Part shown: piece by piece, positions 1-64,000 of the stretch
Layout: every line of letters begins with the position of its first letter
Position numbering within the stretch: the stretch's first letter is position 1
Assembly: GCA_014905635.1 (NCBI GenBank)
Contig: JABVCE010000011.1
Span: 496,001-560,000, forward strand
Length of the DNA: 64,000 nt
Origin: Scenedesmus sp. PABB004
Lineage: Eukaryota
Reading direction: 5' to 3'
Made by a program: the position numbers and the translations under genes
Notes under the pieces: generated by a model
What the model saw: only the letters and a program-made list of their open reading frames with translations
Database searches by the model: none
What the model was told of the DNA's origin: nothing

Positions 1-60
1 GGCGGGGACGCGGCGTCCTCCACGCCCGCCCGACCGGGGCCCCGGCACGCGCGCGCGCAG

Positions 61-1409
61 TCGGTCTGCAGCAGCGCCGCGAGCCTGGTCGGCGGCGTCG
101 ACGCAGACGGCCGGCCCATGCGCTGGGCGGTCGGCGCGCTGCTGCCGTGGCCCGAGCGCGGCGCGGACGGGCCCGCGCACCACGTGGTGGCGGTGCAGCA
201 GGCGCTGTTCAAGGGCCTGCTGTTCCCCGACACGCAGCTGCCCACGGTGCGCCTGTTTGCGCTGCTCGCGCGCGGGCTGTGCGAGCTGCCGGCGCCCGCG
301 GCGGCGGCTCCGCGCGAGCCCGGCGACTGCGAGTGGGGCAGCCACGACCAGGGCTTCTATGAGGGCCTGGCTGGCCCGCCGGCGGCAGGGCCGTGCGCCG
401 GCATGCCCAGCGGCAGCGCTGCCGGCAGCCGCGCGGCCACCGGCGGCGGTGCGCTGTCGCGCAGCAGCAGCCGCGACGGCCCCGCCGGCGCGGGGCTGCT
501 CGGCGGCGCCGCCGGCGGGGGCACGCTGGGCCGGCCGCGCAGCGCGCGGGTGGCCAGCTCGCTGCAGCAGGAGCACCTGCTTGCGTCGCACAGCGACGCG
601 GGGCAGCAGCCGCAGGCGCAGCAGCCGGCGCAGCCGACGCCAGAGGAGCTGGGCGCTCCGGACGGGCCCGGCAACGCGAGCGCGCCGCTGCAGCAGCAGG
701 ACGAGGACGCCGCGTCGCTGTCGCGCAGCGCGCCCGAGCTGCGCGGCATTGGTGCCGGCGGCCGCGGGGGCAGCGGCGGCGGCGCGCGGCTGCCGCCGGA
801 CGCGTGGCAGCAGGCCGTGCGCAGCAGCGGCGGCGCGCGGCGGCATCGGGGCAGCAGCGGCGAGGGCCTCAGCAGCAGCTGGGGCGTCTGGTCGCTGCTG
901 GCGGGCGGCGGCGCGCCGGGTGCGCGCAAGCTGCCGGGCAGCCGCGCGGTGGTGCAGACCCTGCTGGGCCACCGCCACGCGCAGCTGCTGGTCAGCCTGG
1001 CGGCGCTGGTCCCCTTCTTCTGCAGCCAGCTGGGCGAGCTGGAGCCGGACTCGGAGCTGCTGGACGCGCTGCAGGTGCGTGCGCGCACGACCGGCTGGGC
1101 TGGCCGGCGGCGGGCGGCGGCGCGGGGCGAGCGGCTGGGGCGCCGCTGTCCGGAGGGAAGCGAGGGCGCCAGCCTCACGCCCGCCTGCCCTGCCCGCCGC
1201 CTGCCCGGGCGCCGCTCCCTTGCACACACCTGTGTGTGCAGGAGTGCATGGCCACGCTCTCTGCGGCCTGCGCCACCCAGGGCCTGGGCGAGCTTGGCAG
1301 CAGGCTGCAGCAGCTCACCGCCAGCCTCAACGTCAACTGCAGCGCAGCAAGCAGCAGCCCGCAGCAGCGGCAGCCGCCGCACGGCCGGCCAGCGCCCAGG
1401 CTGGCGGCC

Positions 1410-1462
<53 letters not shown>

Positions 1463-2241
1463 TGCCGGCGTCATTGGCGGCAGCACGAGCCAGAGCCTCT
1501 CCGCCGGCGGCTGCTTCCAGCAGCACGGCCCCGACAGCCCCAGCCACGCGGCGCTGGTGCGCCTGCTGCAGGGCCTGTGCAGCGCGATGTCGCGCGCGCT
1601 GCTGCCGACGTTTGGCGAGTGGCTGCTGCGCTTCTGGGTCGGCCTGCTGCTGCTCCCGGGCGCGGCGGCGCTGCACCCCCACGTGCTGCTGCTGCTGCGC
1701 TGCCTCCTGGCGACGCCGGGGCTGGCGCTCGGGCCCGGCGCGGCGCTGCTGTCGGACGGCGCCTTTCTCAGCCCCATTGTCGGCCTCTCGCAGGTGCGGC
1801 GCACCAGCCGGCGCGGCCGGGGCTGGTCGCCCGCGGCCGGCGCGGCCGGGGCTGAGCCGCGCCGCTGCCGCTGCCTGCCGCCGCCGCCGCGCGCAGGGCC
1901 CGCTTTGCCAGCACGCGCTGGACGCGTTGGATGCGATCATGCAGCTCACGCTCACAGCCGGCGCGGAGCAGCAGCAGGCGCAGCAGGCGCCGCAGCAGGG
2001 CCTGCGCGCGAGCGGCGGCAGCGCGGCAGCGGGGCTCGGCGCGGCGCCGCCGGCGGCCGGCGGCCCGGGCGTCGACCTGCAGGGCCTCGCGGCGTGCCTG
2101 CTGCCCCAGCTCGACGTGGTGCTGCTGCTGCAGCGCGTGCTGGACTCGGGCGGCACCCCGCCCAGGCGGCGGCAGCGGCTGCTGCCGTTCCTCGCCGGCG
2201 CGCACCACGCTGGCGGCAGGGAGCGCACGCAGGACGATTGA
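61..2241 (+). CDS. 3' part of Furry/MOR2-PAG1 (Tao3-like) cell morphogenesis scaffold protein; 5' end lies outside the window
   Basis: Exons ~61-1074, 1242-1793 and 1897-2241 with GT-AG introns. The spliced product has VQQALFKGL, HVLLLLRCLL...IVGLSQGPLCQHALDALDAIMQ and LLLQRVLDSG...RRRQRLLPFL, resembling the C-terminus of plant Furry-like proteins. Confidence 0.7.
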
Positions 2242-2300
2242 CGCGTGGGATGCGGCGCGCCTTGGGCCAGGGCGCAATGATGGGGCTCGTGCTGCGCGTG

Positions 2301-2534
2301 CGCGCTGTGCCGGCGGCGTGCAACACAGAGACGGGCCCTCGCCCGCACGCACCCCCCGGCGAGCAGCCAGGTGGCCTCCGGCGGGGAGGCCAGAGCGCCG
2401 CCGCGCTCTGCGCCCGCCGTGCGCCGCCGGCGGCGGCAGGCGAAGGCGCGGGGGCGGCCGGGCAGCTGCCCGCCGCGTGCGACACCCTCCCGGCGCCCCC
2501 GCCCCGCCCCGCGCACAGCCCGCCCCCGATCCGC
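2301..2534 (+). repeat. ~230-bp imperfect direct repeat, copy 1 (upstream of the F-box/LRR-like gene)
   Basis: Aligns by eye with 4500-4730, e.g. ggcggcaggcgaaggcgcgggg and caccctcccggcgcccccgccccgccccgcgcacagcccgccc. Confidence 0.9.
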
Positions 2535-2568
2535 GTTCTCAGCACGCTGAAGCACCGCCCGCAGCAGC

Positions 2569-4410
2569 ATGGCGACCGGGAGGAGCGCCGAGCGCGGCGC
2601 GGCGCCGCCGGGCGCGTGCGTGCTGCTGCCGGCCCTGGAGGCGCTGGGCGAGGCGGCCTGGGGCGCCGCGCTGGTGCCCAAGATGCTGGCGGACCCTGGC
2701 AGCGCGCCCGCGTTCGCGCTGGCCTGCAGGGCGACGCGGCGCGTGGTGCACGGCGCGGTCGCGGCGCTCAAGCTGCGCGGCGGCGACTGCGAGCGCGCGG
2801 CGGCGCTGCAGGGCGGGCTGTTCGCGTCCTGCGGCAGGGTAAACATCAAGCTGGCCAGCCGCAAGGACGCCGCGGTCGGCCTGGCGGCCGCGCTGCCGGC
2901 GCTCGCGACGTGAGCGGGCGACCGGCGCTGCTGCTGCTGTGCGCGCGGCCTGTGCAGGCGGCCCTGCCGCCCGTGGCGCCGGCTGCTTGGTGGCCGTGGC
3001 GGCGTGCACGCACCCTGCAACACTCACGTAGCGCGCCCAGCTGGCTCACGCGCGCCGCCCGCCGCCCGCCGCCCGCGCGCAGGCTGCCGCGGCTGACGGC
3101 GCTGCGCCTGGACGTCGCGGACGGCGGAGCCAGCGAGCCGCTCAACCTGGCGCCTGTGCTGGGAACTGTGCGCTTGAGCCTGCCCGGCGTGCGCGCTCTC
3201 GAGCTGGACGTCGCCAGCAGCTGGGCGGGCAGCGACGCGGCGTGGCTGGCGCTGGGCCTGGCGACGCAGCTCACGGCCGTCACCGTGCGGTTTGGTGAAG
3301 ATCTGCAAGCACCTGCCACGCTGGCGCACTGCTCGGTGCTGACCAAGCTGCGCAGCCTGGCGAGCCTGGAGGTGTCTGGCGGCAACTTCAGAAACAGCCC
3401 TCAGCAGCAGTACGGCTGGCTGGGCGGCCTGGCGCCGGCGCTCACAGTGCTGCGCCTGCCCCTGGTCTGCAGCCACCAAGGCCTTGCGTCTGTGGGCGCC
3501 TGCACGGGGCTGCGGAGGCTTTCGCTGCATTCGTGGAGCGACGACAGCGCCGGCGGGGCCCGTTTGGCCGACGCTGGGCGGCGCCGAGTGTGCGGCGCTC
3601 GCGCGGCTGGTCGCGCTCACGGGGCTGGAGTTGCAAGTCGACCAGGGCTCCGACCCGCGCCTGCTGTCGGCGCTGGGCGGGCTGACCGACCTGCAGGTGC
3701 TTGGTGTTTTTGGCCTGTCGCGCGTCTCACTGCCGTGCCTGGCGGGCCTGAGCCGGCTGACTCAGCTGGGCGGTGGGTGGATCGAGGGGGGCGGCGAGGG
3801 CGAGCCCGTGGCGTGCCCGTCGGTGGTGGAGCTGTGGAGCATGGGACTGGTGCCGTTTGCGGCCTTTCCTCGCCTGTGCAGGGTCGGGCAGCTGGCGGCC
3901 TGGCTGCCGGCCACGCTGCAGGAGCTGGCCGAGCACTGCAGCGAGCTGGAGTCGTTGGAGCTCTCCGAAACAGTGCAAAACCCCAGCCTGCTGAGGGATG
4001 GCGACGCGGCGGGACGCGTGGCGGCGGTGCGGTCGCTGGCGCGCCTGACCGTGCTGCATGAGCTCGACTTTGCAGCAGATGACGACGCAGAGCTGGCGGC
4101 GCTGGCCACGTGCACGCAGCTCACCTACCTGGAGGTGCGAGTGCCTGTTGGCAGCGAGGCCACGCCCATGGGCCTGATGCCACTGGCGGGCATGCGCGCG
4201 CTGCGGGAGGCCAAGCTGGCGCTGCGCGGGCTGGAGCTGTCTGAGGCGGACGCGCGTGCGGTGCTGTGCGGGCTGTCTTGTCTCGACTCGTTGAAGGTGG
4301 GCGTGCGCCGCGAGGAGGAGGCGGAGGCGTGGCAGTCGGCGGCGGCAGACGCAGGAGAGGCCGGCTTGCCACAGCCCGCTGAGTTTGACGTTGAGGTGAT
4401 GGCGGCCTGA
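2569..4410 (+). pseudogene. F-box-like/LRR (RNI-like) repeat protein, copy 1; one intron (2910-3082); frameshift near 3560 (real or sequencing error)
   Basis: N-terminal ALGEAAWGAALVPKM...APAFALACRATRRVV motif, then LxxLxxLxL repeats. The frame switches at cgt|ttgg where the paralog at 36.6 kb reads cgtgtctgg (RVW), i.e. a 2-nt loss. Confidence 0.7.
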
Positions 4411-4499
4411 GGGCGCCTCTCACTCATGTGGTGCGGTGGGGCGGCTCGGCGGCGGGCGTGTGTGGGGTCGCTGCACTTGTGCTGCACGCTCTGGCCGCG

Positions 4500-4730
4500 C
4501 GCGCTGCGCCGGCGGCGTGCAACAGGTGATGGGCCCTTGCCCGCGCGCACCCACCAGCGAGCGGCAGCCAGGCGCTCTCCGGCGGGCAGGCCAGAGCGCC
4601 GCCGCGTTCTGCGCAAGCCGTGCCCGCCGGCGGCAGGCGAAGGCGCGGGGCGGCCGGGCGGCTGCCCGCCGTGTGCGGCACCCTCCCGGCGCCCCCGCCC
4701 CGCCCCGCGCACAGCCCGCCCGCGATCCGC
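4500..4730 (+). repeat. ~230-bp imperfect direct repeat, copy 2 (downstream of the LRR gene, upstream of the TL17.9-like gene)
   Basis: Aligns with 2301-2534. Confidence 0.9.
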
Positions 4731-4867
4731 AGTCGCCACGCAGCAGCACGCACGGCATCCGCGCCGCTTGAGCAGGCAGGCGCCGCGCCGCTTGAGCAGC
4801 AGCGAGCGGCGGCGAGCGGCGCAGGGCGTGCGGGCGTGCAGAACCCCGCCCGCACGGCGCATCGCCA

Positions 4868-5926
4868 ATGCTTCTCCGCACGGCAGCGCCACGCCGCGCG
4901 GCGGCGCCCGCGGTGCAGCGCAGGACCGGCGCCGCCGGCAGCAGCGACCCGCGCGCGCTCGCGGGCGCGGGCGTCCTCGCGGCGCTGCAGCTGGCGCTCA
5001 GCCCGCTGAACGCACACGCGGTGCAGGAGCCGCCGGCGCTGACGCCGTACCAGGAGGCGCGGCGCATCGTGTACGGTCCCACGCCGGACGGGTCGATCCG
5101 GGGGTGCCCCAGCAACATAAACCCCAACTGCGTGAGCACAGGTGCCCGCCGCCGCCGCCGCGGCGCGGCGCCGCGGCGCCGCGCGCCGGCCGCCCGGCCG
5201 CGGCCGCCCCACGCGTTCGGCCGCCGCCGCAGCGAGCATCAACGACGCCTATTCGCCCGCCTGGCGCGCGGCCGAGGCGACGCCCGCGGCGGCGGCGGAG
5301 GTGCTCGAGGCCTCCGTGGCGGCGTCGCTGGAAGTGCGCGACGCGGCGCGCGCGGCCGGGCGCAACCCCGCGCCCGCGCCCACGCGCGCCGCGCGCCCAC
5401 GCGCGCCGCGCGCCGCGCGCCGCCCGCGCAGGGCGCCGAGCTGCTGCGCGCCCTCACGCTGCCGTCGGGCGCGGAGTACCGGGCGTTTGGCGTGCCCTCC
5501 CTGTTTGGGCAGGACGTGGTGGAGTTTGTGATCCGGCCAGAGGTGCGGCGGCGGCGGGGTGCAGGCGGGGGGCGCGCGGCGCGGCGGCGGGGCGCGCCGG
5601 TGCGAGAGCCCGCGGCGCGCCGCAGGGCGTCGGCGGCCGCGGCTGGGAGGGCGACCCGCCTGGCGGGCAGCTGGTGACGTACCGCAGCATGGCCGGCAGG
5701 TGCGCGGCTCGCTGCGCGCTCAGGGCAAGGCTGCTCGTCTGAGGGGCCCGCCAAACCACTGACCCCGTCCGGCCCGGCGCCCGCCGCAACACCCAGTGTC
5801 AAGTACATCTGGCCGGTTCAGCAGCCGCTGACGGACTTTGACGCCCAGCGCACGCGCATCGCCAAGCTACGCGCGGACCTGGGGTGGCAGATCATAGGCT
5901 GCGAACTTCTGGAGTGTTTTCAGTGA
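4868..5926 (+). CDS. Thylakoid lumenal 17.9 kDa-like protein (DUF1499-like), 5 exons
   Basis: Transit peptide ending LALSPLNAHA. Motifs DGSIRGCPSNINPNCVST, DVVEFVI, VTYRSMA.SVKYIWP and QRTRIAKLRADLGW. Four GT-AG introns; TGA at 5924-5926. Confidence 0.8.
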
Positions 5927-6219
5927 TGGGAGAGGCGTGCGGCATGAAAAAGGATGACGGGAATACGACGGCGGCGGCGCGGCCGGTGCCGCCGCCGAGA
6001 ACCCCGCCGCAGCTGCAAGCCGGGCGACCTAGCCTGCCTCCCGAGCAACAGCCGCTGTCCGCGTCCCTCTTAGCAGCCCGGCGCTCACGACCGCGCGAGC
6101 GGGCTGCTGCCGGCCCCGGCATCTGACGCTGCTGTCGGTCGCGGGCGCGCCGCCGCGCCGACCCTGATCGCTGCCGGGCCGCCCCAGCAGCTCCGCCGCC
6201 CTCCCGCGCGCCGGCCAGC

Positions 6220-8819
6220 ATGCTTCGCCACGCGTCAGGGCTGCTGCTCCGGCAGGGCGCAACCGCTGGCGCGGCGCAGCTGCAGCAGCTGCGCTTCCTC
6301 AACGTCCACGAGTACCAGGCGCGCCCCGCGGCCGTGATCTGGGGCCCGGCCGCGCGCCCGCGCCGCGGCGCGGCAGACGCCGACGCCCGCGCGCCGCCGC
6401 CGCCGCTGCCGCCGCGCGCGCGCGCCCGCGGCGCAGGGCTCGGAGCTGATGGCCAAGTTCGGCATCAACGTCCCGCCCGGGCGCCCGGCCTTCACGCTGG
6501 AGGACGTCGCGGCGGCGGCGGAGGCAATGAAGGACGAGAACAACGAGGCGCGCTGCCTGCCTGCGCCGCCGCAGCCGCAGCCGCAGCCGCGGCGGCGCTT
6601 GCTGCGCTGCGGCCGCGCCGGAGGCGTGCGGCGCCGCGCGCGCGCGCGCGCGCGCAAGCAGCCGCCGCGGGGCGGGCGGCGGGGGCTCACAGCGCAGCGG
6701 CGCCGCGCGGTATCCCGACGCGGCGCCGCCGGCGCGGGCGGCGCCGCAGGTGGTGCTCAAGAGCCAGATCTACGCCGGCGGGCGCGGCCTGGGCAAGTTC
6801 ACCAACGGCCTGCAGGCGCGCGCACGCACCGGGCCGCGCCAGCGGCCGCGGGGCCGGCGCGCCGCTCGCCGCCCACCCCGCCGCTCGCCCAGCCGCGCAC
6901 GCCGCCCGCCCGCCGCCCCGCGCGCGCGCAGGGCGGTGTGCACATCGTACCCGTGCCCCAGGCGCTCGAGCTCGCGCGGCGCATGCTCGGCGCGACGCTC
7001 GTGACCAAGCAGACGGGCGCGGGCGGGCGGCCGGTCAACACGCTGCTCGTCGCGCGCAAGATGCGGCTCGCGCGGGAGATGTACTTTGCCATTCTGCTCG
7101 ACCGTAAGACCGCCGGCCCCGTCATGATCGGCTGCAGGCGCGCGCGCTGCGCTCGTGCCGCGCGCGCTGCACGTGCCGCGCGGCCTCCACGCGCGGCGCG
7201 CGCTGTGTGTGTGTTGCGCGCGCCGCGCTGACGCGCGGCACGCGCGCGTCGCGCGCGAATGCGCGCGCGCAGCGAGGGCGGCACGAGCATCGAGGACCTG
7301 GCTGAGAAGTACCCCGAGAAGATCATCAAGATCCCGGTCGACATCCGCACCGGCATCACCGACGAGCAGGCGACCGCGATGGCGCGCGGCCTCGCCGTCA
7401 CCGGCGACCTCGCCGCCGCGGCGGAGCAGATCAAGGCGCTGTACCGCCTCTTTGCCGAGTGCGACTGCACCATGGTCGAGGTGCGCGCGCGTCGGCTCGA
7501 TCCCCAGCTAAGACCGATTGAACTACAATGTGGGGGGCGCCGCCGCCGTCCCGTCACCGCACCATGCCCGCGCTGCCCGTGCGCGGCCCGCCGCGCGGCG
7601 CAGGTCAACCCGCTCGCGGAGGACACCGAGGGCCGGCTCATCGCGGCGGACGCGAAGCTCGGCTTCGACGACAACGCGGGCTACCGCCAGAAGGATATCT
7701 TTGCGCAGCGCGACGAGAGCCAGATCGACCCGCGGTGCGCGCGGGGACCCGCCGCCGCGCCCGCGCCCGCCCCCGCCGCCCGCACCACGCGTGCTGCGGT
7801 CCCCGCGCCGCGGCCAGCACGCGCACGCGCACGCGCACGCGCGCCCACGCACACACACGCACACACAACACACGCGCCCACACGCACACACGCACACACA
7901 ACACACGCGCCCACACGCACACACGCACACACAACACACGCGCGCGCGCAGCGAGGTCGCGGCGGGCAAGTACGACCTCAACTACATCGGCCTCGACGGC
8001 AGCATCGGCTGCATGGTCAACGGCGCGGGCCTGGCCATGGCGACGATGGACATCATCAAGCTCCACGGCGCCGCGCCCGCAAACTTCCTCGACGTCGGCG
8101 GCAACGCGAGCGAGACGCAGGCGCGGACGCGGCGCGCGGTCTCGGCGGCGGGCGAGCGCGCGGGCGCGGCGGCGGCGGGCGCGGCGCGGGGCGGGGCGCC
8201 GAGGCCGCTGCGCCGCCGCCCGCCGCCCGCGCCGCCAGGTGGTCGAGGCGTTCAAGATTCTCACCAGCGACCCCCAGGCGCGGCGCCGCGCGCGCGCCCC
8301 TCGCCCCGCGCCCGCCACCTCCCGCCCGCCCCCGCTCGCCCCCCCCCCCCCCCCCCCCCCCCCGCGCTCCGCGCCCACGCGCGCGCCCCGCGCCCGCCCC
8401 TCGACCCCTGCCCGCACCGCTCAAACCCTAAACCCTAAACCCTGAACCGGTCAGGTCAAGGCGATCCTGGTCAACATCTTTGGCGGCATCATGAAGTGCG
8501 ACGTCATCGCGAGCGGCATCGTCGCCGCGGCAAAGCAGGTCGGCGTCAAGGTCCCGCTGGTGAGGCAGGCCGCGGACGCGCGGCGCGCGGCGCGGCGCGC
8601 GGCGCGGCGCGTGGCGGCGGGCGCGGCTTCGGGCGCTGCGCGCGGCAGCGGGCGCCGAGCGCCGGCGCCGGCCGCGGCGCGCAGGTCGTGCGGCTGGAGG
8701 GGACCAACGTCGAGGAGGGCAAGGCCATCCTGGGATCCAGCGGCATCAACGTGATCACCGCCGACGACCTCGACGACGCGGCGACCAAGGCGGTCGCCGC
8801 GGTCGCGGCGCTCGGGTGA
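6220..8819 (+). CDS. sucC: Succinate-CoA ligase beta subunit, mitochondrial; 10 exons
   Basis: [99 protein letters not shown]. Six of nine introns have GC donors. Confidence 0.97.
8423..8447 (+). repeat. Interstitial telomere-type repeat (AAACCCT)3 in the 3' end of an intron
   Basis: aaaccct aaaccct aaaccct gaac, just upstream of the acceptor at 8454. Confidence 0.85.
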
Positions 8820-8883
8820 ACGGCCTGCTAGCTGCTGCGTCGGCGCCGCGGTGCGGGCTGCGGCCCCGAGCGCGCGGTGTAGG

Positions 8884-8888
8884 TGTAA
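8884..8888 (+). terminator. TGTAA poly(A) signal of the succinyl-CoA ligase gene
   Basis: Chlorophyte UGUAA motif ~65 nt after the stop. An opposite-strand TGTAA lies at 8934-8938. Other plausible signals occur near 20258(+), 21899(-), 31324(-) and 35344(+). Confidence 0.6.
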
Positions 8889-10015
8889 AACTCTGAAAAA
8901 ACTCTCCGCCGCGCGCGAGGGGGGCTCGGCTCGTTACAACACACGCCACGCCGCGCCGCGCGTGGCCTCCCGGCGGGCGCGCCGCCGTCTGTGACGCGTG
9001 GCCCCCTGCCCTGCGCTCTCCGCGCTGGCAGGGGGTGAGGGTTCTCAGGGGGGTGGGTGGCAAGTGCCCGCGCCGCCGGGGGCGCGCGTGCGCGCAGCCT
9101 CAGCCCATGCAGAACCCATCCGATGCAAGGCGCCGCGCCGCGCGCAGCGGCCGCCGCCGCACAGGCACGGGCGGCGCGCGTGGGCGCGGCGTCGCCGCAA
9201 CACGCTTGGCACAGCCGCGCTAGCGACATGCACGCGCGGCACTGTCGTGACCGACTCCCGGCCGCAGTCTCCGCCCCCCACCGCCTCCCTGTCGCAAATC
9301 GTTCCGGCCGCGCCCGGCGGCGCGCCCCGGCCTGCCGCTGCGCCCACAGGGGCGCGCTGCTGCTGCGACTGCTCCCAGCGCGGGCGAGCCCCGCCGCTCT
9401 CGCTGGCGGGCGCGGCAGCAACGCGGCAACGCGCGCGCGCGGGCCCTGCCTGCCCCCGCCGCCGCCATTTTGCCGCTGTGTGCGGTTGCTGCCGCGCCCG
9501 CCGATGCTCTCGCTTGCTGCTGCGGCACCGACTGGTCGGGCACGTGGGCCCGCTGCATCCCCGGCGGCGCGGCCGCGCGCCCCGCCCGGCACTGCGCTGC
9601 GCGCGCGCGCGCAGGTCAAAGAGTGCGCGCGCGGCGGCAGGCGCGCGCGCCCATTCGCGCGGGGCGCGCGGCCTCCGCGCCGCCGCCCGGCGTATGGCAC
9701 GGGCGGCCGGCGCGCGCCCACGCTGCGGCGCCCTGGCGCCACCACCACGGGAACGAAGGGATGGCGCCGCCCGCTGCCCGCTGCTCCCCCGCGTGCACGG
9801 CCTGCTGAGGCCGGCGGCGCCGCTGCAGCGAGCACTCGCTGCTGCATAGCATTCTGTACACGGCCTGTACGCTGTCTGTACACAGCCTGTCTGAAAGCGC
9901 AAGGACTTGGTCCGGCTCCGCTCCTAGCATCCGGCCTCCGCAGCCCGCCGCGCCGCCAGCGCCGCCCCGGGCGGCCAGCGCCCCCGCGGGGCGCGCCGCC
10001 GCCCGCCGCGCCGGC

Positions 10016-11995
10016 TCACGCCCGGATCGGGCTCGGAGGCGGCAGCAGGCTGGGGCTGCTCCCCGCGCTGCCCATGGCGCCGCCGGCGAGCGGCGGCGGG
10101 CTCGGGCTGCCGCGCCCATAGTCCAGCACGCGGGGGCTGAGCAGCGGCATGCTGCTCGCGCGGCTGCTCGCGCCGCTCGGCGCGGGCGAGCCAAACGCGC
10201 CGCCGCCCGGCGCCGCGCCGCCGGCGAGCGCGCCGGGGGCCTTGTTCGAAAACGACAGCCCCCGCGCGACGCGGCGGCTGAGGGCCTTCAGGCTCAGGCG
10301 GAACTTGCCGCCAAAGGTGCCGACCGCGAGCGTCTCGTCGGCCTCCGGCACGTCCGTCAGCCCGCTCACGCTGCGCAGGCTCAGCCGCTCGGCGGCCTTG
10401 GGCCGCGGCGACGCCGCCGCCGCGGCGGCGCCCGCGCTCACGCCGCCGTGCGCGCCCGCTTGCTGGCCGGCGCCGGCACCGGCGGCGGGCTGCTCGCCGC
10501 CCTGCGCAGCGGCTGCTGCAAAGGGGCTCGCGCCGCCGCCGGCGGGGGCGGGGGCGGGGGCGACGCTGCCGCCGCTGCCGCCGCCGCCGCCGCCGCCGAG
10601 CATCGCCAGAATGCTCCGGAACGCGGCGGGGGGCTCGAGCCCCCCGGCGCCGCGCCCCGGGCTGCTGCTGCCGACGGTGAAGCTGCGGCTGCGCCCGGCG
10701 CCGCGCTGCTGCTGCTGCTGCTGCTGCTGCTCCGCCCCGTCCTGAAACCGGCGCCGCCGGTCCGCCGCCGCGGGCGCAGCGGGGGAGCCGGCGGCGGGGT
10801 GGGGGTGGCGCGCCGCCGCCGGCAGGCTGCCGTTGGACGCGGCGCGCCCGAGCGCGCCGCCGCCGGCGCCGGCGCCGTGCGGCGCGCCCGCGAGCGCGGG
10901 CGCCGCGGCGCCCATGTTGCCGGTGGAGTAGCTCTTCTTGATCTTCTGCTGCCGCTCCGCTGCGGCGACGCTCGCGCAGTGCACCGCCGCGTCAAACGCG
11001 CCCATGCCCTCCAGCTTGAGGTGCGTTCCGCTCATCGGCTCCTTGCAGCCAAAGGTGAGGCTGATGTCGACGTCGTCGGGCAGGCGGAACAGCTCCCTGC
11101 GCGATGCGCGGCGCGGGGCGCGGGGCGGGGCGGGTCGGCGCGGGCGCGCGGGCGCGCGGGCGCGGGCACGGGGCGGCGCGAGCGCACACGGGCGCGGGCG
11201 CGCGGCTGCGTGCGGCCGCACGCGGTGCCGACACCGGCACCGGCGCGGGCGGCGCGGTCACCTGATCTTGCCGGTGAACTCGCACAGGCCGTCGGGGCCC
11301 TGCTTCACGGGGATGCGGTGGATCTGCAGCAGCGGCGCAGCGGCGGCGACGCGGGCGGGGGCGCGTGAGCGACGGCCGCCGTGCGCGCCGCGCCGCGCGC
11401 CGCGGCCGCCGCGCGTCGGGCCTGTCGGCCGCGCTCGCGCGGTCGCCCTGCCCGCCGCCTGTCTCATCGCCTCACCTGGCCCTCAAAGTAGACGACCATG
11501 ATCGGCTGGACCTTGGACACCTCGGGCTTGAGCTCCTCGGGCGTGAGGTGGTGCTTCCAGTCGGCGAGCTCGTTGTTGCAGAACCTGGGCGGCGGCGGCG
11601 GCGGCGGCGCGCGCGCGCGGACGCAGCAGCGTGGGCGGCGCGCGCGAGCGCGCGCGCGCGAGCGCCAGGCTGGCCGCGCGGCCGGGGCGCGGCGGCGCCC
11701 GCGGCGCCGGCGGACCTGCAGAACTTCTCCTCGTGCCGGCCGGCCTGCTGCAGCTGCCAGCGCGCGAGGCACTGCGGGTGCACCTTGCGCGGGCACTTGC
11801 ACGGCGCCATGAGGCTGGCGGAGCCGTCCTCGGGGCTCTCCTCCTCCAGGCAGATCCAGCACATGTCGCTCTCGCTGTCGGCCGCCTGCGGAGGGCGGGG
11901 GCGGGCCTCGGCGCGGCGCCCGGGGGCGCGAGGGATGGCGCCGAAGTTGAGCCCCCACCCGTCGCCACGGCGGCCCGCGGCGCCCGGCTCACCAT
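10016..11995 (-). CDS. RING-CH (C4HC3, MARCH-type) zinc finger protein with a PB1/ubiquitin-like middle domain and disordered tail; 5 exons
   Basis: ATG|gtgagc first exon, then CWICLEE...APCKCPRKVHPQCLARWQ...CRFC, then IMVVYFEGQIHRIPV...KIRELFRLP..VDISLTFGC..P.SG..LKLEG..AFDAAVHCA. Four GT-AG introns. Confidence 0.85.
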
Positions 11996-12510
11996 GGCTA
12001 CTCGCTGCGCCGCCTGCCGGCCGCGCTCTGGGGCGCCTTGGAGCCTGCGGGGCGGCCCGGGGCGGGCGGGGTGACTTCACCGCGCGGCACAATCACCTGC
12101 TGCACGCCCGCGGCGGGCCCGCGCGGGGCGCCGGCGCGGCGAGGCGCCTGTGTCACCGAGCTGACACGCCCCGTGGCGCGCGCGGGCGCCAGGGCGGCGC
12201 CAGGAGGCGGCACACCGCGGGCACCCAACTGCCCGCGCTGGCGCGCGCCCCCTGGGCCGCTGCGCCCCGCGCGCCGCCGCGAGGCGTTTGCTAGGCCTAG
12301 CGGGCGCACCCTTGGGTCACGCAGGCGCCGGCCTGCGCGTCGCCAGCGAGGGCGCCCGCGCTGCTGCTCCGCCGGAGCTCAGCGCCGCGACGCCGGCGCT
12401 GGGAGGCACGGGCACGGTCTCACAGTCTCGCGGGCCTCGGCGCGCCGGGCGCGAGCGGCGCGCGCGGGCGCGCAGGCGGGGCTGCTCGCGCGCCTCGCGG
12501 AGAGGGGCGG

Positions 12511-15500
12511 GCGCTGTGTTCGTGGGCGGCGTCCCTGGCTCAACGTGGGCAACTGGCCGGCGCGGCGGCGGGCGGCGAAGCTCGGGCGGGCCGCGGGGCG
12601 TCCTTCGGCGAGGGCTCAGGGGCTGTAGCGGCCGCCCCGCGCACGCGCCTGGCCTCGCCTGGCCTCGCTTGCGTCAAAGACCGAGCGAATTGCCCGCCGC
12701 GCGCGCCGCGGAGGCGGCCGGCGCCACCCGCCACGGCGCGCGCCGCGTCGGCACCGGGCGCGGCGCCGCTGCTCGCCGCCGCCCGCGCGCTGCGTCCTGT
12801 CCTGGCGCCGCCCGAGCCCCTGGGCCCAGCTGAAACCGGGGCGTCAGCCCGCGCACGCCAGGCAGGCGCCACCACCTGCTGGGCGCCGCCGTGCCGCACG
12901 CCGCGACGCCCTGCACGACGCGGCGGCTCGCGCGGAGGGCGCGAGGGAGGGCGGCTGACCTACCGAGTGCAGCAGAGCACTGGAACGCGCGTGGGCGCTC
13001 ACGAGTGCAACAGGCGGGCTCGCCTGACCTCCCAAGAACGACGCGGGAACCTCGTGACCGACCGGCCACCGCCGCCGCCGCCGCCGGACGCGCCCTCGCC
13101 CGCACGCACCCGCCACACGCGCCTGGCCCACCTAAGCCTGCAATGGGCATACGGACGGCCCCGCCAGGCACGCCAGCCCCCTCCCGGACGCCAACAACAC
13201 GCCAGCGCGCCCACATCCCGCGGCGAAAGGCCCTCGAAGCAGCTTTCGTCGCGCCAGACCACCATGGCAGCCCCGCGCGCCCGACGGGCGGGTGGCAGCG
13301 CCGCGGCAGCGGGCGCCGCCGCTCCAGCTCACGGCGCGGCCGCCTCGCGCAGCCTGCACAGCGCGGCGGCCCGGGCGCTCCTGGTCGCGGCCCTGCTGCT
13401 GGCGCTAGCGGGTGAGCGGCTTGCGGCTGGCGCGCACGTGGTCACCGGCGCCGCTGCTGCTGCTGCTCGCGCACTCACTCCCGCCGCGCGTCGCCACCGT
13501 GACCGCCGTGCCGCCGCGGCAGGCGCGCCGGCGCGGGCGTGCAGCTCCGTCTCGTACGCCGACAACTCCACCGTGGTCAGCGCGCGCACCATGGTGCGCC
13601 CACCGTGCGCCTCCGCGCGCCGCGCCTGCCTGAGCGCGCGCGGCGCAGCTCGTCCGACGACCTGGCCCCCCCTCCCCGCCGCCGCGCCGCAGGACTTTGC
13701 CAACCTGCCGCAGCTGTCCATCTCGTTCGTGCCCAGCGGCAGCAACAACACTCTGATCCCTGTGCACGGCGTGGACGGCTACTCCACGCTCGGTCGCACC
13801 TACGCGCGCAAGCACAGCTACGTGTGCGTCACGCCCGCGATCAAGTGAGGCGCCGCCCGCACGCGCGCGCGCCAGGGACGCGCACGCCTCGGCGGGCCGG
13901 GCTGCCGGCGGCCGCCCGACCCTGCGGCCCCGCGCGCGCGCGCTGCCTGTCGCCGTCGCAGGCCGTTGCTCGCCGCGGCGGCCAAGGTGTTCCCGCCGCT
14001 GCGCAAGGTCAACATCACCAACTGGCCGGGCGTGTGCAGCGACGGCCTCAACGACGCAGGTGCCTGCCCGGACGCGGGAGCGCCTCGCGCCGCTGCGCTG
14101 CGCTGCGCGGCACCGGCACGGCCGACCGCGCCGCGCCGCCGCCGCAGGTCTGGCGGTCTCGCTGCAGTGGCAGCTCAGCACGACCGGCGGTGAGCGCGCC
14201 CCGGGGCAGCGCGGGGGAGCCTGCGCGCACGGCGCAGCCAGCGCGGGGGAGCCTGCGCGCGCGGCGCAGCCAGCGCAGCGGGCGCCGGCCCGCGCTGCAC
14301 TCACCGCCCTGCCCGCCGGCCTTCCTGCCCGCCGCAGTCCCCGCGTACGACCCGGCGCAGCCCGGCGCGAGCATCAACGAGGGTGACGTCGTGTCCTACA
14401 TCCTCGGCAGCTTCAGCAGCGTCGCGGAGCTCAAGGCCGCGCTGGACGGCGGGCTGAGCGTGTCGTGGAACTCACTGTTCAGCTTTGCCGCAAAGCTCGC
14501 CCTCGGCCGGCCGTTCATTCCCTGCCACTGGGGCATGTGAGTGCCGCCGCCGCTCCCGGCGGCCCCCGGCGCGTGCGGGCGCCGGCCGGCTGACCCGGCT
14601 GCACGCCCCCGCCCCGCCCCGCGCGCCGCTGGCTGGCGCAGCTGGGACAAGTACAACCAGTCGCTGGTCATCGAGTTCTCAGACAAGATGAACTACTACG
14701 ACAACCCTGTCGGCGTTCTGACCAACAACCCGCTCTTCCCCGAGCAGATCGGGGTGCGGCTGGTTCAGCACGCCGCTGGCGCCCCGCGCTGCTGACGCCC
14801 CGCGCCGGCTCGCGCTCCACGCGTGACCGCGCCTCACGCGGCACCGCCCACGCCCGCGCCCGGCATGCGCCGCGCAGAATATGACGCAATGGCTCGCCAA
14901 AGTCTCAGCGCCGCCGTACAGCGCGCCGCCGCTCACGCCCACGCTGCACAACACGACCTTTTTCCCGCCGCCGGGGTCGCACAACTCGAGCGACCGCTTC
15001 ACGCGCCTCGCGGTGCTCAAGTCGGTCGCCAACCTCTCCCCCTGGCGGTGCGCGCGGCGGCCGCGGCGCCCGCGGCGCCCGCAGCGGTGGCCTCCGCCGA
15101 GCCGCCGCCGACGCGCTGCCGCCGACGCGCTGCCGCCGCTGTGCTGCCGCCGCGACAGGGCGACGCTGAACCCCATGTCTCCAGGGTTTGTGCTGAGCTC
15201 CCCCTCCAACCCGGCGCTGATGGCAGTGCTGGGGCTCATCCAGTCGGTGTACCTCCCCAAGGGTGCGCCCCGGCGGGCCAGGGCGCCCAAGGACGCTCAG
15301 CCTGCGGTCGCAGGGGCCTCGGCGGGCCTGCGGGCCGCGCCGCGCGGCGCGTGGGGGCGCAGCCGCGCGCGTCCGCCGGCCGCCGCCCACCGCCGGCGCC
15401 ATGCGCACCACGTGCGCTGCGCAGGCCTCGACGCCGCCGGCGGCGTGGGGCCGGCCGAGGTGGATTGGAACATTTACACCACGCTGCGCGACCACACCAA

Positions 15501-16330
15501 CGCGGTCTACTATTACAGGCGAGCGCTGCAGCGAGCGCCCGTGCCCTGTGCCCCGCGGCCGCCCGCCCGCGCGCGCGCCGCGCGCAGCAGCAGCCCGCCT
15601 GCGGCCGCCGCCGGCCCGGCTCACCGCGCGGCCCCGCGCGCCCGTGCCGTGCGCCCTCACGCGCCCCGCGCTGCGCAGGATCGCCAACACGCCGGCGTGG
15701 CAGGTCGTCCGCCTGGCCACCGTGGACTGGGCCAAGCTGCGCGCGGAGCGCAAGGTCGCGTCGGTGCTGATGCTGCCCCGGCCGTGGGCGCTGGACGTGA
15801 GCAACATCTGGGGCGCGAGCCTGGACAGGACCGAAGACATCGACGCCACGTCATACGCGCGCATGCGCACGTGCGTGCGGAGCTGCCTCGCGTCTGCCGG
15901 GGAGGACGGCGCGGCGCTAACGGCGTGCGTGCAGGGGTGCGTGTGAGCCCCCCGTGCTCCGCTGCAAGCTGCCTCGCTGGCTCGCACCTGCGGGCGCTGC
16001 ACAATTCATGCATTTGTGATGGGGCTGGGTTGCTGGCGGGAACACCGGATGTTGCATTGCAGTATGTATTGCAATTTTTCATGACGTGCAATTGCTGCGC
16101 ATGGCAGCCGGCAGCACTGGTAGATTGCAACTCTACCCCCGCGGGGGGTCATCCACCGACAACAGCAGCAGCAACCTCAATGCAATGCTGCTGTCGTCTG
16201 CGCGCCGCCGCAGCAGCGGCGCGCGGCCTGTTGCGCCGCGCCCGCTTGGCCTGAGTTCGCACCGGGAATGGCGGCCGGACTGGGGCGGTCACCGCCAGCG
16301 CTGCCCAGGCCTGCTGGCAGGCGGGGCCGC
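12511..16330 (+). repeat. Tandem duplication unit 1 (~3.9 kb) containing the CBAH/PVA gene with upstream and downstream flanks
   Basis: gcgctgtgtt(c/t)gtgggcggcgtccctggctcaacgtgggc starts at both 12511 and 16431, and homology continues past both stop codons. Confidence 0.9.
13264..15946 (+). CDS. Secreted choloylglycine hydrolase / penicillin V acylase family Ntn-hydrolase, copy 1; 11 exons
   Basis: Signal-like leader, then CSSVSY...SARTMDF (N-terminal Cys, Arg, Asp), DGLNDAGLAVS, YILGSFSSVAE, SLVIEF, VGVLTNNP, PPGSHNSSDRFTR and IYTTLRDHTNAVYYYR. Confidence 0.9.
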
Positions 16331-16430
16331 CGAATTTCAAGTGACATTGGGGGGCATTTCATTGGACATGGGGGCCGGGGGGAGGGGAACACCCGCGCAT
16401 TGCAGCGCATGGCAACCTACGACCCGACTG

Positions 16431-19400
16431 GCGCTGTGTTTGTGGGCGGCGTCCCTGGCTCAACGTGGGCAACTGGCCGGCGCGCGGCGGGCGGCGAAGC
16501 TCGGGCGGGCCGCGCGTCCTTCGGCGAGGGCTCAGGGGCTGTAGCGGCCGCCCCGCGCACGCGCCTGGCCTCGCCTGGCCTCGCTTGCGTCAAAGACCGA
16601 GCGAATTGCCCGCCGCGCCCGCCGCGGAGGCGGCCGGCGCCGCCCGCCGCGGCGCGCGCCGCGTCGGCACCGGGCGCGGTGCCGCTGCTCACCGCTGCCT
16701 GCGCGCTGCGTCCTGTCCTGGCGCCGCCGAGGCCCTGGGCCCAGCTGAAACCGGGGCGGCAGCCCACGGACGCCAGGCAGGCGCCACCACCTGCTGGGCG
16801 CCGCCGCGCCGCCGCGCTGCGCGCGCCGCACGCCGCGACGCCCCGCACGACGCGGCGGCTCGCGCGGCGGAGGGCGGCTGACCTACCGGTGCAGCAGAGC
16901 ACTGGGCTGGGCGCGCAGGGGCTTACAAGTGCAACAGGCGGGCTCGCCTGACCTCCCAAGAACGACGCGGGAACCTCGTCACGGACCGCCGCCGTCGGCG
17001 CCGGACGCGCCCCAGCCCGCACGCACCCGCCACACGCGCGCCCGGCCCACCTGAGCCTGCAACGGGCATACGGACGGCCCCGCCAGGCACGCCAGCCCCC
17101 TCCCGGACGCCAACAACACGCCAGCGCGCCCACATCCCGCGGCGAAAGGCCCTCGAAGCAGCTTTCGTCGCGCCAGACCACCATGGCAGCCCCGCGCGCC
17201 CGACGGGCGGGTGGCAGCGCCGCGGCAGCGGGCGCTGCCGTTCCAGCTCACGGCGCGGCCGCCTCGCGCAGCCTGCATGGCGCGGCGGCCCGGGCGCTCC
17301 TGGTCGCAGCCCTGCTGCTGGCGCTGGCGGGTGAGCGGCTCGCGCGGCTGGCGTGCACGTGGTCACCGGCGCCGCTGCTGCTGCTTGCGCACTCACTCCC
17401 GCCGCGCGTCCCCACCGTGACCGCCGTGCCGCCGCGGCAGGCGCGCCGGCGCGGGCCTGCAGCTCCGTCTCGTACGCTGACAACGCCACCGTGGTCAGCG
17501 CGCGCAACATGGTGCGCCCACCGCGCGCCTCCGCGTGCCGCGCCTGCCTGAGCGCGCGCGGCGCAGCTCGTCCGACGACCTGGCCCCCCCTCCCCGCCGC
17601 CACGCCGCAGGACTTTGCCAACCTGCCGCAGCTGTCCATCTCGTTCGTGCCCAGCGGCAGCAATGACACCTTTATTCCTGGTGAGCAGGCGGGCCCGAGC
17701 GGGCGCGCCGCGCCGCAGCACGCCCGGCGGTGCACCGGCTCACCGACCCGTGCGCGCCGCAGTGTACGGCGTGGACGGCTACTCCACGCTCGGCCGCACC
17801 TACGCGCGCAAGCACAGCTACGTGTGCGTCACGCCCGCGGTCAAGTGAGGCGCCGCCCGCACGCGCCAGCGCCAGGGACGCGCACGCCCCGGCGGGCCGG
17901 GCGGCGGCCCGACCCCAAGGCCCCTGCACACGCCGCCCGTTGCTGCAGGCCGTTTTTTGCCGCCGCGGCCAAGGTGTTCCCGCCGCTGCGCAAGGTCAAC
18001 ATCACCAACTGGCCGGGCGTGTGCAACGACGGGATCAACGACGCAGGTGCCTGCCCGGACGCGGGAGCACCTCGCGCCGCTGCGCTGCGCTTCGCGGCAC
18101 CGGCACGGCCGACCGCGCCGCGCCGCCGCCGCAGGTCTGGCGGTCTCGCTGCAGTGGCAGCTCAGCACGACCGGCGGTGAGCGCGCCCCGGGGCAGCGCG
18201 GGGGAGCCTGCGCGCGCGGCGCAGCCAGCGCAGCGGGCGCCGGCCCGCGCTGCACTCACCGCCCTGCCCGCCGGCCTTCCTGCCCGCCGCAGTCCCCGCG
18301 TACGACCCGGCGCAGCCCGGCGCGAGCATCAACGAGGGTGACGTCGTGTCCTACATCCTCGGCAGCTTCAGCAGCGTCGCGGAGCTCAAGGCCGCGCTGG
18401 ACGGCGGGCTGAGCGTGTCGTGGAACTCACTGTTCAGCTTTGCCGCAAAGCTCGCCTTCGGCCGGCCGTTCATTCCCTGCCACTGGGGCATGTGAGTGCC
18501 GCCGCCGCTCCCGGCGGCCCCCGGCGCGTGCGGGCGCCGGCCGGCTGACCCGGCTGCACGCCCCCGCCCCGCCCCGCGCGCCGCTGGCTGGCGCAGCTGG
18601 GACAAGTACAACCAGTCGCTGGTCATCGAGTTCTCAGACAAGATGAACTACTACGACAACCCTGTCGGCGTTCTGACCAACAACCCGCTCTTCCCCGAGC
18701 AGATCGGGGTGCGGCTGGTTCAGCACGCCGCTGGCGCCCCGCGCTGCTGACGCCCCGCGCCGGCTCGCGCTCCACGCGTGACCGCGCCTCACGCGGCACC
18801 GCCCACGCCCGCGCCCGGCATGCGCCGCGCAGAATATGACGCAATGGCTCGCCAAAGTCTCAGCGCCGCCGTACAGCGCGCCGCCGCTCACGCCCACGCT
18901 GCACAACACGACCTTTTTCCCGCCGCCGGGGTCGCACAACTCGAGCGACCGCTTCACGCGCCTCGCGGTGCTCAAGTCGGTCGCCAACCTCTCCCCCTGG
19001 CGGTGCGCGCGGCGGCCGCGGCGCCCGCGGCGCCCGCAGCGGTGGCCTCCGCCGAGCCGCCGCCGACGCGCTGCCGCCGACGCGCTGCCGCCGCTGTGCT
19101 GCCGCCGCGACAGGGCGACGCTGAACCCCATGTCTCCAGGGTTTGTGCTGAGCTCCCCCTCCAACCCGGCGCTGATGGCAGTGCTGGGGCTCATCCAGTC
19201 GGTGTACCTCCCCAAGGGTGCGCCCCGGCGGGCCAGGGCGCCCAAGGACGCTCAGCCTGCGGTCGCAGGGGCCTCGGCGGGCCTGCGGGCCGCGCCGCGC
19301 GGCGCGTGGGGGCGCAGCCGCGCGAGCCCGCCGGCCGCCGCCCACCGCCGGCGCCGCGCGCCCGCCGCCGCGCGCCGCGCGCCGCGCAGGCGTCGACGAC

Positions 19401-20200
19401 GCCGGCGGCGTGGGGCCGGCTGAGGCAGACTGGACCATCTATACCACGCTGCGCGACCACACCAACGCGGTCTACTATTACAGGCGAGCGCAGCAGCGAG
19501 CGCCCGTGCCCCCTGTGCCCCGTGGCCGCCCGCCCGCGCGCGCGCCGCGCGCAGCAGCAGCCCGCCTGCGGCTGCCGCCGGCCCGGCTCACCGCGCGCCC
19601 CGCGCCCCGCGCGGCGCAGGGTCGCCAACACGCCGGCGTGGCAGGTCATCCGCCTGGCCGACGTGGACTGGGCCAAGCTGCGCGCGGAGCGCAAGGTCGC
19701 GTCGGTGCTGATGCTGCCGCGGCCGTGGGCGCTCGATGTCACCAACATCTGGGCGGCCAGCCTTGACCGAACTGACAACATCGACGCCGCCTCGTACGGC
19801 CGCGTGCGCACGTGCGTGCGGAGCTGCCTCGCGTCTGTCGGGGAGGACGGCGCGGCGCTCACGGCGTGCGTGCAGGGCTGCGTGTGAGCCCCCGTGCTCG
19901 CCAGCTTGTGCAAGCTGCTTCCCTGGCTCGCACCTGCGGGTGCTGCCAAGCCCAGGTATTTGACGTCCCCATGGAGCCGGGTCAAGAGGAACACCCGGAC
20001 ATTGCTGCGCATGGCAGCCGACGGCACTGGCCGATGTTGCGGTGATCCACCGCAACGTCAATGCTGAGTTGTCTGCGCGCCGCCGCAGTGGCGGCGTGCG
20101 GCCCCTTGCGCCGCCCGAGCTTGGCCTGTGTTCGCACAGGGCGCTGCTGCGGCGGAACTGCGGCGGCCACTGCCCGCTGGGCCTGCTGGCAGGCGGGGCG
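16431..20200 (+). repeat. Tandem duplication unit 2
   Basis: Near-identical to 12511-16330 in the middle and more diverged at the ends. Confidence 0.9.
17183..19887 (+). CDS. Secreted choloylglycine hydrolase / penicillin V acylase family Ntn-hydrolase, copy 2; 12 exons
   Basis: Same motifs as copy 1 (CSSVSY...SARNMDF) plus an extra intron at 17681-17762. Confidence 0.9.
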
Positions 20201-20690
20201 CCCGCCGCACGGGATCTGATCTGACCGACGCTGTGAACCACTTCTGCCCTGACCGCTGTAACAGCTCTGCCCTGACCGGCCGCTGACCGCGTGGTCAGCG
20301 CACTGCGTGGGGGCGACGGCCGGGCCGAGCTGCGGCAGCATCCAAGGCACGCAACGGTGTTACCGCAGCGCCGCCGGCGGCTGCAGCCGCCGCGCGCTCT
20401 CCGCCCGGGCACGCAGCCGCAACGCGCCAGATGCAGTGCAACGACGTCAACACGACGCCAACAACAACAAACGCTCATGAGATGCATGCATGATGCGCCC
20501 AGCCATTGGTTCCCGCCTGCCCGGGCCACGGGGATGCGGCGTGGGAAAGCGTTTGGAGGAGGTGCAAAGGGGGGCGCATGCCACACAGGGTTGGTTGATC
20601 TGGCCTGGACAGCGTTGTCGTGTCACGCAAGCTTGCGATGGGCAAGCAGCGTCAGCCGCTCACGGGAGCGGCCCGCTCGAGCTACTGAGC

Positions 20691-21592
20691 TCAGTACAGG
20701 GGCACCCAGTACGTCCCGTTCTCCCACACGACGGCGTCGCCGCTCGCCTTGGCGCCGACCACGCCGGTGAGGGCGTAGCTCGCGCTGCACATGCAGGCGG
20801 GGGCAGGGGCGGCGTCGGCGACAGCAGGGTGCGGGGGCGGGGAGCGCGCGCGCGCCGACCAACGCGCGCGCGGCTGGCCCGGCGCTGGCCCGGCGCGCAC
20901 CGCTTGATGTCCTCCACGCCGCCGCCGGAGCCGGCCGCGGTGAAGAGGAGGGGGCTGTCGTACTTGCCGTAGCTGGGCAGGCGCACGGACAGCTGTGGGG
21001 TGGAGGCGGGGGTCAGGCGGACGGCTGAGGTGGCCGGCACGCCGGCGGTGCGCGCGCGGGGTTGCCAAGCGCGGCGCGGCGCGCGCGGCACGCACCGCCC
21101 AGTTCACGCCCGCGTCGCTGCCGGGAATGGTGGCGGCATAGTAGACACCTGTCCACACGGCCTTGCCGACGATCGGGCCGCCCTGGACGAGGCTCAGGTC
21201 GGAGCTGCGGGCGGCGGCCGGCGGCATCATGGCGGCGGCCGGCGGCATCATGGCGGCGCGCGACGCGCCCACGTTCCGGTGCCTCCGCAGGCCCCCCGGG
21301 GCTAAAATGTTGCACGCACGGCTGGTGTATTTGTGAATTTAGTGTCGCGGCGGCCGGCAGCCGGCAGTCGGCGGCCGGGCGTCGCGGCATGCCGCGCGAT
21401 TGCTGACCCGAGCGCTCACGTGTACACCGCGGTGTCGCCCGGAACCGCGCCGGCGTCGCTCGTGGGCGCCGAGAAATAGGCGTTGTCGTAAAGGACCAGC
21501 GTGCTCTTGCCATGGCCGTGGTGCGCGGGCGTGGCCTGGCCGGCGACCAGGCCGATCAGGGCGATGCCGAAGAGGATGCGGAGGGCGGCCAT
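20691..21592 (-). CDS. Small secreted protein, dirigent/allene oxide cyclase-like beta-barrel candidate; 4 exons
   Basis: MAALRILFGIALIGLVAG signal peptide. Spliced: STLVLYDNAYF...PGDTAVYTSDLSLVQGGPIVGKAVWTGVY...NWALSVRL..YGKYDSPLLFTAAG...RASYALTGVVGAKASGDAVV. Three GT-AG introns. Confidence 0.65.
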
Positions 21593-21973
21593 GGTGAAAC
21601 GTAGGGCGAAATGGTAGGGCGAGGTGTGTGCGGCGTTGGGCGGTGCGGGCCGGCTAAGTAGCGGGAACGCGCGGGCGACGTGACATGCCGAGGTTCTTGC
21701 CCCGCGGGGTCTCGCCACCGCAGACCGCTGCGGCGCTGCAGCGAGCTCAGTCAAAATGAGCGTTTCTCTGGGAATTTTTGTGGGGCCGCCGGGCGGGCGT
21801 CTCCGCGCGGCGGCGTCACCGCCGGGCCGCTGCTGCTGAGCACACGCCCGTCGCCCGACCGTCGCTGGCAAGCACTCTGCCAGTCACAACAAAAGCGATT
21901 ACAGGCTCCCCGCGGCGGCCACCCCTGGCTGGACCGGCGTCGCCGCAGCGCGCGCGCAGCTGCAAGCTGCAGC

Positions 21974-23948
21974 TCAGTCCTCCATGTCCGACGACTCCGC
22001 CGCCGCCTTGGCCGCCGCCTCGGCCTCCGCGACCACGTCCGCCGGCACCTGCGCGGGCAGCCGACGCGCGGCGCAGCGTGCGCCGTGGGCGCCCGCGGCG
22101 GCGACGACGAGCGCCGGCGCCGCCCGGGCCTCGGCGCTCGGCAGCGCCTCCGGCACGCCGAGCCGCGCCGCGCAGCGCGGCGCGCACCCGCGCGTGCTTG
22201 CGGCCGCTCTCCTCGCAGATCCAGCTCATCTCCAGCTCAAACGGCTTGCTGTCCTCCTCGTGCACCTTGTGCAGCCTGCGGCGCCGCGTCGCAGACGTCA
22301 AGCGCGCGGCGCGTGCTTTTCCGGCCGGGCCCGCGCGGCGCGCGGCGCCCCCCGCGCCCCCCGCGGCAGCGTGGCCACGCACACTTTGGCGCACTCGACG
22401 ACCGCCTGGCGGCACGTGAGGTCGGCAAACTTGAGGCGCTCGATCTCAGTCTTCACGCTCTGCCGGCCCTGGCCCACGGCGGTGCCAAAGTAGCGGTGCG
22501 CGACGCCTGCGGCCCGCGACGCGACGCGGGGCGCGCGTTGTTCTGTGCGCGCGGGCGCGCGCACCGCAGGGGCCCGCGGCGCGGGCAGCGGCGGCGCAGG
22601 CCTCCGCGGCGCGGGCATCGTCGGCGCTGGGCGGGGCGCGCACCCGAGGGCTCCACGAGGTAGAGCTGCGGCCCCGCCTTGTCGTACACCGCCAGCAGCG
22701 ACGCGACGCCGTACGGCCTGCCGCGACGGCGCGGCGCGGCGCCCCGCGGCGGCGTCCGCGCCGCGCGCCCGCGCCTCGCCTGCCGCCCCTGTCGCCCGCC
22801 GCCCCTGTCGCCCACCGCCCCTCTCGCCCGCCGCCCCTCTCGCCCGCTGCCCCCTCTCGCCCGCCGCCCCTCTCCCGCCGCGCCACCCTCGCTGCGCCGG
22901 CGCCGCGCCGCGCGCACACGCCCGCGCCGCGCTGCGCGGCCTCACCGCGTGTACCAGTAGAGGTTGAACACGTGCTTGTAGCTCGCCAGGCGCTCGCACA
23001 GCACGCTGCCGGGGATGGGCTCGCCGTAGAAGCTGGCGCGCGGGCGCAGGCGCGGGCGCGGCGGCGGGCGCGCGGTGAGGCGGGGTCCGCCGCTGCAGCT
23101 GCTGGCCGCCGCCCCGACTGCAGCTGCCCGCCGCCGGCCGCCGCGCTGCCGGCCGCCGTGTGCTGCCGCCCGCGCTGCCGGCCGCGCTGCCCGCGCCCGC
23201 GCTGCCGGCCGCCGCGCTGCCGCTCTGCGCGCGGCGCTCACGACTTGTACTGCGTCGCCTCGTCCTGCGCGCGGTTCACCACTTGCCGGCCGTCCGGCTG
23301 CAGCCCCGCGACCGCCTGCAGGGGCGCGCGCGCGCGCGGGGAGCGGGCGCGGCCGCGCGTGAGCGCGGGCGCCGCCGCCCGGGCGCTGCTGCGCGTCCGC
23401 ACGCCGCGCTGCCACAGCACTGTCGCACCATGCCCGCGTGGTGGTCCACGTTGAATATCCGGCGGTTGGAGCCCTCCACCAGCAGCTTGGACACGACCAG
23501 CTTCTCCACGGCCTGCGGCGGCGGCGGCGGCGGCGCGCGCTCGGCGGGCGGGCGCGGCGGGGGGCGCGCAACCGCTGCCCGCAACCGCTGCCGCGCGCCG
23601 CCGCGCGGCGCGCACCAGCACCACGCCGTCCTTGCAGCGGATGCCCATGGCCGTGCTGCGGGGCGGCCAGGCGGCGGTTGTGAGCGCGGGGGGGAAGGGG
23701 GCGGCATGACGAGAGCGCGGGCTGGCGTGGGCGCAGCGATGGATCGGCCCGCCACCTGCTGTTGTCCACCGCTTTCTGCGCGTAGTCGGTCTGGAAGACC
23801 TTGCCGTCGGGCGAGTATGTGGTGGTGGACAGATCATACTGCGGCGGCGCCCGGGCGGCGCGTGAGAGGCGCCCGCGGGGCGGGATGCGCCCCCGCGTCG
23901 CCCGGCGGGCCCCGTGGCCCCCCGCACCCCAGTCCCGATGCCCGACAT
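21974..23948 (-). CDS. PAG1: 20S proteasome subunit alpha type-3 (alpha7); 10 exons
   Basis: [86 protein letters not shown], acidic tail. Confidence 0.97.
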
Positions 23949-24379
23949 GGCGCCGGCCTGCTCTGGCGCGACTGCAGGGCGGGCGGCGAGGGCGGGAGGC
24001 GAGGCGCGCGAGACTGCTGCTGCTGCTGCTGCTGCGAGCGCGGCCGGAGGAGGACGGGGAGCTCGACGAGCGGGGTGTTTCAGGCGAGCGCCGTGTCGTC
24101 GCGGGAGCGTGCGGCGTGAGCGCGCTGGAGTCTAACAAGTCTGCCGCAACGCGTCGTCTGCGCCGCTCACGCGCACACGCAGCAGTCTGGAAGGCCTCCC
24201 CGCCGCAGCCTGCCACCGCACCACGCACCGCGCCCGCGCCCGCGCCCGCCACCGCGCCCGCCACTGCGCGCCAGCCGCCCCGGCGCCCCGTCTCGGCATC
24301 CGTGCGCGGCCCCCGGCGCGCTCCGGCACGCTCGCGACGCGAGCCGCGGCCCCGCGCCTCCCCCAGGCGGCGGGCGGGC

Positions 24380-26737
24380 ATGGCGGCAGCAGCAGCACGG
24401 CCCGAGGTGCGCCGCGGCCCCGCCCCGCTCAGCCAGGCGGCGCCCGCGCGCCATGGCACCCCGGCGCGCCGCACCGGCGGCCGCGGCGGGCCCGCGGCGC
24501 GACGGCGCGGGCGCCGCCGCCGCCGCCGCGCGCAGGCGCCCGCCGCCGACTCGCCGGCGTCGGGCTTCTACTGCAGCACCAGCGGCACCTACTTTGCGGA
24601 CAAGGAGAGCCTGGCTGAGCACTACAAGTCCGACTTTCACCGCTACAACCTCAAGCGCAAGGCGCGGCGGCAGCGCGGCGCGGCCGGCGGCGGCGGTGGC
24701 AGCGCGGCGCGGCCATGCATGCAGCCGCCGCCGTGCATGCGGCCAACCCCGCCGCCGCCGACGAACCGCGGCCAGGTCGCGGGGCTGCCGCCGGTGACCA
24801 AGGACTGGTTTGAGGCGCGCAAGGCGCAGCTCTCGAGCGCCGCGGCGGCGCCGGCGGCGGGCGCGGTCTGGCTCGACCCGCTGACAAAGCGCAAGTTCCA
24901 GAGCCATCAGACCTACCAGGTGCGGTGGCGTGCGCGCATGCCCGTCGCAACCGTGGCGCCCGCGCTGCAGGCCCCCGCCCGCGGCGAGGCGCCGCAGGGC
25001 GCGTGGACGTCAGCAGCGCGCCGACGCGCAGCGGCCGCCGCCGCCGCCGCCGCCGCGCCCCCCGCACCCAGGCGCACGTGCGGTCGAAGAAATATGCAGA
25101 GCTGGTGCGCGCCAGCGGCGCGCCCGCGCCGCCGCCGGTGGTCATGCTGAAGCAGCAGGCGGAGCAGCCGGCCGGCGCCGAGGGTGAGGGCGCGCTGGCG
25201 CGCCGCGCGGCAGCCCCGCGCCGCGCAGGCGCCCCGCGGCGCGCCGCAGCCGCCCGCTGCGCGCCGCCCGCCGACCGCCGACCGCCGGCCGCGCCGCGGG
25301 CCGCCGCGCAGGCGCGCCGGCCGGCGGCAGCAGCAGCAGCAAGCCGGCCGGCTTCACAGTCACGCCGCCGCACCGCTCGGCGGCGGCGGGCAGCGGCAGC
25401 GACGCGTCTGACGACGACGACGGCTCCGGCTCGGGCTGGGAGACCGCCTCCGACGACGACGACGACGGGGCGCCGAGCGGCGGCGCCGCCGCCGCGGTGC
25501 GCAGCCGGGCCGCGGCGGCGGCCGCGCGGCGGTGCGCCGCCGCGGCCGACGGCGGCGCCGCGTCGTCCGACGGCGCCGGCGACGACGACGAGGCCGCGTG
25601 GGAGGAGTGGGACGTGTGCGTGAGCCTGTTTGACAACCGGCGCAGCGCCAGCCTGCAGGCAAACCTGGAGTACATGTGGCGCGCGTACGGCTTTGTGCTG
25701 CCCGACTCGGAGGCCCTCGCCGACCCGGAGGGCCTCATCAAGTACCTCGGAGCAAAGCTGCAGTACGGCCGGGTGTGCGCCGCCGCGCCGCCGCGCCGCC
25801 GCCACGCCGCCGCGCCGCCGCGCGCGCCCGCCCGCTCCCACGCGGCTGCGGCCGCCCGCCGCCAAGCCTCGCGCTCGCGCTCACGCTCACCCACGCCGCT
25901 CCCTCGCTCCCTCGCTCCCTCGCTCCCTCGCTCCCTTCGCTCCCTCGCTCCCTCGGCCCCCCTCGCTCCCTCGCTCGCTCCCTCGGCCCCCCCTCGCCAG
26001 GTCCCGCTGTACACGCCCGGCGACGACGCGTCGGCGCGGCAGTTCCGCTCGCTGCACGCGGTGCAGCGGCACATGGTCGACACCAACCAGTGCAAGCTCG
26101 CGTGGGAGGGCAACGAGGAGGAGTACGAGGACTTTTATGACTACTCACGCGTCGAGGGTGCGACAGCCGCAGTGTGTGCACTGGGATCAGCGCGCGCGCG
26201 CGCGCGCGTTTGCGGGGGCGCGGCGCCAGGCGGGCCCGGCGGCCGCGGGCTGGGCGCCGGGGGGCCCGCGCGCCCCGCGCCCACGCGCCCACACGCGCGC
26301 GCGCACGCCCCGCGCCGCCGCGCGCAGACGCGGACGGCGGCGCCGAGGGGGGCGAGGGCCTCGCGCTCGCGCTCGGCGGGCTGTCGCTCGGCGGCGGCGG
26401 CGGCGGCGGCGCGGGCGGCGGCGGCTGGGAGCTGTCGGTCGGCGGCGGCGGCGGCGCCGGCGGCGGCGGCGGCGCCAAGGCGCTGGGCTCGCGCGAGCTC
26501 GCACGCTACTACCGGCAGCGCCCGCGGCCGCAGGACGCGCGGCAGAGCGTGGCCGCCAACGCGGTCGTCGCGCAGTACCGCGCGCTCGGCGTGGCGACGG
26601 CCGGCGGCGCCGCGGCGCGGCCGCCGGAGGGCGTCAAGCGCGCGCAGCGCGCGCTCGACCGCCAGCGGCGCTCGTGGCTCAACCTGGCGATGCGCACCAA
26701 CGTCAACAACAACCTGCCCAACAACGTGCCGTACTGA
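24380..26737 (+). CDS. REI1: Cytoplasmic 60S subunit biogenesis factor REI1/ZNF622-like; 7 exons
   Basis: HYKSDFHRYNLKRKVAGLPPVT, NLEYMWRAYGFVLPD...DPEGLIKYL, FRSLHAVQRHMVDTNQCKL, LGSRELARYYRQRP, NLPNNVPY*. One GC donor at 24662. Confidence 0.95.
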
Positions 26738-27298
26738 GGCGGGGCGGCACGGTGCGGCACGGCGTGGGGGCGCGACCGGCGGCGTGCGCGTGCGCGGCGT
26801 GCGCAGCGGGCGAGCGCGCGGCTGGTGGCGGGCGCGCGCGGAGCGCTGCGCGCGGAGCGCCGCCGCGCGGGAGCTGGTGTGCGTGATGTGGATGCGTGGG
26901 CTGCGGGCGAGCTGCCGCGAGGGCAGCTCTGGGCGCCGCCGAGTTGGCGTTGGAATCGCGGCGCGAGCCCGCCGCGCAGAGACCTGCGGCGCGATGCGCC
27001 GTGCAGGACTGCCCGCGCCGCCGGGTGGCAGTCTATAACCACGTTGGCCCCTCGAACGGCGCCGCGCAGCGACCGCGCGAGACGGGGGCGAATTCCGGTG
27101 CCCGGCAGCGGTCCCGGGCAGCTTTTCGAGCCCTGCTGGTTGCCGCCATTCCGCCCGCTCGCCGTCCGTCAAGATCGCGGCTCGCGCCGGCTCGCGCAGG
27201 CTTTGTGCCGCACAGCAGCAGCAGCCGGCGTCGCGGCGGCCGTGCGCGCTGCACGGCTGGCCCGCGAGCGGCGCAGCCGGCGTGTTGTGCGCGTAGGG

Positions 27299-28962
27299 AT
27301 GCAATGCTCACGCCCGGCCATCGCGGCGCTGCTTTTGCTGCTCGCCTGTGCTGGTGCGTGCGCTCGCCCGGGGCGAGCCCGGCACGCGCCCGTCGCCCGC
27401 CCCGCGGCCTGCTAATGCGCGATCACCCCGCCCTGTCTCCCGCAGGCGTGAGCGCGTCGCAAGCGACGGCGGCAGCGACGGCGGCAGCGGCAGCAGCGGC
27501 GGCGGCGGCGGCAGCAGCGCGCGGCTCGGGCTCGGGTGACGCCGATGCAGACCCTGCTCGCCGGGCGGCGGCCAACCCCGCGCTGTGCCAGCCGCCGGGT
27601 GAGACCCGCGCGCGCGGCCCCGTCCGCCGCCGCGCCGCGCCGCGCGCCTCCGCGCGCCGCCGCTCACACCGCCGCGGCGTGCGCGCAGACAACCCCTGGC
27701 CGGCGCCGCGCGGCGTGCTGGTGCCGCCGCTGCCGGCCGGCGCGCGGGCGCCCAACTTTATCGTCGTGCTGACCGACGACCAGGGCTGGGACGACATCGG
27801 GCTCAACAACCCGCGCTACGTCGACACGCCGCACCTGGACGCCTTAATCGCGCGGTCAACGCTCTTTTCAAACTACTACGTCGCGCCCGAGTGCGCCCAG
27901 ACGCGCGCGTCGCTGCTCACGGGCCGCCACCCCGCGCGCGGGGGCACGCTGCGCACCAACAGCGGCTGGGACTTCCTGTCGCCGACCGAGACGACGCTCG
28001 CAAAGGTGCTGGCCGACCGCGGCTACGCGACGGCCCACTTTGGCAAATGGCACAACCAGGATGTGAGCAGCGGGGCGCGCGCGCGCCAGCCGCCCGCCGG
28101 CGCTCGTCGCACGCAGGCGCTCGCCGCCCCCTCCCGTGCGCTCACCGCTCGTCGCCCTCTGCGCCGCGCAGGTTCAGGGCTATGAGCCCTGGCGCGTCGG
28201 CTTCCAGGAGAGCTGGGACGGGCCAAAGGACTTCAGCCCCCGCAGCGTGCCCACCAAGAGCAGCGGCGGCAGCACGGCGCCGCCCGACCAGTCGCCTGAG
28301 CCGCTGCCGGAGCAGTCGCCGGAGCCGCTGCCGGAGCAGTCGCCGGAGCCGCTGCCGGGGGAGTCGCCGGAGCCGCTGCCCGAGGCGCCGCAGGAGCAGG
28401 GCCCGGCCAGCTACCTCTTGCGGTGAGCCCGGCGCGCCCGCCCACCGCCGGCCGCCCACGGCGCAGCAGCTGGATGCCTCCCACGCCGCCGCGCGTGCCG
28501 CTCCCCGCCGCGCCGCGCCGCGCCGCAGCGCCAACGGGGAGTACTGGCTGGACGGCGAGGGCGGCGCGCCGCGCGCGGCGGCGAGCGACGACGCGAGCGT
28601 CGACGCGGGCGCCGATGCCCCGGGCGCCAACGCGACGGGCGGCGTCAACGTGACGGTCACGGTCAACGCGACGGGCGGCGTCAACGCGACCGCGGGCACG
28701 GGGCCGCGCGCGGGCGTGACGCCGCGGCACTTCATCGGCGCGCTGGACGAGGCGCTGAACGACCGCCTCACGCGCTTTCTGCGCCGCCAGTCGGTGCTGC
28801 GCAACGGGGTGCCGATGGCAAAAAAGGCGCAGCCGTTCTTCGTCTTCTACGCCCCACACACCATCCACACGTGCGCGCGCCGGGGGCATGGCCTGACTCG
28901 CCAGCCCCGGGCAGCCGGGCCCCGCGCCGGGCCGCGCCGCCGCGCACACGCGCCGCCGCCCA

Positions 28963-29001
<39 letters not shown>

Positions 29002-29477
29002 GGCGCGCCCGCGCCCCGCCCTGCGCAGGCGCGAGGCGTGGCAGCGCCGCGCGGCGACGCGTAACTACCCGGACTCGTACAAGGCGCAGTTCAGGGGCCC
29101 GCGCTTTGCCGGCGTCCCGGACGACACGCTCGACGCGTGGGCGGCGCTCAAGTACATGGACGATCTGCTGGTGCGGGGGCTTAGGGGTTGAGGCGCCCCC
29201 ACGCGGCGCGGCGCGCCGCCGGTGGCCCGCGCGCCCCGGCGCCCGCCGCGGCGGGGACGGGAGCCGGCCCCCGCGCGCCGCGCGCCGCGCGCCGCGCGCC
29301 GCAGGGCCGCCTGCTTGACTACGTGGCGTCCGGCCCGAACGCCAACAACACCTACATCTTCCTGTCGAGCGACAACGGCGCGCAGCTGCTCGGCAGCGAG
29401 CGCTCGCCGGCGGGCAGCACGGTGGGCGTGCGGCGCGGGCGCGCGGCTGGGGCGCGCGGCGCCGCCGCGCCACGCCA

Positions 29478-29514
<37 letters not shown>

Positions 29515-31107
29515 GCCGCCGCCGCCGCCGCCGGACCTCACGCGCGCGCCGCCACGCTCCGCCGCCGCCGCGGCAGGCGCGCATGCCGAGCCGCATGCAG
29601 GGCTACAAGCACTTTGTGTCTGAGGGAGGCATCCGCAACTTCCTGGCCGTCGCGGGGCCGGGCATCGAGGCGGGGCGCATCGACAGCACGCTGCTGAGCA
29701 TGGCCGACATCCTGCCCACGGTTGCCGACCTCGCGGGCGTGCCGCCCGAGGCCACGGCGCCGCTGCGCCTCGACGGCGCGAGCTTCCACAACCTCCTGCT
29801 CACGGGGCGCCGCGGCGTGCCCAAGTACGCGCAGCGCGGGCAGTTTCGCGCGACCGAGGCGCAGCGGAAGCGCATGGTCTTCAGCCTCGGGCCGTACTGC
29901 TGGGACGCGGATGCTGTGCCGGAGCTCGGCCCCGACAGGCGCGCGCGCGCGCGCGCGCGCGGGCGGCGCACGCCGGCCGCGCTGCCGCCGCGCGTGCCGC
30001 GCGCGCCGCGGGCGTGCCGGCGGGCCGCCGACCCGCCCCCGCCGCCGCGCCGCGCCGCGCGCGCGGCCCAGCAGGCAGGTGATCAAGCCCCAGCCGCTGC
30101 TGGACTATGACACCGGCGGCATGCGCATGACCGTCGATGGCCCCCGCCTCGGCCTGGGCTGGGAGCGCTGCATCGCTGTGCGCCACATGCGCTACAAGTG
30201 GGTCGGCGAGACGCAGAAGCTCTACAGGTTTGAGAACCACTCGCACGTGGAGGGCCCCTGCAGCGAGGTCCCCGCGGCCGAGGCGGCGCCGATCATCGCC
30301 ACGCTCCGCGCCGCGGCGCGCGCGTGGTGGGACTCGGTCGTGGCCGAGCCGCAGAGCTTCGTCAAGCCGACCTTTTTCCTCGGCCTCCCCTACGGCGCCG
30401 TCACCAACGTGCTCGCCGCGGGCGCGCACGAGCGCACGCCGGGGCGGGTGCGGCTCGTCGCCAACGGCGCCACGGGGTTCCGCGACCCCGGGGACCGCGT
30501 GTGCTTCCGGCTGCAGGTCGCGGCGCCGGGGACGTACGACTGGAGCGTGTTTTACACGAGCGCGCTCGGCGCAACGATGCGGCTGTCCGTGGGGCCGTTT
30601 GCAGACGTCACCGCCGGCACGGCGCCGTCCGTCACGGCGGACCTGCCGGCCAACGTGCGCCGCGGCCGCCCGCTGCTGCGCACGCGGCCCGCCAATGGCG
30701 GCGCTCCCCCTGCCCCTGGCCCCGCAGCTGCACCGACCTCCCGGCTGCCCCGGGATCGCCGCCCTGCTCGCCGCCCGCAGTTTGACCACATGGTGGGGCG
30801 CTCGCTGGGCCGCCTGGTGCTGCCGGCGTCGGGGGACGCCGCCGACGAGGCCTGCCTGGAGCTGGTGGACTCCAGGTCGTCGGGCAAGGCTGTGTTCAAG
30901 CTGCTCGGAGCGCTGCGCGTCACGCTGGTGCCGGACGGCACCGCTGCCGCCGCGGCGCCTGCGGTCGTCGGCCGCGACGCGGCGGCCTGGGACGAGCTGC
31001 GCCAGCGCTTTGCGATGCCCGCCGGGCAGGGCGTGATGCAGAGCCTTTACTCGCCGTACGCCACGGAGGACCTGGGTGACTGCGCCGTCTGCAAGCCAGA
31101 CGTCTGA
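27299..31107 (+). CDS. Secreted arylsulfatase (formylglycine-dependent S1 family) with a C-terminal CBM-like beta-sandwich; ~10 exons
   Basis: Signal peptide; PNFIVVLTDDQGWDDIG, TPHLDAL, CAQTRASLLTGRHP, GYATAHFGKWH, QPFFVFYAPHTIH, NTYIFLSSDNG, GYKHFVSEGGIR, ADILPTVADLAG..LDGASF; C-terminal GFRDPGDRVCFRLQVAAPGTYDWSVFY. Confidence 0.92.
28289..28384 (+). repeat. Coding minisatellite, 4 x 24 bp (QSPEPLPE) inside the sulfatase
   Basis: cagtcgcc(t/g)gagccgctgccggag units at 28289, 28313, 28337 and 28361. Confidence 0.9.
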
Positions 31108-31798
31108 CGCGCGGCGTCTGGCGCTCGCGACAGCGAACCTGCTGCCGCGGCGGCCGGGGCGGCCCTGTGCTGCCCTCGCCGGGCGCGTGCGCGGGCGGTC
31201 GGGATGCTGCGGCAATCGCCCGACATGGACGAGCAGTCGCGTGGAGGGGGCGTGATGTTCTTTGGGAGGGGCTGTGACCCGCTGAGGAGGCGGTTGACCC
31301 ATTGGCAGCAGCACTGGCAGCGTTTACATGCGCGTTTTTATTGGCACTGACGCGGCTGCGGCGGGACGCGAGCATGCTGACCGCACCCTCGACCTCTCGA
31401 CAAACACCACCGCGGCCGGTCGCCGCATCGCACGCACTGCATGCCTGGATGGGCCGCACCAGCCTGAATCGCTGGGACGGCGCAACGGCGGCCGGAGAGC
31501 GCTCTTTGCCCGCGGCCGGAGCGCTCTCCGCACATGCCGCGCAGCAGGTATTGGTGTCGCGCGGGAGGGCGCAGCGCTGCAGGCAGCGCGCGCTAGCCTC
31601 GGCCGACATGCAGGGTGTGCGGGCTGGGGGAGTGATTGCTGTTAACCCTGTTGGAGCTGCTGCTGCACCTGGCCAGGCTGAGAGAGCCGTTGCACAACAG
31701 CGACAGAGCCGCAGCGCGTGTCTCAGCGCCGCCGTGCGTCAGTCAGGCGCCCCGCTTCTGCGCCAGCTGCGCCTGCAGCGCTTGCACCTGCTCGGGCG

Positions 31799-33327
31799 TC
31801 ACGCGCCCGGCAGCGCGCTCGCGGGCTTCGGTGGCGCCGCCGGCTGCTGCCCAGGCTCCGGCTTGACCTCCTGGCCCGGCGGCGCCTGCGCCTGCTCCCG
31901 CTGCTGCTGCTGCTGCTGCCCTGGCTCCGGCTTGGCGCCGCTCTGCTGCGCCGCCTGCTCGCCGGGCTCTGCCTTGGGCTGTGCCGCCGCCGGCGCCGCG
32001 TCGCCGCGCGCCGCCGCGCGCGCCGCGAGCGCCACCACGCGCGCGGCCTGCCGCGCCGCCTCGGCGTCGTCGTCGGCGGGGTCGTGCGGCTCAAGCCGCG
32101 GCACGCCGCGCCGCGGCTCGCCGGGCGCCTGCGGCTCGCGCCGCACGCGCTTTGACGGCCGCACCAGCTCCACCTCCTCCGGCGCCTCCCGCAGGTCCTG
32201 CCGCCCGCGGCGCCGGCGGCGGACGCCGCTCAGCGCGGGTACACACGTGCCCCCCCCCACACGCACACACAGCCACGGCGCGGCGCGGCGCGCCCGGCCC
32301 GCGCGCCCCGCCGCGCGCCGCACCTGCTGTACCTCGTCCAGGCGCGCCTGCAGGCTGCCGCGGATCGCGCCGTACCAGTCGGCGCCGAGCCCCACGTCGG
32401 CGCACACGCGCATCGCGTACGCGTCGCTCGTGTTCTGCGGGTTGCCCACATCCCACAGCAGCTCGTCCCGGAACACCTGGTCGCCCAGCCGCGCGCGCAG
32501 CTGCGCAGCGGCGGCGGCGGCGGCGGTGCCCGTCGGCCCGCGAGCGCGCCGTTGGCCCGCGCGCGCCGCGCACGGGCGCGCGGCGCGCGCCCGCGCACCG
32601 TCAGCGCCACGAGCTGCGCGGTGCCGGGGTCGGCCCAGGCCTTGTAGGGGCGCAGCCCCGAGTTGATCTGATCCTCGACGAGCCTGGGCCGGGGCAGAGG
32701 TGCGGCGCTCAGACGCCCGGCGCGCGGCGCCCCCTGCTGCCGCGCGGCCGCGGCGGCGCGGGCGGCGCGGCCAGGGCGCGGGCGGCGGCGCGGCCGCGGC
32801 GCGGGCGGGCGGCGCCTCTCTCACTTCTCGTGCGCGCCGGTGAGGCCGGTCTCCAGGATGAAGCGTGACGTCGCGGGCTTGACCGACCAGCGGGCGTCTG
32901 CGGCGCGGCGGCGCGCGGCGGTGGGCGGCGGGCGCCGGCGGCGCGCTGCGGCAGCCAGGATCTGCGCGCCGCGCGCCGCGCTCTGCGCGCCGCTGCCCCG
33001 GGCGCGCCGCCGCACCTCCCAGGCGATACAAAAACATCTGCGCCAGCGGCAGCGGCGGGGCGCGGCGACAGCGCGTGGGCGGCGGTCGTTTCGCGGCCGG
33101 CGCAGCCGCCGCCGCCGCGCGCAGCGGCCCCCCACCTCGCGCAGCGCCTCCTGCGGCTCGGGGCGGTCCACGCCGATGTAGATGGGCACCAGCGGCACGG
33201 CGGGCGGCGCGTCGCGCTCCGGCGCCGGCCGCCCCGCCTTGGCGTGCGCGAGCGCGGTGATGCGCTCCACGAAGGCCCGCGCCGAGCGCGGGCCCGGCCC
33301 GGGGGCGCCCGGCGGGGGCGCCTCCAT
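31799..33327 (-). CDS. Divergent SNF5/SMARCB1 (BSH-like) repeat-domain protein; 6 exons
   Basis: LVPIYIGVD....ALREMFLY (degenerate repeat 1) and LRARLGDQVFRDELLWDVGNPQNTSDAYAMRVCADVGL...AIRGSLQ (repeat 2, matching the DQF.WD..N....PE.FA...C.DLGL pattern). Exact 3' end uncertain. Confidence 0.65.
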
Positions 33328-33661
33328 CGCGGCCGGCCGGGCTCTCGCTGCCGCTGCTGTCGCCGCTGCTGCTGCACGCGCCGGCGGCGGCGACGGTGCC
33401 TGCTGTGGATTGCGGTGGGAGGCAGACGAGCGCGGGCAGACTGGCGCAGGGAGCTGGAGGGCCTGCAGCTCAAGAACCCGAGCTCGCTTCAACCACTGCG
33501 CCGCTCTGCCGCTGGCTGCAAGAGCCTCCCCTCTGCCGCTGACCCCCGTTCCCCACTCCCAGCGCGTGGCCGGCCTCGCCGCTGTCAGATCAGCCGGCGC
33601 TCGGCGTCCAGCGCCCAGCTCGGGCCGGCGCGGCGCGGCGCGCGGCGGCGAGCACGCGAGG

Positions 33662-34937
33662 ATGGAGCAGCCCCCCGCCCACCAGCCCCGGCCGAGCCTG
33701 GTGCTGGCGACGCACACCGTGGACGCAGCCACCGCCAAGGTGAGCACAGCAGCAGGCGCAGGCAGGAAGAGAAATGGTGCCTTCGCGCGGCGCTTGAACG
33801 CTGCGCGCCGCCGCTGCTCGCGCGCGGCGCCGCGCCGCGCCGCAGGTACCGTTCGCGCTCATCCTGCTGCTGGACTTTGCCAAGCGCAAGGCCACGCCGC
33901 CGGGCTGCCGGTGCCGCATGGTCATCCCCAGCGACGGCCTGACCTCGGTGTCGCTCTGGGACACGCTCGACGCGCCGGCGCTCGCGCGCTGGCTCAACGA
34001 AAACCTCGGCGCCGACTGCCGCACCGAGCTGGCCGAGGCGCGCCGCGCGCGCTGCGCCACACCGCGCCCGCGCCGCGCCCGCCGCCGCGCCCGCCGCCGC
34101 GCCCGCCGCCGCCCGCCCGAGCGCACGCGCGCAGGCGCGCGCCCCGCCGCGCCGAGCCCGCCGCCCGCGGCTCCTGCTCGCGCAGGTGCAGGAGGACTTC
34201 ACGTATGGCCTTGCCCTGGAGCTGGCGCGCGTGCGCGCGACGGAGAAGGTCGCGGGCGCGCTGGGCGAGCGCACGAGCCGCGCCGCAGAGGCGGTCAACG
34301 CGGCGGTGGGCTCGACGCAGCAGCGGGTGCGCCGCGGCCGGCCGCCGCACCGCGGCGGCGGCGCTGCCATGCGGCGGAGCGCGCGGGCGCGGGCGCGCGC
34401 TCACGGCCGCGCCCGCGCGGCGCCGCCGCGCGCAGCTGGAGGCGTGGGACCAGCGCACGGGCGTGCTGACGGGCGCCATCGAGACGGGCGCGGCGCTGCA
34501 GCAGCGCGTCGTCGGGGCAATGCAGAACGAGCGCGTGCAGAGCGTCGTCGCCAACGTCGGCGCGGGCGTCTCTACCGGCTGGTGCGCTCTCATGCGTGCC
34601 GCGCCGCGCCGCCGCGCTGCGCCGCGCCGCGCCGCGCCGACCGCCGCGCGCGCCCTGCCGCTGGCGGCCGCCGCGCCCACCGCACGCCGACCGCGCGCGC
34701 CTGCCGCGCAGGGCGAAGGTCAGCAGCTGGGTGGGGTCACGCATCCAGGAGATGCACCTTCCTGACGACGCTGACTACAACTACAACCAGGCGAGGCACC
34801 CGGGGGGAGGCAGCCTGCGCTCGCCCGCGCGCGCGCGGCGGCCGGCGCCGACGCCGCGCGCCACACCTCCGCCCGCAGGGCTACGCGCCGCCGGCGCCGC
34901 AGCAGTCATACGGCGGGCAGCAGCCGCTGCCGCCGCC

Positions 34938-34976
<39 letters not shown>

Positions 34977-35348
34977 CGGCGGCGGCGACGCCGGCGACAG
35001 GTGCGCGGCGCGCGCGCCTGGCAGGCCGGGCAGGCGGGCGCAGCGCACGGCCGGCTGAGCCCTACCGACCCCCCCCCCCCCTGACCTGCTCCCAGGCCGC
35101 TGGTGTTCACCGACTCGATGCTGGCGGACCCGCTGGACTCGCCGCGCGCCAGCACGACGCCCGCGCCCGCGGCGGCTGGCGCGCCCCCCGCGGCGCGCCC
35201 GCCGGCGGCGCGTGAGCGGGCGTGCGCGGCGGGGGGGGGGGGGGGGTCAGCTGTGCGGTGCAAGCGAGCGTGCGCGCGTGGTGCTGGCCTAAATCCTAAA
35301 CCCCTGGAGGGGGTGAATAAATGGGTTGCAACGCTGACGGCCGTGTAA
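33662..35348 (+). CDS. Hypothetical protein, 7 exons, helical middle and poly-Q; 3' end uncertain (may end at TGA 35213-35215 if a homopolymer is miscalled)
   Basis: Consistent spliced frame MEQPPAH...|VPFALILLLDFAK...|VQEDFTYGLALEL...|LEAWDQRTG...|AKVSSWVG...; GC donors at 34038 and 34791; TGTAA at 35344. Confidence 0.7.
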
Positions 35349-35419
35349 AAAGCTGACTCTGCCGCTGCCTGGCCTGGCCCCCGTCCCCTGATCACCCCAC
35401 CTCACGCCCGAGCTCACGG

Positions 35420-38400
35420 CTGCTCCGCTGCGGAGCGGTGGCGGCGCTCGCGGTGGCTTTGACGCCATCGCGCTGGACGGTGCTGAGGAGCAGGAGCTGG
35501 CGCGCAGCAGATGGCAGCGTTTGACACGCGCGCGTGAGGCCGCCACGACGACCGCCGTGCAACTGGCATGCTTACGAGCGCACACGCAGGCAGGCACCGC
35601 ACAACCTCAACCCGCCGCTGCTTGCTTGCTGCGCCCGCACACGACCCGCCAGCGCGCACAAGGCAGGCGCCGCCCGCCGCCCGCCGCGTCGTCTCACTCA
35701 CCCTCTCACTCACTCGTCCGGTGGCCGAGGCTGCACCACTGTCGTCACGAACCAGCCGGGCCGCGACGTGCCAGGCGCCCGTGCCTCTGCCGCCGCCGCG
35801 CCCGCCCACATCGCGCGCTGGCCCTCGTTCGCCACCGACACAAACACCTCCTGCACAAACCGCAGCGCGCGCAGCCACGCCCCCGCGTCCTCCGGCGCCA
35901 GCTCGAGCCCGAACAGCTCCAGCCAAGCAGTGCGCAGCGCGGTCATGTGCGCCAGGCCCATCAGCCCGGCTGGCGTGCACGCGCTGCCAGCCGGCACGCG
36001 CAGCAGCAGTTCGGTGACCTGCGTCACCGCGGCCAGCGCCACCACCTCCGCGTCGTTGCTGGCAGAAAAGCACAGCCAGCGCAGCCCGTTGAGACCAGCG
36101 AGCCCGCGCACCGCCGCCACGCGCTCCGCCTGGGTGCCGGCCTCAAAGCTGGGCCCGGCCCATTGCTCGCACGAACACAAATCAAGTGCCGTCAGCCCGG
36201 TGCAGTGCGCGGCCAGCCCCCGCAGCGTGGCGGGCGTCCACGGTGCAGACTGCGCCACATCGTGCAGGCTCGGAAACGCCTCAAACGGCACTGAGCCGCT
36301 GCCGAACAGCTCCACCACCGACTGGCAGGCTGTGCTGGCGCCGCCGACCCCGCCGCTGCTGCCCTCCACCCAGCAACCGTCCAGCCAGGTGAGCTGGCGC
36401 AAGCTGGCCAGGCTCGGAAGCGAGGCGCGCGACAGCTGGTTGATGCAGAGCCGCTGCAGCCCCGTCAGCGCCGCCAGCGCCGCCAGGAGGTGCGGGTCTG
36501 AGCCTTGGTCCACCTCGATGTTCAGGGCGGTGAGTCGCGTGCACCGCGCGAACGCCGCGCACTCCGCCTCGCCGAGCGTGGGCCAGACACGGGTGCCGTT
36601 GTCAATGTGCCCTCCACCCAGCAGCCGTCCACCCGGGTGAGCTGTCTCAAGCTGGCCAGGCTCGGCAGCGAGGCGCGCGACAGCTGGTTTATGGCGAGCC
36701 GCTGCAGCGCCGTCAGCACCGCCAGCGCAGCCAGGAGGTGCGGGTCGGAGCCTTGGTCCACCTGGATGTTCAGGGAGGTGAGCCGCACGCACTGCGCAAG
36801 CGCTGCGCACTCTGCCTCGTCCGGCGCCGCGTAGACAAGGGTGCTGCTGAAAAAATTAATGCTAGGATGCATCACAAACTCGAGGCTTCGCAGGCCGGTG
36901 CAGGCACCAATGGCGTCCAGGCCCTGGCGGTTGCAGACAAGGGGCAGCTCGAGCTCTGTGAGCGCTGGGAGGCCGGCCAGGAAGCCGTAGTGCTGCGCGC
37001 CGCGCAGATCGCCCATATCAACAACAAGGCTCGCCAGGCCGTTGATGGCAGCCAGCGCCAACAGGTGGCGCAGCGCAACGGGCGAGTGCAGCTGCATATC
37101 GAAGCGCACCGCGACGCGCGTGAGCTGCGTCGCCAGGCCGACTGCCCGCCACGCGGCGTCCCTGCCCTCCCAGCCGCTGCCGAGCGCCAGCTGCAGCGAC
37201 CGCAGGCCTGGCAGCTGCGCTGCCACTGCTGAGACCGCCGGTGCAATGGCCGCCGGCTCGCTGGCGGCGGCGCTGGCCGCCGCGTCCAGGCGCAGCGAGG
37301 TGAGCCGCGGCAGCCTGCAGGTGCAGGGGCGGGCAGGTGTGGCGGCGCGGAGGGTGAGCCGCCTCCCACGTGGAGTCACCTGGATGCCTGCTTGCCGCAC
37401 GCGCGCGCGCCACCTGCAAGACACCGGCACGCCCCTCCAGGCCGACCGCGCGCCGGCGCGCGCCGCCGCTGCTCACCTCGCCAGCGCGGCCAGCAGTGTC
37501 GCCAGCGGCGCGCCGGCGTCGCCGGGACTGCCGAGGGCGAAAGCCACCTCGCTGCAGCCGGTGAAGCGCTGCCCCAGGCGCCAGCGTGGCCGCGGGCGCG
37601 CAGTCGGCGGCGCGCATCGACAGCGCCGCCGCGCTGCTCTGCACGAGCCGCCGCGCCTCCCTGCAGGCCAGCGCGAACGCAGGAGCGCTTCCTTTGTCCG
37701 CCCGCAGCTTTGGCAGCAGCGCCTCCGCCCACACGCCGTCGTCCAGCGCCGCGAGCGCGCACAGCAGCGGGCTCGCTCCGTCGTCGTCGGGCGGCGCCGC
37801 GCAGCGCCGGGCGCGCGCGCGGGTCAGCATGGCGCCGCCTGGGCCGGTGCGGGGCGTCAGAGCGCTGCCGGGGTGCGGGGCGCGGAGTGGGCTGTGCGCG
37901 GCGCGCGCGGGCGGGCGCATCGCGTGGCGCGACGGCGGCGCAGGGGTTGAAGCCGCGGCGGGGCGGGGCGGGCGCGATGGGCTGGAGGCCGCGCTGCTGT
38001 GCGTGGCCCTGCGGGAGGTGCGGTGGCCTGGCGGCGGTCGCTGGCGGCAGGTGGCTGGTGCACAGCACGCGGGCCGCGCTGGCCAGGGCGGCCAGCCGCC
38101 CTGCGTCCGCTCGGCGAGGCTCGACCATCCCCCGCTCAGGCTTGAGCGCCCTGGTCAGGGCCCCTGCCGGCGGGGGCAGACTGGGCGGGGCGGCCTGCGG
38201 CTGTGCGGTGCTCGCGGCCCTGCCGCAGGCGCGCGCAGCGCACGCGCACGGTGGCCAGGTTAAGGCCCGCCGCGCGGCGCGCCCCGGCCCACGCAACTCC
38301 CGGCAGCGCCGCTCTCGCGCGCGCGTTCACGGCCGCTCCCACGGTTCCGCGCACGCCTCGTCGGACGTGTCCACAGCGTGCACGTCGGGCAGGCCGCCGC

Positions 38401-38420
38401 AGCCGCCCACCGCGCCGCCG
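35420..38420 (+). repeat. Segmental duplication copy A (gene remnant, LRR pseudogene and 'Y' flank)
   Basis: Aligns with 56260-58640, from gacgccatcgcgct(g/c)gacggtgctg to tccacagcgtgcacgtcgggcaggccgccgcagccgcccaccgcgccgccg. Confidence 0.9.
35710..37830 (-). pseudogene. F-box-like/LRR protein copy A; frameshift in exon 1 and an out-of-frame internal duplication/chimera at ~36610
   Basis: ALDDGVWAEALLPKL..APAFALACREARRLVQ; same single intron position as the 2569-4410 gene. The DQGSDPHLLAALA...LPSLASLRQLT block occurs twice in different frames. Confidence 0.8.
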
Positions 38421-38779
38421 TCGGCGGCGTCGGCGCCGCCCGCCGCGGCACCACGCCTCCAGAGCGGCGGCAGAGTTGCAGTAAGATTGATATGTCATCG
38501 GCGTGTGCTCCACGCGAGTGCGCTGCAGGCGTGGGGGGTGCGATGGCGACGGTGCCGGCCGGGCGCGCCTCCCACGGTTCAGTTCTCGTGTTCAGGTGAT
38601 GCTTGAAGGTGGTCGTTCTCCTGCAATCAATTGTGTTGTGTGTGTCGTGTCTTGCCTGCGCCCTCGTCAGCGCGCCCAGCATGCGCCCCCGCCCCCCCGC
38701 CTCCGGACCCGTCGCAGCGCGGCACGGCACGGCGCGGCGGGGGCCCCGTGGGCCCCGCGCTCGCGGCCAGGGCTGGTCA

Positions 38780-40960
38780 TCAGCAGCCCTCGAGCTTTGG
38801 CGGCACGCCCTGCGCGTAGGCAAAGACGTTCTTGGGGTCGTACTTTGCCTTGACGCCAGACAGGCGGCACAGGTTGCCCTGGTAGTACTTGTCCAGGGCC
38901 TCGCGGGGCAGGTAGTACTCGGTCGGGCAGTTCTGGTACGCGCCGCCGCTCAGCAGCCCGCGCCACCTGCGCGCCCCGGGTACGTGGCAACGCCGGCGGC
39001 GGCGGACGAAGGCCCGCGGTCAGCGGTCAGCCGCCGGCGGCGGCGCGCGGCGGGCGCCTGCCCCGCCAGCAGCGGGCCGGGGCGGGGCGGGGGGGGGGGC
39101 CTGCGGCCGCGCCGGCCGGGCCAGCGCGCGCGCCGCGCGCCTTGTGTAGAGGCCGCCAACCCAGGCCTGCGCGGCGTCGCGCGCGCCGGGGGCGCGGCCG
39201 TCAAACATAAAGTTGACCACCATGTCAAAGCCAGGGCCCCGGTGGGCGAAGGCCGTGCCGTTGGCGGGCACGTCGCTGATTGCGCCTGGGGACGCCAGCG
39301 CGGGTGGGGGGCGGGTTGCTCGAGCGCGGCGCGCGCCACGCGCCGCGTGCTCAAAACCACAGCTCCCTAAACCCCGACCCCTGAGCCCTGGGCCCTGGGC
39401 CCTGGACCGCCCCGGACGTTGCACACGCGCACCCTCCATCGTCTCAAACTCTATGTACGTGATGGCCGGCCCCGTGTAATTCTTCGGGTACGCGGGGCTG
39501 CTGGTGAAGCCGTTGATCAGCGACTCAAACTCGGCCAGCGACAGCGGCCGCGCCACGTACTCGCAGCGCTTGGCCGTCTGCAGCGGCGCGCCCCCCGCGG
39601 CCGCGTCGACGCGGAGGTCGATGCCCGCCGCCAGGTCGGGCATGGTGGTCCAGGGCCGGCGCTCAAACGCGTGCGCCGCGGGCTTGAGCGCGAGCAGCGG
39701 CGCCGCCGCGGCCCGCAGCGCCGCCTCCGCGTCCGCGATCGGCACGCCCTCGGGGGCGTACGTCGCGTAGATCACGAGCGTCTGCTCGCCCGTGCGCGCG
39801 TCGGCGAAGACGTGGGGCCACGTGGACATGCCGCGGGGGTCCTTGTCAAGGTACTTGTCCTGCCACGTCAGCAGCACGCGCGCGGCGCGGCGCGGGTCGG
39901 CCGCGATGCTCCACGACGCGTTGAACGTCGCCGCAAAGGCGAGCGGGAAGACCTTGTACGTGATGCGCGTGACGACGCCGTAGTTGCCGTGCCCGCCGCC
40001 GAGCAGCGCCCAGAACAGGTCGTCGTGGCGGCCCCCGCGGCCCGCGTCGACGGCGGAGCCGTCGGCCAGCACCACGCGGTAGCCGAGCACGTTGTCCACG
40101 CCGAGCCCGCGCCCCGCGGACAGGGCGCCCCACCCTCCTCCCAGGCTGAATCCGGCGATGCCGACGTTGGGGCAGGTGCCCGTCACGGCGGCCATGCCCT
40201 TGGCGGAGAGCGCGGCAAAAACGTCCCGGAAGCGCGCGCCCGCCTGGATGACAGCCTCGCGGCGCTCAGGCGACACGGTGATCTGCGTGCGCGTGTGCGT
40301 GTGAGTGGGTGTGTGAGTGGAGGGTGTATGGGGTGTGTGTGGGTGTGTGGGTGTGTGTGGGTGGTGTGTGTGTGTGGGAGGGTATGGGAGAGGGTGGGTG
40401 GGTGCGGAAAGGGCGCCGCGCCGTCGGCCGGCGCGGCGCGACGCGGGCAGTGATGAGCGCGCCTGTGTCATGGGCGACACGTCGATCACCACGCCGGCGC
40501 ACGACGAGTAGCCGCCCGAGTCGTGCCCGCCCGCGCGCGCGCAGAGCGGGAGGCCGCGCGCGCGCGCAAAGTTGACGGCGGCCTGCACGTCGCCCTCCGA
40601 CTCGGCGCGCACGATGAGCGCCGGCGGCGGCCGCGCAGCGTTGTAATAGGTGTTGATGGGCTCCACGTACTTGCGCGCCGCGTCAAACGCCGCCTCGCCG
40701 GGCAGCAGGACGGCGCCGCGCACGGCCTTTTTGAGCCGCTTCACGTCGGCGTCACCGGCGTGGAGCGGGGCGGCGCTGGCGCCCGGCGCCGCGCCAGGCC
40801 CGGCGGCGGCACCGGGCCGGCCGCTGCTGCTGCTGGCCGCCGCCGCCGCCTTGCGATCGCCGTCCGTGCCGGCCTTCGCCGGCCCGGCGGCCTGGCACAG
40901 AGCTCCGTGCGCCAGTGCCAGGAGGATCGCGGCCGCAATGGCCCGAGGGCCGCGTGCCAT
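38780..40960 (-). CDS. Secreted berberine bridge enzyme-like (BBE/AA7-type) FAD oxidase with bicovalent-FAD motifs; 4 exons
   Basis: Signal peptide; PALIVRAESEGDVQAAVNFA, RAGGHDSGGYS (His), GTCPNVGIAGFSLGGGWG (Cys), DLFWALLGGGHGNYGVVT; C-terminal YQN...YYQGNLCRLSGVKAKYDPKNVF. Introns GC-AG, GT-AG, GC-AG. Confidence 0.93.
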
Positions 40961-41223
40961 GTCGGCAGCCCTGCCGGCAGCCTCTGCCGAGCACCAGCAG
41001 CGATGGCGGCCGCTGACGGCACCGTAGCACGATGGCGACAGCACTGGGCTCGCGCCGTACTCGTGAACGCTGGCGGCGCGTCCTCATCACCACGCCCCCT
41101 CGAGTGCCGAGTTCTCAATGCGCCCCACGGCATGGTCCTCCGCGCGCGACCGACGGCGGCAGTCGCGATCTCGGCTTTGGCCCTGCGTGAGCTGTTCTGG
41201 CGGCACGAAGCACGCTCAGAGCC

Positions 41224-43429
41224 ATGGCGCGGCCTGCTGCTGAAGTAGTGTGGGGTGTCCTCCTGTGCGCCCTGCTGGCCGGGATGGTCGCTGCGCAAGG
41301 CCCCGCAGGTGCGTCAGGAGAGTGCTACCCGACCATGGCTCTCGCGTGGCAGGACGCGGCGTGGGCGCGCCAGGCCCGGGCCGAACGATCCGCGCATGGG
41401 CGTCCACCGCCCCGCGCGCCCTCCAACCCCGCGCGCCTCCGCCGCGCCCCCTCTCTCTCGCAGCCAGCGCGGCGGGCGTCACCGCCGTGCGCGGCGCGTT
41501 CCTGGACTATCTGGACGACCCCTTCTACGTCGACGAGAACTCCTCTGCGCTGGGTGCCTGACGGCCTGCTGGTCATCGCCAAGAACGGCACCATCCTGGC
41601 CTTTGGCCCCTACGCCGAGGTGTCCCCCAAGTTCCCCGGCGTCCCCACCACGGCCTACAAGGAGGGCAACGTGATCATGCCCGGCTTCATCGACACGCAC
41701 GTGCACTACGTGCAGTCGCGCGTGACCGGCGCGTACGGCCTCCACAAGTGCGCCGCCTGCGCCGCCGCCGCGCGGGGTGGCTGCCGCGCCGTGCCGAGCC
41801 ACGCGACGCGCGCGCTGCGCGCGGGCCGGCCGACCGCGCCGCGCCTACACCCCAAGGCCATCCGACCCCGCCGCGCTAAACCCGCAGGCCCGAGTGGCTT
41901 CAGGCCTACATCTTCCCCGAGGAGATCAAATGCAAGAACGCGAGCTACGCCCGTACCGTGGCCAACTGGTTCCTCGACGAGATGCTCCGCGCCGGCACGA
42001 CGACGGTGCAGAGGTGCGCGCGCGCAGCGGGCGCGCGCGCGGCGGGCGGGCGCGCGTGGCTGCGCTTGCGGCGGCGCACACGGCGCGCGCGACGGACGCG
42101 TGCGGCCACGCCGCGGCGCCGCTGACGGTCGCCCGCCCGCGCTCGCGGCGCGGCGCAGCTTCACCATGACGGCGCGCATCGCGACAGACGTGTTCTTCGA
42201 AGAGGCGGCCAAGCGCAACATGCGCGTCATCGCGGGCGTCACGGGCGTGGACCGCCCCGGCGAGGGCCCGCCCGGCTACACCGACACGGCCGCCCAGTTT
42301 GAGCGCGACTCGGTCGCGATGTACAACAAGTGGCACGGCAAGGGCCGCGCCCTATACGCCGTGACGCCGCGCTACGCGCCCGGCGTGACGAACGCGCTGC
42401 TCGCCAAGGCGGGCCACCTGTTCAAGACGCTCCCCGGGGTCTACATGAATACCCACCTCGCCGAGGTCACCGCTGACGTTGAGACCGTGAAGAAGCTTTT
42501 CCCTAACGCGACCGATTATTACAGTGCGCGCTGCATCAGCACCGGGCCGCGCCGGCGCGCGCCATCTTGCTTGGGGCCAAGGGTTTGGACACCGAGCAGC
42601 CCGCGCCGACGCCGCGCGCCGACGCGCGCGCGCTGACGCCCCACTCGCCCGCCGCGCCGACGCCCTCGCGACGCGCCGCGCCGCGCCGCGCCGCGCAGAC
42701 GTGTTTGAGATGCACGGGCTCGTCGGCCCTCGCACGACGTTCGGCCACAGCATTTACCTGTCTCCCAGCGAGTTTGAGCGCATGAGCAAGCAGGGGTCGG
42801 GCATCTCCTTCTGCCCGGCGTCCAACCTCTTCCTTGGCAGCGGCCTGTTCAAGCTCGCGACCGCCAAGGGCACCAAGACGCCCGTGCGCGTCGGCCTCGG
42901 CACCGACATGGCCGGCGGCGACTACTTCAGCCAGCTCAAGGTGGGCGGCCCCTCACCCTCGGGCGCGCGCGCCGCGCGCCGCGCTCCGGCGCCCCGCCAG
43001 CGCCCCGGGGCACGCGCGGCGTCCTGCGCGTGCTGCACTGCCCCCCCCCCCCCCCCCCCCCCCCACACACACCACCACCACCACCACCACCGCCACCACA
43101 AGGTGCTGAACAACGGCTACAAGGTCGCGATGCTGCAGAACTACCCGGTGTCTGGGCTGAAGCTCCTCTTCCTCCCCATGCTCGGCGCTGCGCGCGCGCT
43201 CTATCTCGACGACCGCCTCGGCTCGTTCACGCCCGGGCGCGAGGCCGACTTTGTGGTGCTCAACGCCACGGGCACGCGCGAGCTCGCATTCCGCGCCAAC
43301 GGCAACGTCACGATCGGCACCGACCGTGACCGGCTCGAGTTCCTCATGTTTGGCGTCGCCGTGCTCGGCGACGAGCGCGTCGTGGCCGCCACGTACGTCG
43401 CCGGCAAGCGCCTGTACAGCGCCGCGTGA
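41224..43429 (+). pseudogene. guaD: Secreted-type guanine deaminase (amidohydrolase) copy 1, with a 2-nt deletion at ~41547 (pseudogene or sequence error)
   Basis: Otherwise nearly identical to copies 2 and 3; reads tcctctgcgc versus tcctctgtgcgc, shifting the frame in exon 2. Confidence 0.75.
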
Positions 43430-44083
43430 TCGCGGGTGGCGCCCGGCGCCGCGCGGCGCCCGCGGCGCGGGCCCGCCCGGGGCCGGCGGCCAGTGGGGGC
43501 CCGGACCTGGCCGTCTAGTGCGCGGGCAGGGCAACCTCGGGCCTTTAGTTGCATCTTATGGTATCTAGCGCTGGAGCGCTGGCAAGCTGACCCACCTACC
43601 TCGCTGCAGCGGCATTTTGTTCATACCACTCAATCCCAAGCTGACATCATCGATCTTTACCGTACGAAGGGGCTCGACGGTCTCTCCTTCACGCATGTGC
43701 ATGCCAGCATGAACCGCTCATTTAGGGCGCACCTCCACCATCAGCTGTGGGGACCCCAGCGGTGGGCAGCGGATCCTCAACCACCTACGGCCTCTGAACG
43801 CCACGCAACATCTGCTGGGACCTGCACGCAGCGCTGTCCCACCGCACAGAGCCAGGCCGCCGGCCGGCTGTTTACAAGCGGACCTCGCACTTTCCTTGCC
43901 TTGATGGGCGCCTGCTCGGGTGGTCGGTGGGTGGGCGGGTGGCCGGTGGGTGGGCGCATGCATTCGGCCACGTGCGAGAGCCTTCCATGCCAGAGCCTTC
44001 CGTGCCACGTGGCTCGTGCACGGTCAACGGTCATCACCATACCATCATGGGGCAGAGCTGTGTGTGCGTGGTCGTTCCGCTCT

Positions 44084-44370
<287 letters not shown>

Positions 44371-44652
44371 GTTGGGGGCCCGCGCGTCCGACAGGGGCCG
44401 GCCGGCAGCGGGAGCGGGAGTCGCTGGCGCGGACGCCGGCGGCGCGCCCGGCGGCGCGCCCGCCGGCGGCGCGCCAGTGGGCGTCCTACTACTACTGTGG
44501 GGCGGGGCGGGGACGGCCTGCGGCTGCGCGGTGCTCGCGGGCCTGCCGCAGGCGCGCGCTGCGCACGCGGTGGCCAGGTTACGGCCCGCCCCGCAATGGC
44601 CCGCGCAACTCTCTGCAGCGCTCGCCCGCGCGCGCGTTCACGGGCGCTCCCG

Positions 44653-45141
44653 ACCACGCCGGCGCACGAGGAGTAGCCTTGACCTTGAGTAGCCGCCCGA
44701 GTCGTGCCCGCCCGCGCGCGCGCAGAGCGGGAGGCCGCGCGCGCGCGCAAAGTTGACGGCGGCCTGCACGTCGCCCTCCGACTCGGCGCGCACGATGAGC
44801 GCCGGCGGCGGCCGCGCAGCGTTGTAATAGGTGTTGATGGGCTCCACGTACTTGCGCGCCGCGTCAAACGCCGCCTCGCCGGGCAGCAGGACGGCGCCGC
44901 GCACGGCCTTTTTGAGCCGCTTCACGTCGGCGTCACCGGCGTGGAGCGGGGCGGCGCTGGCGCCCGGCGCCGCGCCAGGCCCGGCGGCGGCACCGGGCCG
45001 GCCGCTGCTGCTGCTGGCCGCCGCCGCCGCCTTGCGATCGCCGTCCGTGCCGGCCTTCGCCGGCCCGGCGGCCTGGCACAGAGCTCCGTGCGCCAGTGCC
45101 AGGAGGATCGCGGCCGCAATGGCCCGAGGGCCGCGTGCCAT
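44653..45141 (-). pseudogene. 3'-truncated BBE oxidase fragment (chimeric, exon 1 only)
   Basis: Matches 40488-40960 except for a 16-bp insertion and a substitution at the GGYS codons; truncated shortly after. Confidence 0.9.
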
Positions 45142-45404
45142 GTCGGCAGCCCTGCCGGCAGCCTCTGCCGAGCACCAGCAGCGATGGCGGCCGCTGACGG
45201 CACCGTAGCACGATGGCGACAGCACTGGGCTCGCGCCGTACTCGTGAACGCTGGCGGCGCGTCCTCATCACCACGCCCCCTCGAGTGCCGAGTTCTCAAT
45301 GCGCCCCACGGCATGGTCCTCCGCGCGCGACCGACGGCGGCAGTCGCGATCTCGGCTTTGGCCCTGCGTGAGCTGTTCTGGCGGCACGAAGCACGCTCAG
45401 AGCC

Positions 45405-47611
45405 ATGGCGCGGCCTGCTGCTGAAGTAGTGTGGGGTGTCCTCCTGTGCGCCCTGCTGGCCGGGATGGTCGCTGCGCAAGGCCCCGCAGGTGCGTCAGGA
45501 GAGTGCTACCCGACCATGGCTCTCGCGTGGCAGGACGCGGCGTGGGCGCGCCAGGCCCGGGCCGAACGATCCGCGCATGGGCGTCCACCGCCCCGCGCGC
45601 CCTCCAACCCCGCGCGCCTCCGCCGCGCCCCCTCTCTCTCGCAGCCAGCGCGGCGGGCGTCACCGCCGTGCGCGGCGCGTTCCTGGACTATCTGGACGAC
45701 CCCTTCTACGTCGACGAGAACTCCTCTGTGCGCTGGGTGCCTGACGGCCTGCTGGTCATCGCCAAGAACGGCACCATCCTGGCCTTTGGCCCCTACGCCG
45801 AGGTGTCCCCCAAGTTCCCCGGCGTCCCCACCACGGCCTACAAGGAGGGCAACGTGATCATGCCCGGCTTCATCGACACGCACGTGCACTACGTGCAGTC
45901 GCGCGTGACCGGCGCGTACGGCCTCCACAAGTGCGCCGCCTGCGCCGCCGCCGCGCGGGGTGGCTGCCGCGCCGTGCCGAGCCACGCGACGCGCGCGCTG
46001 CGCGCGGGCCGGCCGACCGCGCCGCGCCTACACCCCAAGGCCATCCGACCCCGCCGCGCTAAACCCGCAGGCCCGAGTGGCTTCAGGCCTACATCTTCCC
46101 CGAGGAGATCAAATGCAAGAACGCGAGCTACGCCCGTACCGTGGCCAACTGGTTCCTCGACGAGATGCTCCGCGCCGGCACGACGACGGTGCAGAGGTGC
46201 GCGCGCGCAGCGGGCGCGCGCGCGCGCGGGCGGGCGCGCGTGGCTGCGCTTGCGGCGGCGCACACGGCGCGCGCGACGGACGCGTGCGGCCACGCCGCGG
46301 CGCCGCTGACGGTCGCCCGCCCGCGCTCGCGGCGCGGCGCAGCTTCACCATGACGGCGCGCATCGCGACAGACGTGTTCTTCGAAGAGGCGGCCAAGCGC
46401 AACATGCGCGTCATCGCGGGCGTCACGGGCGTGGACCGCCCCGGCGAGGGCCCGCCCGGCTACACCGACACGGCCGCCCAGTTTGAGCGCGACTCGGTCG
46501 CGATGTACAACAAGTGGCACGGCAAGGGCCGCGCCCTATACGCCGTGACGCCGCGCTACGCGCCCGGCGTGACGAACGCGCTGCTCGCCAAGGCGGGCCA
46601 CCTGTTCAAGACGCTCCCCGGGGTCTACATGAATACCCACCTCGCCGAGGTCACCGCTGACGTTGAGACCGTGAAGAAGCTTTTCCCTAACGCGACCGAT
46701 TATTACAGTGCGCGCTGCATCAGCACCGGGCCGCGCCGGCGCGCGCCATCTTGCTTGGGGCCAAGGGTTTGGACACCGAGCGGCCCGCGCCGACGCCGCG
46801 CGCCGACGCGCGCGCGCTGACGCCCCACTCGCCCGCCGCGCCGACGCCCTCGCGACGCGCCGCGCCGCGCCGCGCCGCGCAGACGTGTTTGAGATGCACG
46901 GGCTCGTCGGCCCTCGCACGACGTTCGGCCACAGCATTTACCTGTCTCCCAGCGAGTTTGAGCGCATGAGCAAGCAGGGGTCGGGCATCTCCTTCTGCCC
47001 GGCGTCCAACCTCTTCCTTGGCAGCGGCCTGTTCAAGCTCGCGACCGCCAAGGGCACCAAGACGCCCGTGCGCGTCGGCCTCGGCACCGACATGGCCGGC
47101 GGCGACTACTTCAGCCAGCTCAAGGTGGGCGGCCCCTCACCCTCGGGCGCGCGCGCCGCGCGCCGCGCTCCGGCGCCCCGCCAGCGCCCCGGGGCACGCG
47201 CGGCGTCCTGCGCGTGCTGCACTGCCCCCCCCCCCCACCCCACCCACACACCACCACCACCACCACCACCACCGCCACCACAAGGTGCTGAACAACGGCT
47301 ACAAGGTCGCGATGCTGCAGAACTACCCGGTGTCTGGGCTGAAGCTCCTCTTCCTCCCCACGCTCGGCGCTGCGCGCGCGCTCTATCTCGACGACCGCCT
47401 CGGCTCGTTCACGCCCGGGCGCGAGGCCGACTTTGTGGTGCTCAACGCCACGGGCACGCGCGAGCTCGCATTCCGCGCCAACGGCAACGTCACGATCGGC
47501 ACCGACCGTGACCGGCTCGAGTTCCTCATGTTTGGCGTCGCCGTGCTCGGCGACGAGCGCGTCGTGGCCGCCACGTACGTCGCCGGCAAGCGCCTGTACA
47601 GCGCCGCGTGA
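45405..47611 (+). CDS. guaD: Secreted-type guanine deaminase (amidohydrolase) copy 2; 6 exons
   Basis: Signal peptide MARPAAEVVWGVLLCALLAGMVAAQ; PGFIDTHVHYVQ, EWLQAYIFPEE, LRAGTTT, YAVTPRYA, NTHLAE, FGHSIYL, FCPASNLFLGSGLF, VGLGTDMAGG, GSFTPGREADFVVL, GDERVVAATYVAG. Confidence 0.92.
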
Positions 47612-48265
47612 TCGCGGGTGGCGCCCGGCGCCGCGCGGCGCCCGCGGCGCGGGCCCGCCCGGGGCCGGCGGCCAGTGGGGGCCCGGACCTGGCCGTCTAG
47701 TGCGCGGGCAGGGCAACCTCGGGCCTTTAGTTGCATCTTATGGTATCTAGCGCTGGAGCGCTGGCAAGCTGACCCACCTAACTCGCTGCAGCGGCATTTT
47801 GTTCATACCACTCAATCCCAAGCTGACATCATCGATCTTTACCGTACGAAGGGGCTCGACGGTCTCTCCTTCACGCATGTGCATGCCAGCATGAACCGCT
47901 CATTTAGGGCGCACCTCCACCATCAGCTGTGGGGACCCCAGCGGTGGGCAGCGGATCCTCAACCACCTACGGCCTCTGAACGCCACGCAACATCTGCTGG
48001 GACCTGCACGCAGCGCTGTCCCACCGCACAGAGCCAGGCCGCCGGCCGGCTGTTTACAAGCGGACCTCGCACTTTCCTTGCCTTGATGGGCGCCTGCTCG
48101 GGTGGTCGGTGGGTGGGCGGGTGGCCGGTGGGTGGGCGCATGCATTCGGCCACGTGCGAGAGCCTTCCATGCCAGAGCCTTCCGTGCCACGTGGCTCGTG
48201 CACGGTCAACGGTCATCACCATACCATCATGGGGCAGAGCTGTGTGTGCGTGGTCGTTCCGCTCT

Positions 48266-48703
<438 letters not shown>

Positions 48704-48984
48704 TTGGGGGCCCGCGCGTCCGACAGGGGCCGGCCGGCAGCGGGAGCGGGAGTCGCTGGCGCGGACGCCGGCGGCGCGCCCGGCGGCGCGCCCGCCGGCG
48801 GCGCGCCAGTGGGCGTCCTACTACTACTGTGGGGCGGGGCGGGGACGGCCTGCGGCTGCGCGGTGCTCGCGGGCCTGCCGCAGGCGCGCGCTGCGCACGC
48901 GGTGGCCAGGTTACGGCCCGCCCCGCAATGGCCCGCGCAACTCTCTGCAGCGCTCGCCCGCGCGCGCGTTCACGGGCGCTCCCG

Positions 48985-49473
48985 ACCACGCCGGCGCACG
49001 AGGAGTAGCCTTGACCTTGAGTAGCCGCCCGAGTCGTGCCCGCCCGCGCGCGCGCAGAGCGGGAGGCCGCGCGCGCGCGCAAAGTTGACGGCGGCCTGCA
49101 CGTCGCCCTCCGACTCGGCGCGCACGATGAGCGCCGGCGGCGGCCGCGCAGCGTTGTAATAGGTGTTGATGGGCTCCACGTACTTGCGCGCCGCGTCAAA
49201 CGCCGCCTCGCCGGGCAGCAGGACGGCGCCGCGCACGGCCTTTTTGAGCCGCTTCACGTCGGCGTCACCGGCGTGGAGCGGGGCGGCGCTGGCGCCCGGC
49301 GCCGCGCCAGGCCCGGCGGCGGCACCGGGCCGGCCGCTGCTGCTGCTGGCCGCCGCCGCCGCCTTGCGATCGCCGTCCGTGCCGGCCTTCGCCGGCCCGG
49401 CGGCCTGGCACAGAGCTCCGTGCGCCAGTGCCAGGAGGATCGCGGCCGCAATGGCCCGAGGGCCGCGTGCCAT
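48985..49473 (-). pseudogene. 3'-truncated BBE oxidase fragment (chimeric, exon 1 only)
   Basis: Same as 44653-45141. Confidence 0.9.
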
Positions 49474-49736
49474 GTCGGCAGCCCTGCCGGCAGCCTCTGC
49501 CGAGCACCAGCAGCGATGGCGGCCGCTGACGGCACCGTAGCACGATGGCGACAGCACTGGGCTCGCGCCGTACTCGTGAACGCTGGCGGCGCGTCCTCAT
49601 CACCACGCCCCCTCGAGTGCCGAGTTCTCAATGCGCCCCACGGCATGGTCCTCCGCGCGCGACCGACGGCGGCAGTCGCGATCTCGGCTTTGGCCCTGCG
49701 TGAGCTGTTCTGGCGGCACGAAGCACGCTCAGAGCC

Positions 49737-51941
49737 ATGGCGCGGCCTGCTGCTGAAGTAGTGTGGGGTGTCCTCCTGTGCGCCCTGCTGGCCGGGATGG
49801 TCGCTGCGCAAGGCCCCGCAGGTGCGTCAGGAGAGTGCTACCCGACCATGGCTCTCGCGTGGCAGGACGCGGCGTGGGCGCGCCAGGCCCGGGCCGAACG
49901 ATCCGCGCATGGGCGTCCACCGCCCCGCGCGCCCTCCAACCCCGCGCGCCTCCGCCGCGCCCCCTCTCTCTCGCAGCCAGCGCGGCGGGCGTCACCGCCG
50001 TGCGCGGCGCGTTCCTGGACTATCTGGACGACCCCTTCTACGTCGACGAGAACTCCTCTGTGCGCTGGGTGCCTGACGGCCTGCTGGTCATCGCCAAGAA
50101 CGGCACCATCCTGGCCTTTGGCCCCTACGCCGAGGTGTCCCCCAAGTTCCCCGGCGTCCCCACCACGGCCTACAAGGAGGGCAACGTGATCATGCCCGGC
50201 TTCATCGACACGCACGTGCACTACGTGCAGTCGCGCGTGACCGGCGCGTACGGCCTCCACAAGTGCGCCGCCTGCGCCGCCGCCGCGCGGGGTGGCTGCC
50301 GCGCCGTGCCGAGCCACGCGACGCGCGCGCTGCGCGCGGGCCGGCCGACCGCGCCGCGCCTACACCCCAAGGCCATCCGACCCCGCCGCGCTAAACCCGC
50401 AGGCCCGAGTGGCTTCAGGCCTACATCTTCCCCGAGGAGATCAAATGCAAGAACGCGAGCTACGCCCGTACCGTGGCCAACTGGTTCCTCGACGAGATGC
50501 TCCGCGCCGGCACGACGACGGTGCAGAGGTGCGCGCGCGCAGCGGGCGCGCGCGCGGCGGGCGGGCGCGCGTGGCTGCGCTTGCGGCGGCGCACACGGCG
50601 CGCGCGACGGACGCGTGCGGCCACGCCGCGGCGCCGCTGACGGTCGCCCGCCCGCGCTCGCGGCGCGGCGCAGCTTCACCATGACGGCGCGCATCGCGAC
50701 AGACGTGTTCTTCGAAGAGGCGGCCAAGCGCAACATGCGCGTCATCGCGGGCGTCACGGGCGTGGACCGCCCCGGCGAGGGCCCGCCCGGCTACACCGAC
50801 ACGGCCGCCCAGTTTGAGCGCGACTCGGTCGCGATGTACAACAAGTGGCACGGCAAGGGCCGCGCCCTATACGCCGTGACGCCGCGCTACGCGCCCGGCG
50901 TGACGAACGCGCTGCTCGCCAAGGCGGGCCACCTGTTCAAGACGCTCCCCGGGGTCTACATGAATACCCACCTCGCCGAGGTCACCGCTGACGTTGAGAC
51001 CGTGAAGAAGCTTTTCCCTAACGCGACCGATTATTACAGTGCGCGCTGCATCAGCACCGGGCCGCGCCGGCGCGCGCCATCTTGCTTGGGGCCAAGGGTT
51101 TGGACACCGAGCGGCCCGCGCCGACGCCGCGCGCCGACGCGCGCGCGCTGACGCCCCACTCGCCCGCCGCGCCGACGCCCTCGCGACGCGCCGCGCCGCG
51201 CCGCGCCGCGCAGACGTGTTTGAGATGCACGGGCTCGTCGGCCCTCGCACGACGTTCGGCCACAGCATTTACCTGTCTCCCAGCGAGTTTGAGCGCATGA
51301 GCAAGCAGGGGTCGGGCATCTCCTTCTGCCCGGCGTCCAACCTCTTCCTTGGCAGCGGCCTGTTCAAGCTCGCGACCGCCAAGGGCACCAAGACGCCCGT
51401 GCGCGTCGGCCTCGGCACCGACATGGCCGGCGGCGACTACTTCAGCCAGCTCAAGGTGGGCGGCCCCTCACCCTCGGGCGCGCGCGCCGCGCGCCGCGCT
51501 CCGGCGCCCCGCCAGCGCCCCGGGGCACGCGCGGCGTCCTGCGCGTGCTGCACTGCCCCCCCCCCCACCCCACCCACACACCACCACCACCACCACCACC
51601 ACCGCCACCACAAGGTGCTGAACAACGGCTACAAGGTCGCGATGCTGCAGAACTACCCGGTGTCTGGGCTGAAGCTCCTCTTCCTCCCCACGCTCGGCGC
51701 TGCGCGCGCGCTCTATCTCGACGACCGCCTCGGCTCGTTCACGCCCGGGCGCGAGGCCGACTTTGTGGTGCTCAACGCCACGGGCACGCGCGAGCTCGCA
51801 TTCCGCGCCAACGGCAACGTCACGATCGGCACCGACCGTGACCGGCTCGAGTTCCTCATGTTTGGCGTCGCCGTGCTCGGCGACGAGCGCGTCGTGGCCG
51901 CCACGTACGTCGCCGGCAAGCGCCTGTACAGCGCCGCGTGA
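49737..51941 (+). CDS. guaD: Secreted-type guanine deaminase (amidohydrolase) copy 3; 6 exons
   Basis: Same exons and motifs as copy 2; frame intact. Confidence 0.92.
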
Positions 51942-52595
51942 TCGCGGGTGGCGCCCGGCGCCGCGCGGCGCCCGCGGCGCGGGCCCGCCCGGGGCCGGCG
52001 GCCAGTGGGGGCCCGGACCTGGCCGTCTAGTGCGCGGGCAGGGCAACCTCGGGCCTTTAGTTGCATCTTATGGTATCTAGCGCTGGAGCGCTGGCAAGCT
52101 GACCCACCTAACTCGCTGCAGCGGCATTTTGTTCATACCACTCAATCCCAAGCTGACATCATCGATCTTTACCGTACGAAGGGGCTCGACGGTCTCTCCT
52201 TCACGCATGTGCATGCCAGCATGAACCGCTCATTTAGGGCGCACCTCCACCATCAGCTGTGGGGACCCCAGCGGTGGGCAGCGGATCCTCAACCACCTAC
52301 GGCCTCTGAACGCCACGCAACATCTGCTGGGACCTGCACGCAGCGCTGTCCCACCGCACAGAGCCAGGCCGCCGGCCGGCTGTTTACAAGCGGACCTCGC
52401 ACTTTCCTTGCCTTGATGGGCGCCTGCTCGGGTGGTCGGTGGGTGGGCGGGTGGCCGGTGGGTGGGCGCATGCATTCGGCCACGTGCGAGAGCCTTCCAT
52501 GCCAGAGCCTTCCGTGCCACGTGGCTCGTGCACGGTCAACGGTCATCACCATACCATCATGGGGCAGAGCTGTGTGTGCGTGGTCGTTCCGCTCT

Positions 52596-52915
<320 letters not shown>

Positions 52916-53196
52916 TTGGGGGCCCGCGCGTCCGACAGGGGCCGGCCGGCAGCGGGAGCGGGAGTCGCTGGCGCGGACGCCGGCGGCGCGCCCGGCGGCG
53001 CGCCCGCCGGCGGCGCGCCAGTGGGCGTCCTACTACTACTGTGGGGCGGGGCGGGGACGGCCTGCGGCTGCGCGGTGCTCGCGGGCCTGCCGCAGGCGCG
53101 CGCTGCGCACGCGGTGGCCAGGTTACGGCCCGCCCCGCAATGGCCCGCGCAACTCTCTGCAGCGCTCGCCCGCGCGCGCGTTCACGGGCGCTCCCG

Positions 53197-53710
53197 ACCA
53201 CGCCGGCGCACGAGGAGTAGCCTTGACCTTGAGTAGCCGCCCGAGTCGTGCCCGCCCGCGCGCGCGCAGAGCGGGAGGCCGCGCGCGCGCGCAAAGTTGA
53301 CGGTGGCCTGCACGTCGCCCTCCGACTCGGCACGCACGATGAGCGCCGGCGGCGGCCGCGCAGCGTTGTAATAGGTGTTGATGGGCTCCACGTACTTGCG
53401 CGCCGCGTCAAACGCCGCCTCGCCGGGCAGCAGGACGGCGCCGCGCACGGCCTTCTTGAGCTGCTTCACGTCGGCGTCACCGGCGTGGAGCGGGGCGGCG
53501 CTGGCGCCCGGCGCCGCGCCAGGCCCGGCGGCGGCACCGGGCCCAGCGGCGGCACCGGGCCGGCCGCTGCTGCTGCTGGCCGCCGCCGCCGCCGCCGCCT
53601 GGTGAGCACCGCCCCTGCCCGCCTTCGCAGGCCCGGCAGCTTGGACAAGAGCTCCGCGCGCCAGTGCCAGCGCCAGCAGGATCGTGGCCGCAGCGGCTCC
53701 GTGGCGCGAT
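53197..53710 (-). pseudogene. Diverged BBE paralog fragment (BBE'), truncated at the 3' side and lacking its ATG
   Basis: AAAATILLALALARGALVQAAG...DVKQLKK...DVQATVNF differs from the full gene. The start region is replaced by palindromes. Confidence 0.88.
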
Positions 53711-53802
53711 TGCGATAGCTCCAAGCTTGGAGCTGTCGCACACGTCCGCGCCGACATAAGTCGCCGACTTAAGTCGCCGACTTAAGTCGGCGCGGACGTG
53801 TG
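53711..53802. repeat. Palindrome cluster: a 30-bp palindrome, then 17-bp perfect inverted arms enclosing three tandem 13-mers that contain CGACTTAAGTCG
   Basis: tgcgatagctccaag|cttggagctgtcgca; cacacgtccgcgccgac...gtcggcgcggacgtgtg; ccgac(a/t)taagtcg x3. Confidence 0.95.
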
Positions 53803-55008
53803 GCGCGCTGATGGGCCGGAGCGACTGCAGCTCGAAAGGCACAGTCGCTGGGCTGACACTGGCTCGCTCGTGTCGCGCGCAGGCAGCTGAGGCCCCGTCA
53901 GGCGGTGGGGCGGCAGCAGCGCGGCCGGCGGCGCCGGACGGAGAGGGCGTCCCCGGCGTGCGACCTCCGCGTGGACGAACTGGGCGTCCCCTGCGTAGAG
54001 GTGCACGCCGAGCCGTGGCGTGCTGCTGCTGCGTGACCTTCATTTGGTGCTGAGCTGGGCGCGGCTGGCTCGGGGCGCGGCGCGCGCGTGGGTGTGGGCG
54101 GCGGTGGGGGGAGCGTGGGCGGGCTTGCGGCAGGCTTCTTGGTGGTGGGCGGTGCGTGCGGCTGGCCTTTTGGCCGAGCCGCCCGCGGGTCCTGGAGGGG
54201 GTTGGAGCTGGTGGGCGTTGGCCGGCGCGGGGCGGCGGTCGCCGCGGGCCACGGCCCCGCGCGCGACGCCCAGCCGGCGCACGCCGGCCCCGCAGTGTTG
54301 AGTCCACAGAGTCTCCACTAGCCACCCTGCACGGCCTACTCGCGTCTACCGGTCATCCTTCCCCAAGCTCCTAACATTCGGTGCACCACGTCGCAGGGGG
54401 CGCGACTCTGCGAGTGACGGCCGGCGGGGCGCGGCGCGGCGCGGCGTGTGCTGCGTGTGCGCCTGGGCGGGCTTGCCGCGGTTGGTGTGTGGTGCCCCTG
54501 CTGGTGGCGGCCTGCCCCACGTCGTTTGCGTGAGATGAGGCGGGGTTTGCGCTGGTTTTCCCCCGCTGCCCCTGTGGCCCGGTAGGGCCTGCGCGGCGTG
54601 GTTGCACGGGTCAAGAGGACCAGTTACCGTCCTTAAGGGGCGCGGGCCCGATGTGCGCGAGCATACGGGGTAAATGACCTTGACCTTGACCGTCAGACCC
54701 CGCCCTGGCCGCCCCAACGCCCCTCCAAGCACTGCCCTTGCTCCCAGCTGCAGCTCGCCGATCGTGCGCGCGCACCGCAAAGTTGCCTGGCAGCCCATGG
54801 CTCCCTCACAGACCTAGGCAGCCACACGCGGTGCCGTGCGCGTAGTGCGATCTGATGCCTGCCTGGTGCACGCGACGTGCTGACACGCCCTTACTGAGCC
54901 GACACCCGGGGCAGCAAGACGACGGCGGCAGCTGACGGCCGCGCTCCGCCCAGGCCACCACCAACCCACTCCCACCGTTCCACGCAGCCGCTCCATCCCG
55001 CAGAGAGC

Positions 55009-55787
55009 ATGGAAGCTGCGCTCGGCGGTGGCAATGACGGCGCGGTCGGCGGCGGCGGCGGGGCTGACGGCGGCGGCAGCGCAGTCAGCGGGGGCGGCGG
55101 CGGGCCGAGCGCTGCGCCGCTGCCCAAGCCCAAGCCCAAGCCCAAGCCCAAGCCCAAGCCCAAGCCCAAGCCCAAGCCCAAGCCCAAGCCCAAGCCCAAG
55201 CCCAAGCCCAAGCCCAAGCCCAAGCCCAAGCGTGACGTGAGCAAGAACCGCTGCCTCGCACACGGCACACAGTGCAAGCTGGGCTGCTGGGTCACCGCCA
55301 CGCCGGCGCCTGGCGGCGGCGGTTACGAGCTCAAGTTTGGCCAGAACGCGGTCGTGGTCACGCCGGTGTCGGCGCCCGTGATCGCCAAGCCCACGGCGCT
55401 CGCCGACGCAAAGGTCGCGGGCGGCAGCACAGACGTGCCGCTGGTTCTGGGCCGCGTGTGTGACAGGGCACCGCAGGTGCGCGACTCGGGCTGGCGCCAG
55501 CGTGCACGCCCGGGGAGAAGCACCTTTACAACACCGCCGCCGCCGCCGCTGCGCCGCAGAGCAAGCACTTCACGAGGGTGCACGCGGGGAGAATTGGGCA
55601 CCGCGCAGCACGTGGGCCCTCTCCCCCGCCAGCTGCGGACACGCGCTTTGCACGGAAGCGCATCGCCGAGCTCGAGGCCAAGCTGGCTGAGGTTGAGGGG
55701 GAGGCTGTCGCGCTCGCCCTGCAGCTGCTCGGCGCCCCTGCCGTCGCGGGCACGGCCGCCGCCGGCGCCTCGGTCGGCGCGGACTAG
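55009..55787 (+). pseudogene. Degenerate hypothetical gene with (PK)18 tract and a Cys/His-containing segment
   Basis: Protein-like segments RCLAHGTQCKLGCWV... and ADTRFARKRIAELEAKLAEVE, and plausible GT-AG introns, but exon phases do not join without a frameshift. Confidence 0.35.
55123..55230 (+). repeat. (CCCAAG)18 hexamer repeat
   Basis: 108 bp perfect repeat. Confidence 0.97.
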
Positions 55788-56259
55788 ACCGCCGCGCGCG
55801 AGCGCAGCCACGCAGCTGCTGAGGGCAGCGAGTCGAAGCGCGCGCGGCGACTGCCTCTCCGCTTCGACGACCGAGGCGGGGAGGGGCGGGGGCCAGCGGC
55901 TGGCGCGGCGCGGCGGCCCGCTCCAGCCGCGGCGTGATCGGAGCTCACGCGCAGGCTGGAGGCGCAGGAGCTGCTGGACGCGCAGCGCCGCCCCCGGCGG
56001 GATGCAGCGCTGGTGCTCCGGGCCTGCGTGCGGGGCTGGCGTGCGTGGCGCGCGGCGCGGCAGCGGGGCGAGGTGCCAGCCCTGCAGCAGCAGCAGCCGG
56101 GGCTCGCTGCCGCTGTCGGCGCGGGCAGGAGTCGCCGGCGCCGGCGCGCCCCGCCGGCGCGCCAGCGGGCGCACTACTTGGCTGCGGCTGTGCGGTGCTC
56201 GAGCTCCCGGCAGCGCCCGCTTGCGCGCGCGTTTGCGGCTGCTCCGCCACGGATCAGCG

Positions 56260-58640
56260 CCGCCGCTCGCGGCGGCTTCGACGCCATCGCGCTCGACGGT
56301 GCTGGCGATCAGGAGGAGGAGGAGCTGGCGCAGCAGATGGCAGCGTTTGACGCATGAGGCCGCCTCGCCGTGCAACTGGCATGCTTACGAGCGCACACGT
56401 AAGCAAGCGCCGCACAACCTCAACGCGCAGCTGCCTGCAGCGGCCGCACGACCCGCCAGCGCGCACAAGGCAGGCGCTGGCCGCCGCCCGCCGCGTTTAT
56501 CGCACTCATCCTCTCACTCACACGTCCTCGCTGCCGGAAGGCCTAGGCTGCACCGCTGTCGCCAAGAACCAGCCGGGCCGCGCGATGCCAAGTGGGCGCG
56601 CCTCTGCCACCGCGCCCGCCCACATCGCGCACTGGCCCTCGTTCGCCACCGACACAAACACCTCCTGCACAAACCGCAGCGCGCGCAGCCACGCCTGTGC
56701 ATCCTTCTTGCGCAGCTCGAGCCCCAACAGTTCCAGCCAAGCAGTGCGCAGCACGGTCATGCGCGCCATGCCCATCACCCCGGCTGGCGTGCACGCGCTG
56801 CCGGCCGGCACGCGCAGCAGCAGTTCGGTGACCTGTGTCGCCGCGGCCAGCGCCGCCACCTGCGCGTCGTCGCTGGCTGACAGATCCAACATGCGCAGCC
56901 CCTTGCGGCCGGCCAGGCCGCGCACCGCCGCCACACGCTCCGCCTGGGCGCCGGCCTCAAAGCTGGGCCCGGCCCATTGCTCGCACGAACACAAATCAAG
57001 TGCCGTCAGCCCGGTGCAGTGCGCGGCCAGCCCCCGAGGGAACAAGAGGCAAACGTGGTGACACGGGTGCCGTTGACATTGACACGGGTGCCGTTGTCAA
57101 TGTGTAATGCACCGCAAACAGAAGGTCTCGCAGGCCGGTGCAGGCGCCGATGGCGGGCACGCCCTGGTGATCGCACACGAGAGGCAGCTGAAGCTGCGTG
57201 AGCGCCGGGAGGCTCGCCAGGAAGCCATAGTGCTGCGTGCGGCGCAGAGTGCCCACATCAACAACGAGGCTCGCCAGGCCGTTGATGGCGGTCAGTGCCG
57301 GCAGGTGGCGCAGCGTGACGGCTGGGTGCACGTCCTGGTCAAAGCGCACCGCGACGCGCGTGAGCTGCGTCGCCAGGCCGACTGCCCGCCACGCGGCGTC
57401 CCTGCCCTCCCAGCCGCTGCCGAGCGCCAGCTGCAGCGACCGCAGGCCTGGCAGCTGCGCTGCCACTGCTGAGACCGCCGGTGCAATGGCCGCCGGCTCG
57501 CTGGCGGCGGCGCTGGCCGCCGCGTCCAGGCGCAGCGAGGTGAGCCGCGGCAGCCTGCAGGTGCAGGGGCGGGCAGGTGTGGCGGCGCGGAGGGTGAGCC
57601 GCCTCCCACGTGGAGTCACCTGGATGCCTGCTTGCCGCACGCGCGCGCGCCACCTGCAAGACACCGGCACGCCCCTCCAGGCCGACCGCGCGCCGGCGCG
57701 CGCCGCCGCTGCTCACCTCGCCAGCGCGGCCAGCAGTGTCGCCAGCGGCGCGCCGGCGTCGCCGGGACTGCCGAGGGCGAAAGCCACCTCGCTGCAGCCG
57801 GTGAAGCGCTGCCCCAGGCGCCAGCGTGGCCGCGGGCGCGCAGTCGGCGGCGCGCATCGACAGCGCCGCCGCGCTGCTCTGCACGAGCCGCCGCGCCTCC
57901 CTGCAGGCCAGCGCGAACGCAGGAGCGCTTCCTTTGTCCGCCCGCAGCTTTGGCAGCAGCGCCTCCGCCCACACGCCGTCGTCCAGCGCCGCGAGCGCGC
58001 ACAGCAGCGGGCTCGCTCCGTCGTCGGGCGGCGGCGCGCCGCGCCGGGCGCGCGCGCGGGTCAACATGGCGCCTTCTGGCACGCCGCGGGAGTCCGGAGC
58101 GCTGCCGGGGCGGGGCGGAGTGTGGACTGCTCGGCGCGCGCAGGCTGCTGCGTGCGGCGCGGTGCGACGGCGGCGCAGGGGCTCAAGCCGCGGCGGGGCG
58201 GGGCGGGCCGCGACGGGCTGGAGGCCGCCGCTGCTGTGCGTGTCCTTGGGCAGGTGCGGTGGCCTGGCGGCGGTCGCTGGCGGCCGGCGGCTGGTGCACA
58301 GCACGCGGGCCGCGCTGGCCAGGGCGGCTGCGCCCGCTCGCCAAGGCTCGACCATCCCCACCCCAGCCCGCGCGCCCTAGTCAGGGCCCCTGCCGGCGGG
58401 GGCAGACTGGGCGGGGCGGCCTGCGGCTGTGCGGTGCTCGCGGCCCTGCCGCAGGCGCGCGCAGCGCACGCGCACGGTGGCCAGGTTACGGCCCGCCGCC
58501 GCGGCCCACGCAACTCTCCGCAACGCCCGCTCTCACGCACGCCTTCAGGGCAGCTCCCACGTCTCCGCGCACGCCTCGTCGGACATGTCCACAGCGTGCA
58601 CGTCGGGCAGGCCGCCGCAGCCGCCCACCGCGCCGCCGCT
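56260..58640 (+). repeat. Segmental duplication copy B
   Basis: Aligns with 35420-38420; nearly identical over ~57343-58025. Confidence 0.9.
56518..58067 (-). pseudogene. F-box-like/LRR protein copy B; same exon-1 frameshift as copy A plus an internal deletion with filler at ~57035-57080
   Basis: Lacks the VWPTLGEAEC...WTPATL block present in copy A. Confidence 0.82.
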
Positions 58641-59250
58641 GACGGCGTTGGCGGGCCACGGAGCCTCGGCTGGTGGCTCCTTGGCTCAGGCGGCTCCAGA
58701 GCGGCGAGCCGCGCGGCGGCGGGGTCAGCCGCGTCGGCTGCGCGCCGCTGCGCCTCGTGCGCCGCCTACGCGGCGTCGCCGCCGGCGGGCTCTGGCGCGT
58801 CGCCGGGCTCACCCTGGCGCTCCGGCAGCGACGTGTAGCGAGCGGACGCGGGCGGCCGGCGCGCGGGCAGCCGGCGCGTGGGCGGCCGGCGCGGGGCGCG
58901 CCGCGCCGTCGCCGAGCCGGCGGCGGGTGGCAGCCGGAGCATCATCGGTGCGTGCTGCGACCGAGAGCGGAGCAGGCGGACGCGGCGCGGTTGTTGTGCT
59001 TGGCGGCGGCGGCGCGGGCGCCCCGGGCGGCCGTCAAAGCCCTACGTCGCGGCGCAGGCCCGTCAGCCCCCGGCGTGCCACTGGCCAAACACTGATCGGT
59101 GGAGGAGCGCGCCGCCTGGGTGCAGCAGCAGGGGGCCGGCGGCAGCAGCAGCGGCAGCAGCGGCAGGCGCGGCGGCGGCATCCCCAGCCCGCGCGCGCAC
59201 CTGCCCCACGCCGCGCGGCCGGCAGCTCACGGCCAGCTCACAGCCCCGCC

Positions 59251-62200
59251 ATGAGCCTGCCGCGGCCCATCGCGGGCGGCGCGCAGCGCCAGTGGCAGCA
59301 GGAGGATGACAACGACGAGCGCGTTGCCATCTCCATACCGGGCAGCCAGCACGACCGGGGCGGCATCGCGTTCGGCACGCCCAGCTCCTCCAGATCCGGC
59401 TGGGCCGCCGCGCGCCTGGCGGTGCGCTGCACTGCTGGCACTGGTCCGCCGCTCTGCCCCGCCGCCGCGCCGCTCGCCGCCGCGCCGCGCCGCGCCGCGC
59501 GCCCGCAGCCGACGCGCCGCGCCCGCCGCAGGCGGCCGAGGAGCACGGCAGCCTGGCGCGCAGCTTCAACCCGGGCAGCTTCGTGGCGGGGCACTCGGTC
59601 TTCTCCCGCGCGGCGGCCGGCGGCGGCGGCGGCGGCGCGCGCGGCCACGGGCGCAGCTCGCTCGACGGCCCCCCGCGCTGAGCCGGCAGCCCTCGGGCGG
59701 CGGCATCTACCTGGGGCTGGAGCCGGGGCTGTCCAGCCCGCTGCTGGAGCACGGCCTGGCGGGGCCGCGCGGCGCGGCGGCGGCGCCCGTCCCCGCGTCC
59801 CCGCCGCCGCGCGCCGCCGAGGCGCCCGGCGTCGTCGCGTTTGCCTCGCCCGAGCCCGGCGCGCCGGCGCTGCCGCCCGGCGCCGGCAGCCCGGCGCCGG
59901 CGCCCGGCGCGGCGGCCGCGGCCGCGCCGGCCGCGGCCGCGCCGGGCGAGGGCGCGGGCGGCAAGCGGCGCGGCGGGTCGCTGCGCAACGACGTGATCTA
60001 CGGCATCATCAACGCCGTCGTGGGCATACCCACCATGATCAGCTTCGCCGCCATCGTGTACCAGGCGCGCCGCGCGGCGCAGCGCCGCAGCGCGGTGGCA
60101 GGCGCCCCGCCGACGTCGCCGCCGCGCCGGCGCCCTTGCCCGCACCGCCCGCCGCCACCACGCCGCCGCCCTCCCGCCGTCTCACGAGCGCGCCGCCACG
60201 CCCCTCGCCTCCCCCCGTCCCCTTCCTTCCTCTCTCTCTTCTTTGCCCCCCATCATGAACGCACACAGGACCCCATCTACAAGCCCCTGCTGGGGCAGCT
60301 CGCGCGCATCGCCTTTTTCAGCGCCGCGGTGCACCAGGCCGTCTTCACCGCGTGCAGCACGCTGCCGTTTGCGGTGGGGCAGCCCCAGGACGTGGGCCTC
60401 ATCTTCCTCAGCGCCATGGCCACAGGCGTCGCAGACATCGGGCGAGACCAGGCGCGCTCGCGCCGCCGGCGGCGGCGGCGCCGGGGCGGCGGCGGCGGCG
60501 GCGGGACCACGGCGGGGAGCGCGGCGGGGACCGCAGCGGCGGGCGGCGCGGCGCGGCGGCCGCGGGCCGTGGGGCGCGGGCGCCGACGCGGCCGGCCGGC
60601 GCCCCTCCGCCTCCGCCGCCCTCCCCCGCCCCGTGGCAGGGGCTGAGTGACAAGGTCATCGTCGGCACCGCGCTGCTCACGCTCACAGTCGCCACGGTCG
60701 TCGTCGGCCTGCTCACGGTCGCCGTCGGTGCGCCGCGCCCCGCCCCGCTGGCGCCCCGCCCGCGCCCCGCGGCGGCGGCGGCGGCCTTGGCGGTGCTGCC
60801 GCAGGCGCGGCGGCGGCCCTGCCGCCCCTCGCGCGCCCCGACCCGCCGCCCGCCGCTCCCTCCGCCCGTCCCTCTACCCCTCCCCCAGCCAAGTTCAGGC
60901 TCGCCACGCTCGTGCAGTACGTCCCCCTGCCCGTGGTGCGCGCGGCGCCCTGGCACCGCCGCCGCTTCCATCGCGCCGTGCCGCGCCGCGCAGCGGGCTC
61001 TGCGTGCCTCGAGACCCCTCTGACCTCTGACCCCACTCTTTAAACCCTCCATAGGTCGGAGGCTACCTGGGGTATGTTGGCTACTTCTGCCTGGTGGGTG
61101 GCGGCGGGGGGCGTGGGTCTGTGCGTGTGTGGGTGCAGGGGGCGTGGACGCGGGCGCAGCGAGGCTCGCGCGCCTCGGCGGCGAGCCTGGTGCGCCCCGC
61201 GCCGCGCCCCGCGCCGCGCGCAGGCCGCCGGCATCGGCCTGGGCTCCAACGTGCAGATCGGGTCGTTCACCAGCTGGGGGCAGCTGCTCGACCACGGTGC
61301 GCTGCGCGCGCCCGCCGCCGGCCCGCTGCCGCACCCGCTCGGCCGTTGCCCGCGCGCCCACCCCCCTTCTCCCCACCCCCGCGCTCACACGCGCACCCAC
61401 CCACACGCACCCACACAATGCAGACGCGCTCATCAAGTTTGTGCCCACGTTTGCCGCGGCGCTGGTGCTGTGGGCGTGCATGACGCGCGCGCGCTCGCCC
61501 TGGGCGCTGCCCATCACGCTCGCGGCCGTGCCGGCGGCGTTCCACGCCTACCTGCTGGTCAGCGGGACGAGCCTCGCGGACGCGCAGGACGCGGGCTGGG
61601 TGCTCAAGCCCCAGGTGTGCGACGCGGCGCGCGGCGCGCGCTGGCCCACGGGTCCTGAACACTCTCTGTCAGGGAGAGCCGGGGGCCCCGCCGCATAGCG
61701 CACGTCCGCCTCCCTCCCCCCAGCACACTGCCCGACGCTCGCCGCTGCCGCCGCGGGGCGCGCCGCGCCGCCGCAGGGCAAGGCGACGGAGCAGTTCTGG
61801 GAGCTGTACGAGCTCTGTGAGCCGCGCGCCCGCGCCGCACCGCACCGCGCCGCACCGCACCCCGCCCGTTCCGCCCTCTCACGCCCTCTCATGCCCCCCC
61901 CCCCCCCCCCCTGCACACTCACACGCGCACACGCGCACGTGCGCACACACGCACAGTCAACATCAGGGACCTCGAGTTTGACGGCGTCAGCCTCGGCGCG
62001 CTCGCCCGCCAGGCGCCCAAGATGCTGGGCCTCTTCTTCGTGGTCGTCTTTGGCTCCTGCCTCGACGTCGCCGCGATCCAGGCGCGGGCAGCGGCGCGGG
62101 CAACGCTGCGCGCGCGCGCGCGGGCCGCGCCGCGCGCCCTTCACCTGTCACATCGCTCACCAATCAAAACTTGCCAATCAATCACTCACTCAACCAATCA

Positions 62201-63679
62201 ACCACTCAATCACTCACTCACTCACTCAATCAACCAAATGCACACGCCAGGCCGACATGCCGTTCCCGATCGACTTCAACTCCGAGCTCGGCACCGTGGG
62301 CCTCTCCAACGTCCTCGTCGGCCTCAGCGGCGCCGGCTACACCGGCAGGCGAGCGGGGGGCGGGGGAGCGCGGCGCTGGCTCTCTCGACACGCCCCTTTT
62401 CAAACCTCTCGCTAAAACTCCCCTTTCACACCCCCCTTCCACCCCCCCCCCCCCCTCAAACCGTTCCCACAGCTACATCTTCTCCCAGACCATCTTCTCC
62501 ATGCGCGCCGGCGTGTCGGGCGTGGCGCACGGCGCGATCATCGCGGGCCTCGAGGCGGCCATCTTCCTGCTGCCCTTCTCGGGTGCGTGCGCGCGGGGCG
62601 CTCAAGGGTTGAGCAGGGTTTTGTTGACTGGGCGCCCCTGGCTTGCGTCAGCGCCTCGGCTCCACAAACCACGCGCGCACACAGTCTCACGCGCCCCGCT
62701 CGCCCGTCCCTCCCTGCCACATGACCACTGACGCAGTGGTGCAGTACCTGCCCAACTTCTTCTTCGGCGCGCTGCTGACCGTGTTTGGCATCGAGATCGC
62801 GGGAGACTGGCTCATCCGCTCATACGCCAAGGCGCGGCGCGCTCTCGCTCTCTCTCCCTCTCCCTCTCTCTCTCTCTCTGTGTCTCTCTCTCTCTCTCCC
62901 TATCTCTCTCCCTCTCTTCTCTCTTGCCCGCTAGCGCCCACGCGCGCGCTCACACCACCTGCACCGCCCTCGCACCCCCCCACACACACGCACACACACG
63001 CACACGCGCACACCCAGGTGACGCGGGAGGAGTACCTGCTGCTGCTGGCCACCTTCCTGGCCATCATGCAGCTCGAGCTCGAGCGCGGCGTCGCGGCGGG
63101 CATGCTGCTCTGCGCGACATACTTTTGCGTGACATACGCACGGGTGCGCCTGCGTGGGTGTGCATGCGCGCGTGCGTGCGTGCACGTGTGCGTGCGTGCG
63201 TGCGTGCGTGCCTGCGTGCGTGCGCGTGTGCGTGCATGCGTGTGTGCGTGCCTGCGTGCGCGTGTGCGCGCGCACGCGCGTGTGTATCGAGGCGGGCCCG
63301 TTCCCGGGCTGGCCGGGGGCGCAACAACGCCCGACCCCGCCGCCGCTGCCACGCGCGCTGCCCGCCCGCCCGCAGGCCAACATGGCCGCGTTCGCCGTGC
63401 TGCCCACGCGCTCTGCGGCGGTGCGCGCACGCGCCCGCAGCCCGCACACTCTCACCGCCGGCGCCTCGTCCCTCCCAACCCCTAAACCCTAAACCATCTG
63501 TCGTCCCTCCCTCCCTCCCTCCCTCCCTCCCTAAACCGCCCCTCCCTAAACCGCCGCCTGCCTGCCAGGTGCGGTCGTACCACGAGAGCCACGTGCTCGA
63601 GGTCGTCGCCAACCGCCTCGCCACGGTCGCGCTGAGCGGGTTCATGTTCTTCGGCTCGAGCGTGCTCATGAGCAGCAAG
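59251..63679 (+). CDS. SulP/SLC26-family transporter (non-canonical type, STAS domain beginning); at least 16 exons, continues beyond the window
   Basis: VIYGIINAVVGIPTMISFAAIV, VHQAVFT..STLPFAVGQPQDVGLIFLSAMA, LVQYVPLPVVGGYLGYVG, FGSCLDVAAIQ, DFNSELGTVGLSN, GYTGSYIFSQTIF, YLPNFFFGALL, LSGFMFFGSS. Five GC donors; apparent +1 C in the run at 59669-59674. Confidence 0.9.
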
Positions 63680-63890
63680 GTGGGCGCGGCGGCGCACAGC
63701 GTGGCGCTTGCCTCGCTTCGCGCAGTCAAACTGATTGTGTTTGTTTGACCGCGTGGTTGACCGCGTGCTCATGAGCAGCAAGGCGAGCGCAGCGCCGCGA
63801 CAGCGGCGGCGCGCGGTGGCACACTCGCGCAGTCAAACTGATCATGTTCAAATTGTTTGACCGCGTGTTTGACCGCGTGTTTGACTGAGT
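63661..63890 (+). repeat. Tandem duplication of an exon end plus splice donor, with (TTTGACCGCGTG)n-like repeats
   Basis: cgtgctcatgagcagcaag at 63661 and 63764, each followed by cgcgcagtcaaactgat...tttgaccgcgtg. Confidence 0.85.
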
Positions 63891-64000
63891 GTTTCGCTGG
63901 CCATGCCGCGCCGCGCGCCGCGGCGGAGAGCGGGGCGCGCGGGCGCCGCGCCGTGCGCGCCCGCGCCGCCGCGCCGGCGGCCGAGCGTGCGGGCCGCCGC

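What the first reader, a model, noticed from the sequence alone, without database searches (positions are those of the whole stretch)
6220..63782. Very frequent GC-AG introns with a strict AG|GCG(C/A)G rule
Seen: manual splicing requires GC donors at 6319, 6548, 6816, 7138, 8121, 8278 (6 of 9 succinyl-CoA ligase introns), 15519, 19484, 24662, 29939, 34038, 34791, 39140(-), 40462(-), 60065, 60452, 62082, 62349 and 62832. That is 19 of roughly 115 introns by hand count, against about 1% in typical eukaryotes. Every GC donor follows an exonic AG; donors lacking exonic AG are always GT. The usual intron start is G(T/C)GCG rather than GTRAG. Inference: exon-side U1 pairing compensates for +2C, or variant U1/U6 snRNAs exist. 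Elevated GC-AG use may already be known in related GC-rich algae, which would lower novelty.
Basis: partly seen in the sequence, partly recalled or inferred. Interest (0 to 1): 0.7.

Follow-up and report, generated by a model that had tools for sequence, protein, structure and literature searches.

The report
Frequent GC-starting introns in green alga
About one intron in six in this very GC-rich green alga starts with GC instead of GT, nearly always right after an exon ending in AG; this is real by protein homology but not yet shown with RNA, and similarly high rates are already known from two other GC-rich algae.

Summary
Prp8 gives 11 GC among 30 stable introns. An unsupervised gene model over 864 kb gives 16-20% GC donors. 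The AG rule is strong, not strict: 17 of 17 unselected homology-fixed GC donors follow AG, but two sought-out exceptions (CGG|GC, ACG|GC) are supported. No variant snRNA was found: U1, U5 and U6 pairing regions are standard. METTL16 and SNRNP27 are present. The introns are not repeats, and three GC sites in Prp8 are GT in other eukaryotes. Best reading: ordinary major-spliceosome introns whose +2 T drifted to C under extreme GC pressure (introns 86% GC), tolerated where exon-end AG and +5G supply pairing. No RNA of this organism was listed, so splicing itself is unshown. High GC-donor use is published for Emiliania (56-65%) and Micromonas (26%); my 10 paper searches showed no such report for Sphaeropleales. 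The scan's earlier notes that I saw concern Ostreococcus GT donors only.

The parts
6220..8820 (+). Succinyl-CoA ligase beta subunit gene, 10 exons, 9 introns (6 GC-AG, 3 GT-AG at 7481-7603, 7735-7951, 8560-8684)
   Evidence: Homologues 87-88% identical over one exon; donor-blind spliced alignment without indels
6319..6436 (+). GC-AG intron, CAG|GCGCGC, phase 0
6548..6749 (+). GC-AG intron, GAG|GCGCGC, phase 0
6816..6931 (+). GC-AG intron, CAG|GCGCGC, phase 0
7138..7272 (+). GC-AG intron, CAG|GCGCGC, phase 2
8121..8238 (+). GC-AG intron, CAG|GCGCGG, phase 0
8278..8454 (+). GC-AG intron, CAG|GCGCGG, phase 0 (the gene model prefers an AG 6 bases later; homology picks 8454)
15519..15678 (+). GC-AG intron, CAG|GCGAGC, in first copy of a CBAH-family hydrolase gene
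   Evidence: gene model posterior 0.94; family from another exon; no Pfam match at this junction
19484..19619 (+). GC-AG intron, CAG|GCGAGC, same site in the second gene copy
   Evidence: posterior 0.99; no in-frame GT; no Pfam match
24662..24775 (+). Probable GC-AG intron, AAG|GCGCGG, phase 0
   Evidence: no in-frame GT inside the intron; missed by the gene model; no Pfam match; likeness of the joined reading to REI1/ZNF622 proteins is recalled, not tested
29939..30074 (+). GC-AG intron, CAG|GCGCGC, in a sulfatase-domain gene
   Evidence: posterior 0.99; Sulfatase hit on an upstream exon
34038..34185 (+). GC-AG intron, GAG|GCGCGC
   Evidence: posterior 0.96
34791..34878 (+). GC-AG intron, CAG|GCGAGG
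   Evidence: posterior 1.0
38967..39140 (-). GC-AG intron, AAG|GCGCGC, in an FAD-binding/BBE gene
   Evidence: posterior 1.0; BBE domain on the downstream exon only
40283..40462 (-). GC-AG intron, CAG|GCGCGC, inside the FAD_binding_4 domain
   Evidence: posterior 1.0; Pfam profile runs 6-54 before and 58-108 after the junction, one residue short of exact continuity; in-frame GTs lie 18-30 bases upstream inside the matched stretch
60065..60268 (+). GC-AG intron, CAG|GCGCGC
   Evidence: posterior 1.0; no Pfam match
60452..60639 (+). GC-AG intron, CAG|GCGCGC
   Evidence: posterior 1.0; no Pfam match
62082..62250 (+). GC-AG intron, CAG|GCGCGG
   Evidence: posterior 1.0; no Pfam match
62349..62472 (+). 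GC-AG intron, CAG|GCGAGC
   Evidence: posterior 1.0; no in-frame GT
62832..63017 (+). GC-AG intron, AAG|GCGCGG; acceptor 63017 read by eye, the gene model chose 63029
   Evidence: donor posterior 1.0; one in-frame GT 48 bases into the intron

Best explanation
These are ordinary major-spliceosome (U2-type) introns. The genome is about 78% GC and its introns about 86% GC, so T-to-C change presses on every donor +2 position. A +2C costs one pair with U1 snRNA and weakens the active-site geometry, so it survives mainly where the exon ends in AG (best CAG), which pairs with U1 and with U5 loop 1, and where +5G still pairs with U1 and the U6 ACAGA box. About a third of AG-preceded donors have flipped to GC; donors without AG rarely can. 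The spliceosomal RNAs did not need to change. Shown: the junctions (by homology), the rate (by model, benchmarked), the compensating pattern, standard snRNA pairing regions, GT/GC switching at shared intron positions. Inferred: that the introns are spliced at these sites in the cell, that GC pressure is the cause, and which snRNA does the compensating.
For: Junctions. Rate 16-20%, AG|GC donors in 33 of 34 stretches; model recovered 30 of 30 Prp8 and 9 of 9 ligase donors. Compensation, AG|GC against AG|GT: +5G 200 of 201 vs 364 of 388; +4 G or T 3 of 201 vs 83 of 388; +3A 22 of 201 vs 2 of 388; -3G 16 of 201 vs 82 of 388; and GT donors without AG carry +4A in 187 of 651 vs 29 of 388. U1 pairing energy of AG|GC equals that of non-AG GT donors. 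Pressure: GCG outnumbers GTG 7.6 to 1 inside introns, while at +2 the C:T ratio is 201:388 after AG and at most 49:651 elsewhere, so C is still about 15-fold and at least 100-fold under-represented (my arithmetic). Switching: 3 of 11 Prp8 GC sites are GT at the same position in other eukaryotes, and one GT site is GC in L098. Standard U1, U5, U6. Literature: compensation at GC donors (PMC1557818, PMC3167603), -1G and +5G with U5 and U6 (PMC11732430 section 15), GC content named as probable cause in Emiliania (PMC4028052), GT-to-GC conversion in mammals (PMC2490688 abstract).
Against: No RNA evidence from this organism. Within the genome the GC-donor share does not track local GC (Spearman 0.01 over 34 stretches of 76-81% GC), and introns with AG|GC are no richer in GC than those with AG|GT (0.861 vs 0.859, p=0.49). 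The cross-species trend rests on few introns: GC donors 1 of 52 (intron GC under 45%), 2 of 36, 0 of 6 and 2 of 7 (70% or more). Emiliania reaches 56-65% GC donors at only 65% genome GC, so GC content alone does not set the rate. The donors are weak on the intron side (GCGCG), which may need protein help that I did not examine in detail. The motif statistics come from a model that learns these motifs, so some sharpening is built in.
Confidence: 0.7

Rival explanations
1. The spliceosome's proteins (U1-C, Luc7, U1-70K, Prp8 or others) have changed so that +2C is checked less strictly; GC pressure only fills the space this opens.
For: The common GC donor CAG|GCGCG pairs weakly with U1 (median -4.5 kcal/mol). 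The U1 stem-loop 1 loop reads GCUCACGUAG against the Rfam consensus GAUCAaGAAG. Prp8 differs at 4 near-invariant columns. The rate differs widely among GC-rich algae.
Against: Four changes in 1151 near-invariant Prp8 columns is within the 2-30 seen in six compared relatives. METTL16 keeps NPPF and SNRNP27 keeps its RQYMNR..GGFNRPL end. Luc7 and U1-C genes are present, but their sequences were not compared. +2C is still strongly selected against.
Confidence: 0.17
2. GC introns are copies of an intron-making transposon (introner) that takes its AG from the insertion site, as in Micromonas pusilla where the same AG|GYGCGT donor marks IE-A elements.
For: Same donor motif in Micromonas introners, 53% GC in IE-A1. 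22 of 32 Prp8 intron positions are not shared with the intron-rich relative L138. An old, decayed family would escape a similarity search.
Against: 7 of 201 AG|GC introns resemble another intron, against 68 of 1039 GT introns; junction duplications of 5 bases or more are 56 of 201 against 152 of 388; lengths overlap (median 136 vs 125); 3 of 11 Prp8 GC sites lie at positions held by GT introns elsewhere. Only about 2% of the genome was compared.
Confidence: 0.05
3. A variant U1 or U6 snRNA pairs with GC donors.
For: The genome search scores only its best candidates (41 of 245 for U1), so a very divergent gene could be missed; the assembly may be incomplete. 3 of the 23 pattern hits got no locus (2 are the known U1 genes, 1 was not examined).
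Against: Rfam and DNA searches both give the same 2 U1 genes with the standard 5' end; 20 of 20 scanned pattern loci lack a U1 match or Sm site; one full U6 with the standard box. A dedicated U1 would not predict the AG and +3A compensation.
Confidence: 0.04
4. The GC donors are base-calling or assembly errors (T read as C), or the true donors are nearby GTs.
For: The assembly has some indel-like differences between repeats (a 2-base difference near 41555 against 45728). No reads of this organism were checked.
Against: GT-only models cost 212 score units and 53 gap codons in the ligase gene and 523 units in Prp8. All 45 of 45 conserved valines in Prp8 keep a GT codon, 4 of them in-exon AG|GTG. 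Errors would not co-vary with -3, +3, +4 and +5. A public protein (P0392) joins exactly at a GC donor.
Confidence: 0.04

Closest known systems
Emiliania huxleyi GC-AG introns (PMC4028052; passages read)
   Same: GC-rich alga with GC donors as a mass feature (56% of 241 curated junctions, 61-65% in RNA-based sets; 9 checked by RT-PCR); authors name genome GC content as the probable cause; acceptors stay AG.
   Different: Haptophyte; rate three to four times higher at lower genome GC (65%); has some GA donors (4%), which my model did not retain here. The passages I saw give no exon-side rule or snRNA check.
Micromonas pusilla CCMP1545 GC donors (PMC4815162, PMC3879977; passages read)
   Same: Green alga, 25.6% GC donors, near-identical donor motif AG|GYGCGT; canonical introns favour AG|GTGCGT.
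   Different: 79% of its GC donors are in one introner family; regular introns have 9.7%. Here 16-20% is reached in non-repetitive introns, in a different class (Chlorophyceae).
U2-type GC-AG introns of animals and plants (PMC1557818, PMC3167603, PMC11732430, PMC6310983; passages, one section)
   Same: Mismatch at +2 offset by stronger match elsewhere; consensus G at -1 and +5; switching between GT and GC at the same intron.
   Different: 0.4-1.2% of introns there; about 15-20 times commoner here, and the intron side is usually GCGCG, a poor match to U1 at +4 and +6.

Membership tests
U2-type GC-AG introns | Intron begins GC and ends AG | tested here: met
   Donor-blind homology alignments in 4 genes; acceptor AG was assumed, and a fully free alignment found the same introns shifted by a few bases
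U2-type GC-AG introns | G at -1 and +5, stronger than GT donors elsewhere | tested here: met
   -1G in 23 of 23 homology-fixed GC donors; +5G 200 of 201
U2-type GC-AG introns | Major-spliceosome snRNAs present with standard pairing regions | tested here: met
   U1, U4, U5, U6 found; U2 not searched
U2-type GC-AG introns | Branch-point motif | tested here: inconclusive
   CTCAC/CTGAC-like word in 383 of 1289 introns at -60 to -8, no control run
U2-type GC-AG introns | Excision at these ends shown in RNA | not testable with these tools
   No RNA holder listed; the one run laid holds only other organisms' copies
U12-type (minor) introns | Donor GCATCC/GTATCC-like | tested here: not met
   GC donor words are GCGCG, GCACG, GCGAG; motif from PMC1557818
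U12-type (minor) introns | U11 snRNA in the genome | tested here: inconclusive
   No match, but nothing rang in the controls either
Introner elements | Many similar copies across genes | tested here: not met
   7 of 201 AG|GC introns have a similar intron among 1289, no more than GT introns; about 2% of the genome sampled
Introner elements | Target-site duplication or terminal repeats | tested here: inconclusive
   No excess of junction duplication (56 of 201 vs 152 of 388); terminal inverted repeats not tested
Introner elements | Positions absent from relatives | tested here: inconclusive
   3 of 11 Prp8 GC positions are shared with other eukaryotes; the other 8 had no match among the 80 loci, most of them intron-poor or distant
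Genomes with donor shifts tied to loss of METTL16 or SNRNP27K | Loss of METTL16 or SNRNP27K | tested here: not met
   Both genes found over the Pfam cut-off with key motifs; U6 methylation itself not testable

The most novel reading that the evidence does not exclude
This lineage's spliceosome has adapted at the protein level (U1 snRNP proteins, Luc7 or Prp8) so that very weak AG|GCGCG donors, with about four U1 pairs, are used constitutively in core housekeeping genes without introners or changed snRNA pairing regions. It would be a natural experiment on why +2U is nearly invariant, testable against a model relative.
Probability: 0.17. Interest if true: 0.68.

Novelty: new member of a known kind. 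Interest (0 to 1): 0.4.

Why it matters
It adds a third algal lineage, apparently without introners, to the short list of genomes where GC donors are common. Thousands of natural GC donors beside a standard set of snRNAs give a large sample for weighing exon-side against intron-side contacts at the 5' splice site. In practice, GT-only gene finders would break about one intron in six here, and two thirds in the ligase gene.

Tried and rejected
RNA evidence: no RNA holder listed; the single small-share run laid on 5500-25000 gave only other organisms' sequence and no junction of this genome. Decoy donor classes in the gene model: CG (152) was a 3-base shift of GTG|CG, GG (84), CC (52) and GA (11) had no AG link at convergence; a passing AG|GA class of about 30 vanished with a higher-order model. 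One Prp8 intron near 9576 was unstable under homology and was left out of the 30; the model placed it at a GT. Non-AG GC calls: 0 of 64 tested (64 of 76 candidates had usable flanks) had the same Pfam family on both sides, against 14 of 64 random AG|GC calls drawn from 187 (p=6e-5), so most look like noise, yet the two I picked and tested by homology both held, so the true share is open. In the relatives' Prp8 loci, introns with under 7 of 10 identical flanking residues were dropped before counting (101 distinct introns in 21 of 80 loci kept). The Prp8 tree was the quick version and gave no names; it only shows L138 among the nearer branches. The first U1 energy run used a window shifted by two bases and was redone. 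U11 search uninformative. Paper searches showed no report for Sphaeropleales; subscription papers and supplements were not seen, and the per-species tables of PMC6310983 and PMC7072748, or a genome paper, may hold such a figure.
Full report
Setting. The window is G000:C4:496001-560000 of a 40-Mb, 80-contig genome. It is 75.8% GC; 33 other stretches are 77-81% GC. The ligase exon's best named homologues are from Monoraphidium and Raphidocelis (87-88%), and the serine acetyltransferase exon's from Tetradesmus (93%). A public protein, P0392, labelled by its source as from the genus Scenedesmus, aligns to a G000 gene over 524 residues without gaps. The organism is thus a chlorophycean green alga of the Sphaeropleales.

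Observation in the window. All 19 of 19 cited positions read AG|GC. I wrote a protein-to-genome aligner whose donor rule can be set. GT-only scored 212 units lower with 53 gap codons, and three decoy donor sets scored 66-117 lower. This does not rest on any assumed donor motif.

A second, unselected gene. The Prp8 gene gave 31 introns with a donor-blind profile. Thirty were stable across queries: 11 GC, all after AG, and 19 GT, 13 after AG. With the ligase, 17 of 17 GC donors follow AG against 14 of 22 GT donors (p=0.006).

Genome-wide rate. I trained a two-strand gene model by expectation-maximisation on 864 kb (window plus 800 kb from 19 contigs, about 2% of the genome), starting every donor class flat. 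With six classes, GT (1111) and GC (289) converged on G-[C/A]-G at +3 to +5, and GC alone converged on exonic AG (77%, against 37% for GT). Decoy classes were shift artefacts or stayed unstructured. With a motif-free noise class the expected counts were GT 1152, GC 284 (226 after AG) and noise 252; distinct calls above 0.5 were 1161 GT, 230 AG|GC and 41 other GC. That is 16.5% counting AG|GC only and 19% counting all GC. AG|GC donors occur in 33 of 34 stretches. In a random 64 of 187 AG|GC calls, 14 had the same Pfam family on both sides. Of the 13 non-repeat cases, 9 continued the profile exactly and 4 were off by 1-4 residues (my count).

How strict is the rule. Non-AG GC calls had the same family on both sides in 0 of 64, so many are noise. 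But the two I chose to test held. In a serine acetyltransferase gene, five introns in the conserved part are GC and one GT; the last GC donor is CGG|GCGCGC, fixed by the conserved VTG-NPA stretch in all 5 donor-blind runs. In a dual-specificity phosphatase gene the donor is ACG|GCACGC in all 5 runs, and P0392 joins exactly there. Both keep -1G and +5G. The title's motif also misses GCACG and GCAAG starts: +3A is 22 of 201. A fair rule is: G at -1 and +5 almost always, AG at -2/-1 in at least 80% and probably over 90%.

The machinery. Two identical U1 genes carry the standard 5' end; U6 has the standard ACAGAGA box and U5 the standard loop 1. A DNA search with the U1 body found only those two. 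A pattern for altered U1 5' ends had 23 hits; the 20 with loci have no U1 match and no Sm site and read as donor-like words on the other strand. METTL16, SNRNP27, Luc7 and U1-C genes are present. Prp8 differs at 4 of 1151 near-invariant columns, within the 2-30 of six relatives.

The compensation pattern. Among 1289 distinct high-confidence introns (388 AG|GT, 651 other GT, 201 AG|GC, 49 other GC), AG|GC donors give up the freedoms that AG|GT donors have: +4 G or T 3 of 201 against 83 of 388, +5G 200 of 201 against 364 of 388, -3G 16 of 201 against 82 of 388, and +3A 22 of 201 against 2 of 388. GT donors without AG gain +4A (187 of 651 against 29 of 388). GC share is 39% after CAG, 35% after AAG and 16% after GAG. 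Computed pairing with U1 bases 1-11 puts AG|GC (median -4.5 kcal/mol) level with non-AG GT (-4.7); AG|GT donors read with +2C give -4.5 and non-AG GT donors -2.7. This matches published accounts: stronger flanks at GC donors (PMC1557818, PMC3167603; passages) and -1G plus +5G explained by U5 loop 1 and the U6 box acting together (PMC11732430, section 15 and passages). The data cannot separate U1 from U5.

Origin. The introns are not a repeat family: 7 of 201 have a look-alike against 68 of 1039 GT introns, with no excess junction duplication. Among 80 metagenomic Prp8 loci, three G000 GC positions carry GT introns elsewhere, and one G000 GT position is AG|GC in L098. The intron-rich locus L138 (87% identical, introns 50% GC) has 1 GC in 37 introns and shares 10 positions. 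All 5 reliable GC donors in relatives follow AG. By intron GC the counts are 1 of 52, 2 of 36, 0 of 6 and 2 of 7: the right direction, but thin. Inside G000 introns GCG outnumbers GTG 7.6 to 1, so an unconstrained +2 would be mostly C; the observed 0.52 after AG shows continued selection for T. Against this reading, local GC does not predict GC-donor share within the genome, though the range is narrow, and Emiliania has a higher share at lower GC. Base-calling error is unlikely: 45 of 45 conserved Prp8 valines keep GT codons.

Prior knowledge. Emiliania huxleyi has 56-65% GC donors, some checked by RT-PCR, with genome GC named as probable cause (PMC4028052, passages). Micromonas pusilla CCMP1545 has 25.6%, 79% of them in one introner family, 9.7% in regular introns, with the donor AG|GYGCGT (PMC4815162, PMC3879977; passages). 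Pelagomonas introners have GT and GC donors (10.1101/2021.10.25.465678, passages), and introner families range from 0 to 50% GC donors (PMC9860276, passages). Plants average 1.2% (PMC6310983, passages); splice-site GC correlates with genome GC, r about 0.4 in plants (PMC7072748, passages). GT-to-GC conversion outnumbers the reverse in mammals (PMC2490688, abstract). PMC10639083 had no mention of these algae (find only). Ten searches showed no report for Sphaeropleales; supplements and subscription papers were not seen. Since the public model P0392 already uses a GC donor, the annotation may contain the pattern unremarked. The scan's own notes that I saw (8 of 11) concern GT donors of Ostreococcus; there were none for this genome.

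Verdict. Real at the level of DNA and homology, genome-wide, about one intron in six; rule strong but not absolute; no variant snRNA found; most likely GC pressure filtered by known 5' splice-site compensation. It is a new lineage for a known phenomenon, lacking RNA proof. Interest 0.4.

Noticed in passing
L002:1501-1659 and L001 (G000:C46): The two U1 genes are identical, on opposite strands 5.5 kb apart; the stem-loop 1 loop reads GCUCACGUAG against the Rfam consensus GAUCAaGAAG. That this loop binds U1-70K is recalled.
   Followed up: no
L175-L178 (G000:C4:565800-567125): The only LUC7 match lies about 6 kb beyond the window's end; probably chance.
   Followed up: no
L179, L180: Two equal-scoring U1-C zinc-finger matches, near the end of C1 and the start of C61: a duplicate gene or an assembly overlap.
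   Followed up: no
L005:568-1609; L004: U4 lies within 1 kb of U5 on the same strand; a 3' fragment of U6 lies 3 kb from the full U6 gene.
   Followed up: no
L013-L015 (Prp8, G000:C19): Four changes at near-invariant columns (own numbering L956W, A1437S, A1812G, E2313D); not more than in relatives; A1437S is shared with L098.
   Followed up: partly
window 41200-53700: About three tandem copies, period about 4.3 kb, of an amidohydrolase-family gene with a fragment of the FAD-binding/BBE gene and long TG and CGTG runs; the first copy lacks 2 bases near 41555 relative to the others.
   Followed up: no
window 12500-20100: Tandem duplicate of a CBAH-family hydrolase gene; both copies keep the GC donor, and the second has one extra intron near 17682-17762.
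   Followed up: partly
window 8424-8447, 63477-63550; L027 near 5600-5620: Short AAACCCT / TTTAGGG runs inside introns; likeness to the plant-type telomere repeat is recalled.
   Followed up: no
window 2549-4410, 35700-37830, 56500-58070: Three related genes with leucine-rich repeats by eye, two with apparent frame breaks; not annotated by any tool.
   Followed up: no
864 kb sample: Acceptors lack a U-rich tract: T is 4-8% at -25 to -6, the end is mostly CGCAG or GGCAG-like with -3C at 96%.
   Followed up: partly
L141: An unrelated metagenomic Prp8 locus with 79% GC introns has 2 AG|GC donors among 5 reliable introns: possibly another high-GC-donor lineage.
   Followed up: partly

Follow-up and report, generated by a model that had tools for sequence, protein, structure and literature searches.

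Do the two genes that lie head-to-head within a 64,000-nucleotide window of contig JABVCE010000011.1 of Scenedesmus sp. PABB004 encode two steps of one extracellular pathway, or are they merely neighbours? They encode a BBE-like FAD oxidase (minus strand) and a GuaD-type amidohydrolase (plus strand). The initial annotation took them for a co-regulated module of two secreted enzymes that act on a purine-like compound, with the deaminase amplified in dosage. Our best reading, to which we give a probability of about 0.55, is that the locus holds a horizontally acquired, exported deaminase of guanine or a guanine-like compound that was amplified in tandem, and that the oxidase is a bystander.

Organization of the locus and of the tandem array

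The divergent arrangement was confirmed by the start codons. The oxidase ATG begins at 40960 on the minus strand and that of GuaD at 41224, leaving an ATG-to-ATG gap of 263 bp. A unit of 4.2–4.3 kb, comprising oxidase codons 1–152, the spacer, the entire deaminase gene and a microsatellite, is present three times, together with a fourth partial stub. The features are as follows.

38780..40960, minus strand: BBE-like FAD-linked oxidase, 559 aa in our four-exon model (exons 40960-40463, 40282-39433, 39285-39141, 38966-38780)
40961..41223, no strand: head-to-head spacer, putative bidirectional promoter, repeated at 45142-45404 and 49474-49736
40506..44686, no strand: tandem unit 1, with the spacer between oxidase codons 1–152 and GuaD copy 1, and its (TG)n(GTGCGC)n microsatellite at 44084-44369
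44687..49018, no strand: tandem unit 2, microsatellite at 48266-48701
49019..53230, no strand: tandem unit 3, microsatellite at 52596-52913
53231..53692, minus strand: fourth partial unit, an oxidase 5' stub with ~89–91% DNA identity and diverged first codons, with no deaminase after it
44686..45141, minus strand: oxidase 5' stub, a 167-aa ORF made up of 152 oxidase codons and a 15-codon tail
49018..49473, minus strand: second oxidase 5' stub, a 152-codon piece
41224..43429, plus strand: GuaD-like copy 1, frameshifted (exons 41224-41308, 41464-41747, 41888-42013, 42159-42523, 42699-42940, 43103-43429)
45405..47611, plus strand: GuaD-like copy 2, intact, 476 aa (exons 45405-45489, 45645-45930, 46071-46196, 46343-46707, 46883-47124, 47285-47611)
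49737..51941, plus strand: GuaD-like copy 3, intact (exons 49737-49821, 49977-50262, 50403-50528, 50674-51038, 51214-51455, 51615-51941)

Units 1–3 were 98–99% identical to one another, and the junction sequence was the same between all units. The 263-bp spacer was identical in all three copies and was retained in every unit, as had been noted earlier for the shared promoter; its position between two divergent starts suggests that it may act as a bidirectional promoter. Copies 2 and 3 of the deaminase encode identical 476-aa proteins that are on deposit as guaD of Scenedesmus sp. PABB004. For copy 2, a unique GT-AG splice solution with five introns of 140–175 nt each yielded the protein P0068, which equals the deposited KAF8062981.1 and KAF8062983.1. 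This model includes the N-terminal exon, whose use had been a point to check. In copy 1, 2 bp (TG) are missing from exon 2 after position 41545, so that a stop is reached after 60 codons, and exon 6 has one Thr-to-Met change; the frameshift lesion is bypassed in its deposited model, KAF8062979.1 (457 aa). The amplification noted earlier is real, with the correction that intact deaminase genes are limited to copies 2 and 3.

The array lies in a repeat-rich region of 72–75% GC, and the triplication, the frameshift or both could be artefacts of assembly. The near identity of the copies, the long microsatellites that flank the array, and the TG that is intact at 41545 in metagenome contigs of a relative all fit such an error. 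However, the units differ in microsatellite length (20.8, 46.8 and 28.8 GTGCGC repeats) and at 13 other columns out of 3,499, of which only 2 separate copies 2 and 3. Three separate guaD proteins have been deposited for the locus, and the diverged fourth stub shares the junction of the other units. We consider an artefact of either kind very improbable. The frameshift of copy 1 could be an assembly error.

Family and catalytic pocket of the deaminase

The deaminase matched the NCBIfam guanine deaminase profile NF006679, with five exons tiling positions 4–431 of 433 and scoring 76.2, 41.7, 124.5, 93.2 and 82.5 bits; their rough sum of ~418 bits exceeds the cut-off of 351. The exon sum for the TIGR02967 equivalog was ~345 bits, under its cut-off of 375.4, and the equivalog level was not reached. 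Full-length homology was found to Bradyrhizobium Blr3880 (2OOD, E = 1e-113) and E. coli GuaD (6OHB, 5e-96), in agreement with the resemblance to bacterial GuaD that had been pointed out from the sequence. In the Atlas model (pTM 0.90) the fold alignment begins at residue 30. The cluster of 8-oxoguanine deaminase, NdmH and AtzB was also considered as a family and was rejected; its 7WW2 matched with an E value of 5e-14 compared to 1e-113 for 2OOD, and the NCBIfam 8-oxoguanine deaminase profile gave single-exon matches of 17–40 bits only.

Like Blr3880 and E. coli GuaD, the algal protein has the metal site formed by HxH, His, His and Asp, the catalytic Glu, and the pocket Gln and Arg. The HVH, GHS and GTD motifs and the His and Glu of HLAEV aligned with 2OOD, 6OHB and 2UZ9, and their columns were invariant in a 15-sequence alignment, so that the metal ligands and catalytic residues are indeed intact (HxH, the HxxE His and Glu, GHS, GTD). 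The Gln of HVHYVQ and the Arg of PRYA were invariant in the same alignment; we take these two residues (HxHxxQ and PRxA) to be guanine contacts in the purine pocket.

The changes in the pocket motifs (HYVQ, PRYA, HLAEV) are real and specific to a clade. Eight clade-specific replacements set the algal protein apart from the known GuaD enzymes; among them, PRFA has become PRYA, and HxSEN has become HLAEV. The complete signature is P112V, I117T, Q123H, L124K, L125P, F139C, F238Y and N269V/P, at positions that are otherwise 85–100% conserved in 119 other relatives, and all eight positions of it are carried by P0003–P0006. The signature sites are adjacent to three motifs (HxH..Q, PR(F)A and HxxE) and fall within the stretch just after HxH. 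Two of them replace the near-universal Phe that follows the pocket Arg (F in 99% of the 119 others) and the Asn that follows the catalytic Glu (N in 97%). With these replacements so near the catalytic motifs, the substrate may be something other than guanine.

The enzyme may be exported and yet no longer be a guanine deaminase, having shifted to another amino-heterocycle such as a modified guanine, an ammeline-like triazine or a pterin. The clade-fixed replacements point this way, as do the TIGR02967 score below its cut-off and the long terminal branch of the algal protein in the tree (0.62, compared to 0.17–0.36 in its clade mates). According to the accessible part of one report, relatives outside canonical GuaD prefer N2,N2-dimethylguanine (PMC13054789). 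However, the protein retains the pocket Gln and Arg, every metal ligand and both catalytic residues (Glu and Asp), and its matches to GuaD were much stronger than those to 8-oxoguanine deaminase and AtzB-type enzymes. The V at the HYPQ position and the Y at PRFA each also occur sporadically in other GuaD relatives. Such a shift seems to us somewhat unlikely, and the family and pocket residues suggest that guanine or a close analogue is the substrate.

Probable bacterial origin and predicted export

In the maximum-likelihood tree, the algal GuaD grouped with P0003–P0006 with support of 100/100. This clade sat within other starred clades, made up of metagenome proteins, and Roseibium was placed as sister; on the earlier question of phylogeny, the tree gives a position among bacterial and metagenome proteins. 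A protein from a Gemmataceae MAG, in the P0006 cluster, was the only named member of the clade, and no named alga other than Scenedesmus sp. PABB004 was found among the best 120 relatives listed. The GuaD locus is on a 1.28-Mb contig with eukaryotic neighbours (proteasome alpha, SNF5), and the GC content of the gene is similar to that of the flanking DNA. Horizontal transfer is thus indicated by well-supported nesting, by introns and composition like those of the host, and by linkage to host genes. The tree was rooted at the midpoint and the direction of transfer is given by parsimony only, which suggests a transfer from bacteria to the alga. These data support the view that the deaminase gene is genuinely part of the nuclear genome and is of the bacterial GuaD type. 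A precedent for transfer followed by duplication is provided by Caenorhabditis elegans, an animal and not an alga, whose guanine deaminases are described in the available text of PMC13419446 as acquired horizontally from bacteria and then duplicated; that text makes no mention of export.

Both proteins of the locus, which had been annotated as carrying signal peptides, are signal-like at the N terminus by our own hydrophobicity rule. In each, the start is a short charged stretch and 15–17 hydrophobic residues come next, with small residues preceding a possible cleavage site. The Kyte-Doolittle 10-residue maximum of the GuaD N terminus was 2.7. Blr3880 and E. coli GuaD have no signal peptide, whereas the algal protein adds an extension of ~30 residues, five introns and six N-x-S/T sequons (NSS, NGT, NAS, NAT, NAT, NVT), in line with the several glycosylation sites reported earlier. 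Sequons numbered 0–4 in 24 relatives and 0–1 in three full-length clade mates.

Among the relatives listed, hydrophobic N-terminal extensions were present in 19 of the 21 closest but in only 3 of the next 99, which makes an exported location of the algal enzyme likelier. The metagenome clade with signal peptides (P0003, P0005, P0006, P0007–P0012, P0224–P0232) is 51–63% identical to the algal protein and, like it, carries a hydrophobic extension directly upstream of the conserved (I/V)RG domain start. In P0005, the N terminus includes a lipobox-like LSGC. Unlike the algal gene, those of the metagenome clade are uninterrupted ORFs with few sequons. In the alga the signal-like peptide occupies a separate exon, the first, which makes entry of the enzyme into the secretory pathway the most likely course. 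A metagenome relative with ~96% identity differs by an in-frame change of +3 nt in exon 1 and by changes of +1 and +2 nt in the spacer; this is weak evidence for the use of exon 1 as coding sequence.

Many microalgae store nitrogen as vacuolar guanine crystals, and Desmodesmus is a relative within the Scenedesmaceae. Secretory delivery might carry the enzyme into guanine storage vacuoles, where crystalline guanine would be deaminated in situ. The signal-like N terminus and the six sequons would suit this route, and guanine pools have been studied in Desmodesmus, according to the available text of PMC7824393. A 2025 study of Chlamydomonas, in its accessible part (PMC12541418), explicitly leaves open the site of guanine deamination, the first catabolic step, and with it an intravacuolar guanine deaminase. 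The GDA1 and GDA2 proteins of Chlamydomonas reinhardtii, as presented there, belong to the same family by annotation (PF01979) and have the same proposed role, the release of ammonium from guanine reserves. Both are induced by nitrogen starvation, and GDA1 had risen ~38-fold once nitrogen had been lacking for 2 h (PMC12541418). They are, however, predicted as 'Other' and 'Chloroplast', respectively, and neither as secretory, in contrast to the Scenedesmus protein with its signal-like N terminus (PMC12541418 Dataset S1). Neither was present in the best 120 relatives listed of the algal GuaD protein. Export in the bacterial relatives is periplasmic or extracellular, which would also fit the scavenging of external guanine. 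We regard deamination inside storage vacuoles as unlikely.

The oxidase as partner or neighbour

The stop codon of the oxidase ends at 38780, and introns 1 and 3 of its predicted model require GC-AG boundaries. The PF01565 FAD_binding_4 domain is split between exon 1 (positions 1–54) and exon 2 (positions 58–138), and the PF08031 BBE domain is in exon 4, the last (47.7 bits; cut-off 20.6). The protein contains GGH and GTCPNVG, and the GGH and GxCxxVG motifs are presumably the histidyl and cysteinyl FAD attachment sites. These domains and motifs are common to the BBE-like enzymes of the VAO family, such as EncM, 6-hydroxy-D-nicotine oxidase and carbohydrate oxidases. Residues ~72–555 of the spliced product were 30–37% identical to bacterial BBE-like oxidoreductases; no homologue found was closer, and no characterized close relative was among the matches.

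If the two enzymes formed a co-regulated extracellular pathway, they would act in sequence on a purine-like N-heterocycle from the shared 263-bp promoter. The head-to-head placement, the signal-like N termini of both proteins and the spacer kept by every copy would fit shared regulation. So would the arrangement of the pair in the ~96% identical metagenome relative, where single contigs bridge it (two runs, one study). Some bacterial oxidase relatives carry Tat-like export signals, and the PDB matches of the oxidase include enzymes of N-heterocycles, such as 6-hydroxy-D-nicotine oxidase (E = 2e-20). However, the amplified unit contains no functional oxidase. The extra oxidase pieces are 152-codon stubs and not genes, so that the duplication copies no working oxidase, and the single intact oxidase faces the frameshifted deaminase copy 1. 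The nearest kin also differ, being bacterial for the deaminase, whereas the best match listed for the oxidase is a GC-rich, algal-looking sequence with extra sequence at about the site of intron 1.

Conservation of the pairing was found in that metagenome relative only. A BBE-like gene occurred within 8–10 kb of GuaD in 0 of 160 prokaryotic loci, all of cytosolic type with ≤54% identity, and this count weighs only slightly against a pathway, since the loci are outside the exported clade. BBE-like enzymes are not known to act on xanthine or guanine. The two-enzyme pathway, the exciting part of the initial annotation, is therefore not supported, and we consider it improbable. The oxidase is probably just a neighbour of GuaD, and the stub-only unit suggests that the deaminase functions independently of it.

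Under the preferred reading of an acquired and amplified deaminase, a Scenedesmus-like green alga would have obtained a zinc amidohydrolase gene from a bacterial lineage with exported members (Sec or lipoprotein signal peptides). The algal enzyme would enter the secretory pathway and work outside the cytosol, with the periplasmic or wall space and a vacuole as the candidate sites. Deamination of guanine or a close analogue there would release ammonium as a nitrogen source, and the role would be nitrogen scavenging or mobilization of vacuolar guanine. Recent unequal crossing-over would have produced the three-unit array with its two intact copies, and with every array copy would have come the 263-bp spacer upstream of it and a non-functional oxidase stub of 152 codons. 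The secreted BBE-like oxidase would be an unrelated gene that shares the spacer by chance.

More broadly, and tentatively, there may be an undescribed, exported GuaD branch with a remodelled pocket, marked by the eight fixed replacements, in planctomycete-like bacteria and, by transfer, in some green algae. It might act outside the cytosol on guanine (solid, extracellular or in storage vacuoles) or on another amino-heterocycle, and its amplification might reflect selection for nitrogen release. The locus also draws attention to an entire set of bacterial GuaD homologues with predicted export; a literature search for periplasmic, extracellular or secreted guanine deaminase found no paper on them. 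It is also a clean example of a bacterial gene turned into a multi-intron algal gene. A GuaD-family enzyme with a predicted signal peptide, from a bacterial export lineage and amplified in an alga, is a concrete candidate to localize and assay.

Deaminase gene, protein and genomic setting

The three GuaD-like deaminase genes and the divergent BBE-like FAD oxidase gene lie among eukaryotic genes.

Features of the locus (window coordinates)
22945–24567, minus strand: proteasome alpha N-terminal signature, an ordinary eukaryotic housekeeping neighbour
25188–27035, plus strand: C2H2 zinc-finger match, an ordinary eukaryotic housekeeping neighbour
26887–28182, plus strand: Pfam Sulfatase ORF (77.5 bits), ~11 kb upstream of the oxidase/deaminase pair
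31802–33469, minus strand: SNF5 match, an ordinary eukaryotic housekeeping neighbour
38780–40960, minus strand: oxidase
41224–43429, plus strand: deaminase copy 1
45405–47611, plus strand: deaminase copy 2
49737–51941, plus strand: deaminase copy 3
53231–53692: fourth, partial repeat unit (~89–91% identical), oxidase stub only, start diverged

For copy 2, a single GT-AG splice solution with five introns of 140–175 nt each gave exactly the deposited 476-aa protein, and the copy 3 protein was identical to it. In copy 2 the catalytic domain is preceded by a 28-codon signal-like exon, set apart by intron 1. Five deaminase exons covered positions 4–431 of the 433-position NCBIfam guanine deaminase profile NF006679, with scores totalling ~418 bits (cut-off 351), while the total for the stricter equivalog TIGR02967 was ~345, below its cut-off of 375.4. 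Consistent with the resemblance to bacterial GuaD proposed in the initial annotation, the top PDB matches were Bradyrhizobium Blr3880 (E 1e-113) and E. coli GuaD (5e-96). Structures of 8-oxoguanine deaminase and the AtzB type matched at merely 5e-14, and membership of the 8-oxoguanine deaminase/NdmH cluster was rejected on this comparison with Blr3880. Every metal ligand is retained, as initially described, together with the catalytic Glu and Asp. The Gln and Arg of the putative purine pocket, which we take to be purine contacts, are also present.

The largest deaminase exon was 99% identical to 'guaD [Scenedesmus sp. PABB004]' on a 1.28-Mb contig. Bacterial contamination as the source of the gene was rejected given its introns, host GC content (69–82% across the whole window) and eukaryotic neighbours, which encode a proteasome alpha subunit, a C2H2 zinc-finger protein, a sulfatase and an SNF5 homologue. 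Arylsulfatases of green algae are secreted nutrient-scavenging enzymes. No purine-metabolism genes were found in the flanks (21.7–38.9 kb and 53.5–63.8 kb, about 15 kb on each side). The array is also flanked by a ~3-kb direct duplication (35417–38435 and 56236–58653, 85–91% identity) holding leucine-rich-repeat-like ORFs without a Pfam hit, which points to an earlier and more extensive segmental duplication surrounding the locus.

Relatives and pocket residues of the deaminase

Among the best 120 relatives of the 476-aa protein, there was no named alga other than Scenedesmus sp. PABB004. The nearest relatives were the metagenome proteins P0003, P0005 and P0006 (59–63% identity) and P0004. Of 20 clusters of relatives examined, only that of P0006 yielded a taxon, through a member protein assigned to a Gemmataceae MAG. 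In a maximum-likelihood tree of 51 sequences, the algal protein and P0003–P0006 were united at 100/100, and this clade was nested in successive well-supported metagenome groups, with a Roseibium group as sister. The algal branch was long (0.62, versus 0.17–0.36 in its clade mates). Because the tree was rooted at its midpoint, the bacteria-to-alga direction of transfer is a matter of parsimony only. A further metagenome protein, P0002, was 76% identical to the algal deaminase over exon 4. P0002 and P0004 look eukaryotic, since their sequences continue into extra sequence exactly at the positions of Scenedesmus intron 4 and/or 5. About 12 inserted residues follow the HxxE motif in P0005 and P0006 but not in the algal protein. 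The algal deaminase is best read as a horizontally acquired member of a putatively exported branch of the guanine deaminase family.

Set against 119 other relatives, the six clade sequences showed eight clade-fixed replacements at positions 85–100% conserved in the others (P112V, I117T, Q123H, L124K, L125P, F139C, F238Y, N269V/P). The HYVQ, PRYA and HLAEV changes reported initially are present and make up three of these eight. Remoter GuaD relatives also show, singly, the V at the first of these motifs and the Y at the PRFA position; what distinguishes the clade is therefore the combination of changes. A profile search of 1.84 billion representatives recovered the clade signature in P0002 only, among the best 150. 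All eight positions adjoin catalytic motifs or fall in the stretch directly past the HxH motif, which makes an altered substrate range a real possibility, though the core guanine-binding residues are kept. GuaD relatives able to prefer modified guanines are described in a study of N2,N2-dimethylguanine hydrolases; those enzymes, however, belong to the AtzB/8-oxoguanine cluster and not to canonical GuaD (PMC13054789).

Tandem array and oxidase pairing

The head-to-tail repeat units are 4,181, 4,332 and 4,212 bp long. Each begins within oxidase exon 1, spans the spacer and the entire deaminase gene, and closes past a (TG)n(GTGCGC)n microsatellite with 20.8, 46.8 and 28.8 hexamer units by copy. 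Without the microsatellite, 13 of 3,499 aligned columns were variable, and copies 2 and 3 had two differences, both at intronic homopolymer positions. The C-rich/CAC-rich tract of intron 5 (43041–43069, 47224–47251 and 51555–51581) differs among the copies and reads as poly-His/Pro in ORF translations. Junctions were identical at all units, each with 16 inserted nt that the intact oxidase lacks; the simplest history is therefore a single founding duplication and subsequent unequal crossing-over. The amplification is best read as recent.

The deaminase amplification described initially is confirmed with one correction: of the three tandem copies, only copies 2 and 3 are intact. Copy 1, the neighbour of the sole intact oxidase, has a 2-bp deletion after 41545 and with normal splicing would reach a stop after 60 codons; its deposited 457-aa model sidesteps the frameshift by leaving out 19 residues. 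If intron 1 of copy 1 were retained, translation from the ATG would meet no stop and would enter exon 2 in the frame that follows the deletion (41224–41565), giving a protein without the first beta strand; this open frame is probably a coincidence.

The oxidase model has four exons and 559 residues, with its stop codon ending at 38780. It aligned over nearly its full length to bacterial BBE-like oxidoreductases (30–37% identity), with FAD_binding_4 divided between two exons and the BBE domain (47.7 bits) in the final exon. PDB matches were remote, the best being an FAD-binding oxidoreductase (E 9e-28), followed by EncM and 6-hydroxy-D-nicotine oxidase. Two introns of this model, which was built from sequence alone, require GC-AG boundaries; the GC donors of introns 1 and 3 (40283–40462 and 39142–38967, minus strand) read cag/GCGCGC and aag/GCGCGC. 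Intron 1 is in frame and CA-repeat-rich, and its retention would add a His/Thr/Pro-rich stretch. The oxidase is a predicted secreted BBE-like enzyme.

The head-to-head start described initially is present, with the oxidase ATG at 40960 (minus strand), the deaminase ATG at 41224 and a 263-bp spacer between them. Two freshwater metagenome runs from one study yielded single contigs of 469 and 415 nt, ~96% identical, each reaching from the oxidase start across the spacer into deaminase exon 1, which indicates that the arrangement is kept in a close relative. Both runs carry the TG absent from copy 1, with exon 1 longer by 3 nt in frame and the spacer by 1 and 2 nt. A 1-nt gap falls at 40937 in one of these contigs, within the first eight oxidase codons, so either the relative may have a different oxidase start or this contig may contain an error. 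Another run, X3, held short near-identical oxidase pieces only and left the frameshift site uncovered. Across 160 prokaryotic loci from genomes and metagenomes (2.08 Mb) among the matches listed, GuaD had no BBE-like sequence within 8–10 kb; all of these loci were of the cytosolic type (≤54% identity) and none came from the exported clade.

For the coupled oxidase–deaminase pathway proposed initially, the positive support came down to adjacency, and the extra units hold oxidase stubs only, each of 152 oxidase residues plus a short tail and ending within the FAD-binding domain. The best reading is that the deaminase duplication simply took the oxidase 5' end and putative promoter with it.

Predicted export and function

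By a crude export rule, which asks for an N-terminal extension of 12 or more residues holding a 10-residue window with Kyte-Doolittle hydrophobicity of 2.0 or higher, a candidate export signal was present in 19 of the 21 closest relatives, the algal model included, versus 3 of the next 99. The extensions of the relatives typically close with an Ala-x-Ala-like site right before the conserved (I/V)RG domain start, and P0005 has a lipobox-like LSGC at its N-terminus. In the Atlas model of the deaminase (pTM 0.90), the fold alignment with bacterial GuaD clusters begins at residue 30, which would place the first ~29 residues outside the fold. The algal deaminase has six N-x-S/T sequons, compared with 0–1 in three full-length clade mates and a maximum of four in 24 relatives; these six weakly suggest transit through the secretory pathway.

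In our literature search, 'periplasmic', 'extracellular' or 'secreted guanine deaminase' appeared in no paper found, a search combining guanine deaminase, signal peptide and alga returned nothing relevant, and a cell-wall proteomics paper naming strain PABB004 contained no deaminase or oxidase term. Green algae release other nutrient-scavenging enzymes to the periplasm, among them the L-amino-acid oxidase LAO1. According to a Chlamydomonas study, GDA1 rises ~38-fold within 2 h of nitrogen starvation, the authors do not decide whether it lies inside the vacuole, and the predicted locations of GDA1 and GDA2 are 'Other' and 'Chloroplast', respectively (PMC12541418). The Scenedesmus deaminase probably works outside the cytosol, freeing ammonium from guanine or a closely similar compound.
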